The notes under the pieces are model-generated. The model did no database searches and was not told where the DNA came from. It saw only the letters and a program-made list of their open reading frames with translations. The position numbers were made by a program, and so were the translations under genes. From contig CAWGMQ010000010.1 of assembly GCA_963823665.1 (NCBI GenBank), positions 2,432,001 to 2,496,000 of the forward strand: a stretch of DNA of 64,000 nucleotides, in the 5' to 3' direction. The stretch is from an uncultured Planctomycetota bacterium (GTDB lineage Bacteria > Planctomycetota > Planctomycetia > Isosphaerales > Isosphaeraceae). Of this stretch, positions 1 through 64,000 are shown in pieces (the stretch's first letter is position 1; each line of letters opens with the position of its first letter).

Positions 1-134
1 ACAGTCAACAGTGCGACCGGCTGGGAAAGATTCCAGTTGAGAAAATTGACCGTGATGATACCGGTGTTCTGAACCGCGAAGACGGCAGTGGCCACCAGCA
101 GAGCCAGGAAAAGTAACGCCTGCAAGTACCGCAT
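1..134 (-). CDS. LapA/DUF1049-family small membrane protein (runs off the window edge)
   Basis: Read manually: MRYLQALLFLALLVATAVFAVQNTGIITVNFLNWNLSQPVALLT; FAVQN..V.F.W...P pattern. Confidence 0.65.
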   Translation of the reverse strand, partial: MRYLQALLFLALLVATAVFAVQNTGIITVNFLNWNLSQPVALLT

Positions 135-262
135 CGGGGCACCCCACATCGAAAACTGTTGATTGACCAGAACGTCCACGCTCGAGCGCTTTCTCGAGAC
201 TCCGCCCGGCCCTCTCCGCAGCGCTCGGCGGATCGACGGCGCCCTCCGCGCTCAGGATTTGT

Positions 263-559
263 TCACAAATGCAAGGCCGGTTTGCGTCCGCTGAACGCTC
301 GGAGCACGAAGATCAAGACGCAGGCGCCGATAAAGGCCACGAGAATGCTGCCCCAGAACCCGGCCGCCCCCTCGACGAAGAACGAGAGGAGAAGCCCGCC
401 CAGGAACGAGCCGATCAGGCCGACGATTACGTCGCCCAATACTCCGTAACCGCTCCCCTTCATCATCAAGCCAGCCGACCAGCCGGCGATCAGGCCGACC
501 ACCAGCCAGGCGATGATCCCTCCCGGTGACAGAACGATTGCGATACTCATGCTACCCAT
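263..559 (-). CDS. GlsB/YeaQ/YmgE (transglycosylase-associated) stress membrane protein
   Basis: IIAWLVVGLIAGW..G.G.LGDVIVGLIGSFLGG motif; AGGAGAG RBS before ATG 559. Confidence 0.85.
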   Translation of the reverse strand: MGSMSIAIVLSPGGIIAWLVVGLIAGWSAGLMMKGSGYGVLGDVIVGLIGSFLGGLLLSFFVEGAAGFWGSILVAFIGACVLIFVLRAFSGRKPALHL

Positions 560-569
560 CGTACTCTCC

Positions 570-764
570 TTACTGGAGTGAGAACTCAGTGATCTCTTTA
601 TCCGCCTGCTCACGCGTGTAGCCGTATTTTCGCTGGAGCAGAACGGAGAGCTGGTCGCTCTGGCCACCGAAAGTCGTCAGGTCGGCGTCGGTCAGCTTGT
701 CCCACTTTTTCTTCACCATCGCCGTGAACTGCTGCCAGTCGCCGGCGAGTTGATACCACGTCAT
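570..764 (-). CDS. CsbD family stress protein
   Basis: GDWQQF..VKKKWDKLTDADL..G..DQL..LQRKYG..EQA; GGAGG RBS. Confidence 0.85.
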   Translation of the reverse strand: MTWYQLAGDWQQFTAMVKKKWDKLTDADLTTFGGQSDQLSVLLQRKYGYTREQADKEITEFSLQ

Positions 765-914
765 GAGCCAACCTCCGAGAAGAGCATTCTCCCAGACTCG
801 ATCGATCGCCCCGCCAAGGCGGCACAAGGCAGCACGGCCAGCCGCGCGACCGGCTCTCCACGAGCACAAAAATCCGCCAGATCGTGCCACAGCAGCGGTC
901 CCATCAGAATCCAC

Positions 915-1079
915 TCAGAATCCACCGGGAACGTAGCCGGCGAACACCAGCACCAGCAGGATCACGACAAGCAGGCCCAGGCCGCCGCTGGGTCCGTAAC
1001 CCCAGTTCCGGCTGTAGCCCCACCTAGGCAGGCCGCCCACAAGCAGCAAGACCAGGACGACCAGTAAGATCAAACCCAT
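915..1079 (-). CDS. DUF3309 family small membrane protein
   Basis: LLLVGGLPRWGYSRNWGYGPSGGLG signature; GAGGAG RBS. Confidence 0.85.
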   Translation of the reverse strand: MGLILLVVLVLLLVGGLPRWGYSRNWGYGPSGGLGLLVVILLVLVFAGYVPGGF

Positions 1080-1199
1080 GGTTGACTCCTCTTGATTAGT
1101 GACCGATTCATAACCAGTGACGCACTGCTCATTCCACCGCACTCTCGGAGCCCGGATTCGTCATCCATGCCCGAACTTGATGTACGAGAGGGTCGTCGC

Positions 1200-1309
1200 A
1201 AAAAAAAACCGGCGTGGTCGAACGCCTTCACGCATTCAACCACGCCGGCTTACTCGTCAACGAGCCCCCCGGCTGTCCCGGGTTGCCCTTCATCTAGTCG
1301 TCCGACGAC
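1200..1309 (-). promoter_or_regulatory. Structured leader/attenuator copy 1 (upstream of DUF3309-CsbD-GlsB)
   Basis: Consensus core, terminator hairpin CCGGCGUGGUUGAA..UUCGACCACGCCGG, U9 tract. Confidence 0.85.
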
Positions 1310-1368
1310 ATCTTTTCAGAGTCTACCGGAGCCGGCTGTCTGTTGACATCGGCTCATCTTCATCTCCC

Positions 1369-1396
1369 ATTGTGACGCGCCGAAAGAGAATAGCAA
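1369..1396 (-). promoter_or_regulatory. Putative sigma70-type promoter for copy 1
   Basis: TTGCTA-N16-CACAAT. Confidence 0.55.
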
Positions 1397-1491
1397 GTGA
1401 ATTCTTTTCTGATTCTTTTCATCTATTATTCTTGCTATTGCTAATAATCATCATATCTGATCTTATTAGCAGTCGAGTCGCCTCCGCTTGC

Positions 1492-1941
1492 CTACTTGGC
1501 GTCGCCCATGGCCCGCACCATCGCCCGGCACGTCTTTTCGCAGGCGGAACACGCCTTGGCACAGTCCTTCATCTCCGGCGCCTCGAATTTGTCGCACTCG
1601 GCCGCGCACGCCTTGCACGCCTCGGCGCATGCGGCGCAGGAATAGACCATGAGCGGGCTGCTGCTGGCCACCATGTCGGCTGACAGGTCGCAGAACCTGG
1701 CACAGTCGGCGACCAGGCGCAAAGCCTTCGCATGCTCCTTCTTGCCAAGGGCCACCTGCTCGCAACAGTGGTGGAAGGTCTCGTTGCACGAGCGAGCGCA
1801 CTGCTGGCAAGCCCTGAGGCAATCCTCGTGCCCCTCGCTGTGATGGTGCTCCTGGCTTTGGGCCCCGGCGGCCCGCCCGGTCACGGCGAGTAAACCGGCA
1901 GTGGTGGTCCCGAGCACGCCCAGTAATTCTCGACGATCCAT
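1492..1941 (-). CDS. Tat-exported four-helix-bundle copper storage protein (Csp/DUF326-like)
   Basis: MDRRELLG twin-arginine signal; many CxxxC/CxxC motifs; His-rich linker. Confidence 0.8.
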   Translation of the reverse strand: MDRRELLGVLGTTTAGLLAVTGRAAGAQSQEHHHSEGHEDCLRACQQCARSCNETFHHCCEQVALGKKEHAKALRLVADCARFCDLSADMVASSSPLMVYSCAACAEACKACAAECDKFEAPEMKDCAKACSACEKTCRAMVRAMGDAK

Positions 1942-2083
1942 GGTCGAATCTCCTGATTCTAAGAGAGATGAATTTCCGGCGGACCACCCGTTGCGGACCG
2001 CCTGGGGGAAAACGCCTCAAACGGTACTCGAAAATCCCACGCGACTCCCCGCTGTCCCCCATCGCTGTCGGAATGCTCGCCAA

Positions 2084-2569
2084 TCAATCTCCCCGTTTGG
2101 TGACGTTGGGGATCTCCACTCCCAGCGCATTCGCCAGGGCGATCTGGTGATCCTGTTCCTGCACCAGTATGTCCCGGATGTGTTCGGCCAGGGCATATTC
2201 GCCCAGCGCTTCGCACTGACGTACACGCTGCCGATAGTGATGGATCGTTTCGTTCTCGTTATCCAGGTCAAAACGCAGCATGTCTTCTGCCTTTGCCGAG
2301 GTCTTTACCGGCTTCGGCACGGCCAGCGGCATACCACCCAGATAATCGATCTGGCCGGCGATGATCAGGGCGTGCGCCAGTTCTTCCGCGGCGTGCGTCT
2401 CCAGCTCGGCAGCGATGTTCATGTACTCGGCGCCCTTGAGGGTCTGCGAATAGACCACATACGAAATGATGGCCTGGTATTCACGTGCGAGGTCGCCGTT
2501 GAGCAGGGCAACCAGGTCTTCGCGCGTGACGGCCAGGGCGTTGCCGGCATCCGGTTCTTGCTTCGCCAT
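2084..2569 (-). CDS. Ferritin-like/bacterioferritin domain protein
   Basis: LAREYQA..Y, EELAHA, E.E.I.HY, QEQDH di-iron ligands. Confidence 0.85.
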   Translation of the reverse strand: MAKQEPDAGNALAVTREDLVALLNGDLAREYQAIISYVVYSQTLKGAEYMNIAAELETHAAEELAHALIIAGQIDYLGGMPLAVPKPVKTSAKAEDMLRFDLDNENETIHHYRQRVRQCEALGEYALAEHIRDILVQEQDHQIALANALGVEIPNVTKRGD

Positions 2570-2622
2570 GTCGATCTCCTGTTGTCTGGGGTGAAACGGA
2601 TTTGATCTCCGACCGATCGGGC

Positions 2623-2832
2623 TCACGTTTGAGCGCCCCGTCGACGGCCCGCCCCGCTTTCTCCGCCGGGCCCGGAGGATTCACTGCGTCTTTGACGTCT
2701 TGAATGCCCTTGTCGATGCTCTTCCCCGCCGGCTCGGCAGGCCCCTTCGACTCACATCCGACGACGGTCGCAAACGCCACGACACAGCACTGCGACCAGG
2801 GCCGCGATCCGATAGTTCCGTTCCTTGCTCAT
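2623..2832 (-). pseudogene. Small lipoprotein, frameshifted
   Basis: Signal MSKERNYRIAALVAVL is in one frame; VAFATVVGC lipobox and GPAEKAG repeats are in another. Confidence 0.5.
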
Positions 2833-2908
2833 CCGAATACCTCCGGAAAAATGCCATGCGACGCCGGCGGACCAGGTACTGAAGACTCAGCCGGCCATCG
2901 CTCCTTGT

Positions 2909-3322
2909 TCATGCTTGATTAACGGTCCCATTCCAGGTTCCTACGGGTATGCCCGTAGCGAGTAGGAACACCTGCACCACAGTGCCGGTCGTGAATACCT
3001 GCACGACCGTGCCTGTCTTCGTTTCGATCTCTGCCTTGGCCTCGCGCACCTCCACACCGGTGATGCGTTTGATTTCATTCCGCAGCCAATCGGCCGAGTC
3101 GTTGAACAACTGCCGGTGAAACTCCTCCACCTGAGACGCCCCTTCCGGGGTCTGGGCCAGGGCCCTCTCGGCTGGCGACAAGGCGCCATGCAGGGTGATG
3201 ACCAGCGTCTCTTCGCCCAGGACCACCGTCACCGATTTGGGCACGTGGCCCGTTCGCCGTTCCTCGAAAGCCGCCGCTGCCTCGGCGACCTGTTGCGCCA
3301 TAGTCAGATTGGGCTTCTCCAT
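2909..3322 (-). CDS. DUF2294 (MpsC/YbcI-like) protein, divergent subtype
   Basis: TGHVPKSVTV..LVITLHGALSPAERAL..IKRITGVEV; similar to the three other paralogues. Confidence 0.75.
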   Translation of the reverse strand: MEKPNLTMAQQVAEAAAAFEERRTGHVPKSVTVVLGEETLVITLHGALSPAERALAQTPEGASQVEEFHRQLFNDSADWLRNEIKRITGVEVREAKAEIETKTGTVVQVFTTGTVVQVFLLATGIPVGTWNGTVNQA

Positions 3323-3367
3323 TCGCTGCCTCCCCGGCGGAACCGACCGCTCGTGTCGCCATGTGCC

Positions 3368-3478
3368 AAAAAAAAACCGGCGCGGTGGAACACCCCGAGG
3401 GTATTCGACCACGCCGGCTTACTCGTCAACGGGCCTCCCGACACAGCCGGGTTGCCCTTAATCTAGTCGTCCGACGAC
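3368..3478 (-). promoter_or_regulatory. Structured leader/attenuator copy 2 (upstream of DUF2294, lipoprotein, ferritin, Csp)
   Basis: Consensus core, terminator, U9; promoter TTGCTA-N17-AACAAT at 3570-3542. Confidence 0.85.
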
Positions 3479-3701
3479 CTCCGCCCAAGTTTTTATCGGA
3501 GCCAAGGACCGGTTTTCACACGGGACCAGGCTCACCCCCTCATTGTTTCAAGCCTGGCTGGAAATAGCAAGAGCATTGTCTTTCTTTTTGGTATGATGAT
3601 TCCTCAACAGCTTGGAAGACGGACGATCCGGAGTCGGTTGCCATCGGGCACAGTCCCAGCGCGTGGCTGCCGGCAGGGCGCGGGCCGCCCTCGAGGTCAA
3701 C

Positions 3702-4091
3702 ATGAAGTCTCAGGGCGAAATCGAAGCCGCAATCTGCGATGGGATCACGCGCTTCGAGCAGGAATACATGGGACGCGGGCCCAAGGACATTCGTGCCCAC
3801 TTGATCGATGATCTCCTCGTGGTCCGCCTTCAGGGCGTCTTGACTGCGGCCGAGCAGCATCTGGTCAAGACACTCCCGGCCGAAAAGGGCAGAGACCTGC
3901 TCAAGCAAGTGCGCACCCATCTCCTCGAGACAGCCCGGCCGCTGCTGGAGGCAATGATCAAGGATATCACGGGCGTGAACATTGTGAGTCTGCACCACGA
4001 CATCAGCACGATGACCGGTGAAGAAGTTTTGATCTTCACGCTCGCCGATCCACCGTCGGTCCGCGAATCCCGCAAAAAGTCGGGCTCTTGA
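3702..4091 (+). CDS. DUF2294 (MpsC/YbcI-like) protein
   Basis: MKSQGEIEAAI..EYMGRGPKDI..LVVRLQGVLTAAEQHL..SLHHDISTMTGEEV. Confidence 0.85.
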   Translation: MKSQGEIEAAICDGITRFEQEYMGRGPKDIRAHLIDDLLVVRLQGVLTAAEQHLVKTLPAEKGRDLLKQVRTHLLETARPLLEAMIKDITGVNIVSLHHDISTMTGEEVLIFTLADPPSVRESRKKSGS

Positions 4092-4181
4092 GCGCTGGAC
4101 AATCGCTCGCGGCCAACAACGCCTCTTGAGGCGGAAATCAAAGCTCGCCGCGCTGGGGAGGACATCGCCGGCAACCCCGCA

Positions 4182-4463
4182 TCATGGCGGCTGACCCGCG
4201 AGCTGGCGCCGGATCTGGAGTGGCTCGCGCCAGCAGGCCAGGTCTCTTTCCCCTTCTCCGGTCAGGAGCCATCCGGGCGCCACGCCGGTGACATTGATGA
4301 AACGAAGGATCGCCAAACCGGGGATCGTCACGCCGGATTCGTAACTGGCCCAGGTTGCAGGCAGGAGCCCGAGGTCCGCCGCCAGAAGAGAAGCACCATG
4401 TTCGCCATACATCGCGAGGCGAACCTCACGCAGACGGCGGGCGAGGGCTATACTCCGTTTCAT
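4182..4463 (-). CDS. XRE-like helix-turn-helix protein
   Basis: [28 protein letters not shown]. Confidence 0.7.
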
Positions 4464-4657
4464 TGAGTTCTCCGTCTGAGCCTGATAGGAGCCTTCCGGA
4501 CATCCGCATGATCGTCCGCGTGCGCGGCGATAGCCAAAGTTCCCGGTTCCTCGACCGGGCTGGCGTCACTCGCGCGGACGATGCGAATCCCACCCCCCGG
4601 CGCCGGCACGACCCGGATCTCACCGCGCGAGATTTCGCGGCGGATCATGGCCTGCAC
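4460..4657 (-). CDS. Small hypothetical protein
   Basis: ORF between leader copy 3 and the HTH gene; ATGA stop/start overlap. Confidence 0.45.
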
Positions 4658-4741
4658 TTCGGGAAGATGGGCGCTGCAACTGAAGGGATTCCCAGCGAGA
4701 AGCAGCCTGTTCTGGCCTCATCGCCACTGCCGTCCTTTCCG

Positions 4742-4855
4742 AAAAAGAAAAAGCCGATGCGGTGGAATACCCCCAAAAGGTACTCGACCACATCGGCCTA
4801 CTGGTCAACGAGCCCCCCGGCTATCCCGGGTTGCCCCTCGCCTAGTCGTCCGAGC
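4742..4855 (-). promoter_or_regulatory. Structured leader/attenuator copy 3
   Basis: Core with CCGAU variant, terminator, U tract; promoter TTGCTT-N16-CACAAT at 4943-4916. Confidence 0.8.
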
Positions 4856-4989
4856 ATATCCAGCAAGTCGTAACAGTGCGAGTTACACGCAAGTATTCGA
4901 CTTACTGTGGCGTTCATTGTGCCAAAGAACACTGGAAAAGCAAGCGAGTAGTACCGGGTAGGTCGCATCATCGATCGGGGACGGCTCGA

Positions 4990-5910
4990 TCAAAACACAC
5001 CGCTGTGCACTCGTACCGGGCTTCCCCGGGCGATCGCCCCGGCCAGCTCGTTTTCGCGCAGGAGCGGCGTCGCGGCGGTGGGCTTGGGGAGCTTGACGCT
5101 GTGAGCCAGTCCGACGGCCGACAGCACACGAATGGCCACGTAGGTCATGTCAACTTCCCACCACCGCAGGCCGTGCCGCGCGGAGGTCTGGAAGGCGTGG
5201 TGGTTGTTGTGCCAGCCCTCGCCATAGGTTAGCAGGGCGACCCACCAGTTGTTCGTCGAGGCATCCCGGGTCTCGTGGCTGCGATAACCCCAGATGTGCG
5301 TGGCCGAGTTGACCAGCCAGGTCGTATGAAGCACAAAGATCGTGCGGACAAACCCGCCCCAGACCAGCCAGCTCATCCCGCCGAAAGCGTACAAAGCCCC
5401 GAACAACAGAATGGGAAACACAAGCTGATACTTGTCCATCCAGCGGTGAACCGGGTCCTTGTACAGATCGGGAGCCCACTTCATGTAGTACTCCGGCGTG
5501 TGGTACGAGATGACTTCCGGCGTCATCCACCAGAGCATATGGGCCCAGGCAAACCCCCGGTTGGGGCTGTGTACGTCATGCTCGCCGTCGGAATGGGCGT
5601 GGTGGTTCCGGTGATCGGCCACCCAGCCGATCGCACCACCCTCGGAGGCACAACAGCCGATCATGGTCAGGACGTATTCGAGCCACCGCGGCCGGGTGAC
5701 GAAGCTACGGTGAGTCAGCAGACGGTGGTAAGTCAAACAAATACCGATGCCGCCGGTCAGCCAGTGGAGCACCAGACATACGCCGACCGCGGTCCATGAG
5801 AAGTAGCTGGGCACAAACGCCAGCAGAGCACCGAGATGCAGCCCCCCGATCCAGATCAAGGAGGGCCAAGCGATCGCTGAGGCCGAAGGCCTGATTTTCG
5901 TCGCTGTCAT
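4990..5910 (-). CDS. Delta-9-type fatty acid desaturase
   Basis: His boxes HRLLTH, HRNHH, GEGWHNNHH. Confidence 0.92.
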   Translation of the reverse strand: MTATKIRPSASAIAWPSLIWIGGLHLGALLAFVPSYFSWTAVGVCLVLHWLTGGIGICLTYHRLLTHRSFVTRPRWLEYVLTMIGCCASEGGAIGWVADHRNHHAHSDGEHDVHSPNRGFAWAHMLWWMTPEVISYHTPEYYMKWAPDLYKDPVHRWMDKYQLVFPILLFGALYAFGGMSWLVWGGFVRTIFVLHTTWLVNSATHIWGYRSHETRDASTNNWWVALLTYGEGWHNNHHAFQTSARHGLRWWEVDMTYVAIRVLSAVGLAHSVKLPKPTAATPLLRENELAGAIARGSPVRVHSGVF

Positions 5911-6009
5911 GAGAAGTATCCTCCTCTGAGCTCGGCGATATTTCGGCCGGCTCGTCGATCAAGTCGATATCTCGCGCGAGGCAACCATTCGATGGCACCA
6001 CAAGAAAAC

Positions 6010-6118
6010 AAAAAAAGCCGCCATGGCGGAACACCCCGAGGTATTCGACCACGCCGGCTTACTCGTCAACGGGCGCCCCGCCAGGTGCGGGTTGCCCTTC
6101 GTCTAGTCGTCCGACGAC
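6010..6118 (-). promoter_or_regulatory. Structured leader/attenuator copy 4 (upstream of desaturase; weakened terminator stem)
   Basis: Core with CCCGC/GCGGG covariation; promoter TTGCTA-N17-TATGAT at 6211-6183. Confidence 0.8.
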
Positions 6119-6357
6119 TTCTTATATCGAGTCTTGCTTTGATTCACAAGTCAGGAAAAGCTTTAGGTCTATTGCAAGATTCATCATACATCGCCCGGGC
6201 CGAAATAGCAAGTGAATTGTTTGCGCTCTCGTATGATTTTCCGCGGATGGCAGGCTGCCCGAGGATGCTCGCTCCGCCGCAGTTGCACCAGGACTTTTCC
6301 AACCCGCTGGCATCGTATTTGCGAAAAGTATCGGACGTCAAACCGAATTTGGAGCAG

Positions 6358-7674
6358 CTATGTCTTACCGTACTCACTGTCAACCTTGACCATGTGGGCG
6401 TTGAAGCCCGCTTCCTCGGAGCGCACTTTGTCGTCTTGCCGGCCATATCCCGTCGTGGCCACCAGCAGTGCGTCGCCGAGCCCGAGGTCCTGGCGCAGGC
6501 GACGGGCCACCTCCAGTCCGCTCATGCCTGGCATGCTGACGTCGCACAGGACCACGTCGGGTGGTAGGAGCCGGGCCATTTCGAGAGCAGTCGACCCATC
6601 GTAGGCTGTCCGGACCTCATGGCCGGTTATTCTGAGCAGCGTCGCCATGGTGTCAGCCGAATCCTTGTTATCGTCGATGATCAGGATGCGTCGCGCGGGA
6701 CCCGCGGGCGTAACCACGCGATCGTTCCCCGCACTGGGTGGCAGAGGCGCCCTCAGAAAGAGCGGCAAGCGTACGACGAACTCGCTTCCGTGGCCGAGCC
6801 CCGCACTCGTGGCTTGTACGCGACCGCCGTGCAGATCGATCAGGTGCCGCACCAGGCTCAGGCCGATTCCCAAGCCACCCTCCGAACGATTCTCACAGCC
6901 CGGCACCTGGGTGTACAGCTCGAAGACCAAGGTCAGCATGGCCGGCGCAATGCCGGCCCCCGTGTCCCGCACCCGCAGGATCGCTTCGTCGCCATGGGCC
7001 TCCACGGCCAGGTCGATCCGCCCGCCCGCTTCCGTGTACTTCGCGCTCTTGGCCAGCAAATTCGACACGACCTGGGACAACCGGCTCAGGTCTCCTTCCA
7101 CAAGGACCGACTGCTCGGGCAACGAGACCCTCAGGTCGTGTTTCTTCGAGTCGATGAGAAAACGGCTGGTCTCGAGGGCTCTTTCCACCACGTCTTTGAG
7201 GTCCACACGCTCACTTTGGAGCTGGATCTTGCCGTGCTTGATGCGGGCAACGTCGAGCAAGTCGTCCACCAGCCGTGTCATGTTCACGACCTGACGCTCG
7301 ATGACGCTCGTGGCCGAACGATGCTCGGGATCGCCCGCGCCCGTGAGGCAGGCAATCTGCACCGCATCGTGGATGGCGGCAAGCGGACCGCGCAGCTCGT
7401 GGCCCACCACGGCGAGGAATTCCTCCGTGCGCCGCTCGGTCTCCCGGAGCTGCCGGTAAAGACCGGCGATCTCGACCTGCCGCCGCTCGTTCATCTCCAG
7501 CCCCGATCGGTCGGGCAACCGGGTCATTTCGCCCAGGCTGTCTTCGCGCGATGGCTCCGCGAACAAATGGACGACTCGGAGGGCCGGCGAAGGTTCGATA
7601 TCGCACGGCGCCGGAACTTGCTCGTCACGGTCTGGGGGCGGGCTCGGTCGAACGCGTTGTTCCTGAAGTGACAC
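6358..7674 (-). CDS. Hybrid histidine kinase (HisKA-HATPase-REC), possibly degenerate
   Basis: GHELRGPL H-box, DTGAGI, GLGIGL, REC domain; atypical N-box and clipped C-terminus. Confidence 0.85.
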   Translation of the reverse strand: MSLQEQRVRPSPPPDRDEQVPAPCDIEPSPALRVVHLFAEPSREDSLGEMTRLPDRSGLEMNERRQVEIAGLYRQLRETERRTEEFLAVVGHELRGPLAAIHDAVQIACLTGAGDPEHRSATSVIERQVVNMTRLVDDLLDVARIKHGKIQLQSERVDLKDVVERALETSRFLIDSKKHDLRVSLPEQSVLVEGDLSRLSQVVSNLLAKSAKYTEAGGRIDLAVEAHGDEAILRVRDTGAGIAPAMLTLVFELYTQVPGCENRSEGGLGIGLSLVRHLIDLHGGRVQATSAGLGHGSEFVVRLPLFLRAPLPPSAGNDRVVTPAGPARRILIIDDNKDSADTMATLLRITGHEVRTAYDGSTALEMARLLPPDVVLCDVSMPGMSGLEVARRLRQDLGLGDALLVATTGYGRQDDKVRSEEAGFNAHMVKVDSEYGKT

Positions 7675-7724
7675 TGCTCCCTCCGTTCCTCGAGGAGAAA
7701 ACCGACGGGCCAGTCACCGCCAAC

Positions 7725-7834
7725 AAAAAAACCGACGTGGCCGAACACCCCAGGGTATTCGTCCACGTCGGCTTACTCTTCAATGAGCCCCCCCGGACCA
7801 AGCCAGGTTGCCCTTTATCAAGTCGTCCGACGAC
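7725..7834 (-). promoter_or_regulatory. Structured leader/attenuator copy 5 (upstream of hybrid kinase)
   Basis: Core with CCGAC variant, terminator, U7; promoter TTGCTA-N16-GATAAT at 7921-7894. Confidence 0.85.
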
Positions 7835-8044
7835 ACCTGCCGTGATTCTCGCAGCGGCCGACCGCCAAATGCGATGGGCTGCATTCCCCGCTCATTATCC
7901 CGCGCAGCGCGGGAATAGCAACGCCATGCTTTGTTTTGACAGATGGAAACGATCTATCCCGCGTTCAAGATGCTCGTATTTCGCGCCGGGCGTGAACGTG
8001 CCACCGTCCGTTTCCACTTTCCCTTGCCGGAACGGGAATGCGCG

Positions 8045-10693
8045 CTATTTCTCACATGGCAATCCCAGGATCGACCGCTCGCGGCACTCCCGGGGCCGCT
8101 TCAAGAGCCAGTGACCACATGGGACCAGCAGGGGGCGGACGATCAGTGCGTCGATCGTGATTCCGACGACGAGTGCGAAGCCGAGCTGTCTGAGGGAGCC
8201 GAGCGGGCTGAACAAGAATGACGCGAAGCTGCAAGCGGTGATCGCCGCGGCCGAAGTGATCAGCCCGCCGGTCTGGCCGACGGCGCGGATCAGAGCCTTC
8301 CTGAGTTCCCAGCGGTGCGACTCCTCGCGGAGGCGGGTCATCAGGAACACGTTGTAATCGACGCCGACGGCCACGAGCAGCACGAACAGGAAATACGGCA
8401 CTTTCCAGTCGATACCCGCGGCGCCCAACACCATGACAAATAGCAGATGCGTCGCCCCCAGCGCGAAACCATAAGTCAAGACCATTGTGGCGACCAGATT
8501 GAGGCAGACCAATGGGTCGCGCAGGGTCAGGAGAAGAACCAGGAAGACGCCCAGGGGCACAGCATACCAGCTCTGAACCTGGTCCGATCGGATCAGGGCC
8601 CTGATGTCAGCCGACTCGGCGTTCTCACCGGCGATCCGGGCCGTCACCTGGAGGCCCTCGAAGTCGCCGAGGAACACCTTGATGCGGCGGCGAAGGGTCT
8701 CCACCTGGTCCATGGCGGCGGACGAATAGATCCGGTCGACCTGGGTCAGATCGATCCGCGAGATGCGGCCGTCACTTGTGATATAGGCATCCAGGCTCCG
8801 GCGCAGCTCGGGATGGTCGCGGATGGTCTCCTCGTCGATCATGAGCCGGTTCAGTGCCCGGCGCCCGACGGGATTAGCGAGGATTGACGAAACTTCGTGT
8901 TGAGCTTGAGCGGCGCCGGAGGCGATCCGCCCGGCGCCATCGGCAGCGCGGGTCAACTCGTCGACCAGCAAGTTGCGCGGGTCGTTCGACGGCGCCACGC
9001 CCTCCGGTTCGGGCGACCGCCAACCTCCGGCCTGCATCGCTCCCCACGCGCGCCTCAGACTCGACGCGAGCGCCGCGCGCGTTGTGTCCGACGACCCGTT
9101 TAGCGGTATCCCGGTCTGCTTTTCGAGCCACAGCAACGCGCGGAGTCTCGCAGCCCCCTCGTTCAATCCCTTCTGCAGCCGGTGTGACCCCGACTCGATC
9201 TGCAATTGTGCCGCGTTTACTGCGCGAAGGCGCTCCGAGAGTCGCGCGGCATCCATGGGCGCAGTGCTCCCCAGCGGCTGAGTCGCCGAGCGAACCTCCA
9301 GGATCCGTCGCTGCCGACCCAGGAACCGGCCGAGGTCATCGATGAGCGCCAGGCCCTCTGAGCTCCTCAGGTCGGAGTCCGACTCGAGCACGACCGCCAG
9401 CGGCGCCAGCGCTCCCGCGTCGAACTTGGTGCCGAGCCACCGCAGGTTTCTCACGGAAGTCATATCACCGGGCATCTCGGTAATCACGTCCTGGACGAAA
9501 CCCCAGCGCAGACCCAGGACCGCCAGGGGAGTCATGATCAAGATCGTCGCCAACCAGCACGCGATTGGCCTCCCCAGCGCCGCCCCCGCGATACGTGCCC
9601 ACAATCCCGATGGCGGCACCTTCAGACGCGTGAACGCGCGAGGTACGAGTCCGGCCAAGATGAGCAGCAGCGCGGGCATCAGCGTGAGGCTCGCCGCCAG
9701 CGCGATCGCCAGCCCGATCGCGACACTCGGTCCGGTGGTCGATAACAGCTTGAACCGCGTCGTCCCCATCAGCGACAGCGCGATGATCACCGTCCCGGCG
9801 CTGGTCAGAAGTGTTGACGACGACCGTTCCAGCGCCAACCGCATTGCGCGTGCGGGCTCGCCCGCCTCCCAGTGCTCGCCAAAGCGCCACGAGATGAATA
9901 GACAGAAATCCGTCCCGCATCCAAAAAGGAGCGCGACCAGGAACAACTCAACGAGCGGCGAGACCTCCCATCCGGCCATGGTGAGCCAGGCCAGGACGCT
10001 CCGAGAGATCATCAGGCTGATCCCGATCGTCACCATCGGAGCGACGGCCAGCCAGACGGAATGGAAGACGGCGAACAACACGCCAAGGAGCAAGACGACG
10101 GTGGCGACAGCCGCGCGATGGAGAGAGATCTGGACGTTGCTCATGTAGTCCCGACCGATCAGAGCATCGCCCGCCCAGCGCACCTCAAGCCCTTCCGGTA
10201 GGTCGAGCTCCGCTGCGTGGCCCTGCGACTGGAGCCAGGCGACCGCCTCGCGAGTTCCCGGGGCGACGAACGACGTGGACAGAGGCACCGCAACGAGCGT
10301 GACCGTCCCGTCCTTGCTCCTCAGACGGCCGGCGATCTCCGGCGGCGAGTCGGGCCCCAGCACGCGCAGGATCGCCTTCGGCCGATCCTCGCCCCTCAAC
10401 CGCGTCGCGAGACGCGCCACATAGCCGAGGTCGGCGGCCGACAGCCCGCCAGAGCGGTGGACCGCTGCGACCACGAGCGACTCATAGGACTGGTCTGGCC
10501 ACGCCCTGCGTAGCACCTCTCCCGCCACGAGGCTCTCGCCATCGCCCCCTACCAGATTCGCCTGGCTCTCGGCCGCGAGTGTCGTCAGATTGGGAGCGAA
10601 GTAGCCAAGCGCCCCGGCGGCCGCGACCCAGAACACAACGACCCAGACCGGCCGGCGAACGACAATCGAGCGAAAAAACAGAATCCGCATCAA
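8045..10693 (-). CDS. MMPL family (RND) transporter
   Basis: Two TM clusters with GCGTDF and AVGVDYNVFL..R.REE motifs. Confidence 0.9.
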   Translation of the reverse strand: MMRILFFRSIVVRRPVWVVVFWVAAAGALGYFAPNLTTLAAESQANLVGGDGESLVAGEVLRRAWPDQSYESLVVAAVHRSGGLSAADLGYVARLATRLRGEDRPKAILRVLGPDSPPEIAGRLRSKDGTVTLVAVPLSTSFVAPGTREAVAWLQSQGHAAELDLPEGLEVRWAGDALIGRDYMSNVQISLHRAAVATVVLLLGVLFAVFHSVWLAVAPMVTIGISLMISRSVLAWLTMAGWEVSPLVELFLVALLFGCGTDFCLFISWRFGEHWEAGEPARAMRLALERSSSTLLTSAGTVIIALSLMGTTRFKLLSTTGPSVAIGLAIALAASLTLMPALLLILAGLVPRAFTRLKVPPSGLWARIAGAALGRPIACWLATILIMTPLAVLGLRWGFVQDVITEMPGDMTSVRNLRWLGTKFDAGALAPLAVVLESDSDLRSSEGLALIDDLGRFLGRQRRILEVRSATQPLGSTAPMDAARLSERLRAVNAAQLQIESGSHRLQKGLNEGAARLRALLWLEKQTGIPLNGSSDTTRAALASSLRRAWGAMQAGGWRSPEPEGVAPSNDPRNLLVDELTRAADGAGRIASGAAQAQHEVSSILANPVGRRALNRLMIDEETIRDHPELRRSLDAYITSDGRISRIDLTQVDRIYSSAAMDQVETLRRRIKVFLGDFEGLQVTARIAGENAESADIRALIRSDQVQSWYAVPLGVFLVLLLTLRDPLVCLNLVATMVLTYGFALGATHLLFVMVLGAAGIDWKVPYFLFVLLVAVGVDYNVFLMTRLREESHRWELRKALIRAVGQTGGLITSAAAITACSFASFLFSPLGSLRQLGFALVVGITIDALIVRPLLVPCGHWLLKRPRECRERSILGLPCEK

Positions 10694-10738
10694 TGGGAAT
10701 TCCTCCGACCAGCAGTTGCCCCAGTCGAGGTGCGCTCC

Positions 10739-10972
10739 TCAGTTTTCCTTGAAGATGGCCTCCCAGATTGCCAGCTTGTGCTGCACGTAGCCACGCAAGT
10801 CGTCACCATTGGCCACCATGACGTCGAGGAGGCTCCGATCGTGGGCGTGTGATGCCAGTACGAGCTCGGTCATTTCTCGATCGGCGCCCATGTCCACGCA
10901 CGCTCTGCGGATTTGCGCAAACTCGTCTCTCCTGGTGCGCGACTCGTCGGACTTGCGAATAATTGTTTGCAT
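10739..10972 (-). CDS. Hypothetical protein
   Basis: In-operon ORF MQTIIRKS..; start uncertain (could be 11129). Confidence 0.45.
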   Translation of the reverse strand: MQTIIRKSDESRTRRDEFAQIRRACVDMGADREMTELVLASHAHDRSLLDVMVANGDDLRGYVQHKLAIWEAIFKEN

Positions 10973-11073
10973 TGAGCAACCGGAAGTGGGAGGCAAGGAC
11001 CGCGCGACGGGAATCACGCGACGACGGCGGTTCGTCCACCGGTAGGTCAGCGAGCCCAACACATCGGTCCAGA

Positions 11074-11940
11074 TCATGCCGGCGCGGAAGAGGATGCCGC
11101 GGGAACCGACTTTGACATAGAACGCCATGAGCGTTGCCCTCGAGGATTGTGAACGGTGACTTCGGAGAGGACGAGCTGCGCGTCGACCCCGGCGATCACC
11201 GGAGGTGAATGTCGCCCGTCGCAGATGCTGCTGCGACCGGCGAACCGATCGTCGATCTGCTGGGTCAGCCGCAGGCCGAACATCGGGATCGTCGTGCGGG
11301 TCGCGCCGCACTGATTCACGCAGATGACCGGTACGTCCAGATCCTGTGCGACCTTGACAGGGATCTCGGCCGACAAGGGGCCGAGGCGACCGAACAGCCA
11401 GTGCTTGCGTCCGCTGTGGCGGCATGCGAACTCGGGCCACGCGGAGGCGATCACCCCCAGGTCGATCTGGCCGCGATAGCCATCCCAGACATTGCAGTAA
11501 ATCATGTCGGCACAGATGGCCAGGCCGATCCGGCCCCACGGTGTGGGGACGATCAGCGGCGATCGCCCGGGGTGGAAGCGAAACCGCTCCCAGAAGACCA
11601 GGTGCCGCTTACGGTAGATATGGATCGAGCCATCGGGCAGGCACAGCGCCAGCGCGTCGTATAGGTGCCGGCCATCGTGCTCGACGAAGCCGGCTGCGAT
11701 CCCCATCCGCCAGTGGCGGCTGCGACCGCATAAGTACCGCAGTGTCGGCCCGTCGGTCCTTTCCGCGCTGGGCCGGAAATCGGGGAGCAGCCCGTAGCCG
11801 GTGTTGAACATCTCCGGCAGCACCGCCAGCTCCGCGCCGGCGTGACTCGCTTCGCCCAGAGCGATGTCGGCTCGCTCGAGATTGGCGGAAATCTGCAACA
11901 GCTCAGCCGGCATCTGCACCGCGGCGACCATCATCTTCAT
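11074..11940 (-). CDS. Carbon-nitrogen hydrolase (nitrilase superfamily)
   Basis: Catalytic E-K-C motifs: LPEMF, YRKRH, ICAD. Confidence 0.88.
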   Translation of the reverse strand: MKMMVAAVQMPAELLQISANLERADIALGEASHAGAELAVLPEMFNTGYGLLPDFRPSAERTDGPTLRYLCGRSRHWRMGIAAGFVEHDGRHLYDALALCLPDGSIHIYRKRHLVFWERFRFHPGRSPLIVPTPWGRIGLAICADMIYCNVWDGYRGQIDLGVIASAWPEFACRHSGRKHWLFGRLGPLSAEIPVKVAQDLDVPVICVNQCGATRTTIPMFGLRLTQQIDDRFAGRSSICDGRHSPPVIAGVDAQLVLSEVTVHNPRGQRSWRSMSKSVPAASSSAPA

Positions 11941-12677
11941 CTCAGTCCGGCTCCGATCCGGGGGGCGCCGAAGCTACGGGCGTTCGAACGCTGGCCGGGC
12001 GTCGCATGCGAGCGGGTCACTCCTTCGGTCAGAAGGAAAGGGGCCGCGCCGCGATGGACATTCTGGCTCGTCTGGACGAATCCAGCCCGGCCGAACAGGT
12101 CGCGCACCCTTCGGGCCGAGGCGTGCAGGACTTCCCCCTCCACTCCGGCGACACAGACGTCATAGATGAACCATCCCCAGAGACCGTCGCGATAGCCGTC
12201 GACCAGGAACAACCGTCCCCCGGGTTTGAGGACGCGGAACATCTCCGCGACGGCACAGTCCTGGTGCGGATAGTGGTGGAAGCTGTTGGCGCACGTCACC
12301 ACGTCGAAAGCGCCGGCTGGGAACGGGAGGCGCTCACTGTCCCCCTGGACCGCGAGGAGGTGTTCCGGATCCGATCGCCACCGCGCTTTGCCCTGGGCCA
12401 GCATCGCGGAGACGAGGTCGACCCCCCAGACCGTGGACCGCGGCACGGCCGCCCTGATCCTGGAGGCGAACACGCCGGTGCCGCAGCCTACGTCCAGGAT
12501 CGCTACAGGCTGCTCGCCGCATCGAGCCCTCACCCGAGCGATGATCGCCCGGTGTGACGGACCGAACAGCAGCCGCTGCAGGATGCAGCGGTCATAGCCT
12601 CGACTCCAGTGGGCAAACTCCCCGGCGGCTTGGATCTTGGTGTATGACATCGGTTCCTCCCGGATGAGCTTGATCAT
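11937..12677 (-). CDS. Class I SAM-dependent methyltransferase
   Basis: LDVGCGTG, GDSERLPF, RVLKPGG. Confidence 0.9.
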   Translation of the reverse strand: MIKLIREEPMSYTKIQAAGEFAHWSRGYDRCILQRLLFGPSHRAIIARVRARCGEQPVAILDVGCGTGVFASRIRAAVPRSTVWGVDLVSAMLAQGKARWRSDPEHLLAVQGDSERLPFPAGAFDVVTCANSFHHYPHQDCAVAEMFRVLKPGGRLFLVDGYRDGLWGWFIYDVCVAGVEGEVLHASARRVRDLFGRAGFVQTSQNVHRGAAPFLLTEGVTRSHATPGQRSNARSFGAPRIGAGLR

Positions 12678-12690
12678 CCGTTACCAACGC

Positions 12691-12802
12691 AAACAAGAAA
12701 GCCGGCGTGGTCGAACACCCGAAGGTATTCGACCACGCCGGCTTACTCGTCAACAGGCCCACCGGCAAAGCCGGGTTGCCCTTCCTCAAGTCGTCCGACG
12801 AC
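12691..12802 (-). promoter_or_regulatory. Structured leader/attenuator copy 6 (upstream of methyltransferase-nitrilase-MMPL)
   Basis: Core, terminator with cUUCGg loop; promoter TTGCTA-N16-GACAAT at 12894-12867. Confidence 0.85.
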
Positions 12803-13189
12803 ATCCGCTCATGTTTTGGTGGGATTTGCCCGCTTGCTCATCAAGCAGGCCGTGCGCCCAATTCCTATTGTCCTCTTCGGAGCGTGAATAGCAATAGCAT
12901 TTCGGCTTTTTCTCACATGAAAAGCCCCAGATCCAATATCGCCGGGTCAGGCCGTCACAATCGCCCGCCGAGTTAGCCACTTCAGCAGCATCTTCGGGAC
13001 GGTGTATTACAGCCCCGCGTAGATCGACAACGCCGCCAGGAGACCCAGGAACGCCAGCGCGAAGGCGACTCCCGCCAAGGTGCCGAGCATCGGGTGGGTC
13101 AGTGCGGTCGCGAGGAGACGGCCCGTCGATTGGCCTTCGCAGCCGGCGCGTGTAGAGCGTTTCTTTCCATCGCATCGGGTTGCCTCATC

Positions 13190-14917
13190 TCAAAACGCTC
13201 GGGTTAGAGTCTCTCTCGGATGATCCCTTCGCAACTTCCCAACTCCCGCGAGCCCGACGCGACCGAGAACCTCAACCCCCACGATGGAGATGTCGTCGTG
13301 AGCACTCGCCGCGCCGCGCCACCGTTCGACCTCGCCCACCACGGCGACGACGCTCTCCTCAAGTGGCACGGAACGGGCGCGGCCGATCGCCTTCAGCAGC
13401 CGGGCATCGCCGAACATCGCACGGGCGGGGTCCATCATATCGGTAACGCCGTCCGAGTAGAGGTACAGCCTGTCCCCGGGCGCCAGCCGGACGCACCGCT
13501 CCTCGAAGACGTCGTCCGCCAGACCGATCGGGAACCCCGGGCCTTCCAGGATCACCGGAGGTGACCCGGCGGGGACGAGTACCGGGCCGGGGTGGCCGGC
13601 GGAGACGTAGCGAAACTCCCCCGCCCTCACGTCCAGCACGCCGTAGATGATCGTGGCGAACTGCTCGGTCGTCTCGTTGTAGGGGAAGAGCTGGTTCAGG
13701 CGGTCCGCAACCTCGGCGGGGGGAGTGATCGCGGGCCGATCCGGGACGCCCGCGTCCCGGGTCAGGATCGAGGACGGCTCCGACGGAGAGGACAGGACAC
13801 GACTCAGTGCCATGGCCAGAAGGGCCGACGCGACGCCATGGCCGCTGACGTCCAAGATGTACAGCCCGACCTTGCCATCGCCGAGCGAGATGACGTTCAG
13901 GCCGTCGCCGCCCAGTTCGTCGCAGGGCCGATAAATCCAGGCGAAGGCCGCGCCCGGCACGCGGGGCAGCTCGTGAGGCAGGAACGTCTCCTGGATCTTG
14001 GCCGCCGCCTGCAGGTCGCGTGACATCCGATCGTGGACGAGCGCCAGTCGCGCATTGATCTCGTCTTTCTGGCGTTCAGCTTCGTGGAGAACCCTTTCGG
14101 TCCGCTTGCGGTCGGTGATGTCTTCGACGGCCAGGAGAATCGCCTCAAATCCCCCTCCGGGGGGAAAACCGCGGGCGTTGAGCAGCATCGTCTTCGGGCC
14201 GATATGGCTGAAATCGTGTTCCACCTCGAAATCATCGAACGAGAAGTGCAGTGGCAGTATTTCCTCGAGCAGCGTTCTTAACGCCGGGATGTTCCACTGC
14301 CCATTGCCCAATTCGTAGATGGACCTGCCTTCGGTCTCGGTGGGTTCGACCTTGAACGTCTCGTAGAAAGCGCGATTTGCCGACCGGACGCGAAGCTCCG
14401 GATCGAGGACCAGCAGCGGCTCTCGCACCGTCGCCACGATGCTCTCGGCATATTCCCTGGCCGATTCGATAAGTTGCTCGGCTTCTCTCCGTTCGGTGAT
14501 GTCCCGAAAGATGAGGACCACCCCGACGACATTCCCCCGGTCATCTTTGATCGGCGCTGCGCAGTCGTCGATGGGTCGCTTGCTGCCGTCTCTGGCGATG
14601 AGCAGAGCATGTTCGCCGAGCTCGACGGTGAGCCCTCGCTGGATCACTTTCCGGACCGGTTGCTGGAACGGCTTCCCCGTCGTCTCATGGACGATGTGAA
14701 AGACGCTCTCGATCTCTTCTCCGACCGCGTCGGCGAGCGACCATCCGGTCAGCTTCTCGGCCACTGGATTGAGATAGTTCACGCGGCCCCCCGGGTCAGC
14801 GGCAATCACTCCGTCGCCGATGCAAGAGAGTGTAATCTGGAACCACTCACGGCCGGCGACGCCCGCGTTCCCTGCCAGTTCAGCTTCCGGGTTGCTCTGC
14901 GTGTGCGAAAGGCTCAT
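13190..14917 (-). CDS. PAS-PAS-SpoIIE/PP2C phosphatase (RsbU/RsbP-like)
   Basis: Two PAS domains; GGD, DVSGHG, SAGH, SDG and DD PP2C motifs. Confidence 0.9.
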   Translation of the reverse strand: MSLSHTQSNPEAELAGNAGVAGREWFQITLSCIGDGVIAADPGGRVNYLNPVAEKLTGWSLADAVGEEIESVFHIVHETTGKPFQQPVRKVIQRGLTVELGEHALLIARDGSKRPIDDCAAPIKDDRGNVVGVVLIFRDITERREAEQLIESAREYAESIVATVREPLLVLDPELRVRSANRAFYETFKVEPTETEGRSIYELGNGQWNIPALRTLLEEILPLHFSFDDFEVEHDFSHIGPKTMLLNARGFPPGGGFEAILLAVEDITDRKRTERVLHEAERQKDEINARLALVHDRMSRDLQAAAKIQETFLPHELPRVPGAAFAWIYRPCDELGGDGLNVISLGDGKVGLYILDVSGHGVASALLAMALSRVLSSPSEPSSILTRDAGVPDRPAITPPAEVADRLNQLFPYNETTEQFATIIYGVLDVRAGEFRYVSAGHPGPVLVPAGSPPVILEGPGFPIGLADDVFEERCVRLAPGDRLYLYSDGVTDMMDPARAMFGDARLLKAIGRARSVPLEESVVAVVGEVERWRGAASAHDDISIVGVEVLGRVGLAGVGKLRRDHPRETLTRAF

Positions 14918-14927
14918 GATCCCCGTC

Positions 14928-16055
14928 TCACGGTCTTGCGTGCACGGCGCACGGCCCAGACACGGTCGAAACAGACGGCTTCGTCTCAGTCCGGCGCGAA
15001 GGCCGGGGCACTGAGGCCGGTCGACCATTCTCGGGTGCTGAGTCCACGGTTCTGGTCGTCGCCTCGATCGGGTCGTGGTTCGAGATCGCTTTGGAATGAG
15101 ACATGGGTGTCGGCCTCGTTGAAAGAAGCTTCCCCCTCTGCTGTGGCCCGGGCGCCCGTTGCTGAGACTGTAGCGGGTTCGACACCTTCTCGGCCCGCGG
15201 CTCACCGGATGCCGCTGGGACGCGGACCGTTCGCAAGTCGCTGGCCGCCCGCTCGACGTATCCGGGCGCGTAGGTCGGCGGGACCACGGTCGTGAGCTGC
15301 TTCGCTGACCAGATCCCGTGCCGCTCGTTGCCGGGGAAGTAGACGAGCGTGTCGAATGTGAACGGATTCTCCAGCACGTAATGTGAGGCGAGCATCATGC
15401 CGAACATGCAACACGGGAAGTCGGCGGCACGCTCCATGTCGCCGAGCCGGATCGGCTTCGAAAGCTCGATCCCCGCCGCCATGAACGCCTTCTGAGTCAT
15501 CTCGACGCAGTAGAGGGCCGTGTCATCGAGGCACAGCTCGTAATCGAAGGGAACCTGGTCCTGGTAAACCTTGCGGCAATACGCCAGGACTTTGGGGATG
15601 GCGCCGAGGAACTCGGGCTGCAGGCGCTTCACGCCGATGTAACCCACGTTGTCAAGGACCCAGACGCACCACGGCTGTCGAGCGCCGGCCGGGCGCGTCA
15701 TGTCGTAGACGACCGGGCCTTCCTTCTCGAACGCGATGATGCCGGTGTGCGAGAACCGGCTGTTGCTGCAATTCGCGACGAACCGGCTAAACGGAAAGTA
15801 GCCGTGGAGCAATCGGGCATCGCCCGCGCGGAAGACGATGTCGCCGTCGCGGAGCACCTGGCGGCCCCATCGGTCCCAGCGCGCCATATCGGGCGTGATG
15901 ACGATGGGCGGCAACTTCCCCTCATCGCGGGCCGTGGTGGCCAACGGACCCCAGTAGCTCCCCGCGAAGCCGGGCGGCGCCATCCGCTCGCTCATTTCAC
16001 GTTCTTCGGGGGGAAACGCCATCAACGAGACGAGCCAAAGGACGATTCCAGACAT
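14928..16055 (-). CDS. YiiX/YebB-like permuted papain (NlpC/P60) protein with a chimeric C-terminal tail
   Basis: LRDGDIVFR, FSHTGI, LYCVE motifs; tail derives from the 18.6-19.1 kb duplication. Confidence 0.75.
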   Translation of the reverse strand: MSGIVLWLVSLMAFPPEEREMSERMAPPGFAGSYWGPLATTARDEGKLPPIVITPDMARWDRWGRQVLRDGDIVFRAGDARLLHGYFPFSRFVANCSNSRFSHTGIIAFEKEGPVVYDMTRPAGARQPWCVWVLDNVGYIGVKRLQPEFLGAIPKVLAYCRKVYQDQVPFDYELCLDDTALYCVEMTQKAFMAAGIELSKPIRLGDMERAADFPCCMFGMMLASHYVLENPFTFDTLVYFPGNERHGIWSAKQLTTVVPPTYAPGYVERAASDLRTVRVPAASGEPRAEKVSNPLQSQQRAPGPQQRGKLLSTRPTPMSHSKAISNHDPIEATTRTVDSAPENGRPASVPRPSRRTETKPSVSTVSGPCAVHARP

Positions 16056-16107
16056 GAGCCGTAAGCCTCGATTCTTGTCCTTGATAGCCGCCGGTGTCGG
16101 ATCGTTG

Positions 16108-16216
16108 AAAAAAAAAGCCGGCGTGGTCGAGGACCCCCAGGTCCGCGACCACGCCGGCTTACTCTAGGACGAACCGCCCGGCATGGCCGGGCTGCCCTTC
16201 ACTTAGTCATCCGACA
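16108..16216 (-). promoter_or_regulatory. Structured leader/attenuator copy 7
   Basis: Subfamily B core (GUCGGAUGAC), terminator, U9; promoter TTGCTT-N18-TATCAT at 16313-16284. Confidence 0.85.
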
Positions 16217-16509
16217 AATTCAAATCATTTCCGGAAGTCGACGTGCGGTTGTCGCATATCAACACCCACCAAGAACATCTACGATGATACGCGCTGGGAC
16301 GAGAGAAAAGCAAATCTCTTGAGTCTTTATGACCAAAAATCGATCCGGACACTGCGGTCCCGATACCAGTAACAGCGGTCCAGAAAGCAACAATCGTCCT
16401 CGAGCCGCCAGAACACGGTAGCATTTGCCGCGCCGTGGGCCGCGTTCTAAGCGCGTTTGGCACGGAGGATGCTGGCAATTGAACCCGACATCTAGCCGGC
16501 CTGCAAGGA

Positions 16510-18575
16510 ATGCCTCACCAAATGCCCGATGAACGTCGACATGGCCACTTACAAAGCCGAGTTCCTCTGGCACTACCATGGCCGGCCGTCGGGATGGGCC
16601 TGCCATCACCGGGAGAACGGCGACGTCCGGCAAGCACCGGCAAGCCTGGTGTCACTCCGCATTGGGCTTCCAGCGCGAAGGACGGCGTCGGTACCGCACT
16701 CGGCCCGAATACGCATTCCACGAGCTTGGTCTGGTTCACCCTGGGCCACGGCATTCTGACCGAGATTTTCTACCCTCGCATTGACCGGGCATGTACCCGC
16801 GACCTCGGCCTCATCGTCACCGACGGCAAAAACTTCTTCTCGGACGAAAAGGTTGACACCGAGCACCGCGTCGAATACCCGGTCGAGGGTGTTCCCTTAT
16901 ATCGGTTGATCAACATCTGCCGGCAGGGCCGGTATCGGATCGAAAAGACAACCTTCGCCCACCCTCACCAGGACGCCGTCCTCCAGATCACTCAGTTCAC
17001 GGCGATTGAAGGGCGAATCGAGGACTACCATCTGTACGTGGTCTTGGCGCCGCACCTCGGGAACCGGGGGGCGGGCAATTCCGCATGGCTGGGCGATCAC
17101 CGGGGGGTGCCGATGCTGTTTGCTCGCCGCGGCGGCCAGGCACTGGCCCTGGCGTGCTCGGCACCCTGGATCAGGGGCTCGGCCGGGTACGTCGGGGCTT
17201 CCGACGGCTATGAGGATCTGGCGCGGAGCAAGCAGATGACCTGCGAATACGACCGGGCCGAGGATGGCAACGTCGCGCTTACGGGCGAGGTGGACATCAC
17301 CTGAGTTGGACCGGTATCCAGCTCGGGGAGACCGCCTTGCCCCTCCTGCTCCTCGACCTGCTTCGTCGCCATGACGGGCTTCCTCACGAGGATGTTCCGC
17401 GGTTCTGGCCCATGGTCCGGCGCACCGCCGGCTCCATCGTTCGGAGCGGTCCCTCGACCGCGCAAGACCGCGGGGAGAACGAACCGGGATATACCCCCTT
17501 CACGCTGGCGGCCGCGATCGCCGCGCTGTTGATCGCCGGCGAACTGGCCGATGAAAAGGGTGAGAGCACCGTAGGCGCCTACCTTCGGGAAACGGCTGAC
17601 GCCTGGAACGCCGCCATCGAGAGCTGGCTCTATATCACGGGCACCGATCTGGCCCGCCGGCTCGGGGTCGAAGGGTACTACGCGCGGGGTATCCCGCCCG
17701 CGCTAGATCACGAATCCACACCCCGCCTCGGCCACGTGACGATGACGCAGACGACCCCCACCAAGAACGGAACCGCAGTCACCGAAATCGTCAGCGTCGA
17801 CGCACTCGCGCTGGTCCGGTTCGGCCTGCGCGCGCCCGACGACCAGAGGATCGTCAATACCGTCAAGGTCATCGACGCCCTCCTCAAGGTCGAGACTCCT
17901 CGCGGGCCCTACTGGCGCCGCTACAATGGCGACATTTATGGGGAGAAGGCGGACGGTTCCCCCTACGATGGCAAGCCCGACGGGATCGGACGCGCCTGGC
18001 CGCTGCTGACCGGCGAGCGCGCCCACTTCGAGCTGGAGGCGGGACGTAAGCAGGAGGCGATCAGCCTCTTGCACGCCATGGAATCCCTCGCCGGCGACAG
18101 TGGGATGATCCCCGAGCAGGTCTGGGACTCAGGCGACATTCCCGAGCGCGGCCTCTTCAAGGGGAGACCATCAGGCTCGGCCATGCCCCTGGCCTGGGCC
18201 CACGCCGAGTATGTCAAGCTGCTGCGCTCGATCCAGGACGGCCGCACGTTCGACCGTCCTCCCCAGACGGTGCGGCGGTACCGGCAGCAGAAGGTGGGCT
18301 CCCACCTGGCTGGCTGGCGGTTCGACTACCCGCGCCGGGTGATCTCGCCGGGCGAGGTGCTGCGAGTGGAAACGCTGGCGGCAGCCGTGGTGCACTGGAG
18401 CACGGACGCCTGGAAGACGAGCCACGATTCCCCGATGCGCGACACCGGCCTGGGCATCTACGTCGCCGACCTCGACACCGCTCGGCTGAAGAGTCGCGAC
18501 ACGATCGAGATGACGTTCCACTGGTCCGATCCCGACCGTTGGGAGGGGAAGAATATCACCGTGGTCGTGGTTTGA
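16510..18575 (+). pseudogene. Glucoamylase/glucodextranase (GH15) pseudogene
   Basis: N-domain stops at 17304 and resumes in another frame at WTGIQLGETA; the WPRD segment is missing; PEQVWD and SAMPLAWAHAEY are retained. Confidence 0.85.
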
Positions 18576-18626
18576 CCCAGCGGGCCGTGCGCTGGCTAGC
18601 CACGTTGCTTGGCGCTTGCGAAAAGC

Positions 18627-19058
18627 TCATGATCCCCGTCTCGCGGTCTTGCGTGCACGGCGCGCCGGCGGAGACACCGTCGCAACGGACGGCTCGGTCT
18701 CAGTCCGGCGTGAGGACCGGTGCACTGAGGCCGGTCGACCATTCTCGGGTGCTTTTTCACACAGCTCTTCGACCTTCTGGCGCGCGGCCGCAGTGCCGTC
18801 GATCAACCCTTGGGCCGCGGCGTTGTTCGCGGGGACGGAACGAGCCAGCAAAATCGTGGGAAAGACCACCCCGTACGCGGTGGCGTAACAGGTGGTGTAA
18901 ACCAATCGGCTGACGAAGCGCCCGGTCGCCGGCCATGTCCGGGCTGCCGCCTCGCGCGCGTCCGCTGCCCCGCGCCGGGCGGCTTGCATGGCGAGTTTCA
19001 CGGTTCTGGTGGTCGCGTCGATCGGGTCGTGGCTCGAGATCGCTTGGGGATGAGACAT
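18627..19058 (-). CDS. Hypothetical protein
   Basis: ORF directly below leader copy 8; VYTTCY..YGVVFP..GLIDG; partly duplicated at 14.9-15.1 kb. Confidence 0.6.
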   Translation of the reverse strand: MSHPQAISSHDPIDATTRTVKLAMQAARRGAADAREAAARTWPATGRFVSRLVYTTCYATAYGVVFPTILLARSVPANNAAAQGLIDGTAAARQKVEELCEKAPENGRPASVHRSSRRTETEPSVATVSPPARRARKTARRGS

Positions 19059-19121
19059 GGGTGTTGGCCTCGTTGAAACAATGTCAAACGATCCGCCGCC
19101 GGCTGCATGCCGAGATCGTTG

Positions 19122-19230
19122 AAAAAAAAAGCCGGCGTGGTCGAAGACCAAGAGGTCCGCGACCACGCCGGCTTACCCGTCGACAGGCGACCCGAAATAC
19201 CCGGGCCGCCCTTCGTCCAGTCATCCGACA
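19122..19230 (-). promoter_or_regulatory. Structured leader/attenuator copy 8
   Basis: Subfamily B core, terminator, U9; promoter TTGCTT-N18-TACCAT at 19324-19295. Confidence 0.85.
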
Positions 19231-19445
19231 AATCAAATCAGTTCCGGGAGCCCACATACGGTTACCCTATGTCGGCTCCCGTCAAACATACGTCATGGTA
19301 CGCGCGGCGGCGAGAGAAAAGCAAGCCTATTCGCTCTGCACCCGGAAAGTGCGTCCCTGAGTTCTTGGGCAAGGAAAGCCCCGGCTCGACAGGAAGAAAT
19401 GTCCGCGCACTGAGGGCTCGAGGGCACGTCGGCCGGCTCCTGGCG

Positions 19446-20159
19446 TCAGCCGAGCAAGCGGTCCAGCTCCTCTGCGACCATTGCGTAGCATTCGCATGAA
19501 GCGGCTTCCATCCCCTTCCGGTCCAGGACGGTCACCCTGCCCCGGTGGTACCTGATCAGCCCGGCGGTCTGGAGGCTGCCCGCCGCCGCGGTTACGGTGG
19601 GGCGGCGGACGCCGAGCATCTGCGCCAGGAACTCATGGGTGAGCGGGAACTCGTCGGTCCCCACCCGGTCGTGGCTCATCAGCAGCCAGCGGCACAGGCG
19701 TTTCTTGACAGAGTGCCGGTGGTTGCAGACGGTCGACTGCGAAATCTGGTTAATCATTGCCTGGGTGCTCCGCTGGACCAAGCTGTACAACGTGCCGCGC
19801 CGCAGCATCTCCTCCTGAAAGACCTTGGTTTCCATCCGGAGCGCATCGCCTGCAACCTGCGAAATCGCTCTGGTCAGGCTGCTCTGGCACCCGAGGAAGA
19901 CAGGGGTGCCGACCATGCCCTCGTTGCCGATGATGCCCACTTCGAGCGAGAAGCCGCCGTCCATGATGATCACCAGGGAAACCACCCCGTCCAGCGGGAA
20001 ATGGACGTGCGGAATCGGGCCGTTCGGTTCGTAGAGAATGTCCCTCAAGGGTAAGGACACCTTCTCCAGATGGGGACGCAGGCGGTCGTATTCCTTCCTC
20101 GGCAAAGCAGCCAACAGCCGATTCTCGCCGAGAACGTGGACTCTCCGAAACTTAGCCAT
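19446..20159 (-). CDS. Crp/Fnr family transcriptional regulator
   Basis: NRLLAAL..GNEGMVG..RLCRWLL..THEFLAQMLGVRR..SCECY. Confidence 0.9.
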   Translation of the reverse strand: MAKFRRVHVLGENRLLAALPRKEYDRLRPHLEKVSLPLRDILYEPNGPIPHVHFPLDGVVSLVIIMDGGFSLEVGIIGNEGMVGTPVFLGCQSSLTRAISQVAGDALRMETKVFQEEMLRRGTLYSLVQRSTQAMINQISQSTVCNHRHSVKKRLCRWLLMSHDRVGTDEFPLTHEFLAQMLGVRRPTVTAAAGSLQTAGLIRYHRGRVTVLDRKGMEAASCECYAMVAEELDRLLG

Positions 20160-20260
20160 TCTGCCCCTCCCCGCTGCGGTCGGGGCCGGGGGGTTCGCTG
20201 CACCCGGACCCGACCCTTGCCCTTCTCGTTCCATTATCGCAAGAAAAATTCTTGCCGTCT

Positions 20261-20329
20261 TGTCGGAAACCGTACAGACGATGAGCGTCTGCCAGCAGAC
20301 AAAGTGATAGAATGGTCTGCTGGCAGACA
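20261..20329. promoter_or_regulatory. Three palindromic operator-like boxes between divergent Crp/Fnr genes
   Basis: TGTCGGAAACCGTACA; GTCTGCCAGCAGAC and its exact reverse complement flank TGATAGAAT. Confidence 0.55.
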
Positions 20330-20414
20330 GACCAGGAAGGTCGATCTGTGCCGCCGCTATACGCCTTGCAGTCGTCCTGCGGACGCTGGCGGGGAGCAGG
20401 GAGGGTGGGGAGCC

Positions 20415-21128
20415 GTGTCCAAAACCAAACCGCTCGCTGTGCCGCCGGGCAACCGGCTCCTGAGCCGGTTGCCCGCGGACGACTACCAGCGCCTTCTGCC
20501 CCGGCTACAACTCGTCCCGCTGACGTTGAAGCACGTCCTTTACGAGGCCCGATCGTCCATCGACTACGCCTACTTCCCCAACCGTGGTGTCGTCTCCGCT
20601 CTGACCGTGATGGAGGACGGCAGGGCCATCGAGGTAGCGACGATCGGCGACGATGGCATGGTCGGCCTCCCACTCCTCGTCGGGGCCACGATAACGGCCA
20701 ATCGGGTGATCGTGCAGGTTCCAGGCGACGCCCTGCGGATGCCGGAAGCGGCGCTGCGGGAAGAGGTGAGCCGGGAAAGCGCCTTGCGCCGGTTGCTGAT
20801 CCTCTACCACACCGCCTTTCTTGCCGAGGTTTCTCAGGCCGTGGCTTGCAATGGCCTGCACTCGGTTCACCAGCGCTGTTGCCGATGGCTGTTGATGACC
20901 CAGGACCGGGCGCACTCGGATGTCTTCCCAATGACGCACGAGTTCCTGGCCGAGATGCTCGGCGTGCGGCGCTCTACTGTCTCCGAGGTTCTCGAACCCT
21001 TCCAGCAGAAAGGATTGATCCGTTACAGCCGGGGGAAACTCACTGTCCTCGATCGGGATGGCTTGATGGCCGGCTCTTGCGAGTGCTACCGGAGCATCGC
21101 CGATGAATTCGCACGATTGTTCGGTTGA
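20415..21128 (+). CDS. Crp/Fnr family transcriptional regulator
   Basis: Paralogue of 19446-20159; THEFLAEMLGVRR HTH, SCECY. Confidence 0.9.
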   Translation: MSKTKPLAVPPGNRLLSRLPADDYQRLLPRLQLVPLTLKHVLYEARSSIDYAYFPNRGVVSALTVMEDGRAIEVATIGDDGMVGLPLLVGATITANRVIVQVPGDALRMPEAALREEVSRESALRRLLILYHTAFLAEVSQAVACNGLHSVHQRCCRWLLMTQDRAHSDVFPMTHEFLAEMLGVRRSTVSEVLEPFQQKGLIRYSRGKLTVLDRDGLMAGSCECYRSIADEFARLFG

Positions 21129-21269
21129 ACACAAAAGGAAGGCTCGCGACGGGCGCAGCAAATAGCGCTTGCCTTGTCTGTCGGAAAGCGTACGGACGAC
21201 TTTGAAAACAGGTAGTAAAAAGACATAACACGATAAGTTGGTGGACCAAACGAGGGTTTTGGCGTTCCT

Positions 21270-21647
21270 ATGAAAACACGGGGCGAGATCGAAGCCGCCG
21301 TTTGCGAACTGATGAGACGCTTCCAACTGGAGTACATGGGCCGTGGACCCAGGGACATTCACGCCCACCTGATCGGTGATTTCCTTGTGGTCCGCCTCCA
21401 GGGCGTGTTGACCGCGGCTGAACAGCAGCTCGTCAAGTCGATCCCGTCCGCGAACGGGAGGGACCTGCTCAAACAAGTACGCACTCATCTGATCGAAACG
21501 GCTCGGCCGGTCATGGAAGCAATGATCCAGGAGGTCACAGGCGTCAAGGTGTTGAGCCTGCACCACGACATCAGCACGGTGACCGGAGAAGAGGTCGTGC
21601 TCTTCACTCTGGCCAGGTTGCCTGATTTTAGGCAGCCGAACAAATGA
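21270..21647 (+). CDS. DUF2294 (MpsC/YbcI-like) protein
   Basis: MKTRGEIEAAV..GRGPRDI..LHHDISTVTGEEV. Confidence 0.85.
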   Translation: MKTRGEIEAAVCELMRRFQLEYMGRGPRDIHAHLIGDFLVVRLQGVLTAAEQQLVKSIPSANGRDLLKQVRTHLIETARPVMEAMIQEVTGVKVLSLHHDISTVTGEEVVLFTLARLPDFRQPNK

Positions 21648-21674
21648 CTGTACTATGAATCGGGGTGCGAAAAC

Positions 21675-23633
21675 GTGGAAGCGAACGATGACAACCGCGC
21701 ACACCAACTGGAACTCGCCCTTGCGTACGCAGAGAATATCGTCGCGACTTTGCGAGAGCCATTTGTCGTTCTCGATAACAGCCTGCGGGTTCGCTCGGCC
21801 AACGCGGCCTTCTACCGGAACTTTCATGCCTCGAATCCAGAGACGGAGGGCCGCTTCGTCTACGACTTGGGCAACGGTCAGTGGAACATCCCCCAACTGC
21901 GGACGCTACTCACACAAGTCCTGAGCAACAGCCATCCCGTCGAAGATTTCGAGGTTGAACACGACTTCCCCGCTCTCGGGCGAAGGAACATGCTGCTCAA
22001 CGCCCGCAGATTCCCTCCAGAGAGCAACGACCCGCATTTGGTCCTTCTTGCCATCGAGGACATTACCGACCGCAGGCGGGCCGCAGCCGCCATGGAGCAC
22101 TCCGAAGTCCGGTACCGGCGGTTGTTCGAGATGGCCAAGGACGGCATTTTGATCCTGGACGCCAACACGGGAAAGGTGATCGACGCCAACCCCTTCATGA
22201 CGGCCTTGCTGGGCTACTCGCACGACGATTTCTTGGGCAAGGAACTGTGGGAGATCGGCCTGTTCCGAGACATCAACGAGAGCCGGGCCGTTTACCGCGA
22301 ACTGCAAGAGAAGGGCTACGTCCGCTACGAGAATCTGCCGCTGGAAAACACAAGCGGGCACAAGGTCGAGGTCGAGTTCGTCAGCAACGTCTATGGAGAG
22401 AACAACCACCAGGTCGTTCAATGCAACATCCGCGACATCACCGAACGCAGCCGCCTTCAGCGACTGACGCAAGAGCAAGCGCAGGCACTCGCCGATTTGG
22501 ACCGTCGCAAGGATGAGTTCCTGGCGATGCTCGGCCATGAACTTCGAAACCCGCTTGCCCCCATCCTCAATGCCGTTCTTCTCTTGCGCCTGCACAGCAC
22601 CCGGAATCGTCTACAGGGCATCGAGAACCCGGTACTTCAGCAATCCGCCGGCATCATTGAGCGGCAGGTGGGGCAACTGACACGGATCGTTGATGAATTG
22701 CTCGAAGTCTCTCGCATCACCACGGGCAGGATTCAGCTTCGCCAAGAATCGATCGCCGTCGGCGTCGTGGCGGAAAATGCGGTGGCGACGGTCCGCTCGC
22801 TGATCGAACAACGTAAGCATAAACTGACGGTGTCGCTGCCGACGCAAGCGATCTGGGTGCACGCGGACGCGGCCCGGTTGGAACAGGTCGTCGTGAACCT
22901 CCTCACCAATGCCGCCAAGTACACGGACCGAGGCGGTCACGTCTGGTTGACTTTGCAACAAGAAGGCGCGGACGCGGTGCTGCGTGTGCGGGATACGGGC
23001 GTCGGCATCGCCCCCGAAATACTGCCCCGCATCTTCGACCTGTTCACGCAGGCAGAACGGTCCCTGGATCGCGCGCAAGGCGGGTTGGGTATCGGACTGG
23101 CTCTGGTGCAGCGCCTCGTGGAAATGCACGGCGGATCGGTGGCGGCTTCCAGCACATTGGGACAAGGCAGCGAGTTCGTCGTGCGTCTGCCGGTGACGGC
23201 GCCCCCCCGGCCGCGGGCGTCATCGCCGCCCGCCAAAACGGCCCAGCCGATCGCAACATCCTTGCGAGTGTTGGTGGTGGATGACAACGTGGATACGGTG
23301 ACGACTCTGGCGTTGCTGGCGAAAGAATCCGGCTGCGACGTTCGTACGGCGTACGATGGCTCGACGGTTCTGGAAGCGGCCCTGGATTACCGGCCGGACG
23401 TCGTGCTGTTGGACATCGGATTGCCGGGCCTCAATGGCTATGAGGTAGTGAAGCAGCTCCGTCAGCAGCCCGCTCTTCAGAACATCGTGGTCGTCGCCAT
23501 GACTGGGTACGGCGGGGAGGGTGACGTTCAGCGCTCGTTTGCGGCGGGCTTCGATCACCACTTGGTCAAACCGGGCGATTTCGGGAAAGTGCTGCAAATC
23601 TTGGCGACCGTCTCGGAGTTGCCGGCACGATGA
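21675..23633 (+). CDS. PAS-PAS hybrid histidine kinase (HisKA-HATPase-REC)
   Basis: GHELRNPL, NLLTNAAKY, GLGIGL, LLDIGLPG..HLVKP. Confidence 0.92.
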   Translation: MEANDDNRAHQLELALAYAENIVATLREPFVVLDNSLRVRSANAAFYRNFHASNPETEGRFVYDLGNGQWNIPQLRTLLTQVLSNSHPVEDFEVEHDFPALGRRNMLLNARRFPPESNDPHLVLLAIEDITDRRRAAAAMEHSEVRYRRLFEMAKDGILILDANTGKVIDANPFMTALLGYSHDDFLGKELWEIGLFRDINESRAVYRELQEKGYVRYENLPLENTSGHKVEVEFVSNVYGENNHQVVQCNIRDITERSRLQRLTQEQAQALADLDRRKDEFLAMLGHELRNPLAPILNAVLLLRLHSTRNRLQGIENPVLQQSAGIIERQVGQLTRIVDELLEVSRITTGRIQLRQESIAVGVVAENAVATVRSLIEQRKHKLTVSLPTQAIWVHADAARLEQVVVNLLTNAAKYTDRGGHVWLTLQQEGADAVLRVRDTGVGIAPEILPRIFDLFTQAERSLDRAQGGLGIGLALVQRLVEMHGGSVAASSTLGQGSEFVVRLPVTAPPRPRASSPPAKTAQPIATSLRVLVVDDNVDTVTTLALLAKESGCDVRTAYDGSTVLEAALDYRPDVVLLDIGLPGLNGYEVVKQLRQQPALQNIVVVAMTGYGGEGDVQRSFAAGFDHHLVKPGDFGKVLQILATVSELPAR

Positions 23634-23843
23634 GAATCCGCGAGAATTCGAGGATACCTGCCAGCCAGCGCCAAGGGGCCCGAACCTCGGGCGGCGTCCC
23701 GCGAGACGTTCTGGTCTCAATAATACCGGTCGCAACACCGGGGACTTGTGTCCTCTTGCCGTAGCGTGCATACTGATGAATGTTCTGCGGGATTCGACAA
23801 GAGACAAGCGCACGTCGGCTCCCGGAAATGACATGATTTGATT

Positions 23844-23952
23844 TGTCGGATGACTAGACGAAGGGCGGCCGGGCTATTCCGGGTCGTCTGTCGAAGAGTA
23901 AGCCGGCGTGGTCGAGGACCTGAGGGTTTTCGACCACGCCGGCTCTTTTTTT
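23844..23952 (+). promoter_or_regulatory. Structured leader/attenuator copy 9 (upstream of HPr)
   Basis: Subfamily B core, terminator, U tract; promoter TTGTGT-N17-CATACT at 23746-23774. Confidence 0.85.
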
Positions 23953-24063
23953 CACTCGCGTTTACTCGGCTCGACCCGAGCGCCTTAAGAGGCCAGAATG
24001 CGACGATCCAATTCTGAATCCTCATCCGATCCATCATCCGAAAACGGCTGCGTTCATCCGGGA

Positions 24064-24372
24064 ATGAGCCACGAGATGCCAGTCGCCCGTCGGCAAGTCG
24101 AAATTACGAACCGTCTCGGTCTGCACCTGCGGGCCGCCGATCAGTTCGTCAGGCTCGCTCGAGGGTTCCAGTGTGAGATTCGGGTGCATTACCAGGGCAA
24201 CGCATGCAACGGCAAAAGCATCCTTGAGCTGATGACTTTAGCCGCCGAGTGCGGCGCACGTCTCGACCTGGAGGCGTGCGGGCCCGACGCGGTTGCCGCC
24301 GTCGAGGCTCTGGCCGTTGTGGTCGCGGCTGGATTCTACCAGGACGAGAACGAAAGAGAGCAATCCGCATGA
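24064..24372 (+). CDS. ptsH: HPr family phosphocarrier protein
   Basis: GLHLRAA (His15) and NGKSILELM (Ser46). Confidence 0.88.
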   Translation: MSHEMPVARRQVEITNRLGLHLRAADQFVRLARGFQCEIRVHYQGNACNGKSILELMTLAAECGARLDLEACGPDAVAAVEALAVVVAAGFYQDENEREQSA

Positions 24373-24518
24373 CGTCCGTGCAACGATGATCTCGCAGATC
24401 CGTGGAACAAGAGATTACAAAAGAATTCACTTGATTTTATCCGACCGCGCGGGACAATGAACATAATCACGGGGCACGCGTGGATTGACATTCGGCTCCG
24501 ATGAAAAGGTGAATCGAA

Positions 24519-24631
24519 GTTGTCGGACGACTAGACAAAGGGCAACCCGGCTTAGTCCGGGGGGCTCGTTCTTGAGTAAGCCGGCGTGGCCGAACCCCTG
24601 TGGGTGTTTGGCCACGCCGGCTTTTTTATTT
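24519..24631 (+). promoter_or_regulatory. Structured leader/attenuator copy 10 (upstream of DUF1328-YihY)
   Basis: Core, terminator, U tract; promoter TTGATT-N16-GACAAT at 24431-24458. Confidence 0.85.
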
Positions 24632-24748
24632 CGCTTGCCGAGGCGTTCCAGGCCGCGGACTCGGTGAGGTCGCTCACCATTCGTGGAGCCTGGGCGTGGG
24701 CCCCGCTCGCGATGAGCACCAGTCTTTTTTATGGAAAGAGAGAATCCC

Positions 24749-24919
24749 ATGCTCGGTTGGGCCATAACGTTCGCGATCCTCGCACTGCTCGCCGGCCTCT
24801 TCGGTTTCATGGCTCTTGAAGGCAGCCTCGCCTTGATCGCCAAGGTTTTGCTGTTCGTTTTCCTGGCCTTTTTCGTGATCTCGCTGATCGTTGGCAGGAG
24901 GCGCGGGCTCACTGTTTGA
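24749..24919 (+). CDS. DUF1328 (UPF0391) small membrane protein
   Basis: MLGWAITF..ALLAGLFGF..IAKVLLFVF. Confidence 0.85.
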   Translation: MLGWAITFAILALLAGLFGFMALEGSLALIAKVLLFVFLAFFVISLIVGRRRGLTV

Positions 24920-25116
24920 TCTTGGTTGGGGCGAACTCAACCGGCGAAATCCCGCCGCCCAGCTACGCGGGTGAGACCGGCAGGTGAGAACGTTGATTAA
25001 CGTCAACGCTCTCTCCCCGTCGGCCGCGGGAATGGGGCGGCTGAATGGGCCAGGTGAAGGTGCAAACCGGGAAGCCGGTCGCTCCTTCGCCTCCGGCGAG
25101 CGCGTAGGAGCCGCAC

Positions 25117-26034
25117 ATGCAGATCCGCCTCCGCCCGCCCACACCGATGAGTCTCGGCGGCCTCTCCCCGCGCCAGCTCGCCGTGGGAGTCTGGAAACGG
25201 TTGGCGGAACACGACGCCATGACCTGGGCGGCTGCCGTTGGCTTCTACGCGATGCTCGCCGTGGTCCCGTTCCTGGCTCTCGTCCTGGTCGTCGTGGTCT
25301 TGCGACTGCCCGACCTCTCCGGCGCAGGCCACCGGACGATCGGCCTCGGTAACCTCACGGTCGACCAGCTCGAAGCGACGCTCAAGTCATTCTTCCCGAA
25401 CGAAGCCTATGTCCTGGTCAGGGACCAGATCGCACGCATTCAGAGTGAGCCTCCCTTCGCTCTGCTTTCCCTGGGCGGGGCGATCGCGCTCTGGAGTGCG
25501 TCCAGCCTGTTCCTCGTCGTCATCGACGCGCTGAACCGGACCTACGGGGTCAAGGAGACGCGATCGTTCGTGAAGCTCCGGCTCACCGCATTCGCGATGA
25601 CGCTCCTCCAGGCGGCCTGCCTGCTCTCTTCGCTCGTGGCGATCGTCGCCTGGCCGCAGATCCTCCGCGCAATCGGTTTGGACCCGAGCGGTGCCGTCGC
25701 ATGGCTGGCGGCGGCCCTCCGATGGTCTGCCGTCTTCCTGATGGTGCTCCTGAGTTTCGCGCTGACATTCCATGTCGGCCCCGACGTTCGCCATCCCTGG
25801 GCCTGGGTCACGCCGGGAAGCCTGGCAGGAACCATCGCCTTCCTCGTCTTCTGCATCCTTTTCCGTGTCTACGTCCAGAACTTCGGCCGCTACAACCAGT
25901 CGCTCGGAGCGCTGGGTGGGGTCATCGTGCTGCTGTCCTGGTTCTGGGTCGTCGCCCTGGTGCTCCTGGCCGCGGCCGAAATGGATCGAGCGATCGAGGC
26001 TGGCTCCCCGACCGCCAGGTCCCCCGCCGGATGA
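25117..26034 (+). CDS. YihY/virulence factor BrkB family membrane protein
   Basis: AAAVGFYAML..PF, ALN..YGV.E.R, PG, YVQNFG.YN..GALGG. Confidence 0.88.
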   Translation: MQIRLRPPTPMSLGGLSPRQLAVGVWKRLAEHDAMTWAAAVGFYAMLAVVPFLALVLVVVVLRLPDLSGAGHRTIGLGNLTVDQLEATLKSFFPNEAYVLVRDQIARIQSEPPFALLSLGGAIALWSASSLFLVVIDALNRTYGVKETRSFVKLRLTAFAMTLLQAACLLSSLVAIVAWPQILRAIGLDPSGAVAWLAAALRWSAVFLMVLLSFALTFHVGPDVRHPWAWVTPGSLAGTIAFLVFCILFRVYVQNFGRYNQSLGALGGVIVLLSWFWVVALVLLAAAEMDRAIEAGSPTARSPAG

Positions 26035-26195
26035 TCGCCCCGACCGATCGCACCGACTCCGAGGGCGCGGACTGCGCGTACACGAACGGACACCCTCTGC
26101 GCCCGAAGTCCGCGGCGTCAGGACCGGCAGGGAGTTCCTGAAATCGCCGACGGGCTCAGCCCAACGGTGTCCACCGTCGGCGCCGCCGTCGCGTT

Positions 26196-26324
26196 CACCG
26201 TGAGCCCGAACCCCAGGTTGACGAGCACGATCGTCGTCAGGTAGTGGCTGATCCGCTGGCCTATCTCCGCCATGGTCCGGCTCGTTAGTTTGATCTGGCG
26301 CTCGCCGAAGACCTGAACGATCCG
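26196..26324 (-). pseudogene. Internal fragment of an AI-2E family transporter
   Basis: RIVQVFGERQIKLTSRTMAEIGQRISHYL..VNLGFGLTV matches the intact gene at 53198-55027. Confidence 0.75.
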
Positions 26325-26418
26325 TTCAACGGCGTGAAGGTGAGGCGATTTTTTTTCGTTTCCCTCGGTGCGGCGGCGAACTCGTTGTGTCTGCCCCTCA
26401 ATAATCCCGGGATTACCG

Positions 26419-26871
26419 CTAACTCAGAATTGGATCGGCAAGAGCTTCGTTCACGCCAGATGCAGCCCATATCTGCAAAGATGCGGCAACAAGTTGTGAG
26501 TCCTCGTTTGCGTCGATATCGAACACCTTGCCCCACCGCATGCGAATGATGTGAACGCCGTGATTGTGATAGGGTGAGCCATCCGGGAGATCCTGGACTC
26601 CGGACCACCGCATGATGACGGTCGTATTCCAGGGGAAACCCTTCACCCATACATCATGAACCGTGAGTTGCAACGTAGGAGCCAGCCGGCCCAGTCGTTC
26701 AAACCATCGCCCCAGCGCTTCACGATCGTGCCGCTCGCCACCCAGTGCATGATGCCCGCCAAACCGGTGATGAACATCCGGGGTACAACCCTTCAAGATT
26801 GCAGCGTAGTCCTTCCGATTCACTCGTCGCAAGTTTTGTAGGGCAATTCGTTTGACAATCGCGTGATACAT
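26419..26871 (-). CDS. SnoaL-like/NTF2-fold protein
   Basis: HRFGG.HALGG..WF.RL..Y.N.GVH..RWGKV..EDSQ; GGAGG RBS. Confidence 0.75.
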   Translation of the reverse strand: MYHAIVKRIALQNLRRVNRKDYAAILKGCTPDVHHRFGGHHALGGERHDREALGRWFERLGRLAPTLQLTVHDVWVKGFPWNTTVIMRWSGVQDLPDGSPYHNHGVHIIRMRWGKVFDIDANEDSQLVAASLQIWAASGVNEALADPILS

Positions 26872-27060
26872 GAATACCTCCGTCGAAATCTCGTAAGAGC
26901 GATACTGCTGCCCGTTGGATGTTCGATGCTCCTTTTGTCCCGATTTTGTCCCGACTCCACACGCGCGGCTACTGCTTGCGGTCGCGCCACCAGAAGTCAA
27001 TCGTCGACGAAGACGATCAACGCCCAGAGAGGCCAGACCGAGTGGGCTTTTGCAGCATGC

Positions 27061-28341
27061 TCAGCGCGACGACTTCCCAAACGTCGTTAACAGCCAATTG
27101 AAAGTTGCCGCGTGAACCAGGCTTAAATTGCCTACCTGGCAGTGCTGCGCTCCGCCGGAAGCGCGATCGAATTTCTTGACCGTTACGCTGCGCGCGTTGA
27201 CGAGCGCCGCTTGAAAGTCCGCGGTTTGGTGGGCGGGGATGAAGTGATCCTCTTCCCCTACGAGGATCAATACGTGCTGCCGAATGCGCTCGGCGACGGC
27301 TGCCAGCGTGTAAGGGCCGAACGCTGCTCCCGTCTGCTTCGGCGTTTTCGTGCCCATCGTCCAGCGCGCATTGTTATACGCCCACACGAAATCCGCGCTC
27401 TTCGATAAAACCGGGTCATCCGCCAGGTCAACCACCCGGCGCGCCGTTTCTCCCATATCGAAGCACGTGTCGTAGGAGACAAGCCCGTCAAACCTTTCAT
27501 CGAACGCGGCGGCTCGCGGTGCGAGATAGCCCCCCATGCTCATGCCGATGAGCACCACCTTCCCCGGCTTGGGATGACTGCGTAGAAATTCATCCATGAC
27601 GGCGCGCGTCGGCCGCTCCCATTCCGGCGTGAAGGTGAGGCCATGCCTTCGAAGCGGCTCGCCCTGGCCGGGACCCTCGTAGGCCAAGAAGGAGTAACCA
27701 CGTTCAAGTGCCGCTTTGCCGAACACCAGATAAAGTTCCTCCAAAATCGAGTCGAAGCCCCCGACGAAGACGATCAACGGCTTCCGGTCGGCGCCGTCCG
27801 GTCCGGGCCAATAGAACCCCCGCAGTTCGCCGCCTTCGTATGGTACGGTAATCCGCTCGTAACGGCTCCCGCACGCGGCCAGAGCCTGGCAGAAATACGC
27901 TTTTGTCTTTTCCCACGAAGGTGGCCGTTTTGGATCGTCGGGGAGAAGAAGGAACTCCGCCGTGCGTTGATAATTGTGAGCGCGCATTAAGGCGCCGCTG
28001 TTGCTGATTGGATCCAGCATGCCCTCGGCCGTCCCAGCCACGCGGGCTGCGGTCGCTGACCATGCAGCGTACCAACTCTGGACATCCCCTTCCGTGATGA
28101 GTTTCACAGTTTCCAGAACTTCGCCGGCTTCTGCGCCTCCCGATTGCATGTAGCCCAGCGACCTCAGCGTTTCAAAATGAAAGGTCTGGTTGGTGAAGAA
28201 CCTGCCGTTGCCCGATCGAGCTTCCGGACCGGCGTCGGCCGCAAGTTTTTGCGCTGCTTCTGCAGTGGCTGCTCCGCCATGAACAATCGCCGATTGAGGG
28301 GCGGAATGTGGATTCGTTTTCACTTCAGTCACGGTATTCAT
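27061..28341 (-). CDS. Alpha/beta hydrolase (FrsA/DUF1100-like)
   Basis: GGFDS, EGPGQG, GMSMGG nucleophile elbow, HC. Confidence 0.85.
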   Translation of the reverse strand: MNTVTEVKTNPHSAPQSAIVHGGAATAEAAQKLAADAGPEARSGNGRFFTNQTFHFETLRSLGYMQSGGAEAGEVLETVKLITEGDVQSWYAAWSATAARVAGTAEGMLDPISNSGALMRAHNYQRTAEFLLLPDDPKRPPSWEKTKAYFCQALAACGSRYERITVPYEGGELRGFYWPGPDGADRKPLIVFVGGFDSILEELYLVFGKAALERGYSFLAYEGPGQGEPLRRHGLTFTPEWERPTRAVMDEFLRSHPKPGKVVLIGMSMGGYLAPRAAAFDERFDGLVSYDTCFDMGETARRVVDLADDPVLSKSADFVWAYNNARWTMGTKTPKQTGAAFGPYTLAAVAERIRQHVLILVGEEDHFIPAHQTADFQAALVNARSVTVKKFDRASGGAQHCQVGNLSLVHAATFNWLLTTFGKSSR

Positions 28342-28342
28342 T

Positions 28343-29701
28343 TCAGTTTTCTCCTCTTTTTGAATCGGCCTTTCCTACCATACTATGTTTATTTTTCTTC
28401 TTGAAGACGTCATCCAACCAGTCGAATTCGATCTGGTGCTTGAGGCTTGGGTTATTGAGGTTGCAGTGAATCTCGCCGCCATCCACAAAGCGAATCACAC
28501 GCTCCGTCTTCGGACAGGTCAGCTTCGCGTAGAACTTATGACCTTCACTCGCCACCAACGGCCCTTCGCCCTCGGAGATTATGTACAGCAGGGGGCACGT
28601 AATCTTTCCCTCAAGCCCGGCCAGACTATAACCGCCGAGGCTGTCACAAAAGGCGGCGAGGGACTGCCCGGTCATACCGCATCGGTCCTTGAAGTCCGTC
28701 ACAAAGAGCTTGTTGAGCGGCTCGGAGAGGTCAAGCTTGCTCTCAAGGTCTTTGCCATAGGGCTCATTCGGGTCGAGCTTCACCATGGCCATGAGGATGG
28801 GCTTGCACTCCGGTAGCAGCGAATTAGCGATCACGGCTTTGATGCGATTCTCGTAGGCAGCAGCGCGCGGCGCGAAGTATCCGCCAAAGCTGTGCCCCGA
28901 CAGCGCAAGTCTCTCAGGATCGACATCTTTGCGGGACAGAACATAATCAACCGCGTATCGGGTTGGGACTTCCCAGTCCGGACGATAGGTCAAAGTTGAA
29001 TCCAAGGCGTAAGCGCCGACTTGACCGGGACCTTCCCACAAAAATGCGTTATAGCCACGGCGGACCGCCGCGGCGCCGCCACCCCAGTAATACAGCTCCT
29101 CGCAAGTGGTATCGCCGCCCCCGATGATCATCACGGTCGGACGCGGGCCGCCGATTGCAGAAGCGCGCATGAAATACCCCGGCAACGTCTTCCCGTTTTC
29201 GTAGGGAATGCTGACAGGCTCGATCTGCGGGTCGAACAGCGCCGCAGCTCGCACGAAGCATGATCGGTGGCGCTGGTACATTTCGAGCTGTCTCGGGTCT
29301 TTGCTGTCGAGGTAGAATTGGCCGGTTTTCCAATAGGTGGATGCTCGCAGGAATGCCTCACGAGCACTGACAATATGACCGCCGCTCAGGCAGTCGTGGG
29401 CAATCCGCTCGACCCTCTCTGCGGTTTCACGCCATGCGACATTCCAGCCCTCTAAATCTCCGTCCATGATCCGCCGCGCCGTCGAATACACCTCACCGAC
29501 GGCTCCGCCATCGCCATAGGCGCCAGTGCACATGGCTCTGACGACTTGGTAGTCGAAGTTCGACTTGAAGACTCTTGGCATTCCCGGCGAGTTGCTAAAA
29601 ATGGCTCCGGTTGCCGCCTTCGGTTTTGCCGAGAACACCGTACCTGTCGCTCCACGTTGAACGCTCGTTGATTTAGGATCCGGAAGGGGAATCGTCTTCA
29701 T
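28343..29701 (-). CDS. Alpha/beta hydrolase, paralogue of the preceding gene
   Basis: GGGD, EGPGQ, GHSFGG, HC. Confidence 0.85.
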   Translation of the reverse strand: MKTIPLPDPKSTSVQRGATGTVFSAKPKAATGAIFSNSPGMPRVFKSNFDYQVVRAMCTGAYGDGGAVGEVYSTARRIMDGDLEGWNVAWRETAERVERIAHDCLSGGHIVSAREAFLRASTYWKTGQFYLDSKDPRQLEMYQRHRSCFVRAAALFDPQIEPVSIPYENGKTLPGYFMRASAIGGPRPTVMIIGGGDTTCEELYYWGGGAAAVRRGYNAFLWEGPGQVGAYALDSTLTYRPDWEVPTRYAVDYVLSRKDVDPERLALSGHSFGGYFAPRAAAYENRIKAVIANSLLPECKPILMAMVKLDPNEPYGKDLESKLDLSEPLNKLFVTDFKDRCGMTGQSLAAFCDSLGGYSLAGLEGKITCPLLYIISEGEGPLVASEGHKFYAKLTCPKTERVIRFVDGGEIHCNLNNPSLKHQIEFDWLDDVFKKKNKHSMVGKADSKRGEN

Positions 29702-29729
29702 TTCAATACCTTCCTTTGCCAAAGGGAAC

Positions 29730-29837
29730 AAAAAAACCGACGCGATTGAACACCTGGAAGGTGTTCAATCACGTCGGCTTACTCTGCAACTAGCCACCCG
29801 GCGAACCGGGGTGCAATTTATTTAGTCGTCCGACGAC
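29730..29837 (-). promoter_or_regulatory. Structured leader/attenuator copy 11 (most divergent)
   Basis: Core with compensatory changes, CCCGG-UUCG-CCGGG stem, terminator, U7. Confidence 0.8.
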
Positions 29838-30311
29838 CTGTATCCATTGATCATGCAGCAGCCATTAGCTCCCGCACTCTTCGTATCGTAGGACGGTGAC
29901 TGGCGAACAGCAATGGGCAATCTCGAATTTCGGAAAAAAGAGCAAATGCACATACTATTGCAGCCGTGGTGCGGGTTTCCGTAGTGTTATCCGTAAGTCA
30001 TTCCTCCAATGCGACGCGGGCCGACGAGCGTTGTCGCGGTCCCGCGTCGCTGTCTGGCAGCAGTGGCGAGTGTTCACGCGTGCGCATCCGCCGCGTGGCA
30101 ACACGAGCCGGCCTTTTGAGGAGGCGGCTCGTATTCGTCGTGGCGGCGCCACCTGACGCCGGTTCTCGTTACGCCCCTTGGGGGCGCGGTCGAGCCACTG
30201 GTACATGCCCCAGAAGCCGTCCAGTCCGCGCGCATAGACGACCGGATGGGGTCCATCCGCGACTTGCGTTGACTGGCCACGGTGGGGTTCCTGTCCGGGT
30301 TCCGTGAGGAC

Positions 30312-30701
30312 TCAACGGCCCCGGAGCACCAGTCCGGTGATGAGCCCAGCCACCAGGCCGATGCCAAAGGCCGCGATCACTGTCTCCGTCGGGTGGCTGT
30401 GGACCAGACCCTCGGCACTGTCGTACCGTTCGCGGATCTGGTCGCTCGCCTGTTGGGCGTACCGGCCGGCGGCCTCCGACGCATGCGCGACCGCCGATGA
30501 GCCGCGCGAGGTCATATCGGAGAAGAACTTCTCGATCGCCTCACGTTTCTCGCCGGTCTTCTGCTGGATCCGGCCCACGAGTTGCTCGATATTTCCCTCT
30601 AGCGCCTGGAGATCGTCCTCAGTCAACTGGTTCCAGTGCGCCCTTGCCAGGGCGCAGATCTGATTCCAATCTCCGTGAAACGTCTGCACGTGAGTCGCCA
30701 T
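30312..30701 (-). CDS. CsbD-like protein with DUF883/ElaB-like C-terminal anchor
   Basis: W.QLTEDDL..G..EQLVGRIQQKTGE; HP..AFGIGLVAG. Confidence 0.8.
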   Translation of the reverse strand: MATHVQTFHGDWNQICALARAHWNQLTEDDLQALEGNIEQLVGRIQQKTGEKREAIEKFFSDMTSRGSSAVAHASEAAGRYAQQASDQIRERYDSAEGLVHSHPTETVIAAFGIGLVAGLITGLVLRGR

Positions 30702-30729
30702 GATCTTCGATCGAAGGCGCTGCGGCGCC

Positions 30730-31212
30730 TCAATCCCTGACCGGATCAATCGGCCCATTCGGCCGCTCCGCTCCCCGGGCCGACGGTGAGAGACCGCTCG
30801 GACTTACCGTCCTCGTCGGCTGAATTTGCTCGAGCCAATGCAGCGTGTAATTCTGGCCCGCACGGACGGCCACCGGCAACAAGAAATCCCAGTTGGCGAG
30901 CAGAATACTCCAGCCGATCCTCGAGCGTTCCTGACCGTCGGCGCTGGCGCCCGCGACCGGTTCAGCAGCAAGGGCCCCGTCAGCCGGGCGTGCGTCGCTG
31001 GCCCTGACCTTCGGGTGCCTTCCCGTGTAGACCAGATAGCCGACCGCCGCCGCCGCGCCCAGGGCGATCCAGGGATACATCCACGTGTACCGTCCCCAGT
31101 CGATGACAGCCTCGGCGCCGGCGACGGATTCGCTCACGTGTTCATGGCGCTCGCGGCGGATCGCCGCCATCTGATGATAGATCTCATCGACGTCATTCGA
31201 TCCCGTGACCAC
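30730..31212 (-). CDS. Hypothetical membrane protein (paralogue of 55857-56390)
   Basis: Shared DWGRYTWMYPWI.LGAAAA.GYL. Confidence 0.65.
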   Translation of the reverse strand: MVTGSNDVDEIYHQMAAIRRERHEHVSESVAGAEAVIDWGRYTWMYPWIALGAAAAVGYLVYTGRHPKVRASDARPADGALAAEPVAGASADGQERSRIGWSILLANWDFLLPVAVRAGQNYTLHWLEQIQPTRTVSPSGLSPSARGAERPNGPIDPVRD

Positions 31213-31391
31213 GGCTGACTCCCTGTAGTTTCCCGGAATCTGCCCCGAATCATTGAATGAACGGTGTTCGGGCAGCCTCACGACGAAACTGCCCCCGCCA
31301 AACAAGACCAAAGGACCGTCCGCCTCCTCCTCAAGCCGAAGACCAGCGAGATCACGAAGAGGACCAGGAAAACGAACCGCAACAAGCGCGC

Positions 31392-31700
31392 TCAGCGCCC
31401 TGCGTTCTTCATCTTGTCACCGACGTTGTGCACAACATCCTTGGTCTGTTCGGCAACGGTGTGCGCTGCGTCCTTGACCTTCTCGCCGACATTGTGTGCG
31501 GCGTCCTTGGTCTTTTCGGCCACATTGTGCACGGCGTCCTTGACCTTGACTCCGGCGTCATGCGCGACATCCTTGACCTTCACGCCGGTATCGTGCGCGA
31601 CGTCCTTGACTTTCTCCGCGGCATCGTGAAATCCCTCTTTCGGCCAAATCCTCGAGCGGAGAATTTGAGAGCCTCGCGCTTCGCATGCCGCCGACGGCAC
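31392..31700 (-). CDS. LEA/YtxH-like 11-mer repeat protein (start uncertain)
   Basis: Tandem KVKDAAHNVGE-type 11-aa (33-bp) repeats at 31420-31627. Confidence 0.65.
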   Translation of the reverse strand: MPSAACEARGSQILRSRIWPKEGFHDAAEKVKDVAHDTGVKVKDVAHDAGVKVKDAVHNVAEKTKDAAHNVGEKVKDAAHTVAEQTKDVVHNVGDKMKNAGR

Positions 31701-31838
31701 CGTAAAGTCCGGTCCGACGTTGCCGCAGAGGTATGACCCGTCCCGCGCGGAACTCTAACAAATCGTGGCGAAAACAACGGTTGCACGCCGATCAGATGTC
31801 CCAGGATCGGTCTACGGATTTCGACACGGAGTGTCCAG

Positions 31839-32357
31839 ATGAGCCGCTACATCCTTCCTCTATTAGCCATCCTCTCATTCTCGGGCTGTAGCGTGCTCGA
31901 GCGCGTTGATATCGCGCTTGATGAACTCGACATGACGAACAAACAGCTTGCCAGGACCAACGAACAGATCGCCACCATCAGTGAGCAGATGACCGCGACG
32001 CAGGCCTCGTTGCTCGAGTCGAATCGTCTGGTCGTCGAATCCAACCGCCTGGTAGCACTCAGCATTGCAAACGTCGTGACTTCCAACTCCAAAATGGATT
32101 TGTCGAATGAGAACATGACAAAGAGCAATGAGAACATGACAAAGACGCTTGCCGCAATGGCCGAGACGAACAAGAACGTCACTCGCAGCAACGCTCTCAT
32201 CGTCGAATCAAATGCGAACATGATAAAAACGCTGGCTGGAATGGCGGAGATGAGCAACAACGTCACTCGCAGCAACGCACTGATGACTGAGACAAATCAG
32301 AAACTAGGTGTCGTCACTCAGTTAATCGAGAAGATCCCAGGGTTCAAAAAAGAGTAG
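31839..32357 (+). CDS. Coiled-coil repeat lipoprotein
   Basis: LSFSGC lipobox; SN..M/V heptad repeats. Confidence 0.65.
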   Translation: MSRYILPLLAILSFSGCSVLERVDIALDELDMTNKQLARTNEQIATISEQMTATQASLLESNRLVVESNRLVALSIANVVTSNSKMDLSNENMTKSNENMTKTLAAMAETNKNVTRSNALIVESNANMIKTLAGMAEMSNNVTRSNALMTETNQKLGVVTQLIEKIPGFKKE

Positions 32358-32452
32358 ACGACCGGCTCGCTGCCCCGGCGGCTGAAAATCAAGGAGATGA
32401 CTTGGAGAAGGCCGTAGGCCGGAATTCACGACGGTCGGCGAGCCACCATTCC

Positions 32453-32758
32453 CTACAGTCCTGAATCACGATCGCTGATTATCTTCTTGAGCCCCGGATG
32501 GTGATGATCGAGAAACTCTTCCGCCTTGACGAGCGCGGTCTGTGGACCACCCTCTTTCGCGAAAATCGTGTGCGACGGTCCCTGAGCGATGGCTTGCGCC
32601 CTCGCCTCGGATAACGTGATGATCGAAGCCACGCCCGAACCGGCCTTCGATCCGGGGCTGGCGATAACGAGGTAATGGAACCACGTCGTCGGCAACTCGC
32701 CGTCGCCGCCGTTCTCTTCCTCGCCGTAGTAGGTCATCGTGCGGTGTAGGGCCATCAA
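32453..32758 (-). CDS. Hypothetical protein
   Basis: Isolated ORF with GAGG RBS. Confidence 0.5.
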   Translation of the reverse strand: MMALHRTMTYYGEEENGGDGELPTTWFHYLVIASPGSKAGSGVASIITLSEARAQAIAQGPSHTIFAKEGGPQTALVKAEEFLDHHHPGLKKIISDRDSGL

Positions 32759-32935
32759 TCACCTCAGGGGTCGCTCGGACTCATCTTCTGCCGCCAAAGG
32801 GCCAATATAGCGTAACCATCCGTTGATTTCGACCATCCCAGCGAAGGTCAAACAGCCGCCTCCCACCTCATGCCAGAAGATCAACGGTACGACGGGGCAT
32901 AGATCTCCAAAGAATGCTCACATCACGCGCATGAC

Positions 32936-33607
32936 TCACTCGTTTTCCAGCATCCATTTGGTGGCGTAGTGGGCAAGTGCCGTGCCATCGCTCAGGTTTA
33001 GTTTCGCCCGGATGCGGTCGCGGTAGGTCTCGATGGTCTTGACGCTCAGGTGAAGTTGATCGGCAATTTCCGCGGTCTTCAAGCCCCGGCCGATCAGACG
33101 AAAGACCTCCAATTCGCGATCGGCCAGCGCGTGCAGCGGCGACCGCGTGACTTTCTCTTGCCCCCCGCCGACGGCGCGGTGAAGCATCGTCTCGACCATT
33201 GCGTCGCTGAGATAGACCTTCCCTTCCCGCACCCGCCGGATGGCTTCGACAATCTTGTTCGTGGCCTGATCTTTGGTGATGTAGCCCAGCGCACCGGCCT
33301 TGAGCGCACGCTCGGCGTAGAGCGATTCACTGTGCGTTGACCATACCAGCATGCGCACCGTCTCGTTCCGGTCCTTGATCCGCTTGATCAGGTCGATGCC
33401 GCAGCCGGTCTTGAGCGAGATATCGACAACCGCCACATCAGGCTGGGTGAGGGAGACCTGGCGTAGGGCGTCGCTCAAGTCGGCGGCCTCGCCGCAGACT
33501 TCGAGGTCCGACTGCCGGCCAATCCGCATGGCTAACGCCTCGCGCACGGCCGGGTGGTCATCGACGATCAGGACTCTCGCTCGTTTCTTGCTCTTGTTAT
33601 TGCTCAT
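32936..33607 (-). CDS. NarL/LuxR family response regulator
   Basis: VDDHP..VDISL..ITK; LADRELEVF..LSVKTIETY. Confidence 0.92.
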   Translation of the reverse strand: MSNNKSKKRARVLIVDDHPAVREALAMRIGRQSDLEVCGEAADLSDALRQVSLTQPDVAVVDISLKTGCGIDLIKRIKDRNETVRMLVWSTHSESLYAERALKAGALGYITKDQATNKIVEAIRRVREGKVYLSDAMVETMLHRAVGGGQEKVTRSPLHALADRELEVFRLIGRGLKTAEIADQLHLSVKTIETYRDRIRAKLNLSDGTALAHYATKWMLENE

Positions 33608-36600
33608 TGTTCTTCCTCGCTAAAGCACACGTGACCACGGTCCCCGCGGGCTTCGCCGGCTCGATTGTCAAGGTCGCGCCGATGATCGCCGCGCAGTTGC
33701 GCATGATGCGGAATCCCAATCCGTCGTGGTTCTCGGCCGGGTGATCGGGGATGCCGATACCGTCATCCTGCACCTTGAGGACCAGGAGTTGATCGGACAC
33801 CACGGAAATGCGGACGTTCCGGCACCGGGCGTGCTTCACCGCGTTATGAACCGCTTCCTGGGCGATGAGATAGAGGTGGGTTGCGATGACGTTGTCCTCG
33901 ACAGGGACCGGCGCGGGGCAGTCAAACTTGCATCTCACTTTATCCTTTTGCTGCGTACGGCTGGCGAGGTCCGAAAGCGCGGACATGAGCCCTTCAGCAT
34001 CGACTGAAACGGGTAGGAGCCCGCGCATGACGGCCCGAAGCTCTTGTTGGCTGCGCTGCAATCCCTGCACCAGCACCTCGACCAACTGCGACGCCTTCGC
34101 GGGATCCGAACGCAGGGTCTCGGCCAGGTCGCCGGCAAGCATGTTGAGCGCGGTCAGTTCCTGGCTCACGCTGTCGTGCAGATCCTGACCGATGCGTCGC
34201 TGCTCAAGAGATGCGATCTCCACGACCTCGCGCTCCAGCTCCTTGCTCCGGCTGATGTCGCGCCCGGTCACCGAGGCACTCACGACCTTCCCATCGCCAT
34301 CCCGGATCGGCGAAATCGTGATCGCCACCGCGCGACGCCGCCCGTCCTTGCGGATCCGTTCGGTCTCGAGCTGCTCGACGTACTCGCCGCGCGCCAGCGT
34401 GGCCATGACCTCGGCCCATTCGGCGGTGCGATCTTCCGGAACGAGCATCTTGACCGATCGGCCCACGGCCTCCTCGCGGCTGTACCCGTAAAGCCGCTCG
34501 GCGCCGCCGTTCCAGGTTCTGATCGTCCCGTCGAGGTCCTTGCTGAATATCGCGTCCACAGAGTTTTCGACGACGGCGGCAAGGCGCCGGATGACCGCGT
34601 CCGCGGCCGCTTTGCGCTCCGTGATATCCACGAACGTAATCACGACTCCATCGATCCGGTTGTCCAGGGTGCGATAGGGCATGATCCGCCGAACGCACCA
34701 GCGGTCGTCCTTGGTGAGGACCTCCTTTTCGCGCGGCGTCAGGTCGTGCAGGAGCTCTTGGGCCTCGTGCAGCAGTTCGGCGTCGGTAAAGCTCGTGACC
34801 AGGTCGGCAATCGGCCGGCCAATATCGGTGGCAATCAGGTTGAACATGCGCGTGGCGGGCGGCGTGAACAACTTGATCCGGAGGCGGGCGTCCAGGAATA
34901 CGGTGGCTATATGGGTCGCGTTCAGGAGATTAGCCATGTCGTTACTGGCCGACTCCACTTCCGCGACCTTGTCATGGAGCTGGCTGTTGACGGTGCTCAG
35001 CTCTTCGTTGAGGGATTGCAGCTCTTCCTTGGAGGTCTCCAGCTCCTCGTTGGCGGACTGGAGCTCCTCGTTCATCGACATGACCTCTTCGTTCGACGCC
35101 TTGAGTTCCTCGTTGGCACTCTCCATCTCCTCGATGGTGCCTTGCAGGTCATCACGCGTGGTCTCCAGCTCCTGCTCAAGCCGGCGCAGCGACTCCGGCT
35201 CTGCTGGCTCAGCGAGTGTTCGTGCATCGTACAGCGCTTCACCGGAAGGATTCGGCTGCTCGTGGAACGAGATCAGCAGCAGACCTGCGGCCTGTTTGGG
35301 CGCGTCGAAAGGCTCCGCCCCGATGTTCACCCGGCGGACGCCGCCCTCATGGCGCATCATCACGCCTTCGATGCTTTGAGCTGCGTTTTCGCGGATGGCC
35401 CGGCGGATAACCACGCGCAGCTTGGGCTCGAGGGACTTGCGCACAGAGAAAGCAGGTGCTGGGTCGGTGGACCGCCTGGCTGAACAAGGTAGTCCTCGGT
35501 CGGCCCGGCAAAGTGCAAGACCTCGTAGTCGCGGTTGATCACAACGCAAGCCAGACGAAACCGGCGCAACAAGGAGTTCTGCGCCAGCTCCGCCAACTTC
35601 GGGGGAGCATGGGGCGGGCTGGCCGGTTGCGGCTTGGCCGGGCGTGGCTCCGATTGCATCGCCGGGAATTGCAAGCCGTCCGCTCGTGCCGGGCCGATGC
35701 GCCGGTAAATGCGCCATTTCTTGGAGACCGGCTCGAACAGGTCGGTTTGCCCGCCAACCGTCTCCGACGGTCCCAGGAACAGGTAGCCTCCCTCTTTGAG
35801 CGCGAAGTGCAACAGGGTGATTATCTTCTTCTCCATCTCCGGTTCGACGTAAATCAGCAAGTTTCGGCAACTGATCAGGTCCATCCTGGAAAAGGGGGCT
35901 TCGGTGATCAGATTCTGCACCGCAAACGTCACTGTTTCTCGCACTTGTTTGCTGATCTGCCAGGCGGATTCGTTCGCCCGCGTGAAAAAGCGGGCCAGCC
36001 GTTCCGACGAGACATCGGCGGCGATGCCCTCGGGATAGACTCCCCGGCGGGCGAGCGCGAGCGAGTGTTCATCGACATCCGTGGCGAAGATTTGCAGGCG
36101 GCGGAAGTTTTGCGCCGCAGTCTGATGTTCGAGCAGCAGCATGGCGAGGGAATAAGGCTCTTCACCCGTCGCGCAACCGGGAACCCAGACTCGCAAGGGT
36201 GCGTCGGCATTCTTCGCGTGAATGAGCGGGGTGATGACCTCCGCCTCCAAAGCGTTGAAGGCATCCGGGTCGCGGAAGAAACTGGTCACGCTCACCAGGA
36301 GATCGCGAGCGAGTCGCCTGACCTCCTCCGGATGTTCGCGCAGGTGAGCAAGGTATTCCGCGACGTTATCGAAGCGGCTCAGTCCCATGCGCCGTTCCAA
36401 CCGCCGACCGAGTGTTTTCTTGCGATAGCTGTGAAAATCGAACTTGGTGCGGGCATAGAGGAGAGCGAGCACCTGGTTGAGCTGGTCCGGGTTCTCACTG
36501 ACGGCGGCGACCCCTCCCGCTCTCTTGTGGCCGTGCTGCACGTACTTGACGAGCGCTTCCGGCATCTTCTCGACGGGCAAGACATAGTCGGCCAGACCCG

Positions 36601-37249
36601 TGGCGATGGCACTCTCGGGCATCGTGGGGTAACCGGCCGTCTTGGGATCCTGAACCATGGCCATGCCACCCTCGGCCTTGACGGCCTCAAGCCCGACCGT
36701 CCCGTGCGACCCGGTCCCGCTCAGGATGATGCAGATCGCTTTTTCCTGCTGGTCGTCGGCCAGCGAGCGCAGAAAGAGATCGATCGATGTCCGCCAGTTG
36801 CCGTGCGCCACCGGCCCGGTCAGCCGGAGCACGCCACCGACGATGGTCATGTTCCTGTTGGGCGGGATGACGTAGACGCGGTTGGCCTCGACGGCCATGC
36901 CTTGAGCGGCCTCGACGACTGGCATGGACGTGTGCCTGGTGAGCAGCTCGACCATCAGGCTTTCGTGCGTCGGGTCGAGGTGGGGAATGAGGACGAAGGC
37001 GATACCGCTGTCCGCGGGCATTGTGACGAAGAATTTCTTGAAGGCGTCAAGCCCGCCGGCCGAAGCGACCAGCCCTGCCACGGGCAGCTTCCGCCCACCT
37101 CGTTCGCTCGCCGGGACATCCTCGTTGGCCTGCGTCGGCGACAATTCGTCGCTTGGTTCAGCAACGTTGACAGGACGTTTCGGCTGCGGCGACCGCTTGG
37201 CAATTTGGGAAGCCGTCGCACGCCCCCTTCCTCGTTTCTTCGCGGCCAT
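33597..37249 (-). pseudogene. CheB-CheR-PAS-HisKA_3 fusion sensor kinase, one frameshift near 35444
   Basis: ASAGG and ILSGTGSHG (CheB), GCATGEE and SCRN (CheR), EELQS coil, DLHDS H-box; split over two ORFs. Confidence 0.85.
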
Positions 37250-37479
37250 CCCCGTTCCTCCGTCATCGAGCAAGCTTTCTCGTCTCTCATTCTAGCCACC
37301 GCTGCACGAACCGCGAGCCGGAATATGCCAGGCGCCCGGTGTCGGGGTTTCCCCCACAGTAAGTTTTCCGCGTCCCCGACTTTCGGGTCACTGGTGCGTC
37401 CGATTATGGTATTCGAGACTGTGCTGTGTTCCGCACAGCGGGACGACGGAGCCAACCGGGAAAAGTCGAGAGATCGTCC

Positions 37480-37911
37480 ATGAAACAACGTCTGCTCATT
37501 GCTGATCACGATGCCGAGCTGCGCGAGCGCTACCGAAAGTTTCTGACAGAGCGGGGCTACCACGTGCAAACCTCCACAGACGGTCTGGACTGCCTGGCGA
37601 AACTGCGTGAGGCGACGCCGGCCGTGCTCGTGCTGGATCTGGAGCTTCTTTGGGGTGGAGGTGACGGCGTGCTTGCCTGGCTGCGCGAGGAGCGTCGAGC
37701 GCCCAGGATCCCCGTGCTGCTCACGGCCAGCGCTCCCGATCGGCAGGATATGGGCGAATTCAACGGGCCGCCCGTCGTGGACTATCTGCCGAAGCCCTTT
37801 GCGCTCGACGGTCTGCTTCAGAGTATCCGCTCCGCCACCGCCAAAAAGGACCGAACGCCGCCGTCAAACCTGGATCGAGTTCCTGGCTACCCTTGGCTTT
37901 CTGTCGATTAG
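37480..37911 (+). CDS. Single-domain response regulator
   Basis: LLIADHD..VLDL..YLPKPF. Confidence 0.8.
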   Translation: MKQRLLIADHDAELRERYRKFLTERGYHVQTSTDGLDCLAKLREATPAVLVLDLELLWGGGDGVLAWLREERRAPRIPVLLTASAPDRQDMGEFNGPPVVDYLPKPFALDGLLQSIRSATAKKDRTPPSNLDRVPGYPWLSVD

Positions 37912-38151
37912 GTAAGGGGTACCGTCGATGATCCAGTCCGACCCGCCCATGGTCCGGTCTATCGGTGAGCACCCCAAGGAGGAAAAGGACTCGATCCGGG
38001 CGACCGCTCTGCTCCCCACGCAGTGCGTGGAAGACCACTGCCTGGCCGAACGAGTCGAGGTCAATAACTCATGACTCAGGCTATATCAGAAAGTGTAGGC
38101 GATCGCCCTTGCGGGCCTGCGACTGCGCATCGGGAAATCTCTAACTTCGGT

Positions 38152-38592
38152 GTGAAGTCCCTGGGCGAGATCGAAGCCGCCATTTGCGAAGTCATCAGGC
38201 GTTTTGAACACGAGTACGTCGGCCGCGGGCCCAGGGACATTCGCGCCCACCTGATCGGTGATCTCCTCGTTGTCCGCCTTCAGGGAGTGTTGACCGCTGC
38301 TGAACAGCAACTGGTCAAGTCGTTCGCAGCCGACAGGGGCAGGGACCTGGTCAAACAAGTACGGACGCACCTGATCGAAACGGCGCGGCCGGTGATTGAA
38401 GCCGTGATCCAAGCGGTCACAGGCGTCGAGGTGTTGAGCCTGCACCACGACATCAGCACCGTGACCGGCGAAGAGGTCGTCCTCTTCACCCTGGCCGAGT
38501 CGCCGAATTTTAGGCAGCCAACGAAACGATACGGCTACGAGTCGGGATCGGCGTCGTACCTGAGGCCGGGAACGATACGATCGAGCAAGTGA
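38152..38592 (+). CDS. DUF2294 (MpsC/YbcI-like) protein
   Basis: Close paralogue of 21270-21647. Confidence 0.85.
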   Translation: MKSLGEIEAAICEVIRRFEHEYVGRGPRDIRAHLIGDLLVVRLQGVLTAAEQQLVKSFAADRGRDLVKQVRTHLIETARPVIEAVIQAVTGVEVLSLHHDISTVTGEEVVLFTLAESPNFRQPTKRYGYESGSASYLRPGTIRSSK

Positions 38593-38656
38593 TGGAGCGG
38601 CTACGAACACGGGGTCTCTTCCGAGCAGACTAACCAATTACCGCAGTGGCCAGGAC

Positions 38657-39193
38657 ATGGACCAACCTAACTCAAACCGCAAGGAGGCTTCTGACACGCG
38701 ACAACCACAAGCGAATCTCACTGATCCACCAGAGGAGACGAGCCACGCGGCCGAATTCGAGCCAACGGTCCGGCAGCCCCGCGAAAAGCCCGGCGTGCTC
38801 GTAGTCGATGACGAACACATGGTGCGGATCATGGTGCAACTGGGCCTGGAGCGAAGCGGCTTTGACGTGTTGTTAGCCCGGAGTGGACCTGAAGCGATCG
38901 ATCTCTATCGCGGGCACGCGGAAGAGATTGCGGTGGTGCTGCTCGACACCTGCATGCCCGGGCTGGACGGGCTGGATACACTCAAGGTCTTGCGCGAACT
39001 GAATCCCGATGTCCTGGCCTGTTTCATGAGCACCGAATCCAGCGCCTACGAGCCGGAAGAGCTGGTAGCGCGCGGGGCCGCCTATGTCATCAGCAAGCCG
39101 TTTCGACTGGACGACCTGGCGAGCATCCTCACTCTGCTTGCCCATCACGTGTCCACCGATCTTCGCCCGTCCGGCAGGGCATGCCGACGGTGA
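38657..39193 (+). CDS. Response regulator receiver protein
   Basis: VVDDE..LLDTCMPG..SKPF. Confidence 0.85.
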   Translation: MDQPNSNRKEASDTRQPQANLTDPPEETSHAAEFEPTVRQPREKPGVLVVDDEHMVRIMVQLGLERSGFDVLLARSGPEAIDLYRGHAEEIAVVLLDTCMPGLDGLDTLKVLRELNPDVLACFMSTESSAYEPEELVARGAAYVISKPFRLDDLASILTLLAHHVSTDLRPSGRACRR

Positions 39194-39225
39194 ACCAGGC
39201 AAGAGGCCGAATCGCGGAGCCGCCG

Positions 39226-39588
39226 ATGCGCACAATCCTTGTGGTAGATGATGACGCCGATACGTGCCGCAACATGGTGGATTTGTTCGAAGACCTGGGC
39301 TACGGAATCGAGTCCGCGGAGGGCGCCCACACGGCCCTGAATAAGGCTCAACAACAGCCGTACGACCTGGGCCTGCTGGACCTGCGGATGCCAGGCATGG
39401 ATGGCCTGACCCTGTGCCGTCACCTCAAGCGGTTGCAGCCGCCCATGGTGACGATGATCGTCACAGCTTACGGCGGCAGCGACCTGGACGAGGAAGCACG
39501 AGCGGCAGGTGCTTGCCACGTGCTTCTCAAGCCTGTAGATTTTCCTGAGTTGATCGCCCTGGTCGAGAGGGCACTGCTAGGCCCGTGA
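39226..39588 (+). CDS. Single-domain response regulator
   Basis: VVDDD..LDLRMPG..TAY..KPVD. Confidence 0.88.
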   Translation: MRTILVVDDDADTCRNMVDLFEDLGYGIESAEGAHTALNKAQQQPYDLGLLDLRMPGMDGLTLCRHLKRLQPPMVTMIVTAYGGSDLDEEARAAGACHVLLKPVDFPELIALVERALLGP

Positions 39589-39603
39589 GCCCGAGTTACA
39601 CCT

Positions 39604-41184
39604 ATGGCTGATCCACTCCGAGTCGTGATCCTCAAGCCGAGCAAGTATCTGGCGGACGGCTACGTGGAGCGATTTCGCCGGGGATTCATGCCGAACAGCA
39701 CGGTGCCCTACGTGCGGAGCATGACGCCGGCCAAGCTGGGCGACACGCAAGTGGAGCTTCACACGATCGATGAATACGTCCATACCGACCTGGAATGCCT
39801 GTCCCTCCTCAGGCGGGCGAGGGGCGGCCGGACGCTGCTGGCGCTGGTGGGGGTGCAGAGCCACCAGTTCCATCGCGCGCTGGACCTCGCGGCGTACGCG
39901 TGGCGCGACGGGTGCATGGCGGTCATCGGCGGCCCCCACGTGATGACCTGCGACACCTCGATGCTGCACGGACGCGGGGTGAGCTTCGCGCTGGCCGAGG
40001 CAGAGCTCGTCTGGCGAGAGATCCTGGAAGACGCCGCCGGCGGAGAGTTGCGGCCGGTCTATGGCGCGGACGGGCGCTGGCAGCAGGAGCTGGAAGCGCC
40101 GGTCGTTGTGCCCCCCGGCCGCAGGGATCTGGGCCGATACGTCATCCCGATGCTGGGGCTGTATCCCGCCCGCGGGTGCCCGTTCACGTGCAACTTCTGC
40201 TCGGTGATCAAGATCGCTGGCCGGCGGATCCGCAGCCAGAGCATCGAAACCACCCTCGCAAGTCTCCGCGCCGCCAAGGCCGCCGGAGTGAAGAGCGTTA
40301 TGTTCACCTCTGATAATTTCAACAAGTACTCCGAAGCCCCCGTGTTGCTGGAAGCCATGGCCGACGAGCGGTTCGGGCTCAGCTTCTTCGTGCAGTGCGA
40401 CACGCAGATCGCCAGGCAGGAGCAGTTGGTCGCGCTCCTGGCCAGGGCGGGCTGCTCCCAGATGTTCGTGGGCGTCGAGTCCTTCAGCCGCCAGACGCTG
40501 CTGGCGGCCAAAAAGGGACAAAACCGCCCGGAGACGTATCGCGAGATCGTACGGCTATGCCGCGAGCATGGTATCAGCTCACACTTCTCGAACATCATCG
40601 GCTTCCCGCAAGACACGGAGCAGGATGTAAATCGGCACCTCGAGATGCTGCGCGAGCTGGGCCCGACGTTCGCTTCCTTCTACATCCTCTGCCCGATCCC
40701 GGGCACCGAGCAGTACGACGAGTTCATGGCCGAAGGCCTCGTTACGGAGCACAACCTCGACCGGTTCGACACGACCTGCCTGACCTGGCGCCACCCCACC
40801 CTCTCCCGCGAGCAACTGGCCGCCTTGCTGTTCCGCTGTTATCGCAAATTCTTCTCCACGGGCCACGCAGTGCGCAACTTGATGCACGAGAGCTGGCAGA
40901 AGAGCGGTCTGCTGGCAGGCTCGGCGGGAATCACGGCCATGTCGCTTTTCAATCGGTATTGCGCGTGGCGGCGCACCCATCCCATGTCCGGCGGGGTCAT
41001 GCGGGTGTGGCGTGACCGCATGGATGACTACCTCGCGCTGCGCAAGGAAGTATTTGGCATCGAGCTGGCTCCGCTGCCGCGCAGCCTGCAATTGTCGGCG
41101 GCGGACAGCTTGCTAAACCGGGTCATCGTTCCGCATGCGCGGGCGAGTTTGCCACTCGCCACCACTCCCAGAACCCATCAGTGA
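39604..41184 (+). CDS. B12-binding-domain radical SAM protein
   Basis: GGPH; RGCPFTCNFC CxxxCxxC; GVES; P.PGT. Confidence 0.85.
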   Translation: MADPLRVVILKPSKYLADGYVERFRRGFMPNSTVPYVRSMTPAKLGDTQVELHTIDEYVHTDLECLSLLRRARGGRTLLALVGVQSHQFHRALDLAAYAWRDGCMAVIGGPHVMTCDTSMLHGRGVSFALAEAELVWREILEDAAGGELRPVYGADGRWQQELEAPVVVPPGRRDLGRYVIPMLGLYPARGCPFTCNFCSVIKIAGRRIRSQSIETTLASLRAAKAAGVKSVMFTSDNFNKYSEAPVLLEAMADERFGLSFFVQCDTQIARQEQLVALLARAGCSQMFVGVESFSRQTLLAAKKGQNRPETYREIVRLCREHGISSHFSNIIGFPQDTEQDVNRHLEMLRELGPTFASFYILCPIPGTEQYDEFMAEGLVTEHNLDRFDTTCLTWRHPTLSREQLAALLFRCYRKFFSTGHAVRNLMHESWQKSGLLAGSAGITAMSLFNRYCAWRRTHPMSGGVMRVWRDRMDDYLALRKEVFGIELAPLPRSLQLSAADSLLNRVIVPHARASLPLATTPRTHQ

Positions 41185-41229
41185 TCCAGTCGTCACAAGA
41201 CAATTAGAAATCGAAGGAGGTAATCGATC

Positions 41230-41391
41230 ATGCCTCGTTATACCCTTGAAACGATCGTCATCATTCTCATCATTCTCTGGCTGCTGGGCTGGCTGGCGTT
41301 TCCGATCGGCGGGAGCCTGATCCACCTGCTCCTGGTCGTGATCTTGGTCGTCATCGTGATCAGGCTCCTCCAAGGGCGAAGCGCCGTCTGA
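41230..41391 (+). CDS. lmo0937-family small membrane protein (not in ORF track)
   Basis: MPRYTLETIVIILIILWLLGWLAFPIGGSLIHLLLVV..RLLQGR; AAGGAGG RBS. Confidence 0.8.
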   Translation: MPRYTLETIVIILIILWLLGWLAFPIGGSLIHLLLVVILVVIVIRLLQGRSAV

Positions 41392-41485
41392 CCCTCGAGA
41401 CGAACTCGAGGCGGAAGGCGCTCCACCGGCGGACACCTGAGACCGTCGGCTTTTCTTCAAGCTGCGATTCTGCACCGATCGTTCG

Positions 41486-43300
41486 CTACGCGGGTGGTTT
41501 GTCTTGCGAGAAAACCAACACGCTGTACGGTCCGATGCGGATCGTTCCGGAAGCGGGAAAGCCGTCGCGTTCTTCGGTTCCGGCGATCACATCGGAGCTC
41601 GCCTCGTTTCCAAAGCCGCGGCTGTAACCGTTCCAGTCGCTGTTCAGCCGTAAGCGCCACATCCCCGGCGACGGAAACCCCAGCGTGTAGTTCTCGTGAG
41701 CAAGATGGGAGAGATTCACCACGACCACCACGTCATCGCCGGGCCCGCCTTGGTGCCACCGATGGTAGGCGATGACGTTATCAGCCTGATTCTCATGGAA
41801 CGTGTTCAGCCCGGATCCCGTAAGTCCTCGCGTCGAGCCGAACCGGTTGAGGCGAAGGTGAATCAGGTCCCGATACATCCGAACCAGTCCGCTGAACTCC
41901 TCCGACTTGTGCCAGTCGAGCGGAACCGAATCCTGGAACCAGCCGTCTTCGAGGAACTCCTGTCCCTGAAACAGCATCGGAATGCCCGGCGCCGTGAGCA
42001 CCAGGGCCGCAGCCAGGGTCGTGCGCTTCTGCGCAAACCAACTGTCAGGATTATGAGGATCGATTTCCGAAGCGACGCGGGATTTCCCATTCGCGACTTC
42101 GTCGTGCGACTCGCTGTAGATGACGCGCTGGAACGGGTCGCCGTTGTAGCGGCCCTCGAGCGCCCGACGAACACTGTCGAGCGATCGGTTCTCGTCGCTG
42201 GACGTGGTGACGGCAGCCCGCACCGGATGCACAAAGCGAGCGGCCCATTGAGCCGTGAAACCCGCTCCGCCCTGGTCCACCGGCTTCGTCAGCCGATCGT
42301 CGTTCTGTAAATCCTCTGCGATGGTGATGCGTTCCAGAGATCGCTGCCGCGCTTCGCGGTTGATCCACTGCACAAGGCTCCAGCCGTCCGCCAGGTCGCC
42401 GCCCGGATCGCCGTTACCCCGCACGTTGCGCATGAACAGCGTCATGTCGAAACGCAGGCCATCGACGTGATACTCCTCCAGCCACATCAGTGCGTTGTCG
42501 CGGATGAACTGGCGCACTTCCTTGCGGCCGTAATCGGGGCGAGTCGAGCCCCAGGGGGTCTCGGCATGCCAGTCGTTGTAGAAGTAGATGCCGCCCAGGC
42601 CGTTCTCGCTCCAGCCGTCGAACTGCCATAAATCCAGGTCACTGGGACCGAAGTGGTTGTAGACGACGTCCAGGATCACCCCCAGCCCGGCCTGATGCAC
42701 CGACTTGACAAACCGCTTGAAGCCGTTCGCACCGCCGTAATTGCTTTCCACAGCGAAAACGCAAGAGGGGTTGTATCCCCACGACAACTCGCCGGCGAAC
42801 TGGGCCAACGGCATCACCTCGATGACGTTCACGCCCAACCGCTGCAAATGGCCGAGTTTCTGGACGGCTTCTGCAAATTTGTCCGACTTTCCATCCTTCT
42901 TGTCGTGAAAAGTTCCCAGATGCATCTCGTAAATCACCAGCTCGTTGATCGCCGGGAGGTGGAAATCGTCGCCTTCCCAGTCAAAGCGCGGGTCGTAGAC
43001 CACGGCGTTGCCCACCGAACTGGTGACCTGCCGCGCGTAGGGATCGATGCGCATCAGTGCCTTGTCGCCGGTCACGATGCGGAAACGATATTCGTTGCCG
43101 ATGGCGGCGGTGGCGATGTCTGCGTACCAGTATCCATCCCCCTCCTTCGCCATGGAGTGCGCCTCAGGCGACCAATCGTTGAACGAGCCGGTCACGTACA
43201 CCGCATTGGCGTGGGGGGCCCACAAACGAAACGCCACGCCTGATTCGTGCGGAAGCGCCCCCATCCCGCCGCGCACTTTTCCAGGTAGAATTGTTGACAA
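41486..43300 (-). CDS. GH13 CBM48 alpha-amylase family (branching enzyme/TreZ-like)
   Basis: FRLWAPHA, WGYNP, DVVYNH, GLRFD, IAED, ESHD. Confidence 0.88.
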   Translation of the reverse strand: MSTILPGKVRGGMGALPHESGVAFRLWAPHANAVYVTGSFNDWSPEAHSMAKEGDGYWYADIATAAIGNEYRFRIVTGDKALMRIDPYARQVTSSVGNAVVYDPRFDWEGDDFHLPAINELVIYEMHLGTFHDKKDGKSDKFAEAVQKLGHLQRLGVNVIEVMPLAQFAGELSWGYNPSCVFAVESNYGGANGFKRFVKSVHQAGLGVILDVVYNHFGPSDLDLWQFDGWSENGLGGIYFYNDWHAETPWGSTRPDYGRKEVRQFIRDNALMWLEEYHVDGLRFDMTLFMRNVRGNGDPGGDLADGWSLVQWINREARQRSLERITIAEDLQNDDRLTKPVDQGGAGFTAQWAARFVHPVRAAVTTSSDENRSLDSVRRALEGRYNGDPFQRVIYSESHDEVANGKSRVASEIDPHNPDSWFAQKRTTLAAALVLTAPGIPMLFQGQEFLEDGWFQDSVPLDWHKSEEFSGLVRMYRDLIHLRLNRFGSTRGLTGSGLNTFHENQADNVIAYHRWHQGGPGDDVVVVVNLSHLAHENYTLGFPSPGMWRLRLNSDWNGYSRGFGNEASSDVIAGTEERDGFPASGTIRIGPYSVLVFSQDKPPA

Positions 43301-43476
43301 TGGCGTGCTCCTTGACTCTCGAGTCGAGGCTGCCTTCTCCCGCTGCCGCGATCGGCAGGAATGCCCCAGCGAGAAGCACGAGGCGTTCGCGCGATCACGT
43401 CCGGCGGAATGTATCGAGTTTACGCTAGCCACCGCTAAATTCGAAGACACCCAACCAACCCAGAGGAGCTTCAATC

Positions 43477-43635
43477 GTGAACAAGTTGGTCCTGATCCTG
43501 CTTGCCATATTCCTGCCGCCGGTCGCCGTAGCTGTGAAGCGGGGCGTCGGCAAGGATCTGCTCATCAACATCCTGCTCTGCTTGTTGGTGTTCTTCCCGG
43601 GAATGGTTCATGCCTTGTGGATTGTATCAAAGTAG
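43477..43635 (+). CDS. YqaE/Pmp3 family membrane protein (not in ORF track)
   Basis: ILLAIFLPPVAV..INILL..PG.VHALW; GAGGAG RBS. Confidence 0.88.
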   Translation: MNKLVLILLAIFLPPVAVAVKRGVGKDLLINILLCLLVFFPGMVHALWIVSK

Positions 43636-43721
43636 ATGCGCCCTTGAGTCTGAGGTGGCCGCCTCGCCGCAAACTCCGCACATCGATCGGGTTGTCCCAC
43701 GGAATGGCCGCCGCGACTGGG

Positions 43722-46700
43722 CTACCCCACTTCAACTTCGGCGAAGTGTTCGCGGCGATCGTCTGCCAGCCGGATTGTCTTGTCAGCCTGATCGACACCG
43801 TCCACGACCACACGTGTCACAGTGCCCCCCGGCTTGGTTTGCGTGACCGTGATGTGGTGAACGGTCTCTCGATAGCGGTAGTGGACCTTGTATGAAGGCC
43901 AAAGGGCGGGAAGGCATGGCGCAAATCGCAGCTTGTCGACGTCAAGCCGCACGCCCAAGAGGGACTCGACGATCAGACGGTACATCCAGCCCGCGGAACC
44001 CGTATACCACGTCCAGCCGCCCCGCCCGGTGTTTGGCTCGATTGCATAAACATCGGCGGCGACGACATAAGGCTCGACACGATAGGTTGCGATCCCTTCG
44101 GAGGTCGCGCCGTGACGCGCCGGGTTGATCAGTGAGAAGAGCTCCCAGGCGCGTCGATGGTCGCAGAGCCTGGCGAAGGCCATGACCGCCCAGACAGCCG
44201 CGTGGGTGTACTGACCGCCGTTCTCCCGCACTCCAGGAAGGTACCCCTTGATGTAGCCCGGGTTCAACGGGGATTTGTCGAACGGCGGGTCGAAGAGCTG
44301 AATCAGGCCGTCGTTCTTGCGGACAAGCCGGCCCTCCACCGCGTCCATCGCGGTGCGCGACCGCTCCTGGTCGCCGGCGCCGGAGAGGACGGACCAGCTC
44401 TGCGGGATCGAATCGATCTGGCATTCCGCGTTGGACGCCGACCCCAGCGGCGTGCCATCGTCGAAGTATGCCCGGCGATACCACTGGCCGTCCCAGGCGT
44501 TCGCCTCGATCGAGACGCGCAGCCGCTCCGCCTCGAGGACGCAGCGGTCCGCGAACGCCGCGTCGCCGCGACCGCGGGCGATATTCGCGAACTCCTTAAG
44601 AACGTCGAACAGGAAGAATGCCAGCCAGACGCTCTCGCCCTGGCCGTGCGGGCCGACGAGATTCATGCCGTCGTTCCAATCACCGCAGCCGATGAGCGGC
44701 AGGCCATGCTTGCCGAACTTCAGTCCGTTCGTGATCGACCGTACGCAGTGGTCATATAACGTGGCGGTCTCGTCGGAGCGAGAGGGAAGGTCGTAATACG
44801 CTTCCTCGTCCGGCTTCACCGGGCGCCCGGAAAGGAACGGGGTGCGCTCGTCGAGAACGCCGGTATCGCCGGTGCTCAGGACGTAGCGGCAGGTCGCCAG
44901 CGGCAGCCACAAGAAGTCGTCGGAGAAGTGCGTGCGCACGCCGCGTCCCGCTGGCGGGTGCCACCAGTGCTGCACGTCGCCCTCGCGGAACTGGTGGGAC
45001 GCGCATCGCAGGAGATGTTCCCGCAGCAGCCGCGGCTCGGCGTGCAGGAGCGCCATCACGTCCTGGAGCTGGTCCCGGAACCCGAAGGCCCCGCCCGACT
45101 GGTAATAGCCGCTCCGGCCCCAGACGCGGCAAGCCAGGGTCTGGTATAAAAGCCAGCCGTTGGCCAAGAAGTTCACCGAGGCGTCGGGCGTGTCAACGTT
45201 GATCGCACCCAGGGTGTGGTTCCAGTACTGCCATACCGACTCGAGCGCTCGCCGCGCCGGCATTGATCCCCGAAATCGCTGGATGAGGGTGCGGGCGTCG
45301 TCGGCGTCGCGACCGATCCCGAGAATGAAACAAATTTCGTGCTCCTCACCCGCTGCCAGGTCGAACGGGACCTGCATCGCAGCGCACGGGTCGAGTGCGG
45401 CGCCGACACGCCCGGAAAGACGGTCCCGTGTCATGGCGGCGGGGCTCGCGGTGGTGCCGTTCCGGCCCAGAAACTCGGTCCGGTCACCGGTTACGCTCCG
45501 TGTGGCATCGTTCGCAGCCAGGAAGGCGACGCGGCCGGCGAAGTCCGTGGCGCCCGGGTTGCGAGCGAAGACGGCGCCCGTCCTGGGGTCGACCTCAGTC
45601 GTCACATACATGAGCGATCTCGGGCGAAGATCTCCCAGCACCCACTCGCAGTAAGCGGTTGCGGAGAGACGCCGCGATCGCCCCGAGGAGTTGCGGAGCT
45701 TGAGCACCGCGAACTTCACCGGCGCGTCCGTGGCCACGTAAACGCATAGTTCTGTAGTGATGCCATTCTCGGCATGCTCGAAGACGCTGTAGCCGAAACC
45801 GTGCCGGCTGACGTACGCTGTGTCCCCGCGCACAGGAAGAGGGGTAGGGGACCAGAACCGGCCCGAGTCTTCGTCGCGAATGTACAGGGCCTCGCCGCTT
45901 GTGTCGCTCACCGGGTCGTTATACCAGGGCGTCAGACGAAACTCGTGGGCATTCTCGCTCCAGGTGTATGCCCCTCCGCTCTCCGATACAACCGTGCCGA
46001 AGTAGGGATTTGCCAGCACATTGACCCACGGCGCGGGCGTTGCTTTCCCCGCGCCAGTTGTGATCACATATTCATGCCCATCGCGCGTAAAGCCCCCGAG
46101 CCCGTTGAAGAACAGCAAGTCGCGCTGCACCCAAGGCGGCGTGGCAACGCTCTCGGCGCGGTTGTTACGTGGCTGCAGCTTCCGCGGCGCACGCGGCTCC
46201 AGTCGACCGCCGCGCTCGAGCTGGTCGGCGAGTGTGCCTCCCTTGTCATCGACGATGACACGGGCGACGGTTTGCAACAGGGTCCGATCCTCTTCCGACA
46301 TTTGATCCGGGCGGCGCACGAAGACGCCGCCCAGCCGGTCGACGACCTGGGCCTCGGATCCGGCGGCGATCAGGCCCATGATCTGGTCCTGAAGGTTCTG
46401 GCGATATCCCGACCGGTCCTCGTTCCAGATCACCAGATCGACCATGAGCCCCTTGATCCGCCAGTAGGCGTGGGCCTGGACGAGCTGGCGGACGAGCGCG
46501 ATGTTTTCCTGGTCGTCGATCCGCAGCAGAACGATCGGCAGGTCGCCGGAGATCCCTTGGCCCCACAGGCCGGATTGCCCCCGGCTGTTCTTCATCAACA
46601 GGCTCGGGCTTGCCCGATGCGCGGGGTTGGCGTAGAGGATCGCGCTTTCGAGCCGCCCGAAGAGCTGTGCGTCGGCCTCGGTGGCGTTGAGCTGACGCAG

Positions 46701-49700
46701 GATCACCTGGCCGTGAGACCACGCCAGGTCGAATACACGGTCGGCCAGGCTCTTGTCGCGATACTTTTCGATCAGCACGAACACGTCCTCGCGAGTCCTG
46801 GCAACGCCGGTGACGAGGTCGATCCGCGCCGGCTCATCCGCATCGATGATGATCGACTGTCGGATCGCGACGATCGGGTCCAGGACCGCCCCCTCGCTAT
46901 CGGAAAGCGCGGAGCGACCCTCGAGCGCGAGGGGGTCCTCGACCGTACGGCCGCGTCCCAGGAATCTCAGACGATCGGTCTCGTAGCACATCTCGCTCTG
47001 CACCGTCCCGTGCACCACCATGAGGTGGAATAAGAGTGGCGTCTCGTCTTCCGCCGACCGGGGCCGCCTTGTGCACAGGATCGCCTGCCGGCTGCGCAGG
47101 ATTTCGGTCTGGACGAACAGCTTGCTGAAAGCCGGGTGCGCCGCGTCCGCCGCCGCGGGGCCGAGAACGACTTCCGCGTAACTCGTGATCTCGATCGTCC
47201 GAGGCTCACGTGAGCGGTTAGTGACCGTGATGCGGCGCAGCTCGATGTCGTCCTCGGGCGAGACGGCAATCTCGGTGTGTGTATCGAAGTCGCCGTCGCT
47301 GCGGCGAAACTCGGCCCGTGATTGCGAGAAAATCGCCTCGTAACTCTTCGCGCCGGAGCGTTGGCTGGTAAGAGGTGGACCATACAAGGCCGGTCGACAC
47401 CTCGCGGAGATAACAAAACAAGCCGGAATTGTCCTTGGTTGCATCCTCGCGCCAGCGCGTGACCGCAAGGCCTTTCCAGTGGCTGTAGCCCCCGCCCGCG
47501 TCGGTAACCATCACCGTGTACCTGCCGTTGGACAGGAGCTGCACTTCCGGCGTCGGCGTGTTTGCACCCTTGTAGACCCGCAGCAGTCCCTCGTCACCCC
47601 TCCCGGTCCGCTGTCCAACCGACTTCTCGACCGCGTGCCGATCGAATGGGTTCGCGACCGGAATGCGCTCCTGAAGAAGCAGCTCCGTCGCCTGGACCGA
47701 GGGATCCGACCCGAACCGCCGCTGCATCGGCCGATCCCGCAGAAGATAAGCCAGCGACAGAAAACTCATCCCCTGGTGGTGCGCCATGAACGACCGAATG
47801 ACCGCGCTCGACTGCCCTCGCGGCAGCCTCGACGCAGTGTAGTCGATGGCCTCGTAGAACCCATAGCGTCCCTGGAACCCGGCCCCGGCCAGCCGCCGCA
47901 GGTTGGCGTATGCCATCTCAGGCGCCACCATGAGCGCCATCACCGTCGCATAAGGCGCGATGACCAGGTCGTCGGCCAGGCCGCGCTTCAGCCCCAGACC
48001 CGGCACACCGAACGCGCGGTACTGATAGTTGAGATGGACGTCCGTCGTGTTGTAGCCCGACTCCGAGATGCCCCAGGGCACGCCTCGCCTCGCCCCGTAT
48101 TCGGCCTGACGGGCGACGACCGCCCGGCACGTCTGGTCGAGCAGAGTGCCCTCGTAGGTCGGCATCACAAGCTGCGGCATCAGGTACTCGAACATCGAGC
48201 CGCTCCACGAAATCAGCGCCGGCCCGGCCCGCGTGCTCGCCAGCAGTCTCCCCAGAGCAAACCAATGGTCCTGGGGCAGGCGGCCCTGCGCAATCCCGAC
48301 GAAACTGGCCAGACGAGCTTCCGAAGCGAGTAAATCATAGAAGCTCGAGTCCAGGCGCCGCTCATCCACATTGTAGCCGATCGCCAGCAGCCGGCGCGAC
48401 CGGTCGTACAGGAACTGCAGATTCAGATCCGCCAGTTCGCCGCAGCGGAGCGAGAGCCTGACGATGGCGGTGATCCTCTCGGCCGCCCGCGCGCTGGCTC
48501 CGGTGATTGCCTCCCTGAGCTGCGCGCAGGATCGCCCTCGCCCCGCCCAGGTTCGGCCCCCTCAAGCGCCAGACCCAGACGCGCCACCTCGCGCAGGGTC
48601 GGGATCTTTTCCAGGCCCAGCCGCTCGTGAGCCGCCGCACCGCGGCGCACGTCGTCCGGCGGAAGGAGCAGCCATGGGGCGAGCAGGTTGAGAGCCGTGA
48701 GGTGATCGCGACATTGCCGGTCCAGAGCTCGGGCCCACCACGCGACGTCCAGGTTGGATCCGGCGCCTGGGCCGGCGGCCAGCTCAGCCGCCAGCGCCTG
48801 AAGCGCCGGCAGCCGGTGCAGCGTTTGCCCACCGGAAAGAGGATCGAGCTCGCTCCGCAGCCTCTGGATAAGCGACACCACCTCGGCCGAGGCACGATCG
48901 GAAACGAGCATCGCCACGTCTTTCCCAGCCGCATCGACCAGAGCGCGAAGGGTCGTTCTCAGCCCTTCGATCGCCCGCGGCGGCAAGATCGGGCAGTCCG
49001 GGAGCTCGTCCAGCCCCGCGCAAACACAGGAGGTGGCCCGCGAGGTTCCCACTATCCACCGTCGAGACGTACCGCGGTGGCAACGGCCGGAGCGTCAGCG
49101 TGTCGTACCAGTTGAAGAGGTGACCCTGGAATCGCTCCAGGCCCTCCATCGTCGTGAGCGTCCGCGACGTGCGCTCGACGAGTCCGTCCGCCGAGATGTA
49201 GCCAAAGTCGTACGCCGCCAGGTTCGCCAGCAGCGCAAGCCCCATGTTCGTCGGCGAGGTACGGTGCGCGATCACGGCACGCGGGGACTCTTGAAAGTTG
49301 TCCGGCGTCAGCCAGTGATCTTCAGGCCCGACGAACGTCTCGAAGAACCGCCAGGTCTTGCCGGCCAGGTCGTTCAGAAACTCCGCCTGTTCGTTCGAGA
49401 GCTCTCCCGTCTGCCGGGCTGCTGGCCGGCTGATCCACCATGCGACGAGCGGCGACACGAACCACAGGACGAGCCAGGGCGCGTGCAGCCCCAAGTGCCT
49501 CCGGCCTCGAGAATCCCAGCCCGACGGCGAGCGCGGCCGCGAGCGCCGGCGCCACCGCCATCGCCCGGATCACCTGGACGAGCCCGTCCGTGCCAGAGTT
49601 CCGCGCTGCCTCGCTCGAGGTCGTCCATTCCAGAAGGTGGGTGTGCGTCAGACTCCTGCGCACGATCGTCCGCACCACGGCATCCAGGTTCGAGTAGGCC

Positions 49701-52439
49701 TCGTACGGCAGAAAGATCAGCGAGAGTCCCGTCGGGGCCAGGTCTCGTCCGATCGCGTGCGCCACGGCGCGGAGCTGCCCGCCCATCGCGAGGTCTGCCG
49801 GCCAGCGCACGAGCGCCGTCACCGCGCAAGAGCGTCGGGGCGAGGCTGATCGCTGCCACGACGAGAGTCCAGAACCACGGCGGGTAGAGCGTCGACCAAC
49901 CCGCGAAGAGCACCAGGAGCAAGGCCGGTGCCACCAGGCTGCGCCTGAGGTTGTCGAAGATCTTCCAGCGCGAGAGTGCCGAGATCGGGTTACGCAGTCG
50001 CCGCCCGGACGGCCCAGGTACCCACGGCAGCATCCACGGTGTGATTTGCCAGTCGCCTCGGACCCAGCGATGCCGCCGGCTCACGTCCGCGAGGTAGCGC
50101 TGCGGCGAGCTCTCGTAAAGCTGGACGTCGCTCGCCAGGGCCGTCCGCGCATAGCACCCTTCGAGCAGGTCGTGGCTGAGAATCAAGTTATCGGGAAATT
50201 GATCGCCGGCGACTCGAATGAACGCATCGACGTCGTAAATGCCCTTGCCGATGAAAGACCCTTCGCCGAATGCATCCTGGTACACGTCCGACACGGTTCG
50301 CGAGTACGGGTCCACACCCGACTCACCCCCGAAAAGTCGCAGAAACACCGACCGGCCCCCCACCGGCATGCTCTCCGCCACGCGCGGCTGGAGAATCCCA
50401 TACCCTTCGCGAACGCGCCGCGACCCTTGGTCGAAACGCGCGCGATTCAGCGGGTGCGCGATCGTCCCGACCAGTTGTTGCGCCACATCGCGGGGGAGCT
50501 GCGTGTCCGTGTCAAGCGTGATGACATACCGCATGCCCGGCAAGACGGACGTCTCACCGACAATCAGCGAAAAAGAGTCCCCCGGCTTGCCCCGTAACAG
50601 CGAATTCAGGGCGGCCAGCTTGCCGCGCTTGCGCTCGTAGCCCATCCACACCCGCTCGTGCGAGTCCCACCGCCGCGGACGATGGAAGAGGAAGAACCGG
50701 TCGCCGCGGTCACCCTTGTATTTCTCGTTGAGGACGTCAATCCCCTCCTTTGCCCGCCGCAGGAGTGCCGCGTCCCCCGGCGTCGTCTCCTCTTGTGCGT
50801 CCTGGAAATCCGTCACAAGCGCAAAGTGCACGTGGTCGTCCCGATTGGCCAGGTAGCGCACTTCCAGCCCTTCGAGCAAGTCCGCGACGTTTCGCTCGCT
50901 TACAAGCAAGGTCGGTACCGCAACCAGGGTCCGCATCGCGTCCGGCACGCCTCCGGAGAAATCCAGCTTCGGGAGCGGTTTCGGCACGATCAACATTGTC
51001 ACGAGCCAGTTCACCAGGGTGACGGCGAGCTGGCTCGCACCCAGCACGAGTGGGATCGCGGCCGCCGCCATGGCCCATCGCGCTGACCCAAAGGCTCGCC
51101 CCTGGGCGACGACGCCCGTCGCGATCGCAGCCTCGAGCGCGACGATCGCACCGAGATAGAGCAAGAGCGGGTGCCGGCGGCCGAGCTCTCGAATCCAGGC
51201 GCCCGGCGAAGGGCGGTACTGCGCCGCGCGCTCGAATTGAGGCCGGCCCTTGCCGATCAGGTAGCACCCCACATGTGCCGCCCGGCCATCGCCGTTCGCC
51301 GTGGCGGCGCCTGCACTCGCCAGCGCGAGCGCGACCGCACACTCGGCAACTTCGATCTGCGACAGCGGGCTGCGCCGGGCGACCTCTTCGACCGCGTGCC
51401 GGTACATGTCGCGAGTGGCGAAGTCCATGGCCCCGTAGACGCCGGCCGGATCCTGGCGGAGCACCTGGTCCACGCGGCTCATCGCCTCGACGAACTCACG
51501 CCAGTCAGTCGCGCCCAGAACGCGGAGACTTCCGATGCTGTTGCCGATCGAAACCTGGTCGGCGGCCTGCCGCTGGCCCTCCGCTTGCACGAGCCGTTCG
51601 ATGGTCTGGCCCTCTTCGGAGAGGCGTTGCTCGACCCACGTGAGCGGGAAGGCCAGGGCCGGGCCTTGACCCTGCAAGCGCCGCGCCAGCTCAGCGATGA
51701 ACGCGCTGGACGTCGGCGGTTGCGATCTCGCCATGTCCGCGAGAACCAGGATCAGGTTTCTCGGATCTTGTTCCGCGACCTTGGTCAGCCGGTCTGCCCA
51801 CTGATTCGCGTCGTTGCGGTCGTGCTTGTCGGCGGCGACGCGCGCGGCGATGCGCCTCAGGTTCTCGATGAGCGCCAGGCGAAGCATGATCGGTATCGCC
51901 CACAACTCTCCCAGCGAAAGCGGAAGAGCGCTCTGGTAGGCGGCCACGAAGCGGCGGAGTCCCGCCGCGTCGACGCGTCCATCGGCGTGTGCGATCAGCT
52001 CGAGCACGATGTCATAACAGCGCGGATATCCCGCCCACGGCCCGTTCAGCAGACGAGGCAGCTCGCGGCTGTACGCCTTGGGCAGGTGCCGTCGGGCCAT
52101 TCGAATCTGTTCCTCGATCAGATAGAAGTTGTCGAGGAGCCACTCGCTGGCCGGCGCGATCCGTCGTTTTGCCACGACGGCCGCCGTGATGAGCTTGTAC
52201 GTCTGCACCAGAACGGTTTCGTTTTCCGCGAGCCGCGGCAAGAGCCGGTCCGGCCCTCGCTTCCGATCAACCTGATGCCACCCCGCGACGGCTTTGGCGT
52301 GCAAGTCCAGTTGATCGACGCTCAGGAGCTCCGATCGGAGCGGCTGTTCGTCACTCGACGCCCGCGGCAAAACGCCGTCGCGCGCGCTCTCTCTTGGAAA
52401 GACTGCTTTCGCTCGAAGAATCACCTCGTTCAGTGCCAT
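43722..52439 (-). pseudogene. ndvB: Cyclic beta-1,2-glucan synthase (NdvB/ChvB/Cgs; GT84 plus GH94), split by about five frameshifts
   Basis: WLLDNFY, GYERKRGKL, TLDTDT, SHDLLEG, RWVRGDWQ, SWSGSMFEYLMP, GFRDQLQD, GDWNDGMN, ENGGQYTH in collinear ORF pieces. Confidence 0.88.
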
Positions 52440-52539
52440 TTCAAAGATTGTACCAATGTGCCACGCACGCAGACAGCCGTCCTACCGCCTGCGCTCCATT
52501 CGAGCGCCGCCATCGCCGTCGTTACTCCCTTCAAGCTGG

Positions 52540-53177
52540 TCAGACTGAAGGCTGCCCGCGGCCGGACAGCCCGAGTGCCCTGCGCAGCCAGCCTTCCTTC
52601 CGGTCCGGAGCCGCCGGCAGCTTGATCGTCCGGGAGTCGGGCGTTGCCCGGTGCCCCGTCACCCGGTCCACGCGGACCCGGTAGTACAAAAGTTCCAGCG
52701 ACTCCACCGGATCGCGGTGGGCCCGGGCGGCGCCCACGGTGCAGGCTGGTTCCCACCACATGGCCTGGGCGCGGAGGACCTGGTAGGCAACGGCCCGCGG
52801 GTCGTCGCTCCTCGGGGCACCTGCACCCTCATAGCGGCCGATCTGCAACAGCCGGTCGGCTGGTCCCAGCGTATCGTCACCTCCGGACGCATCCTTCAAC
52901 TCCTCGTAGCGGCCGAACGCGACGACGCTCATCCACTCGTCGCGAGCCACGACGTCGTCCACCTCGATGCAAACCAGAGGGTTGGCCCGCATCCATTCGA
53001 CCTTCTGCCCGGGCGTCGTGAAGCCGTAGAGACACGGCTCGCCGCCGGGCAGCACCTCGTACGTGAGGTACACAGGGACGACATACGGCTGGTTCTGCGC
53101 GCACAACCCAGCCGGGCCAGTTTCGCACCGGCCAGCACCTGGATGCATTCATCTCGACTCATCTCATGGATCACCAT
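52540..53177 (-). pseudogene. Pyridoxamine 5'-phosphate oxidase-like FMN-binding protein, frameshift near 53103
   Basis: MVIHEMSRDEC..ARLGCA joins QNQPYVVP..GQKVEWMRANP.VC in another frame. Confidence 0.8.
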
Positions 53178-53197
53178 GGGAAAGCTCACCATCTGGC

Positions 53198-55027
53198 TCA
53201 GCCCTTTGTTGTTGCGGTTATCGCCGTTGCCACCGTGAGCGGAACCGCGGAAGCCGCTCTCGTCAGGATCTGGTCGCGCGCATCCGCCAGCGTGAAGGCC
53301 ACGTGCGTGGCCCCGACGCCGGAGAGCCCCTGTGACGCCGCCTCGCTGGCGGCCTCCCCCCAGCGCCCCACCACGATCGCGAGCTCGGCGAACCGCGCCC
53401 GCAGCCGCCGGACCTGGTACCGGGCCTGTGCGAGTGCCTCCGGAGGCAGGTGCGACAGGATGACCATCGCCGGAGAAACTTCCGCCACCCGCCCGGCAAG
53501 CAGCATCGGCGAGCCCGCGCCCTCGATCGTCACGAGTGTGCACTTGGAGGGCGCCAGGATCTGTCCCAGCATCCGCAGCGCCAGGGCGTCCGGCGTGTCA
53601 CTCGCTGCCACGCCCGCGACCACAAACGGTGGCGACGCTGGATTCCCATTGAGGCTCCCTGACTCGCGTCGGTCCAACGGGGCAGGGGCCTTCAAGTTGA
53701 GATCGTCCGTCCCTTCCAGGTCGTCGAGGATCTCACTGATGACCCGCCGGACGAAGGCCACGTCGCTATCCTCCAGCTCCCCGCGCGCCGCGTCATGTCC
53801 GCAGCGCGACAGGGCCGGGATCAGGATCTGATCGAAGACCTCGGCACGTGGGCGTTCCTTCAGGGCGGCTTCGACAACCGCGGTGGCCCCGTCCTGATCG
53901 AGCGACACGAGCCGTTGGTAAAACCGGATATTCTGGTCCAGCTCGGCCTCCTGTCCCAGCAGGGTCGCGAAAAAGCCGAGGCTCGGAACGTACTTGCCGA
54001 GCACCGCCAGGCAAAGCGTCAGTGGCGTCGACAGCAGGGTGCCGAGCAGCCCCCAGAGCCACGTCCAGAACATCGCCGCGACCAGGAGCCCAAGCGCCGA
54101 CACCCCGGTGGTCTTGCCGTAGATGACCGGCTCCAGATACGAGAGTGCTACCTCGACCACGCCGAAGAATACGACCACTTCCACCGGCTGCCTCCAGCCG
54201 GGAAAGTACGCGATCGAGAACACCAAGGGCAGCAGGAACGCCACCGCCGCACCCACGTAGGGAACGAAACGCATCATCGCAGCCAGACATCCCCAGAGCA
54301 CCGCGTACGGCACGCCGATCAACCAGAGGCCCACGCCGACGGTGAGCCCGAACCCCGAGTTGACCAGAGCGATCATCGCCAGATAGCGGCTGATCCGCTG
54401 GCCGATCTCGCTCATGGTCCGGGTCGTGAGGTTGATCTGCCGCTGGCCGAAGAGCTGGACGATCCGGTCACCCAGGTCATCCCGGTTCATGAGCATGAAC
54501 AGGACCAGGATGAGCACGAAAATGCCGACGCCGATGAATTCCAGGTAGGGCCCGACGGCTCCCTGGAGGCGCTGCCGGAATGTGGGCTGCTCGATGACCC
54601 GCACGTCCATCGCCTCGTGCCCCGCGACCACCGGCGTGTCGAGCGACTTGGCCAGCGCGCCGGCGACATCCTGCGCCCGACGGTACGCAGTGTCGTCCGA
54701 GGGCTTCAGGAAGTCCACCTTCTTCTGGAGTTCCTTCTGATAGTCCGGCAGTTGGTACGCCAGCGCAGAGAGCTGCCGCAGGACGACGTAACCGATCCCG
54801 CTTGCGGTCCCGAGCGCGAGGATGACCGTGAGGATGACCGCAATCGCCCGCGGCACCCGGCGCCGCTCGAAGAACCCAGCAAGCGGCGCCAGTGCGAAGC
54901 TCAGTAGCACTGCCAGGGCCAAGGGCTTCAGCACCTCGGCCGCGATCGACATCGCGCCGATGACCGCCAGGATGAGGAAGGTCAGGACGACCGGATGGTC
55001 CATCGGCGACGTGCGTTGACTGGCCAC
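53198..55027 (-). CDS. AI-2E family transporter with C-terminal soluble domain
   Basis: PLALAVLLSFAL.P, RFVPYVG, EP.IYG..TGVS, FWTWLWG..LSTPLT. Confidence 0.88.
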   Translation of the reverse strand: MASQRTSPMDHPVVLTFLILAVIGAMSIAAEVLKPLALAVLLSFALAPLAGFFERRRVPRAIAVILTVILALGTASGIGYVVLRQLSALAYQLPDYQKELQKKVDFLKPSDDTAYRRAQDVAGALAKSLDTPVVAGHEAMDVRVIEQPTFRQRLQGAVGPYLEFIGVGIFVLILVLFMLMNRDDLGDRIVQLFGQRQINLTTRTMSEIGQRISRYLAMIALVNSGFGLTVGVGLWLIGVPYAVLWGCLAAMMRFVPYVGAAVAFLLPLVFSIAYFPGWRQPVEVVVFFGVVEVALSYLEPVIYGKTTGVSALGLLVAAMFWTWLWGLLGTLLSTPLTLCLAVLGKYVPSLGFFATLLGQEAELDQNIRFYQRLVSLDQDGATAVVEAALKERPRAEVFDQILIPALSRCGHDAARGELEDSDVAFVRRVISEILDDLEGTDDLNLKAPAPLDRRESGSLNGNPASPPFVVAGVAASDTPDALALRMLGQILAPSKCTLVTIEGAGSPMLLAGRVAEVSPAMVILSHLPPEALAQARYQVRRLRARFAELAIVVGRWGEAASEAASQGLSGVGATHVAFTLADARDQILTRAASAVPLTVATAITATTKG

Positions 55028-55060
55028 GGTGGCATTCCTGTACGAGACCCGTCGTCGGAC

Positions 55061-55450
55061 TCAACGGCCCCGGAGCGCCAGCCCGGCGACGAGCCCGGCC
55101 ACCAGGCCGATGCCAAACGCCGCGATCACCGTCTCAGCCGGGTGGCTGCGGACCAGACCCTCGGCATTGTCGTAGCGCTGGCGGATCTGATCGCCCGCCT
55201 GGTGGACGTACCGGCCGGCGGCCTCCGAAGCATGCGCCACCGCCGCTGAGCCGCGCGAGGCCGCTTCCGTGAAGAAACGCTCGATCGACTCACGCCCCTC
55301 GCCGGTCTTTTGCTCGATCCGGCCGACGAGCTGCTCGAACTTCCCTTCCAGCACTGCGAAATCGTCCTCTGTCAACTGACTCCAGCGCTGCTTTGCCAGA
55401 GCGCAGAGGTGTTTCCATTCTCCCTGAATTGCCTGCATGTTGGACGCCAT
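55061..55450 (-). CDS. CsbD-like/DUF883-like protein (paralogue of 30312-30701)
   Basis: Direct sequence similarity. Confidence 0.8.
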   Translation of the reverse strand: MASNMQAIQGEWKHLCALAKQRWSQLTEDDFAVLEGKFEQLVGRIEQKTGEGRESIERFFTEAASRGSAAVAHASEAAGRYVHQAGDQIRQRYDNAEGLVRSHPAETVIAAFGIGLVAGLVAGLALRGR

Positions 55451-55647
55451 GATCGGTGGGCCTTCTGGTTAGGGGAGCGGCCGGTGCGATTCCGGCTTCC
55501 CTGGTGGAATTCAATTTAATCTCGATGAGTCATCATGAACACTCGCGAACTGCCCGCGGCAGCTCTCACAGAGGTCGTCGACAAACTCGGAAACGCCCTC
55601 GAATTCAGCCGAGCTCGAACCGGGCGCACGAGCCGTCCCGTGACCGT

Positions 55648-55860
55648 TCACGGACGTCTGATCAGCCATCCCAGAGCAACTCCTATGCAGAGCGTGATAC
55701 CTAGAGCCTTGACGGGTTCCTTCACCAGGAAGTCCCGCACCACTGCCGTCCCGTCGGCCAGCCGCTCACGGGCGAACGCCACGTCCTGCCGGCCCATCGC
55801 CTTGAGCTCGTCCAGTTGCGGAGTAAACTCCGCATTCATCCCTCGAACATGATCATTCAT
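55648..55860 (-). CDS. Small DUF883/ElaB-like membrane-anchored protein
   Basis: VRDFLVKEPVKALGITLCIGVALGWLIRR. Confidence 0.6.
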   Translation of the reverse strand: MNDHVRGMNAEFTPQLDELKAMGRQDVAFARERLADGTAVVRDFLVKEPVKALGITLCIGVALGWLIRRP

Positions 55861-56390
55861 CGTCGTATCCTCCAAAAAGTTTGTTTCGATCGAAGCCGCC
55901 GCTGGGCGCACTGTCTTGACGCGCCACCGGGCCCATCCTGCCGCGCCGTTCTCTCGGACGACGCCGAGAGACCGGTCCCGCCCATCGTATTCATCGGCTG
56001 CTGGTAGTCGAGCCAATGGAGCATGTAGTTCTGGCCCGCACGGATGGCCACGGGGAACAGAAAGTTCCAGGGGGCGAGCAAAAGATTCCGGCCGGTCTTG
56101 CGCGGCTTCTGACCCTTCTGGGCGGGTCCCGTGACCGGTAGAAGAGCCCCGGCTGGATCGGCCAGACTCGCCGGCTCGCCCGCGGCTCTTGGATGACTTC
56201 CGGTGTAAGCCAGGTAGCCGGCCGCAGCCGCGGCGCCCAGACCGATCCAGGGATACATCCACGTGTACCGTCCCCAGTCCATGACCGCCTCGGCGCCGGC
56301 GACGGATTCGCTCACGTTTGTATGACGCTCGCGCCGGATCTCCGCCATCCGATCAAAAATCTCTTGGACGTCGTTCGATCCCGTGACCAC
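55857..56390 (-). CDS. Hypothetical membrane protein (paralogue of 30730-31212)
   Basis: Direct similarity; GGAGGG RBS. Confidence 0.65.
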   Translation of the reverse strand: MVTGSNDVQEIFDRMAEIRRERHTNVSESVAGAEAVMDWGRYTWMYPWIGLGAAAAAGYLAYTGSHPRAAGEPASLADPAGALLPVTGPAQKGQKPRKTGRNLLLAPWNFLFPVAIRAGQNYMLHWLDYQQPMNTMGGTGLSASSERTARQDGPGGASRQCAQRRLRSKQTFWRIRR

Positions 56391-56410
56391 GATTCCCTCC
56401 CCGAGGGCCC

Positions 56411-56617
56411 TTAGCGGCCTACGTTCTTCATCTTCTCGCCGACGTCGTGCACAACATCCTTGCTCTTCTCGGCAACGACGTGCGCAGCGTCCCCGATCTT
56501 CACACCGGCGTTGTGCGCGGCGTCCTTGACCTTCACACCGGCGTCGTGCGCGGCGTCCTTGACCTTCACACCGGCGTCGTGAATTCCCTCTTTCAGCGTC
56601 TCACCTGTGTTCGACAT
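56411..56617 (-). CDS. LEA-like 11-mer repeat protein
   Basis: HDAGVKVKDAA tandem 33-bp repeats; AGGAG RBS. Confidence 0.7.
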   Translation of the reverse strand: MSNTGETLKEGIHDAGVKVKDAAHDAGVKVKDAAHNAGVKIGDAAHVVAEKSKDVVHDVGEKMKNVGR

Positions 56618-56738
56618 GACCTGGCTCCTGCATTGATGTTGAGAATCAAGAAAATGCCTCCCACGCGAATGCTCCCGCGGCAAGGCAAACCTGGCCGGGA
56701 CCACCCCGGCTGATCACACACTCGCAAATTCTCATTTC

Positions 56739-56767
56739 ATTAGAACTTAAATCTTTTAAAATGTCAA
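56739..56767 (-). promoter_or_regulatory. Near-consensus sigma70 promoter in an AT-rich patch
   Basis: TTGACA-N17-TCTAAT. Confidence 0.6.
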
Positions 56768-56996
56768 TAGATTTATCATGGCGTTTCGCGTGATTCGCGA
56801 GTGGCCGCCCGGGGCCAGAGCCATTTCCACATCGAGAGCAAACCCTCGATCGTCCGCAGCGATTCCGCCGCACTGCATGTTTTCCCCTGTTGAATCACGC
56901 ATCGACAGCACAGTGAACATTCGCGAATACAGTTTATTGGGCCACCCCATTACGAGAGTGGTTGGCGCTGGCGATCGAGCCACAAGGGCGCGAACG

Positions 56997-57103
56997 AAAA
57001 AAAACCGGCGTGGTCGAGAACCCTCAGGTCTTCGACCACGCCGGCTTACTTTTCGACGGACCACCCGGAAGAACCGGGCTGCCCTTCGTCTAGTCATCCG
57101 ACA
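56997..57103 (-). promoter_or_regulatory. Structured leader/attenuator copy 12
   Basis: Subfamily B core, terminator, U8; promoter TTGTTA-N18-TATGAT at 57198-57169. Confidence 0.85.
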
Positions 57104-57228
57104 GATTCAACTCATCTCCGGGAGGCGACTAATTCTTATCCCAAGTCTACTCCCGATGAATACACCTCATCATAGACGCTGCAGCGTGGGGATAACAAGT
57201 CGATTCGTGTTTCGCAGTTCCGCGACCC

Positions 57229-58182
57229 TCACTCGATGATCACCCCGGGGATCAGTGCCTGCAATTTATTCCGCCGATCCGCCTGGTCCTGCGAAAGGCC
57301 GACGCGAAGCGTCTTCAGCTTCTTAAGCTCACGGAGCGTCGCGATGCCTTCGTCGCTCACGTGCCAGCCGCTCAAGTCGAGGAAGTCCAGCTCCGTCATG
57401 TTCTTCAGGAACACGAGGCCGCGATCGGAGATCGAGTGGCTCCCCTCGTCGAGCGACAGGTAACTGAGCCGCGTCAACCTGCTGAGCTTCTGAAGCCCTG
57501 CATCGGAAAATCCTTCACCGCCAATCCGCAGTTCTTCAAGGCTCGTCAACTTCCCGATCGCTTCCAGGCTGGCATCCGTCATCTTCGATTTCCCGATGTG
57601 CAGGATTCGAAGCTGCTTGAGCCCCGAGAGATGCTGGAATCCCATGTCCGTCAGGTGAAATGCCCATTCGATGCTGAGTTCTTCGAGACCGGTCATCTGG
57701 CCCACGTAGGAAAGGTTTTCATCCGTGACTTGTTGCCCGCCGATTTGCAGTGTCCGCACACTTGTCTGGGTGGCGAGCTTGCGCAAGGCCTGGTCGGCCG
57801 CCCCCATGTTCACCCACGTCGCATCCGCCATGCCCTTCTTGATGTCGACATAAAGGCTCACATGAGCGATTGACTGAAAACACTCATCGCCCGCCGCCCG
57901 CCTCACCCAGTCCGGCGCCCACGGCTTTCTGCCCGGCGTGAGGGTGCCCCACGTCGGCTTCCAGAGCGAATTCCCGCGCGGAACCTTTACCCGCCCGTTC
58001 TTGAACTCCCAATCGTAATGCACGAACCCACCAAACTTCTGCAGCGCCGACACGGCTTCCCGCTGCTGCCGCGCCTTGTTGGCAATCCAGCCCAGGCCCA
58101 GCGCGATCGCGAGTATGACCAGTAGCAGCCCGCGAAGGCTGATGGTCTTCCAGCGCACGATTGGCTTCTTTTCCCGGTCCAC
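57229..58182 (-). CDS. Leucine-rich repeat protein, planctomycete type
   Basis: SLRGLLLVI N-terminal anchor; TDxGLxxLxxLxxLxxL repeats. Confidence 0.85.
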   Translation of the reverse strand: MDREKKPIVRWKTISLRGLLLVILAIALGLGWIANKARQQREAVSALQKFGGFVHYDWEFKNGRVKVPRGNSLWKPTWGTLTPGRKPWAPDWVRRAAGDECFQSIAHVSLYVDIKKGMADATWVNMGAADQALRKLATQTSVRTLQIGGQQVTDENLSYVGQMTGLEELSIEWAFHLTDMGFQHLSGLKQLRILHIGKSKMTDASLEAIGKLTSLEELRIGGEGFSDAGLQKLSRLTRLSYLSLDEGSHSISDRGLVFLKNMTELDFLDLSGWHVSDEGIATLRELKKLKTLRVGLSQDQADRRNKLQALIPGVIIE

Positions 58183-58248
58183 GCCCGATCATAGACCACG
58201 AACAAAGTCGGAGCAAGGCAACTCAGCACGCGTGTCGGGCGCGCCGGC

Positions 58249-58272
58249 GAAAAGGTGTCAGGAACCGATTCG
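58249..58272. repeat. Short dispersed intergenic repeat, copy A
   Basis: GAAAAGGTGTCAGGAACCGATTCG; recurs at 62471. Confidence 0.6.
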
Positions 58273-58560
58273 CAACGATCGAGGGCTGATTGAGCGATCG
58301 GCTGCTTGTTTGCTACCCTTCTTGTTGGGCGCAGGTCTCGGGCACCCGAAGGGTCGCCGCCGTCTCCCCGACCGGAGGTCTCACCCGCGCGCGGGGAAAG
58401 TGGCTCGGGTCTGAAATTAACTCGATCCGAGCCACCGGGAGTACTCGGGGGTCGACCTCTCTCCGTATTGGCCCGCTCGCCCGTTCCAGGGAGAATACAC
58501 GTGCCCGACATTCAGACAATCGGGCGACACCGAGCCGAGTGTTGTTCGTGAGATTTTCGC

Positions 58561-58938
58561 ATGCGCGCCACGAAGAAAGCTGGGCCCAGCCTTCCCAAGC
58601 CCGCAGCCCTCAAGAGTACAGGAGCAGCCCCTGGCTACCGTCGGGGAGCCGAGCCGAGCGGCGTCGGCAAGCGCGGCTCGGTCGTGATTCCGGCTGCGCT
58701 CCGACGGCGCTACGGCATCGAGGAAGGTTCGTTTGTCGTCGCGGAGCCTTGCGAGGGCGGCGTCCTGATCCGGCCGGCCCTGGTCCTTCCAGTCGAGGTT
58801 TATACACCCGAGCGCAAGGCCCAGTTCCTGCTGTCAAACGCGATCGATGCCGCCGATTATGCCCGCGCCGTAGCCGAGGTTCGCGCAATGGGCTTGCATC
58901 CGAACAAGATCCCGCACTACAAGCGACGCGGGGTCTAA
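58561..58938 (+). CDS. AbrB/MazE/SpoVT-type antitoxin
   Basis: VGKRGSVVIPAALRRRYGIEEG..GVLIRP. Confidence 0.85.
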   Translation: MRATKKAGPSLPKPAALKSTGAAPGYRRGAEPSGVGKRGSVVIPAALRRRYGIEEGSFVVAEPCEGGVLIRPALVLPVEVYTPERKAQFLLSNAIDAADYARAVAEVRAMGLHPNKIPHYKRRGV

Positions 58939-58941
58939 CGG

Positions 58942-59151
58942 GTGGATCGTCTCTTCCTCGACGCCAACGTCCTACTCTCCGCCGCGTGGCGCGCCGACGC
59001 GGCGCTTCAGAGGTTGTGGCGATTGGATAGCGTGGTGCTGCTGTCCTCGAGTTACGCTCTCGAGGAGGCCCGCCGAAACCGTGAAACACCCGCCCAACGA
59101 GGCCGGCTGACCCGGTTGCGTCGCAAGGTGCGGGCAGCTTCTGCGGGATAA
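58942..59151 (+). pseudogene. PIN-domain (VapC-like) toxin, C-terminally truncated
   Basis: LFLDANVLLSA..SSYALEEARRN; only 69 aa. Confidence 0.75.
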
Positions 59152-62100
59152 GGAGGGCTTTGCGGTGCTCGGCGTCAGCTTCCGATGACTTGCCTGTCTT
59201 CAGCAGTTGATCGCCGAGGTTGTTGTGGCACTCCGCCAGCTTCCTACTGAATTCGATGACGGTCGGGTTGTCGTCGGCTAGCTTCTGACAGATCGCCAGT
59301 GCCCTGCGGTGCTCGGCTTCCGCTTCCGATGCCTTTCCCATATCCGAGAGCAATATGCCGAGGTGCTTGTGGCACTGCACCAGCATTCTGCGGGATTCGA
59401 TAACGGCGGGGTCATCGGCGGCCAGCTTGTCTAAAATCACCAGTGCCTTGCGATACTCGGCTTCCGCTTCAGTCGCCTTGCCCATCTGCTGCGATACCCA
59501 GGCGAGGTAGTAGTGGCTGCCAGCCAGGTGGTTGCGGTATTCGGTGACCGCGGGGTTATCGTCAACCAGCTTCTGCCGGATCGTCAATGCCTCGCGAGAC
59601 TCGGCCTCCGCCTCACTTGACTTGCCCAAATTCCACATCAGCAGGCCGAGGTTGTAGTGGCTTTGCGCCAGGTGGCTGCGGAATTCAGTGACTGCGGGAT
59701 TCTGGTCGGCCAGCTTCTGCTGGAGAGACAGCGCCTCGCGGTACTCGATCTCCGCTTCCAGCGACTTACCCGTATCCTTCAGGAGGTTGCCGAAGTTGTT
59801 GTGGCATCGCGCCAGACTGTCGCGGAATTCGGCGACGGCGGGATTGTCGTCGGCCAGCTTCTGATAGAGCCGCATTGCATTGCGGTACTCGGAGTCCGCT
59901 TCCAGTGATTTGCCGGTATTCATCAGCAGGGTGGCGAAGTTGCTCTGGCTTCGCGCCAGGTTGCTGCGGAATTCAGTCACGGCGGGGTTGTCGCCAGCCA
60001 GCTTCTGATAGAGCCCCACCGCCGCGCGGTACTCGCCCTCCGCCTCCGATGTCTTTCCCGTCACCGCCAGCAGGTTGCCGAGGTTGTTGTGGCAAAGCGC
60101 CAGACGGCTGCGGAAGTCGGTGATGGCGGGATTGACGTCGGCGAGCTTCTGGAAGACCATCAGTGCCTTGCGGTACTCAGCCTCTGCTTCCGACGACTTG
60201 CCCGTCCCCGCCAGCACAATGGCAAGCCTGTTGATCGTCGCGCCCAGGTTCCTCCGGGACTCGGCCGTCGCCCCGCGGGCCGCGGCCAGTGCCTCCTGGT
60301 CTGCAAGCGCCAGGCGGTAGACCGACAGGGCTTCGTCGCTGCGGCCTGTCGTTTGGAGTAGCCGGCCGAGATGCGACCGGCAGTCAGCCAGGACAACCCG
60401 CGCCGCGCCGGCCTCTGCGATCGACGTGGCCAGTTTCACAAGAAGTGCCTCGGCTTTGCGGTACATCGCCTCCGCTGGCGCCATTTGTCCCGTGTGTTCC
60501 AGCAGCGAGGCGACGGCCGTCAGGCTGCGCCCCACGTCGGCCGTGACATCCGACTCGGCCGGCATTTCGGCCGCAAGCGCCTCTCTTGCGGCGAGGACCT
60601 GCCGGTGTGCCTCGAGCGCGTCCTCCGGCTTCCCGACCTTGTCCGTCAGCTCGGCCAGATCGAAATTGGCCTGCAACATCGCCTGCCGCGACGCTCTGTC
60701 CTTGCGGCCCTTCAAGAGTGCCCCCAGCTTGCCGTAGAACTCACTCGCCGACTTGAGCAGCCGGTCGCGCAGGTCCTTGAACTTCTCCTCCTTGAGCAGA
60801 AAATCCTCGCTAACGCCGGTGTGAAACGCCTGGATCGCCTCCAGCGCCAGGCTATATCGCTCCTGCACGCGAGCCTTTTCGGCGGCAAGCTCGGTGTTCG
60901 CTCGCTTCACCTCGGTGTTGGCCGCTCGCAAGCTGCTGTTGGCCTGGGCCTGAACGCCCGCGACCGCAACCAGCCCGGCCACGCCGGCAACGAGCGCCAC
61001 GCCGGCCGCTGTCACCGCTGTACGGTTCCGCCGCGCCCATCGCCGCGCCCGCCGCGCAACCGGCTCGCGCCAGGCCGTCACTGGCTCGTCAGCCATCCAG
61101 CGATCCAGATCGTCGGCGAGCGCCCGGCAGGTGGAGTACCGGTCTTCACTCCGAAGGGCCATGGCTTTGAGACAGATCGCTTCGAGCGCCGGGTCGATAC
61201 TCGCGTCGCGGCTACGCGGCCGGCGGAAGTCGCCCCGCAGCACGGCGCCAATCACGTCGACAGCGTCACCGGCGAACGGCGGCTGACCGGTTAGCACGTG
61301 GTAGAGCGTCGCGCCCAGGCTGTAGACATCCGATCGTGGTCCCAGCCGCTCGAGCCGGCCCTCGGCTTGCTCCGGGCTCATGTAGGCCGGCGTGCCCAGC
61401 GCCGAGCCGGGCAACGTCTCGGATGAGCCGCTGGCAGAGGAGGGCAAGAGCGTTCGCTCCGCGGCCGACGGGTCGGACTTCCCCGTGGCTTTTGCCAATC
61501 CCCAATCGACCACCAGAGTCTCACCGTGCCGCCCCACGATGATATTGCTGGGCTTGATGTCGCGATGCAGCACGCCGCGCGAATGGGCGTATTCAATGGC
61601 GTTGCAAACGTCGATGAAAGGGCGCAGCAGCTTGCGCAGAGCGAGCGACCGCCGGCCGGGATCGCGGTGATGACTCTCGTCGGCATGGAACCGGTTGATT
61701 GCCTCTTTCAGACTGTCCCCCTTGATGAACCGCATCACGTAGAACGGCCGCCCGTCGCCGTGGGCCCCGAGCCCATAAACTGGAACAATCCCCGGATGCT
61801 CGAGCCCGCCGGTGATCTCGGCCTCGAGCAGAAATCGCCCGCGGCTCTCCGCATCGTCCGCGTGCTTGTCAAGCATCTGCTTGAGCGCGACCTCGCGGTT
61901 CAATTCGCCGTCCAGCGCGACGAAGACCACGCCCAGGCCCCCCTGCGCGTGCGGTCGCAAAATGCGAAACCGCAGTCCGTCGCCGGTGGCCGTGCCGACG
62001 GAATAGCTGACGGTGCGGCCGGCATCGGCATCGTGATCGTCTCGAGTGGAGGCTGAGCCGAGATGGATCAAGCTCGCTTCGATGGCAGGCTCGCCGATCG

Positions 62101-62380
62101 ACTCGAGCCCGTCGCGTGCGCTCCGGCCGGCGGGGATGGCAGCCAGGCTCGTTTCGACGTCGTCGCCATGCTTCTTGAGGTGCCTGGCGACCACGGCCTC
62201 GACGGCCAGACGGTCGTCGGCATCGAGGGCTCCGCTTCGCACCAGGTGCTCGGCCAGGCCGCGGGCCTTGTCCAGCGTCCAGGCTTGAAAGGCAGCCACC
62301 AGTTTCGCCTGATCGATCAGGCCGATTTGAAGAGCGAGCAGCCCGAACAACAATTCTCTCTCGGCGGCAACGGCGCCCAT
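59133..62380 (-). CDS. Ser/Thr protein kinase with TPR repeats, 3' end truncated (ORF reads on to 58610)
   Basis: GGLGVV, VALK, HRDIKPSN, DWGLAK, GTPAYMSPEQ; about 49-aa TPR-like repeats. Confidence 0.88.
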
Positions 62381-62470
62381 CGGTCGATTCTCCAGGTGAT
62401 CCGTCGGCAATGCGCCTCTTCAGTCTATCCCCAACCCGGCACGATTGCAGCCGATCGCCAGCACCCGGGG

Positions 62471-62493
62471 GAAAAGGTGTCAGGAACGATTCG
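62471..62493. repeat. Short dispersed intergenic repeat, copy B
   Basis: GAAAAGGTGTCAGGAACGATTCG. Confidence 0.6.
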
Positions 62494-62613
62494 GCGCAAT
62501 TGCGGTGAAACTGGAGGTCTCCCGTCATGCACGGGTCTCCGACCCGCCCTTCGCCCGATCTGAGGTCTCCCGAATTTCTCGCCCGCGGCCGCGTTCCTCC
62601 CAACGGCGCCGAA

Positions 62614-64000
62614 TCATTCCGCGAACGCCTTGGCCGGCATCACGAGATCCATCATCAGCACACGAAAATCGGCCCGGTTCCGCAGCGGGTCCAAGGCCGA
62701 TTCGGTGCGGAAAGCGTCGGGGATGCGATAGCCCATCGACTCGGCCAGGCGCAACCCGGCCATCGCCTTCTCGGCCTGGTCGACGCCTTCCGCGGCGGCC
62801 ACTCCCGAGCCCGGCCGGCCGGCGAGTCCCGCCAGACCGGCGTGGCAGCATCCCCTTATGAAAGTATGCTCGCCGCTCACGGACTTGGCCCCGTCGTATA
62901 TCGCGCACGCACGCTTCCAGGCAGTAGCGGCTCCCGCCAGGTTTTCCATGCTGAATCGCACCTGGCCAAGTCGCAGGTACACGTCGCCAAGGCCCGCGCG
63001 GAACCACGGGACTTCGGGATGCGCCTCGACCAGAGGCTCACGCACCGCCAGCGCGCGCTCACATGCGGCGAGCGCCTCCTCAAGCCTCCCGGACCGACGA
63101 AGCAGGTCCGCCGTGTTGGTCTGGCAGTTCGCCAGCGAATCCCTGTCCAAAGGCGTCGCTGAGCTCGGCTCGGCGAGATTCTGTCTGATCGCCTCTTCCC
63201 GCGCGTAGTAGACGATCGCCTCGTCGGTTTTTCCAGCCTGCGCGAGCTGCCAGCCGATGCCTAGCAGGATGTCTGCCAGTTGCCTCTGAAATTGGGGGAT
63301 GGCTGGGTTGTCGTCCGCGAGCGCCCGGCACGAGGCATACCGGTCTTCAGGCCCAGAGGCCATGGCTCGGAGGCAGATCGCTTCGAGCGCCGGGTCGATC
63401 CTGCGGTCGAGCCCACGCGGTCGGGGGAACTCGCCCCGCTGCACGGCGTGAATCACGTCGCCCGCTTCGCCCGCAAACGGCGGCCGACCGGTGAGCAAAC
63501 AGTAGAGCGTCGCTCCCAGGCTGTAGACATCCGACCGTGGACCCAACCGGTCAAGCTGACCTACGGCCTGCTCGGGGCTCATGTAGGCCGGAGTGCCCAG
63601 CGCCGAGCCGGGCAACGTCTCCGACGAACCGCTTGCCGAGGAGGGCAAGAGCGTCCGCTCCACCGCCGCCGGGTCCGACTTGCCCGTGGCTTTGGCCAGC
63701 CCCCAATCCACCACCAGCGTCTCGCCGTGCCGCCCGAGGATGATGTTACTTGGCTTGATGTCCCGATGCAGCACGCCGCGGGAGTGCGCGTATTCGATGG
63801 CGTTGCACACGTCCGTGAAGCGCCGCAGCAGCTTGCGCAGCTCGAGGTCGCGAGAAGCGGCCGCCATGCCAGCGACATCCCGGCCCTCCCCCACAAGCGG
63901 GGAGGGCGATTTTGTGATGCTGCGTCGATGAAATCGCTCAATCGCTTCCTTGAGGCTCTCGCCGCGGATGAACCTCATGGCGTAGTACGGTCGGCCGTCG
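62614..64000 (-). CDS. Ser/Thr kinase-TPR paralogue, internally deleted (5' end beyond the window)
   Basis: HRDIKPSN, DWGLAK; the kinase end CRALADD is fused directly to NPAIPQF of a late TPR. Confidence 0.8.
   Translation of the reverse strand, partial: DGRPYYAMRFIRGESLKEAIERFHRRSITKSPSPLVGEGRDVAGMAAASRDLELRKLLRRFTDVCNAIEYAHSRGVLHRDIKPSNIILGRHGETLVVDWGLAKATGKSDPAAVERTLLPSSASGSSETLPGSALGTPAYMSPEQAVGQLDRLGPRSDVYSLGATLYCLLTGRPPFAGEAGDVIHAVQRGEFPRPRGLDRRIDPALEAICLRAMASGPEDRYASCRALADDNPAIPQFQRQLADILLGIGWQLAQAGKTDEAIVYYAREEAIRQNLAEPSSATPLDRDSLANCQTNTADLLRRSGRLEEALAACERALAVREPLVEAHPEVPWFRAGLGDVYLRLGQVRFSMENLAGAATAWKRACAIYDGAKSVSGEHTFIRGCCHAGLAGLAGRPGSGVAAAEGVDQAEKAMAGLRLAESMGYRIPDAFRTESALDPLRNRADFRVLMMDLVMPAKAFAE

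Follow-up and report, generated by a model that had tools for sequence, protein, structure and literature searches.

Two classes, adenine pbuE/ydhL and Na+ DUF1646, exemplify the ON-type transcriptional riboswitches that have terminator expression platforms. The leader RNA described here resembles these in being located in sense at the 5′ end of genes, in having a structured domain that is conserved and whose stems covary, and in using the 3′ strand of its helix P1 a second time, as the 5′ base of an intrinsic terminator; a stabilised P1 should therefore allow read-through. It differs from them in that its gene set implies no ligand, that its fold is a plain rod with no junction, that it occurs in up to 26 copies per genome before a general-stress regulon, and that it is tied to a gene for a DUF2294 protein and has no match in Rfam. 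A second type of leader is the RAT hairpin, at which antitermination depends on proteins of the BglG/SacY/LicT family. Like RAT systems, the leader RNA has an imperfectly paired hairpin whose internal loops are conserved, a terminator overlap of a few bases, a geometry that suits a dimeric protein clamp, and a candidate regulator gene near the target. Unlike in RAT systems, however, no CAT_RBD domain was found in the source genome (the control was positive in 4 of 14 reference genomes), and the candidate regulator, DUF2294/MpsC-A, has no known RNA-binding role. General stress regulons, finally, can be defined by a shared promoter, as for sigma-B in Bacillus, EcfG in Alphaproteobacteria and RpoS. 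The genes behind the leader RNA are of the same kinds (CsbD, YflT, Dps, BON/OsmY-like, hibernation factor and small membrane proteins, together with PP2C, HPr-like and hybrid-kinase signalling genes), but here the shared mark is a terminator-bearing RNA leader behind an ordinary-looking sigma-70-type promoter.

Two published motifs are also relevant. The motif called YjbJ (WRC-39-1) is a weak riboswitch candidate upstream of the csbD-like gene yjbJ. Its 40 reported representatives are confined to Streptococcus and lie before one gene type (PMC11109978). Going by that description, which is the sole basis of the comparison, the motif resembles the leader RNA in being a hairpin with an intrinsic terminator before a CsbD-family stress gene. 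The Rhodopirellula-1 motif (Weinberg 2010, PMC2864571) was the only planctomycete-associated cis-regulatory candidate found in the published material consulted. As presented by Weinberg, it is a single hairpin without terminator, with consensus AAC..GAU..GAAC...hairpin...GUUAUC..ACGUU, and lacks the UCGGAYGACU and AGUAAGCCG strands of the leader RNA. These differences in consensus and architecture rule it out as the identity of the leader RNA, which is another family. The earlier note on this DNA had not recognised the element as a known family; comparison with Rfam 15 gave no match either, and no description was found in the published literature. The leader RNA family appears to be previously undescribed.

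Twelve copies had been reported in the window, by which we mean the whole 64,000-nucleotide stretch analysed. Their alignment has a mean column identity of 71% and 42 invariant columns. Covariance model R1, which was built from these same twelve copies, recovered all of them at the reported places and on the reported strands (106.7-124.8 bits, E 5e-31 to 3e-26; Table 1), and each has a GC hairpin and U-tract ahead of the next gene, as had been stated. The scan of the window with R1 gave 13 further rows, 12 of which are opposite-strand echoes of the palindromic terminator (≤51 bits) and one a chance-level match (9.8 bits, E 0.62); it revealed no further real leader RNA there. The source genome contains 26 copies in total, 13 of which are clustered inside or adjoining the window.

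Table 1. Leader RNA copies and associated features in the window.
Feature	Position	Strand	Evidence and remarks
Copy 1	1192..1312	-	R1 120.3 bits; core P1, P1b, P2 and 19-bp terminator
Copy 1 promoter-like site	1369..1396	-	TTGCTA (1396-1391), 16-nt spacer, CACAAT (1374-1369); alignment A2
Copy 1 terminator-like site	1251-1206	-	scan
Copy 1 9-U tract	1200-1208	-	read from sequence
DUF3309 small membrane protein	915..1079	-	first gene after copy 1; Pfam, translation
CsbD-like	570-914	-	after DUF3309 gene behind copy 1; Pfam
Transgly_assoc	263-667	-	after DUF3309 gene behind copy 1; Pfam
Copy 2	3360..3481	-	R1 118.6 bits; "core module" copy between mpsC-A and mpsC-B
mpsC-A (DUF2294/PF10057, 129 aa)	3702..4091	+	Pfam 130 bits; divergent from copy 2
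mpsC-B (PF10057)	2909..3322	-	first gene after copy 2; Pfam
Dps/ferritin-like	2084..2626	-	operon after copy 2; Pfam, NCBIfam
Copy 3	4737..4860	-	R1 106.7 bits
Copy 4	6001..6121	-	R1 119.2 bits; 5′ of fatty-acid desaturase gene (Pfam)
Copy 4 promoter-like site	6183..6211	-	TTGCTA-17-TATGAT; consensus scan
Fatty-acid desaturase	4990..5910	-	after copy 4; Pfam
Copy 5	7715..7837	-	R1 107.6 bits; 5′ of hybrid histidine kinase gene (Pfam)
Copy 5 promoter-like site	7894..7921	-	TTGCTA-16-GATAAT; consensus scan
Copy 6	12685..12805	-	R1 124.8 bits; ORF offset 9 nt; 5′ of methyltransferase / CN-hydrolase / MMPL operon (Pfam)
Copy 7	16101..16221	-	R1 123.9 bits; divergent intergenic region
Copy 8	19115..19235	-	R1 118.7 bits
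Copy 9	23839..23959	+	R1 116.1 bits; 5′ of HPr-like gene (Pfam)
HPr-like phosphocarrier	23998..24372	+	after copy 9; Pfam
Copy 10	24516..24637	+	R1 119 bits; 5′ of DUF1328 and BrkB/YihY (Pfam, translation)
DUF1328 small membrane protein	24731..24919	+	after copy 10; Pfam, translation
Copy 11	29720..29840	-	R1 108.6 bits; 5′ of two alpha/beta-hydrolase genes (Pfam)
Copy 12	56988..57108	-	R1 123.9 bits; 5′ of two small ORFs without family match

Each copy forms a unit consisting of a promoter-like site, a variable 5′ RNA part of ~50-60 nt that is frequently a hairpin, a rod-like hairpin, and a 19-bp intrinsic terminator with U-tract. In the core rod, helices P1 (UCGG/CCGR) and P1b (ACU/AGU) are separated by a 3×3 internal loop rich in purines (AYG/AAG), and the P2 hairpin follows. 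Its unpaired bases (A15, Y16 and G17; A65, A66 and G67; a GAA bulge) and the A.G pairs in P2 are extremely conserved. The unit is longer than described before, because the promoter-like sequence TTGCTA-N16/17-cACAAT is conserved ~85-100 nt upstream of the core in each window copy (alignment A2). Among 173 copies, the best sigma-70-like site mostly ends 50-75 nt upstream of the core. Each copy thus probably has its own sigma-70-like promoter, and the transcript of copy 1 is predicted to start ~55 nt ahead of the core.

Conservation of the structure was analysed in an alignment of 107 copies (A6). Standard pairs occupy 95.2% of the cells versus 87.5% in shuffled alignments, none of 500 shuffles reaching the observed value, and two-sided changes were found for all nine P2 pairs and for 17 of the 19 terminator pairs. 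The same helices were recovered independently when 176 unique copies were scanned for mutual information. The P2 and terminator helices are thus strongly supported by covariation, in agreement with the proposal that the element is structured at the RNA level. P1, in contrast, is almost devoid of informative covariation. Of the three compensatory changes that the earlier note had cited in the core hairpin, only CCCGC/GCGGG, in copy 4, alters both strands; the remaining two affect one side each (U-G to U-A for copies 5 and 11, G-U to A-U for copy 11). P1 variants in copies found by the model alone comprise two that are compensated (L014, L046), two that are wobble-compatible (L044; U9-G91 in L025) and three that are broken (L043, L025, L045), and in 22 of 106 sequences the outermost P1 pair, 7-93, does not form. 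P1 and P1b owe much of their invariance to the way in which loci L059-L187 were collected, namely with a search pattern in which the bases of these helices were fixed; since they hardly vary, they are unprovable by covariation. It is mainly folding and the similar layout of the distant variant B (see below) that suggest P1, its own covariation being weak.

P1 and P1b both belong to the minimum-energy structure of the nascent RNA for 169 of the 176 copies, and 171 form the complete terminator when the full-length RNA is folded. The terminator has the 3′ strand of P1 as its base, the two structures overlapping by 4-5 bp; the earlier note had pointed out this overlap. Position 92 is A or G only, both of which pair with the invariant U8, and in A6 it covaries with its terminator partner (AU 69, GC 28, GU 7); the purine restriction is informative only in ~48 model-found copies, because the scan pattern allowed only A or G. 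Both pairings are preserved through three-way changes, U9-A91-U145 in L046 and A7-U93-A143 in L078 and L049. When P1 is forced, at a mean cost of 9.0 kcal/mol, a hairpin of 14-15 bp remains that stops 4-5 nt short of the U-tract and that might still terminate despite P1. As the full terminator is far more stable, it may terminate constitutively or simply be leaky. A soil metatranscriptome contig (X3, record 22, 3162-3474) extends across copy 2's terminator and on into mpsC-B; coming from a metagenome relative, and with DNA carry-over possible, it is a weak hint of read-through.

To define downstream genes, we counted those at or above the Pfam cut-off that start within 300 nt. Such a gene was present on the same strand for 30 of the 49 elements examined and on the opposite strand for one, which upholds the reported placement in sense and upstream of genes. 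Distances between leader and gene can be as short as ~9-60 nt (~9-14 nt from the end of the U-tract to the operon start for copy 6), leaving no room for another promoter. Copies 2 and 7 occupy divergent intergenic regions, and copy 7 cannot be the 3′ end of the upstream gene because this neighbour (16510-17304) is on the + strand. The downstream set includes CsbD, DUF3309, DUF1328, YflT, BON, HPF (S30AE), Dps, MpsC, CsrA, desaturase and HPr genes and, judged by these predicted families, is a general-stress set forming a coherent regulon. According to Pfam the island also encodes RsbK/RsbY-like signalling parts, namely hybrid kinases, a PAS-PP2C phosphatase and an HPr-like protein.

The leader RNA is confined to Planctomycetota and is patchy there. 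An even draw of 150 genomes across the phylum contained the main RNA (variant A) in three, all MpsC-positive, and neither RNA model matched in the 137 MpsC-negative genomes of this draw. Among relatives, MpsC is present in 20 of 21 RNA-positive versus 5 of 40 RNA-negative genomes, and in about 18 of 20 an mpsC-A gene is no more than ~400 nt away from a copy (counted by hand from coordinates). It is thus a constant neighbour of the leader RNA across genomes, although it is usually not located downstream of it. mpsC-A has homologues of 80-90% identity, and mpsC-B is ~26% identical to mpsC-A (alignment A5). DUF3309 co-occurs almost as well (19 of 21 versus 6 of 40), so the co-occurrence of MpsC partly reflects inheritance of the whole gene island. 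Genome G022 contains a diverged copy (33.9 bits) and no MpsC gene. The restricted range and the tight DUF2294/MpsC link, like the putative promoter of each copy, were absent from the earlier note.

Variant B is a distant form that differs in sequence (GGCAGAU...GAUAGGCC) and has the layout of the main RNA: a helix, a tandem A.G/G.A loop, a second helix, a covarying hairpin and an overlapping terminator. Its nascent folds contain P1 in eight of nine copies, and the terminator uses the 3′ strand of P1 in seven of nine. R1 and the variant-B model R2 cross-match weakly, copy 8 also being matched by R2 at 34.2 bits; seven of the eight variant-B genome matches are sequences used to train R2. Variant B is found upstream of genes for GTP-type PEPCK (G065, G070, G130), for PEPCK-like or DUF4914 proteins (G162, G188) and of a bicarbonate-transporter fragment (G156), and this position suggests a metabolic signal.

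We consider it probable that the leader RNA is a conditional antiterminator leader of stress operons, an ON-type attenuator that responds to a trans-acting effector for which MpsC-A is the leading candidate. According to this model, a strong housekeeping-type promoter would fire and the nascent RNA would fold first into the rod consisting of P1, the internal loop, P1b and P2. The emerging 3′ arm of the terminator would then displace the 4-5 bp of P1, completing the stem beside the U-tract. With P1 unheld, transcription would stop, yielding a short RNA of ~165-175 nt; a factor holding P1 and the internal loop would let the polymerase read into the stress genes. This factor would act in trans and may be the small DUF2294/MpsC-A protein, perhaps loaded with a small molecule.

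The principal competitor, to which we give appreciably less weight, is a true riboswitch in which the domain formed by P1, the internal loop and P2 itself binds a small molecule or ion, without a protein, the MpsC genes co-occurring only as its oldest regulated genes or neighbours, linked in either case to the same metabolite. Our estimate for it overlaps with that for the preferred model, because the attenuator mechanism is common to both and the effector alone differs; as effector, a directly bound ligand is nearly as likely as MpsC-A. The extreme conservation of unpaired bases next to covarying stems, the expression platform overlapping P1, and the genes behind variant B are in line with direct binding. 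So is the structure model of MpsC-A, which has no clear RNA-binding fold and resembles small-ligand-binding folds only weakly. MpsC-A is also not basic (about 17 K/R versus 19 D/E by our own count), which, like the DUF3309 co-occurrence, genome G022 and the overlap of the variant-B matches with the training set of R2, counts against it as the effector. However, the broad stress set behind variant A indicates no single metabolite, the rod has no junction and no pseudoknot was detected in it, and the usual position of mpsC-A is more like that of a regulator gene than of a regulated one.

It is unlikely that the copies constitute a small-RNA family, in which the terminated ~170-nt transcript would function in trans by base-pairing or protein titration and read-through would be incidental. 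Such a family would fit the strong promoter-like site and very strong terminator of each copy, the presence of 26 copies in the genome, termination as the default predicted by folding, and the variable 5′ and conserved 3′ parts, as in guide-plus-scaffold RNAs. It would also fit an invariant GGA in the core together with ten CsrA paralogues in the source genome, one encoded directly 3′ of a copy. The GGA, however, is buried in P1 and not exposed in a loop, and the variable part is often merely a hairpin. The orientation bias and the short gaps, which make the leader promoter the only one of the next gene, also argue against a function in trans.

Somewhat less likely still is a constitutive structural leader without sensing, in which a stable 5′ module with a leaky terminator would provide a fixed expression level, insulation from transcription arriving from upstream, or RNase processing sites, stress control residing elsewhere, for instance in sigma factors or in the PP2C, HPr and kinase genes of the island. 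The energetic advantage of the terminator over the alternative fold, the lack of firm covariation in P1 and the RsbK/RsbY-like parts are consistent with this. But an insulator needs no near-invariant internal-loop bases, which are retained across orders and classes, nor would one expect variant B, with its divergent sequence, to have kept the P1/terminator overlap, and the tight restriction to MpsC-containing genomes is left unexplained. An intergenic repeat of a mobile or selfish kind (MITE- or REP-like), spread through the genome and carrying promoter and terminator by chance, would account for the clustered copies and for very high sequence identity despite a patchy range, but is highly improbable given that alignments show no terminal inverted repeats at the unit ends, that the copies are oriented consistently with respect to genes and the same gene classes recur among genomes, that compensatory changes maintain the helices, that a viral contig collection yielded only one exact pattern match, and that two species of the genus have retained orthologous copies at corresponding sites. 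Read as a conditional antiterminator leader, the RNA may be a shared on/off switch of the stress response in some planctomycetes.

The earlier note had described twelve copies of an RNA leader element in the window. A covariance model built from these copies (R1) recovered exactly these twelve places, with scores of 106.7-124.8 bits; R1 gave 13 further rows in the window, 12 of which are echoes from the opposite strand, due to the palindromic terminator (≤51 bits), and one of which is at chance level. The copies align over ~120 nt with a mean column identity of 71% and 42 invariant columns. On the whole genome (G000; 16.46 Mb in 12 contigs, 91.9% complete), where the window is C10:2432001-2496000, R1 detected 26 loci; one scores 48 bits and the other 25 score 77-125 bits. 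Half of them, 13, are inside the window or immediately next to it, and a second cluster of about five is found elsewhere on the same contig.

Extension of the alignment upstream revealed a promoter-like site for each window copy, located ~85-100 nt upstream of the core. This site usually reads TTGCTA-N16/17-cACAAT and is preceded by an A-rich stretch; for copies 7, 8, 9 and 12 it reads TTGcTT-N18-TAnnAT. A strict consensus promoter scan of the window flagged two of these sites, and in a set of 173 copies drawn from many genomes the end of the best sigma-70-like site falls mostly 50-75 nt upstream of the core. The ~50-60 variable nt between promoter and core often contain a hairpin (P0) with a semi-conserved CGGCUCC 3′ arm. 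RNAalifold returned no consensus structure for the 173 aligned upstream regions, and the per-sequence signals were modest: a mean z of -0.99 vs -0.19 in a control region, and at least six contiguous pairs in 40% of cases vs 27% with a permuted partner and 23% with a reversed arm. We regard P0 as probable rather than established. The core itself has a near-invariant 5′ strand (UCGGAYGACU) and 3′ strand (AGUAAGCCGRC), contains the inner hairpin P2 (GGGC-AA-CCCGG, variable loop, CCGGG-GG-GYYC), and is followed by a 19-bp perfect hairpin and 6-9 U residues. The internal loops gave no evident match to the K-turn or loop-E consensus. Two further elements were considered and dropped: a leader peptide (the ATG lies inside the -10 box and a conserved ORF is absent), and an anti-antiterminator formed by pairing of linker UCCGAU with GUCGGA, seen by eye in a few copies only.

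For structural analysis 176 unique copies were collected. In a mutual-information scan of these copies the top covarying pairs belong to P2 and the terminator, and a non-canonical pair (33-49) covaries as well, being A.G or else G-U, C-G or G-C. In a model-built alignment of 107 copies (A6) paired cells amount to 95.2%, vs 87.5% in shuffles and only 35-49% in slid controls, and both sides change in 28 of the 34 pairs. Double changes occur in all nine P2 pairs and in 17 of the 19 terminator pairs; the covariation score is 0.346 vs 0.190 for shuffled alignments (0 of 500 shuffles reach the observed value) and at most 0.107 for slid controls. In helix P1 (columns 7-11 with 89-93), which shares its 3′ strand with the terminator, two pairs are invariant and double changes are few in the others (A-U at 7-93 in three cases, C-G at 8-92 and U-A at 9-91 in one case each), pair 7-93 being unpaired in 22 of 106 sequences. 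Because loci L059-L187 were retrieved with a pattern that fixes these very P1 bases, P1 variation is informative only in the ~48 model-found copies, where two variants are compensated (L014 and L046), two are wobble-compatible and three are broken. The combination U9-A91-U145 in L046 keeps both the P1 pair and the terminator pair, and so does A7-U93-A143 in L078 and L049.

Folding of nascent RNA ending after the 5′ arm of the terminator placed P1 together with P1b (ACU/AGU) in the minimum-energy structure of 169 of the 176 copies; folding of the full-length RNA gave the complete terminator in 171. When P1 was enforced in the full-length RNA, the mean cost was 9.0 kcal/mol and a shortened hairpin was left, away from the U-tract. 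As modelled, this geometry is that of a classic ON-type attenuator with termination as the default state, in which formation of P1 may prevent that of the complete terminator; the covariation in P1 is sparse and mixed.

Of the 49 elements for which long flanks were available, 30 are followed within 300 nt of the U-tract by the start of a same-strand ORF that reaches the Pfam cut-off, in agreement with the sense placement claimed in the earlier note. The opposite-strand control (80 ORFs) yielded one real gene, a convergent PPK2 gene, and one sub-threshold row. Several gaps between U-tract and gene leave no space for another promoter, the gap being ~9 nt at copy 6 and 30-60 nt for many further copies. 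Because the intergenic regions around copies 2 and 7 are divergent, these two copies cannot be the terminators of upstream genes, and the whole unit is kept in place between two species of the same genus. A family of free-standing trans-acting sRNAs, for which orientation and distance should be free, is disfavored by the strong same-strand bias and the short gaps. A mobile repeat of the MITE/REP type would have terminal inverted repeats or target duplications and would insert in either orientation; it is also disfavored, since no inverted termini are seen at the promoter and the U-tract, where the alignments end, and the orientation is fixed. One soil-metatranscriptome contig from a relative (record 22) spans the terminator of copy 2 into mpsC-B, which is weak evidence because DNA carry-over is possible. 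The sequencing runs matching the window were small-share soil metagenomes (≤0.10 of sampled words), the contigs from which were mostly relatives' DNA where placed on the window, and no isolate RNA-seq was found among the runs.

The genes downstream of the RNA in G000 and its relatives include those for CsbD, DUF3309, DUF1328, Transgly_assoc, YflT, BON and Dps/ferritin proteins, a ribosome hibernation factor (S30AE), MpsC (five times) and CsrA (twice), as well as a fatty-acid desaturase, an HPr-like protein, response regulators and hybrid kinases; there are also a YiiX-like gene with a PAS-PP2C phosphatase gene behind it, and an operon for methyltransferase, CN-hydrolase and MMPL proteins. Such gene content is typical of a general stress regulon (sigma-B, EcfG, RpoS). 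The PAS-PP2C and YiiX-like genes, with the hybrid kinases and the HPr-like gene, resemble RsbK/RsbY-type stress signalling.

The view that the RNA belongs to no recognised family stood up to comparison. Rfam 15 (4227 models) gave no match at gathering score over the whole window, and at E≤1 six loci from six genomes produced only an unrelated tmRNA and chance-level microRNA and sRNA rows (20-28 bits, far below the cut-offs). The published alignment of Rhodopirellula-1, a motif absent from Rfam, differs in sequence and structure (compared by eye). The motifs of the 2017 Weinberg paper are said to be in Rfam. We found no description of the RNA in the literature, in a search that a motif listed solely in the supplement of Weinberg 2017 (PMC5737381) would escape. 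The nearest analogue in print, likened by its text description, is the YjbJ motif of Streptococcus (PMC11109978), described there as a hairpin with a terminator that precedes a csbD-like gene. The RNA is a real family of which no description was found anywhere.

R1 detected the RNA in 21 of 61 related genomes, namely in 15 of 36 genomes of the same family and in members of four further families of the class. When species-representative genomes were scanned with the exact pattern, at least 129 loci were returned; among the matches listed, 127 are in planctomycete-labelled MAGs, the labels being Pirellulales, Gemmataceae, Isosphaeraceae, Planctomycetaceae, Thermoguttaceae, Phycisphaerae/Tepidisphaeraceae and, for two, Kuenenia. 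A scan of viral contigs gave one exact pattern match only. In an even draw of 150 Planctomycetota genomes at least 90% complete, with 23 candidates per genome scored, the family to which the window copies belong (variant A) was present in only three. The relatives, the matches listed and the even draw together indicate that the RNA is confined to the phylum and patchy inside it.

Presence of the RNA is associated with that of MpsC (DUF2294/PF10057), which was found in 20 of 21 RNA-positive vs 5 of 40 RNA-negative relatives. The corresponding numbers for two control genes are 20 of 21 vs 21 of 40 (CsbD) and 19 of 21 vs 6 of 40 (DUF3309), and part of the MpsC signal therefore reflects inheritance of a whole gene island. 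What distinguishes MpsC from the control genes is synteny. In roughly 18 of 20 genomes (a hand count from coordinates) a high-scoring mpsC-A gene lies divergent from a copy within ~400 nt, and this copy is often followed by a paralogue, mpsC-B, as is the case at copy 2. The arrangement is kept even in genomes with one or two copies (G046, G058 and G003), and in G024 a diverged copy (19 bits) lies between the two mpsC genes. All three RNA-positive genomes of the even draw are among its 13 MpsC-positive ones and have the same mpsC-A layout. With filters off, R1 found no RNA near mpsC in four MpsC-only relatives (G010, G040, G055 and G056). A possible exception to the rule is G022, which has a diverged copy and no MpsC match in its genome.

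When R1 was run with filters off next to mpsC-A in other MpsC-positive genomes, weak matches of 20-28 bits were obtained. Aligned with each other, these regions show a second RNA type, divergent in sequence (variant B), in other planctomycete families. A genome usually has a single copy of it, which in most cases lies just downstream of mpsC-A and has its own promoter (TTGAC-N17-TATAAT). Variant B is composed of GGCAGAU, a covarying hairpin, GAUAGGCCG and a terminator. Read antiparallel, it displays GGC/GCC, a tandem A.G/G.A loop and AU/AU, which is the same plan as UCGG/CCGR, AYG/AAG and ACU/AGU of variant A. Its P1 is present in 8 of 9 nascent folds, and in 7 of 9 folds of the full-length RNA the terminator takes up the 3′ strand of P1. 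A model of variant B (R2) cross-matches window copy 8 at 34 bits. In the even draw R2 detected variant B in 8 of 150 genomes, all MpsC-positive and seven of them R2 training sequences, and gave no match in the 137 MpsC-negative genomes; beyond the training set it added G070 and two extra copies in G156. The genes downstream of variant B are often of the PEP-carboxykinase type, being GTP-type in G065, G070 and G130 and PEPCK-like or DUF4914 in G162 and G188. In G095, and via a weak R1 match in G123, the downstream gene is mpsC, and in G156 it is a bicarbonate-transporter fragment.

Coordinates of the genes, RNA loci and neighboring features
Feature	Location	Strand	Remark
mpsC-A	window 3702-4091	+	DUF2294/PF10057 gene on one side of copy 2
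mpsC-B	window 2909-3322	-	paralogue on the other side of copy 2
ORF in operon after copy 2	window 1492-1941		weak match (46.7 bits, cut-off 100) to the Csp1 family of four-helix-bundle copper storage proteins
YiiX-like gene	window 14928-16055		longest ORF, within 13190-16055; overlaps the next by 278 nt
PAS-PP2C gene	window 13190-15205		longest ORF; given the overlap, the real start of the phosphatase lies further downstream
Odd-GC ORFs	window 31264-35379		several ORFs from the crude GC3 filter with odd codon-position GC (position 1 ~0.38, position 2 ~0.65); probably wrong-frame or wrong-strand calls
Second cluster of copies	G000 C10:296-321 kb		
csrA gene	G000 C5:1203638-1203811		directly downstream of an RNA copy
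tmRNA gene	L045:361-722 (G053:C1)		RF00023, 162 bits; ~0.8 kb upstream of an mpsC-A/RNA/mpsC-B module
Diverged copy	L050:1501-1632 (G022:C5)		33.9 bits; UUGGAUGACU...AGUCACCGGAC; upstream of DUF3309 and CsbD
mpsC-A beside an RNA copy	G033:C5:717394-717730		apparently decayed, as only three short PF10057 fragments are present
PPK2 gene	L054:24-856 (G030:C13)		two ORFs (Pfam positions 91-225 and 5-85); may be a frameshift
Variant B loci	L195-L211, L213-L215		e.g. L205:1501-1598, L206:1501-1603
MpsC/PEPCK frame	L213:580-1944 (G070:C69)		directly downstream of variant B; MpsC domain (residues 9-115), PEPCK_N and PEPCK_GTP in one frame; a gene fusion, or else a read-through of two neighboring genes
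Sbt_1 bicarbonate-transporter family gene	L210:665-1097 (G156:C1)		downstream of variant B; probably broken, as it consists of two short ORFs only (84 and 49 aa)

Since the known antiterminator families (CAT_RBD, ANTAR and CsrA) do not fit, we hold MpsC-A as the leading, as yet unproven, candidate for the effector of the putative switch, with a directly bound small ligand close behind. MpsC-A has more than 100 database proteins at 80-90% identity and is not a basic protein. Its predicted model (pLDDT 89.4) matches no solved fold clearly: the best Foldseek matches in the PDB were YslB, Bet3/TRAPP and H-NOX (E ~0.01, TM ~0.4), and the matches of a wide VIA-align search, which were without exception generic alpha/beta sandwiches, had Z≤6.6. 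A sequence search of solved structures found nothing, and a search of the ESM Atlas with PF10057 skipped gave no usable match. The complex prediction for MpsC-A with MpsC-B had a score of 0.02, which counts neither way. The RNA shares two features with transcriptional riboswitches, a conserved structured domain with covarying helices and a position in the 5′ leader, sense to the gene.

RNAs bound by CsrA/RsmA expose several GGA motifs in hairpin loops. G000 encodes ten CsrA (PF02599) paralogues, and this class was rejected because each core has only one invariant GGA, which by prediction falls within P1 and the internal loop. ANTAR-regulated leaders have a tandem of two hexaloop hairpins with conserved loops, of which the second overlaps the terminator, and an ANTAR protein nearby. 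The RNA described here has only the P2 hairpin, the loop of which is variable and ~4-7 nt long; the two ANTAR genes of G000 are on contigs C8 and C1, neither of them near any copy. Antitermination of the BglG/LicT type at a RAT site is dismissed because a search for CAT_RBD (PF03123) that was positive in 4 of 14 reference genomes gave 0 matches in the 91.9% complete G000.

We consider it rather probable that the RNA serves as a conditional terminator for a general-stress regulon of planctomycetes, in the leaders of which it lies. The P2 and terminator structures, the orientation, the content of the regulon and the association with MpsC are established by the data, and switching by P1, the polarity of the switch and its effector are inferred. 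A broader reading, which we put forward tentatively and with considerable doubt, is that the widespread DUF2294/MpsC family may be the protein half of a new RNA-protein antitermination switch. The simple form of the switch would be one RNA beside mpsC-A, controlling PEP-carboxykinase, bicarbonate-related or mpsC-B genes; some soil planctomycetes would have multiplied the RNA to 10-26 leaders, and there conditional antitermination behind ordinary promoters, and not an alternative sigma factor, would run the general stress response as a whole.

If the leader is a working switch, it would constitute a new regulatory RNA class and would delimit, from sequence alone, the planctomycete general stress regulon, for which our literature search found no describing paper. 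It would also mean that a stress response is coordinated by transcription attenuation rather than by a dedicated sigma factor. The near-exclusive link with DUF2294/MpsC provides a testable function for a family that lacks one, and the position of variant B near genes for PEP-carboxykinase and a bicarbonate transporter gives a hint of what kind of signal may be sensed.

Follow-up and report, generated by a model that had tools for sequence, protein, structure and literature searches.

The window analyzed here, the entire 64,000-nt stretch of DNA, belongs to a 16.46-Mb planctomycete genome (G000; 91.9% complete) with seven matches to Pfam family PF10057 (MpsC/DUF2294). Two DUF2294 genes leave one intergenic region of the window in opposite directions. 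The canonical gene, type A (3702..4091, plus strand), scored 131 bits against PF10057 and encodes our candidate RNA-binding antiterminator; its divergent neighbor, type B (2909..3322, minus strand), scored 81.6 bits and encodes a protein with a pI of 5.2. Both scores exceed the curated Pfam cut-off for this family (23 bits), PF10057 is the sole Pfam domain in each protein, and the two sequences are 28% identical. Type B starts at an ATG at 3322, with GGAGG 7 nt upstream, and is the first gene behind a leader element, copy 2, whose U-tract ends at 3368, 46 nt before that ATG. These data bear out the layout given in the preliminary description, namely a divergent DUF2294 gene 46 nt behind the terminator of copy 2 and a canonical paralogue pointing away from the same intergenic region. 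The order of divergent type A gene, leader, and type B gene is kept in other planctomycetes. Two more type A genes lie on the plus strand of the window, one (21270..21647) flanked by a Crp-family gene and a PAS-kinase-receiver gene and the other (about 38152..38592) amid three stand-alone receiver genes, and a further, fifth DUF2294 gene sits 2.9 kb ahead of the window start. The clusters of Crp, PAS-kinase, and stand-alone receiver genes that enclose these type A genes span 20070-24919 and 37426-39588, and an HPr-like gene is itself under a leader copy.

For copy 2 (minus strand), a regular-expression scan detected a putative sigma70-type promoter (3542..3570; TTGCTA, 17 nt, AACAAT). Downstream, an antiterminator rod (3411..3478), defined by RNAalifold and covariation, overlaps an intrinsic terminator (3368..3419), predicted by folding as a long hairpin followed by nine U's. 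GGACGAC (3472-3466) and GUAAGCC (3422-3416) form the core of the rod around a symmetric 3x3 internal loop, and the 3' strand of the rod doubles as the 5' arm of the terminator. Eight of the 12 copies in the window have promoter-like boxes of the form TTGCNN-16/18-NANNNT that lie 87-99 nt ahead of the core, a count from a regular-expression scan with no shuffle control.

No copies were found with a reversed-pattern control. The remaining minus-strand copies precede DUF3309, CsbD-like, and GlsB/YeaQ (Transgly_assoc) genes (1200..1311), a 93-aa ORF at 4182-4463 without a Pfam family (4744..4859), a fatty-acid desaturase gene (6008..6120), a hybrid histidine kinase gene (7723..7836), methyltransferase, nitrilase-family, and MMPL genes (12692..12804), a C92-peptidase-like gene (16108..16220), an ORF without a Pfam family (19122..19234), two alpha/beta-hydrolase genes (29728..29839), and the gene of a small repeat protein without a Pfam family (56996..57107). 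The plus-strand copies precede the HPr-like gene (23840..23954) and DUF1328 and YihY/BrkB genes (24517..24630). A covariance model built from the window copies (R1) detected 26 copies in the genome, excluding 18 further weak opposite-strand shadows; thirteen of the 26 belong to the window's island and four surround a type A gene at C10:304 kb. One copy lies immediately ahead of one of ten csrA genes in the genome (G000:C5:1203638-1204109; L318), and a diverged copy and a truncated type A gene point away from each other (G000:C4:1405525-1406051; L007).

Searches of Rfam 15, the PyrR site included, gave no match at gathering score anywhere in the window; the element had no match at E ≤ 5 in 3 loci, and no match fell on the element in 15 loci. 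The searched literature neither describes the leader RNA nor reports that PF10057 proteins bind RNA; the available part of the main text of PMC11109978 has no such motif, and its supplement, which lay outside our search, may list one. The leader and its DUF2294 genes form a real and conserved unit that is undescribed in the searched literature, as had been supposed from the window. Contigs from three soil metatranscriptomes, mostly from relatives less than 95% alike, cover the leader and both DUF2294 genes, and one runs from the leader to the type B gene; such contigs carry no strand, ends, or level and could derive from DNA. We also considered a leader peptide or a REP-like repeat. Both were rejected on the single orientation of the copies relative to downstream genes, the upstream promoter-like boxes, and the conservation of the loop alone across phyla.

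The leader can adopt two folds. In the first, a rod of 60-75 nt, GG-NNG-AY pairs with RU-ARG-CC at the base around the one symmetric 3x3 loop. The second fold is the terminator, whose 5' arm is the 3' strand of the rod base, making the folds mutually exclusive. Covariation was assessed for both folds in an alignment of 65 diverse elements (A6). Eleven antiterminator pairs were 75.5% paired, compared to 68.9% in shuffles (none of 500 reached the observed value) and 21-45% in slid registers, and ten terminator pairs were 95.2% paired over the 65 sequences, with double changes in nine. Column 72 of A6 covaries both with column 6 (CG 24, UA 19) and with column 122 (GC 33, AU 31), its partners in the two folds, which is the signature of a switch. 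The detector behind most rows of A6 demanded four core pairs, and the 100% pairing of these four therefore arises by construction; the pair next to the core, which the detector left free, still covaries (0.63 vs 0.42). For the full-length RNA, the minimum-free-energy structure was the terminator in 225 of 230 elements (167/170 planctomycete and 58/60 other), and the default state is therefore off. Only about 10 bases are conserved, all in the simple rod, and there is no conserved tertiary element. Two exclusive, covarying folds, with a rod that overlaps a terminator, thus give the leader the anatomy of a protein-held antiterminator, in line with the preliminary description.

Does the RNA travel with DUF2294? 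Of 300 Planctomycetota genomes sampled, 25 gave a PF10057 match. Model R1 detected the RNA in 6 of these 25 and in none of 55 negatives, a figure that understates co-occurrence because R1 is blind to variants such as GGCAGAU/AUAGGCC. With a broader model (R2), the RNA was present in 11 of 25 DUF2294-positive genomes and 0 of 53 unselected negatives, although in four of the five genomes gained the hits fell on training loci or next to them (the training set included G006, G030, and G070); R2 gave no genome-level hit in the other 14. R2 also matched G055, a PF10057-negative genome chosen because the pattern had matched it, and did not match G211. Pattern hits in G048 and G182 were judged by eye to be chance. 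Conversely, of 79 planctomycete loci fetched by the RNA pattern, 40 had a DUF2294 gene within 4 kb, and in 26 cases a type A gene adjoined the leader and diverged from it.

This linkage crosses phyla. We fetched 81 loci by protein similarity alone, one from a viral collection and the others from metagenomes (the best 80 among 566 confirmed), and scanned them with a pattern fixed beforehand. Thirty-six hits lay no more than 500 nt from DUF2294 (74 kb of sequence) and 3 farther away (385 kb), with 33 of the 81 loci represented; ten shuffles gave 0-3 hits and four altered cores 0-5. When variants such as GGCAGAU/AUAGGCC were allowed, 64 loci had an adjacent element, 3 had a distant element only, and 14 had none, 6 of the latter having less than 300 nt downstream. 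The element lay behind the DUF2294 gene on the same strand in 58 of the 81, as scored by detectors partly tuned on those loci. These counts overstate independence, because the loci are related. The viral contigs yielded 2 loci per scan and one more element. In the Clostridia record NZ_CP154629.1 (Acetoanaerobium), the same core occurs once in 2.63 Mb, directly behind a DUF2294 gene and ahead of an MFS transporter gene, and a held-out Anoxybacillus leader that separates DUF2294 from SbtA scored 30.7 bits with R2. Together with the genome counts, this adjacency substantiates the earlier claim that leader and DUF2294 form a two-part unit. A second long hairpin with a terminator lies upstream of the Anoxybacillus DUF2294 gene (L173:7830-7985), and tandem pairs of elements behind DUF2294 (L214, L226, L236, L241, L242, L243, L252) suggest a steeper switch.

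In a second phylum, that of a genome titled delta proteobacterium (G301), PF10057 was found in 5 of 150 genomes, and 4 of these 5 had an adjacent element, two detected at the genome level and two, with weak scores of 22.5 and 16.2 bits, by local search. In the fifth, DUF2294 is accompanied by a degenerate paralogue and SbtA, and no element was hit. Among the 145 negatives, only G306 had the RNA, ahead of a FAD oxidoreductase gene. In all, the RNA occurs in three incomplete metagenome-assembled genomes (MAGs; G055, G301, G306) that gave no PF10057 hit; in the 1.5-Mb G301 MAG, three copies of planctomycete type lie together (C2:2328-5925, L266; GC 0.65), and misbinning or transfer is possible.

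The preliminary description also proposed a look for the motif upstream of mpsABC and ndhF operons. NuoL-like genes were the first ORF behind the element in 3 of 77 cases. R2 did not score the staphylococcal mpsA leader, nor the fdhF leaders of Priestia and Bacillus licheniformis. In the latter two, DUF2294 is divergent from fdhF (L179:5640-5745 and L181:5700-5812, both minus strand), and a GG...AGU-AAA-CUA rod overlapping a terminator is visible by eye; these leaders are perhaps a distant subtype and were left out of the counts because R2 gives them no score. On a Staphylococcus pettenkoferi plasmid (NZ_CP066063.1; L172:3452-3495), a strong terminator-like hairpin and U-tract, again unscored by R2, stand immediately ahead of the start of mpsA (NADH dehydrogenase subunit 5) in an IS6-flanked mpsA-dabA-hyp-DUF2294 cassette.

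Targets were assigned by a Pfam scan of the first ORF behind each element, a heuristic choice. Of the 77 such ORFs from metagenome and Clostridia loci and a few planctomycete or G301 loci, 25 were carbon-related: PEPCK (18, many from one clade), SbtA (2), carbonic anhydrase (2), PurE (2), and biotin carboxylase (1). The rest comprised DUF2294 (11), DUF4914 (6), MFS (5), the NuoL-like ORFs, others (16), and ORFs with no family (11). The second phylum adds a monomeric isocitrate dehydrogenase and one more operon with carbonic anhydrase. CO2 or HCO3- is used or released by targets of the PEPCK, SbtA, carbonic anhydrase, PurE, biotin carboxylase, and isocitrate dehydrogenase classes. DUF4914 (PF16260) takes the place of PEPCK behind the element in L194, L195, L199, L205, L219, and L273, with a weak PEPCK hit in L205, and is probably a PEPCK-like enzyme. 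Behind planctomycete-type elements the picture differs. Type B was the first ORF in 24 of 140 cases, and among 83 scanned of the 116 other ORFs there was no PEPCK, SbtA, or carbonic anhydrase; these 83 include YflT (6), DUF3309 (4), CsbD (3), GlsB/YeaQ (3), BON (3), ice-binding (3), ferritin (2), Hsp20 (2), KaiC (2), sigma70 (2), and CsrA (1), the same general-stress set as in the window. The PEPCK/DUF4914 arrangement is retained in some planctomycetes that have a type A gene alone, and the stress regulon therefore looks like rewiring. The CO2/bicarbonate theme proposed earlier is strong among targets outside this genome; here the targets are stress genes, and DabA (PF10070) was found neither in G000, at 91.9% completeness, nor among the 43 window proteins.

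Targets so coherent in inorganic carbon across phyla could also be explained by a riboswitch that works without protein and senses bicarbonate/CO2 or a carboxylation metabolite, DUF2294 being just a linked accessory protein. The three MAGs with RNA and undetected DUF2294 suit such a riboswitch, as does an S. aureus mpsC deletion without a growth phenotype (available part of PMC6689103), but a simple rod that conserves only about ten bases and no tertiary element does not, and the same core here serves an unrelated stress regulon. Gene order weighed most heavily in our assessment: a riboswitch target would follow its leader, but type A mostly precedes the leader or points away from it. Fusions of DUF2294 to receiver domains, described below, further indicate a regulatory protein, and we regard a protein-free riboswitch as unlikely.

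With the RNA behind the DUF2294 gene in those 58 of 81 loci, or the gene divergent in the 26 planctomycete cases, type A does not, as a rule, follow the leader. The genes of the antiterminators BglG, LicT, and HutP, likewise, are usually not under their own leaders but ahead of them. The gene that is under the leader in the window, type B, had been proposed as an RNA-binding autoregulator. We aligned 94 canonical sequences, which share 36-89% identity with type A (whose residue numbering is used), and found F18, G24, R25, P27, E51, L54, K68, R71, D100, S102, G106, and E107 invariant. In type B the structural invariants are kept, but R25, R42, K68, R71, D100, S102, and E107 are replaced, and four other second paralogues also lack most of the residues replaced in type B. 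Planctomycete type B proteins form one supported group in a quick tree. The RNA was found in all five genomes with a full type B (5 of the 300 sampled), type B is the first ORF behind the leader in 24 of 140 planctomycete cases, and other lineages repeatedly have a degenerate second paralogue behind the element, all of which would fit type B, alone or as an obligatory partner of type A, being the RNA-binding subunit in direct autoregulation. An acidic protein without the invariant basic and polar residues is a poor candidate for that role, however, and most element-bearing loci have no B-like gene; we hold this version to be highly improbable. Type A is the likelier binder, and the loss of the invariant residues makes type B more likely a feedback modulator. 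A complex prediction for type A with type B scored 0.01 against a mark of 0.32 and was given no weight either way.

The DUF2294 family comprises 2,971 clusters at 50% identity. Among 120 longer homologues listed, 68 carry a receiver domain, with DUF2294 C-terminal to it in all 68; a few of these look like frameshift joins, but a family of ~290 aa named from Phycisphaerales is consistent. The fusions mark DUF2294 as a signalling output domain. An AlphaFold2 model of type A was confident (pLDDT 95.6), with an alpha-beta-beta-alpha-alpha-beta-beta order. With a pI of 6.2, type A as a whole is not a basic protein. Foldseek gave no match at E ≤ 0.001, PDB sequence searches gave nothing significant, and the ESM Atlas gave no usable hit. 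Matches in a VIA fold search were unspecific (best Z 6.4-6.6), and HutP was absent among those listed. RbfA, with a type II KH fold, is weakly similar to type A residues 1-105 (Z 5.7, rmsd 3.9, 88 aligned), with a Z within the range of unrelated folds, and no GxxG loop appears in the consensus of alignment A5.

The unit would work like RAT or ANTAR antitermination but is a member of neither. As in BglG/SacY/LicT-RAT systems, where the regulator gene is often directly ahead of leader and target, an internally looped hairpin overlaps and excludes the 5' arm of an intrinsic terminator and the default is off. By contrast, the Pfam scan found no CAT or PRD domain in the proteins here, the rod of 60-75 nt with one 3x3 loop compares with a RAT of ~30 nt, and the targets are CO2-handling or stress genes. 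With ANTAR proteins (AmiR, NasR, EutV), DUF2294 shares stand-alone and receiver-fused forms, an output domain C-terminal to the receiver as in REC-ANTAR, and multi-gene regulons controlled through repeated leaders, but it has an alpha/beta fold without an ANTAR domain, and its RNA is one rod rather than twin hexaloop hairpins. HutP of Bacillus subtilis is a small stand-alone alpha/beta ligand-gated antiterminator encoded ahead of its terminator. Its helix/strand order resembles that of type A; HutP, however, reads single-stranded NAG repeats.

Could a general factor bind the leader instead? GGA occurs in 168 of 170 planctomycete cores, within a GUC-GGAN-GAC hairpin in 104, and CsrA-like genes are present in 18 of the 79 planctomycete loci, with one leader copy in this genome ahead of csrA. 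These features would be expected if CsrA or another general factor were the binder and DUF2294 acted on that protein as a FliW-like partner. CsrA-like genes were found in 0 of the 80 metagenome DUF2294 loci, however, and in the set drawn mostly from outside the planctomycetes GGA is in only 34 of 60 cores. We therefore give this scheme the slimmest of chances and regard CsrA as at most a lineage-specific second input.

Published work touches the family at several points. S. aureus MpsC and B. subtilis YbcI belong to the same family (PF10057) and have an inorganic-carbon context; for the DUF2294 genes of G000, no DabA of an MpsAB/DabAB pump was found. We take yrhF and ybcI to be the B. subtilis DUF2294 genes from the names in the sources and the synteny in L179/L181. 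B. subtilis short RNAs have been listed at matching places, adaB-ndhF (158 nt) and yrhG-yrhF (159 nt) in Table 3 of PMC2965217 and yrhF-yrhE (139 nt) in Table 2 of PMC3574147, and we count them, as far as these tables go, in favor of antitermination. According to the available parts of the sources, yrhED encodes a formate dehydrogenase that the usual cues do not induce (PMC8808070), and the function of YrhF is not known (PMC8216469). MpsC of S. aureus has no assigned function, and the available part of PMC6689103 reports that mpsC is dispensable for complementation and for MpsAB transport, that its deletion causes no growth defect, that outside staphylococci the gene lies apart from mpsAB, and that mpsA expression drops in 5% CO2; no RNA partner of MpsC appeared in the searched literature. 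A silent deletion in air and a drop of mpsA in 5% CO2 are what would be seen if type A bound the leader but promoted termination when ligand is plentiful, by the logic of PyrR or TRAP, and all the linkage evidence fits this direction equally well. The conserved core, however, exists solely in the antiterminator fold, and a terminator that is already the more stable structure in 225 of 230 elements needs no help; we consider a terminating role quite improbable.

Multiple observations make antitermination by type A the best reading. First, as noted above, type A is usually encoded ahead of the leader or divergently from it. Second, the switch is off by default. Third, the conserved bases lie only in the on fold. 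Finally, invariant basic residues and receiver fusions characterize the protein. Counted against this reading are the pI of type A, the three RNA-bearing MAGs without PF10057, the silent mpsC deletion in the available part of PMC6689103, the 14 of 25 genomes and 14 of 81 loci without an element, and the lack of R2 hits on the mpsA and fdhF leaders. On balance, we think it probable, by a modest measure, that type A DUF2294 is an RNA-binding antiterminator of a new family that ancestrally reads inorganic carbon; we infer direct binding, the activating direction, the ligand, and the role of type B from these observations. By default, the leader would fold into the terminator and transcription would halt. 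Active type A would bind the symmetric loop GG-NNG-AY/RU-ARG-CC in the rod base and hold the antiterminator, allowing polymerase to read on. The signal would probably be low CO2/bicarbonate in most lineages. In this planctomycete, where the switch appears to have been multiplied ahead of general-stress genes, the input is probably two-component signalling or a phosphorelay, to which CsrA may add a second, and type B would be a target of the switch that modulates it by feedback rather than a binder.

A broader proposal, which we offer tentatively and would sooner doubt than assert, is that DUF2294/MpsC is a widespread bicarbonate/CO2-sensing RNA-binding protein, of a fold not yet solved, that antiterminates operons for SbtA, a Dab-type pump, carbonic anhydrase, PEPCK, PurE, and biotin carboxylase, and that planctomycetes rewired it into a stress regulon via receiver fusions, a degenerate paralogue, and CsrA. 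To our knowledge, CO2/bicarbonate sensing for uptake and carboxylation genes is poorly known in heterotrophic bacteria. If antitermination by type A is correct, a conserved orphan family that bears the name of a transporter subunit, although transport can do without it, would gain a function. The unit would also represent a new protein/RNA class of antiterminators and provide a first handle on planctomycete control of general-stress genes. A 120-aa protein and a 100-nt RNA also offer a two-component system amenable to study in vitro.

Two other features of the window deserve mention. A duplicated block with a CsbD gene (30308-31655 and 55057-56608) contains 33-nt tandem repeats, which correspond to 11-residue repeat proteins. 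At the right end (58610-64000), two adjoining large genes, kinase/TPR-like by eye, contain 144-nt repeats and duplicated 300-nt segments (61110/63311).
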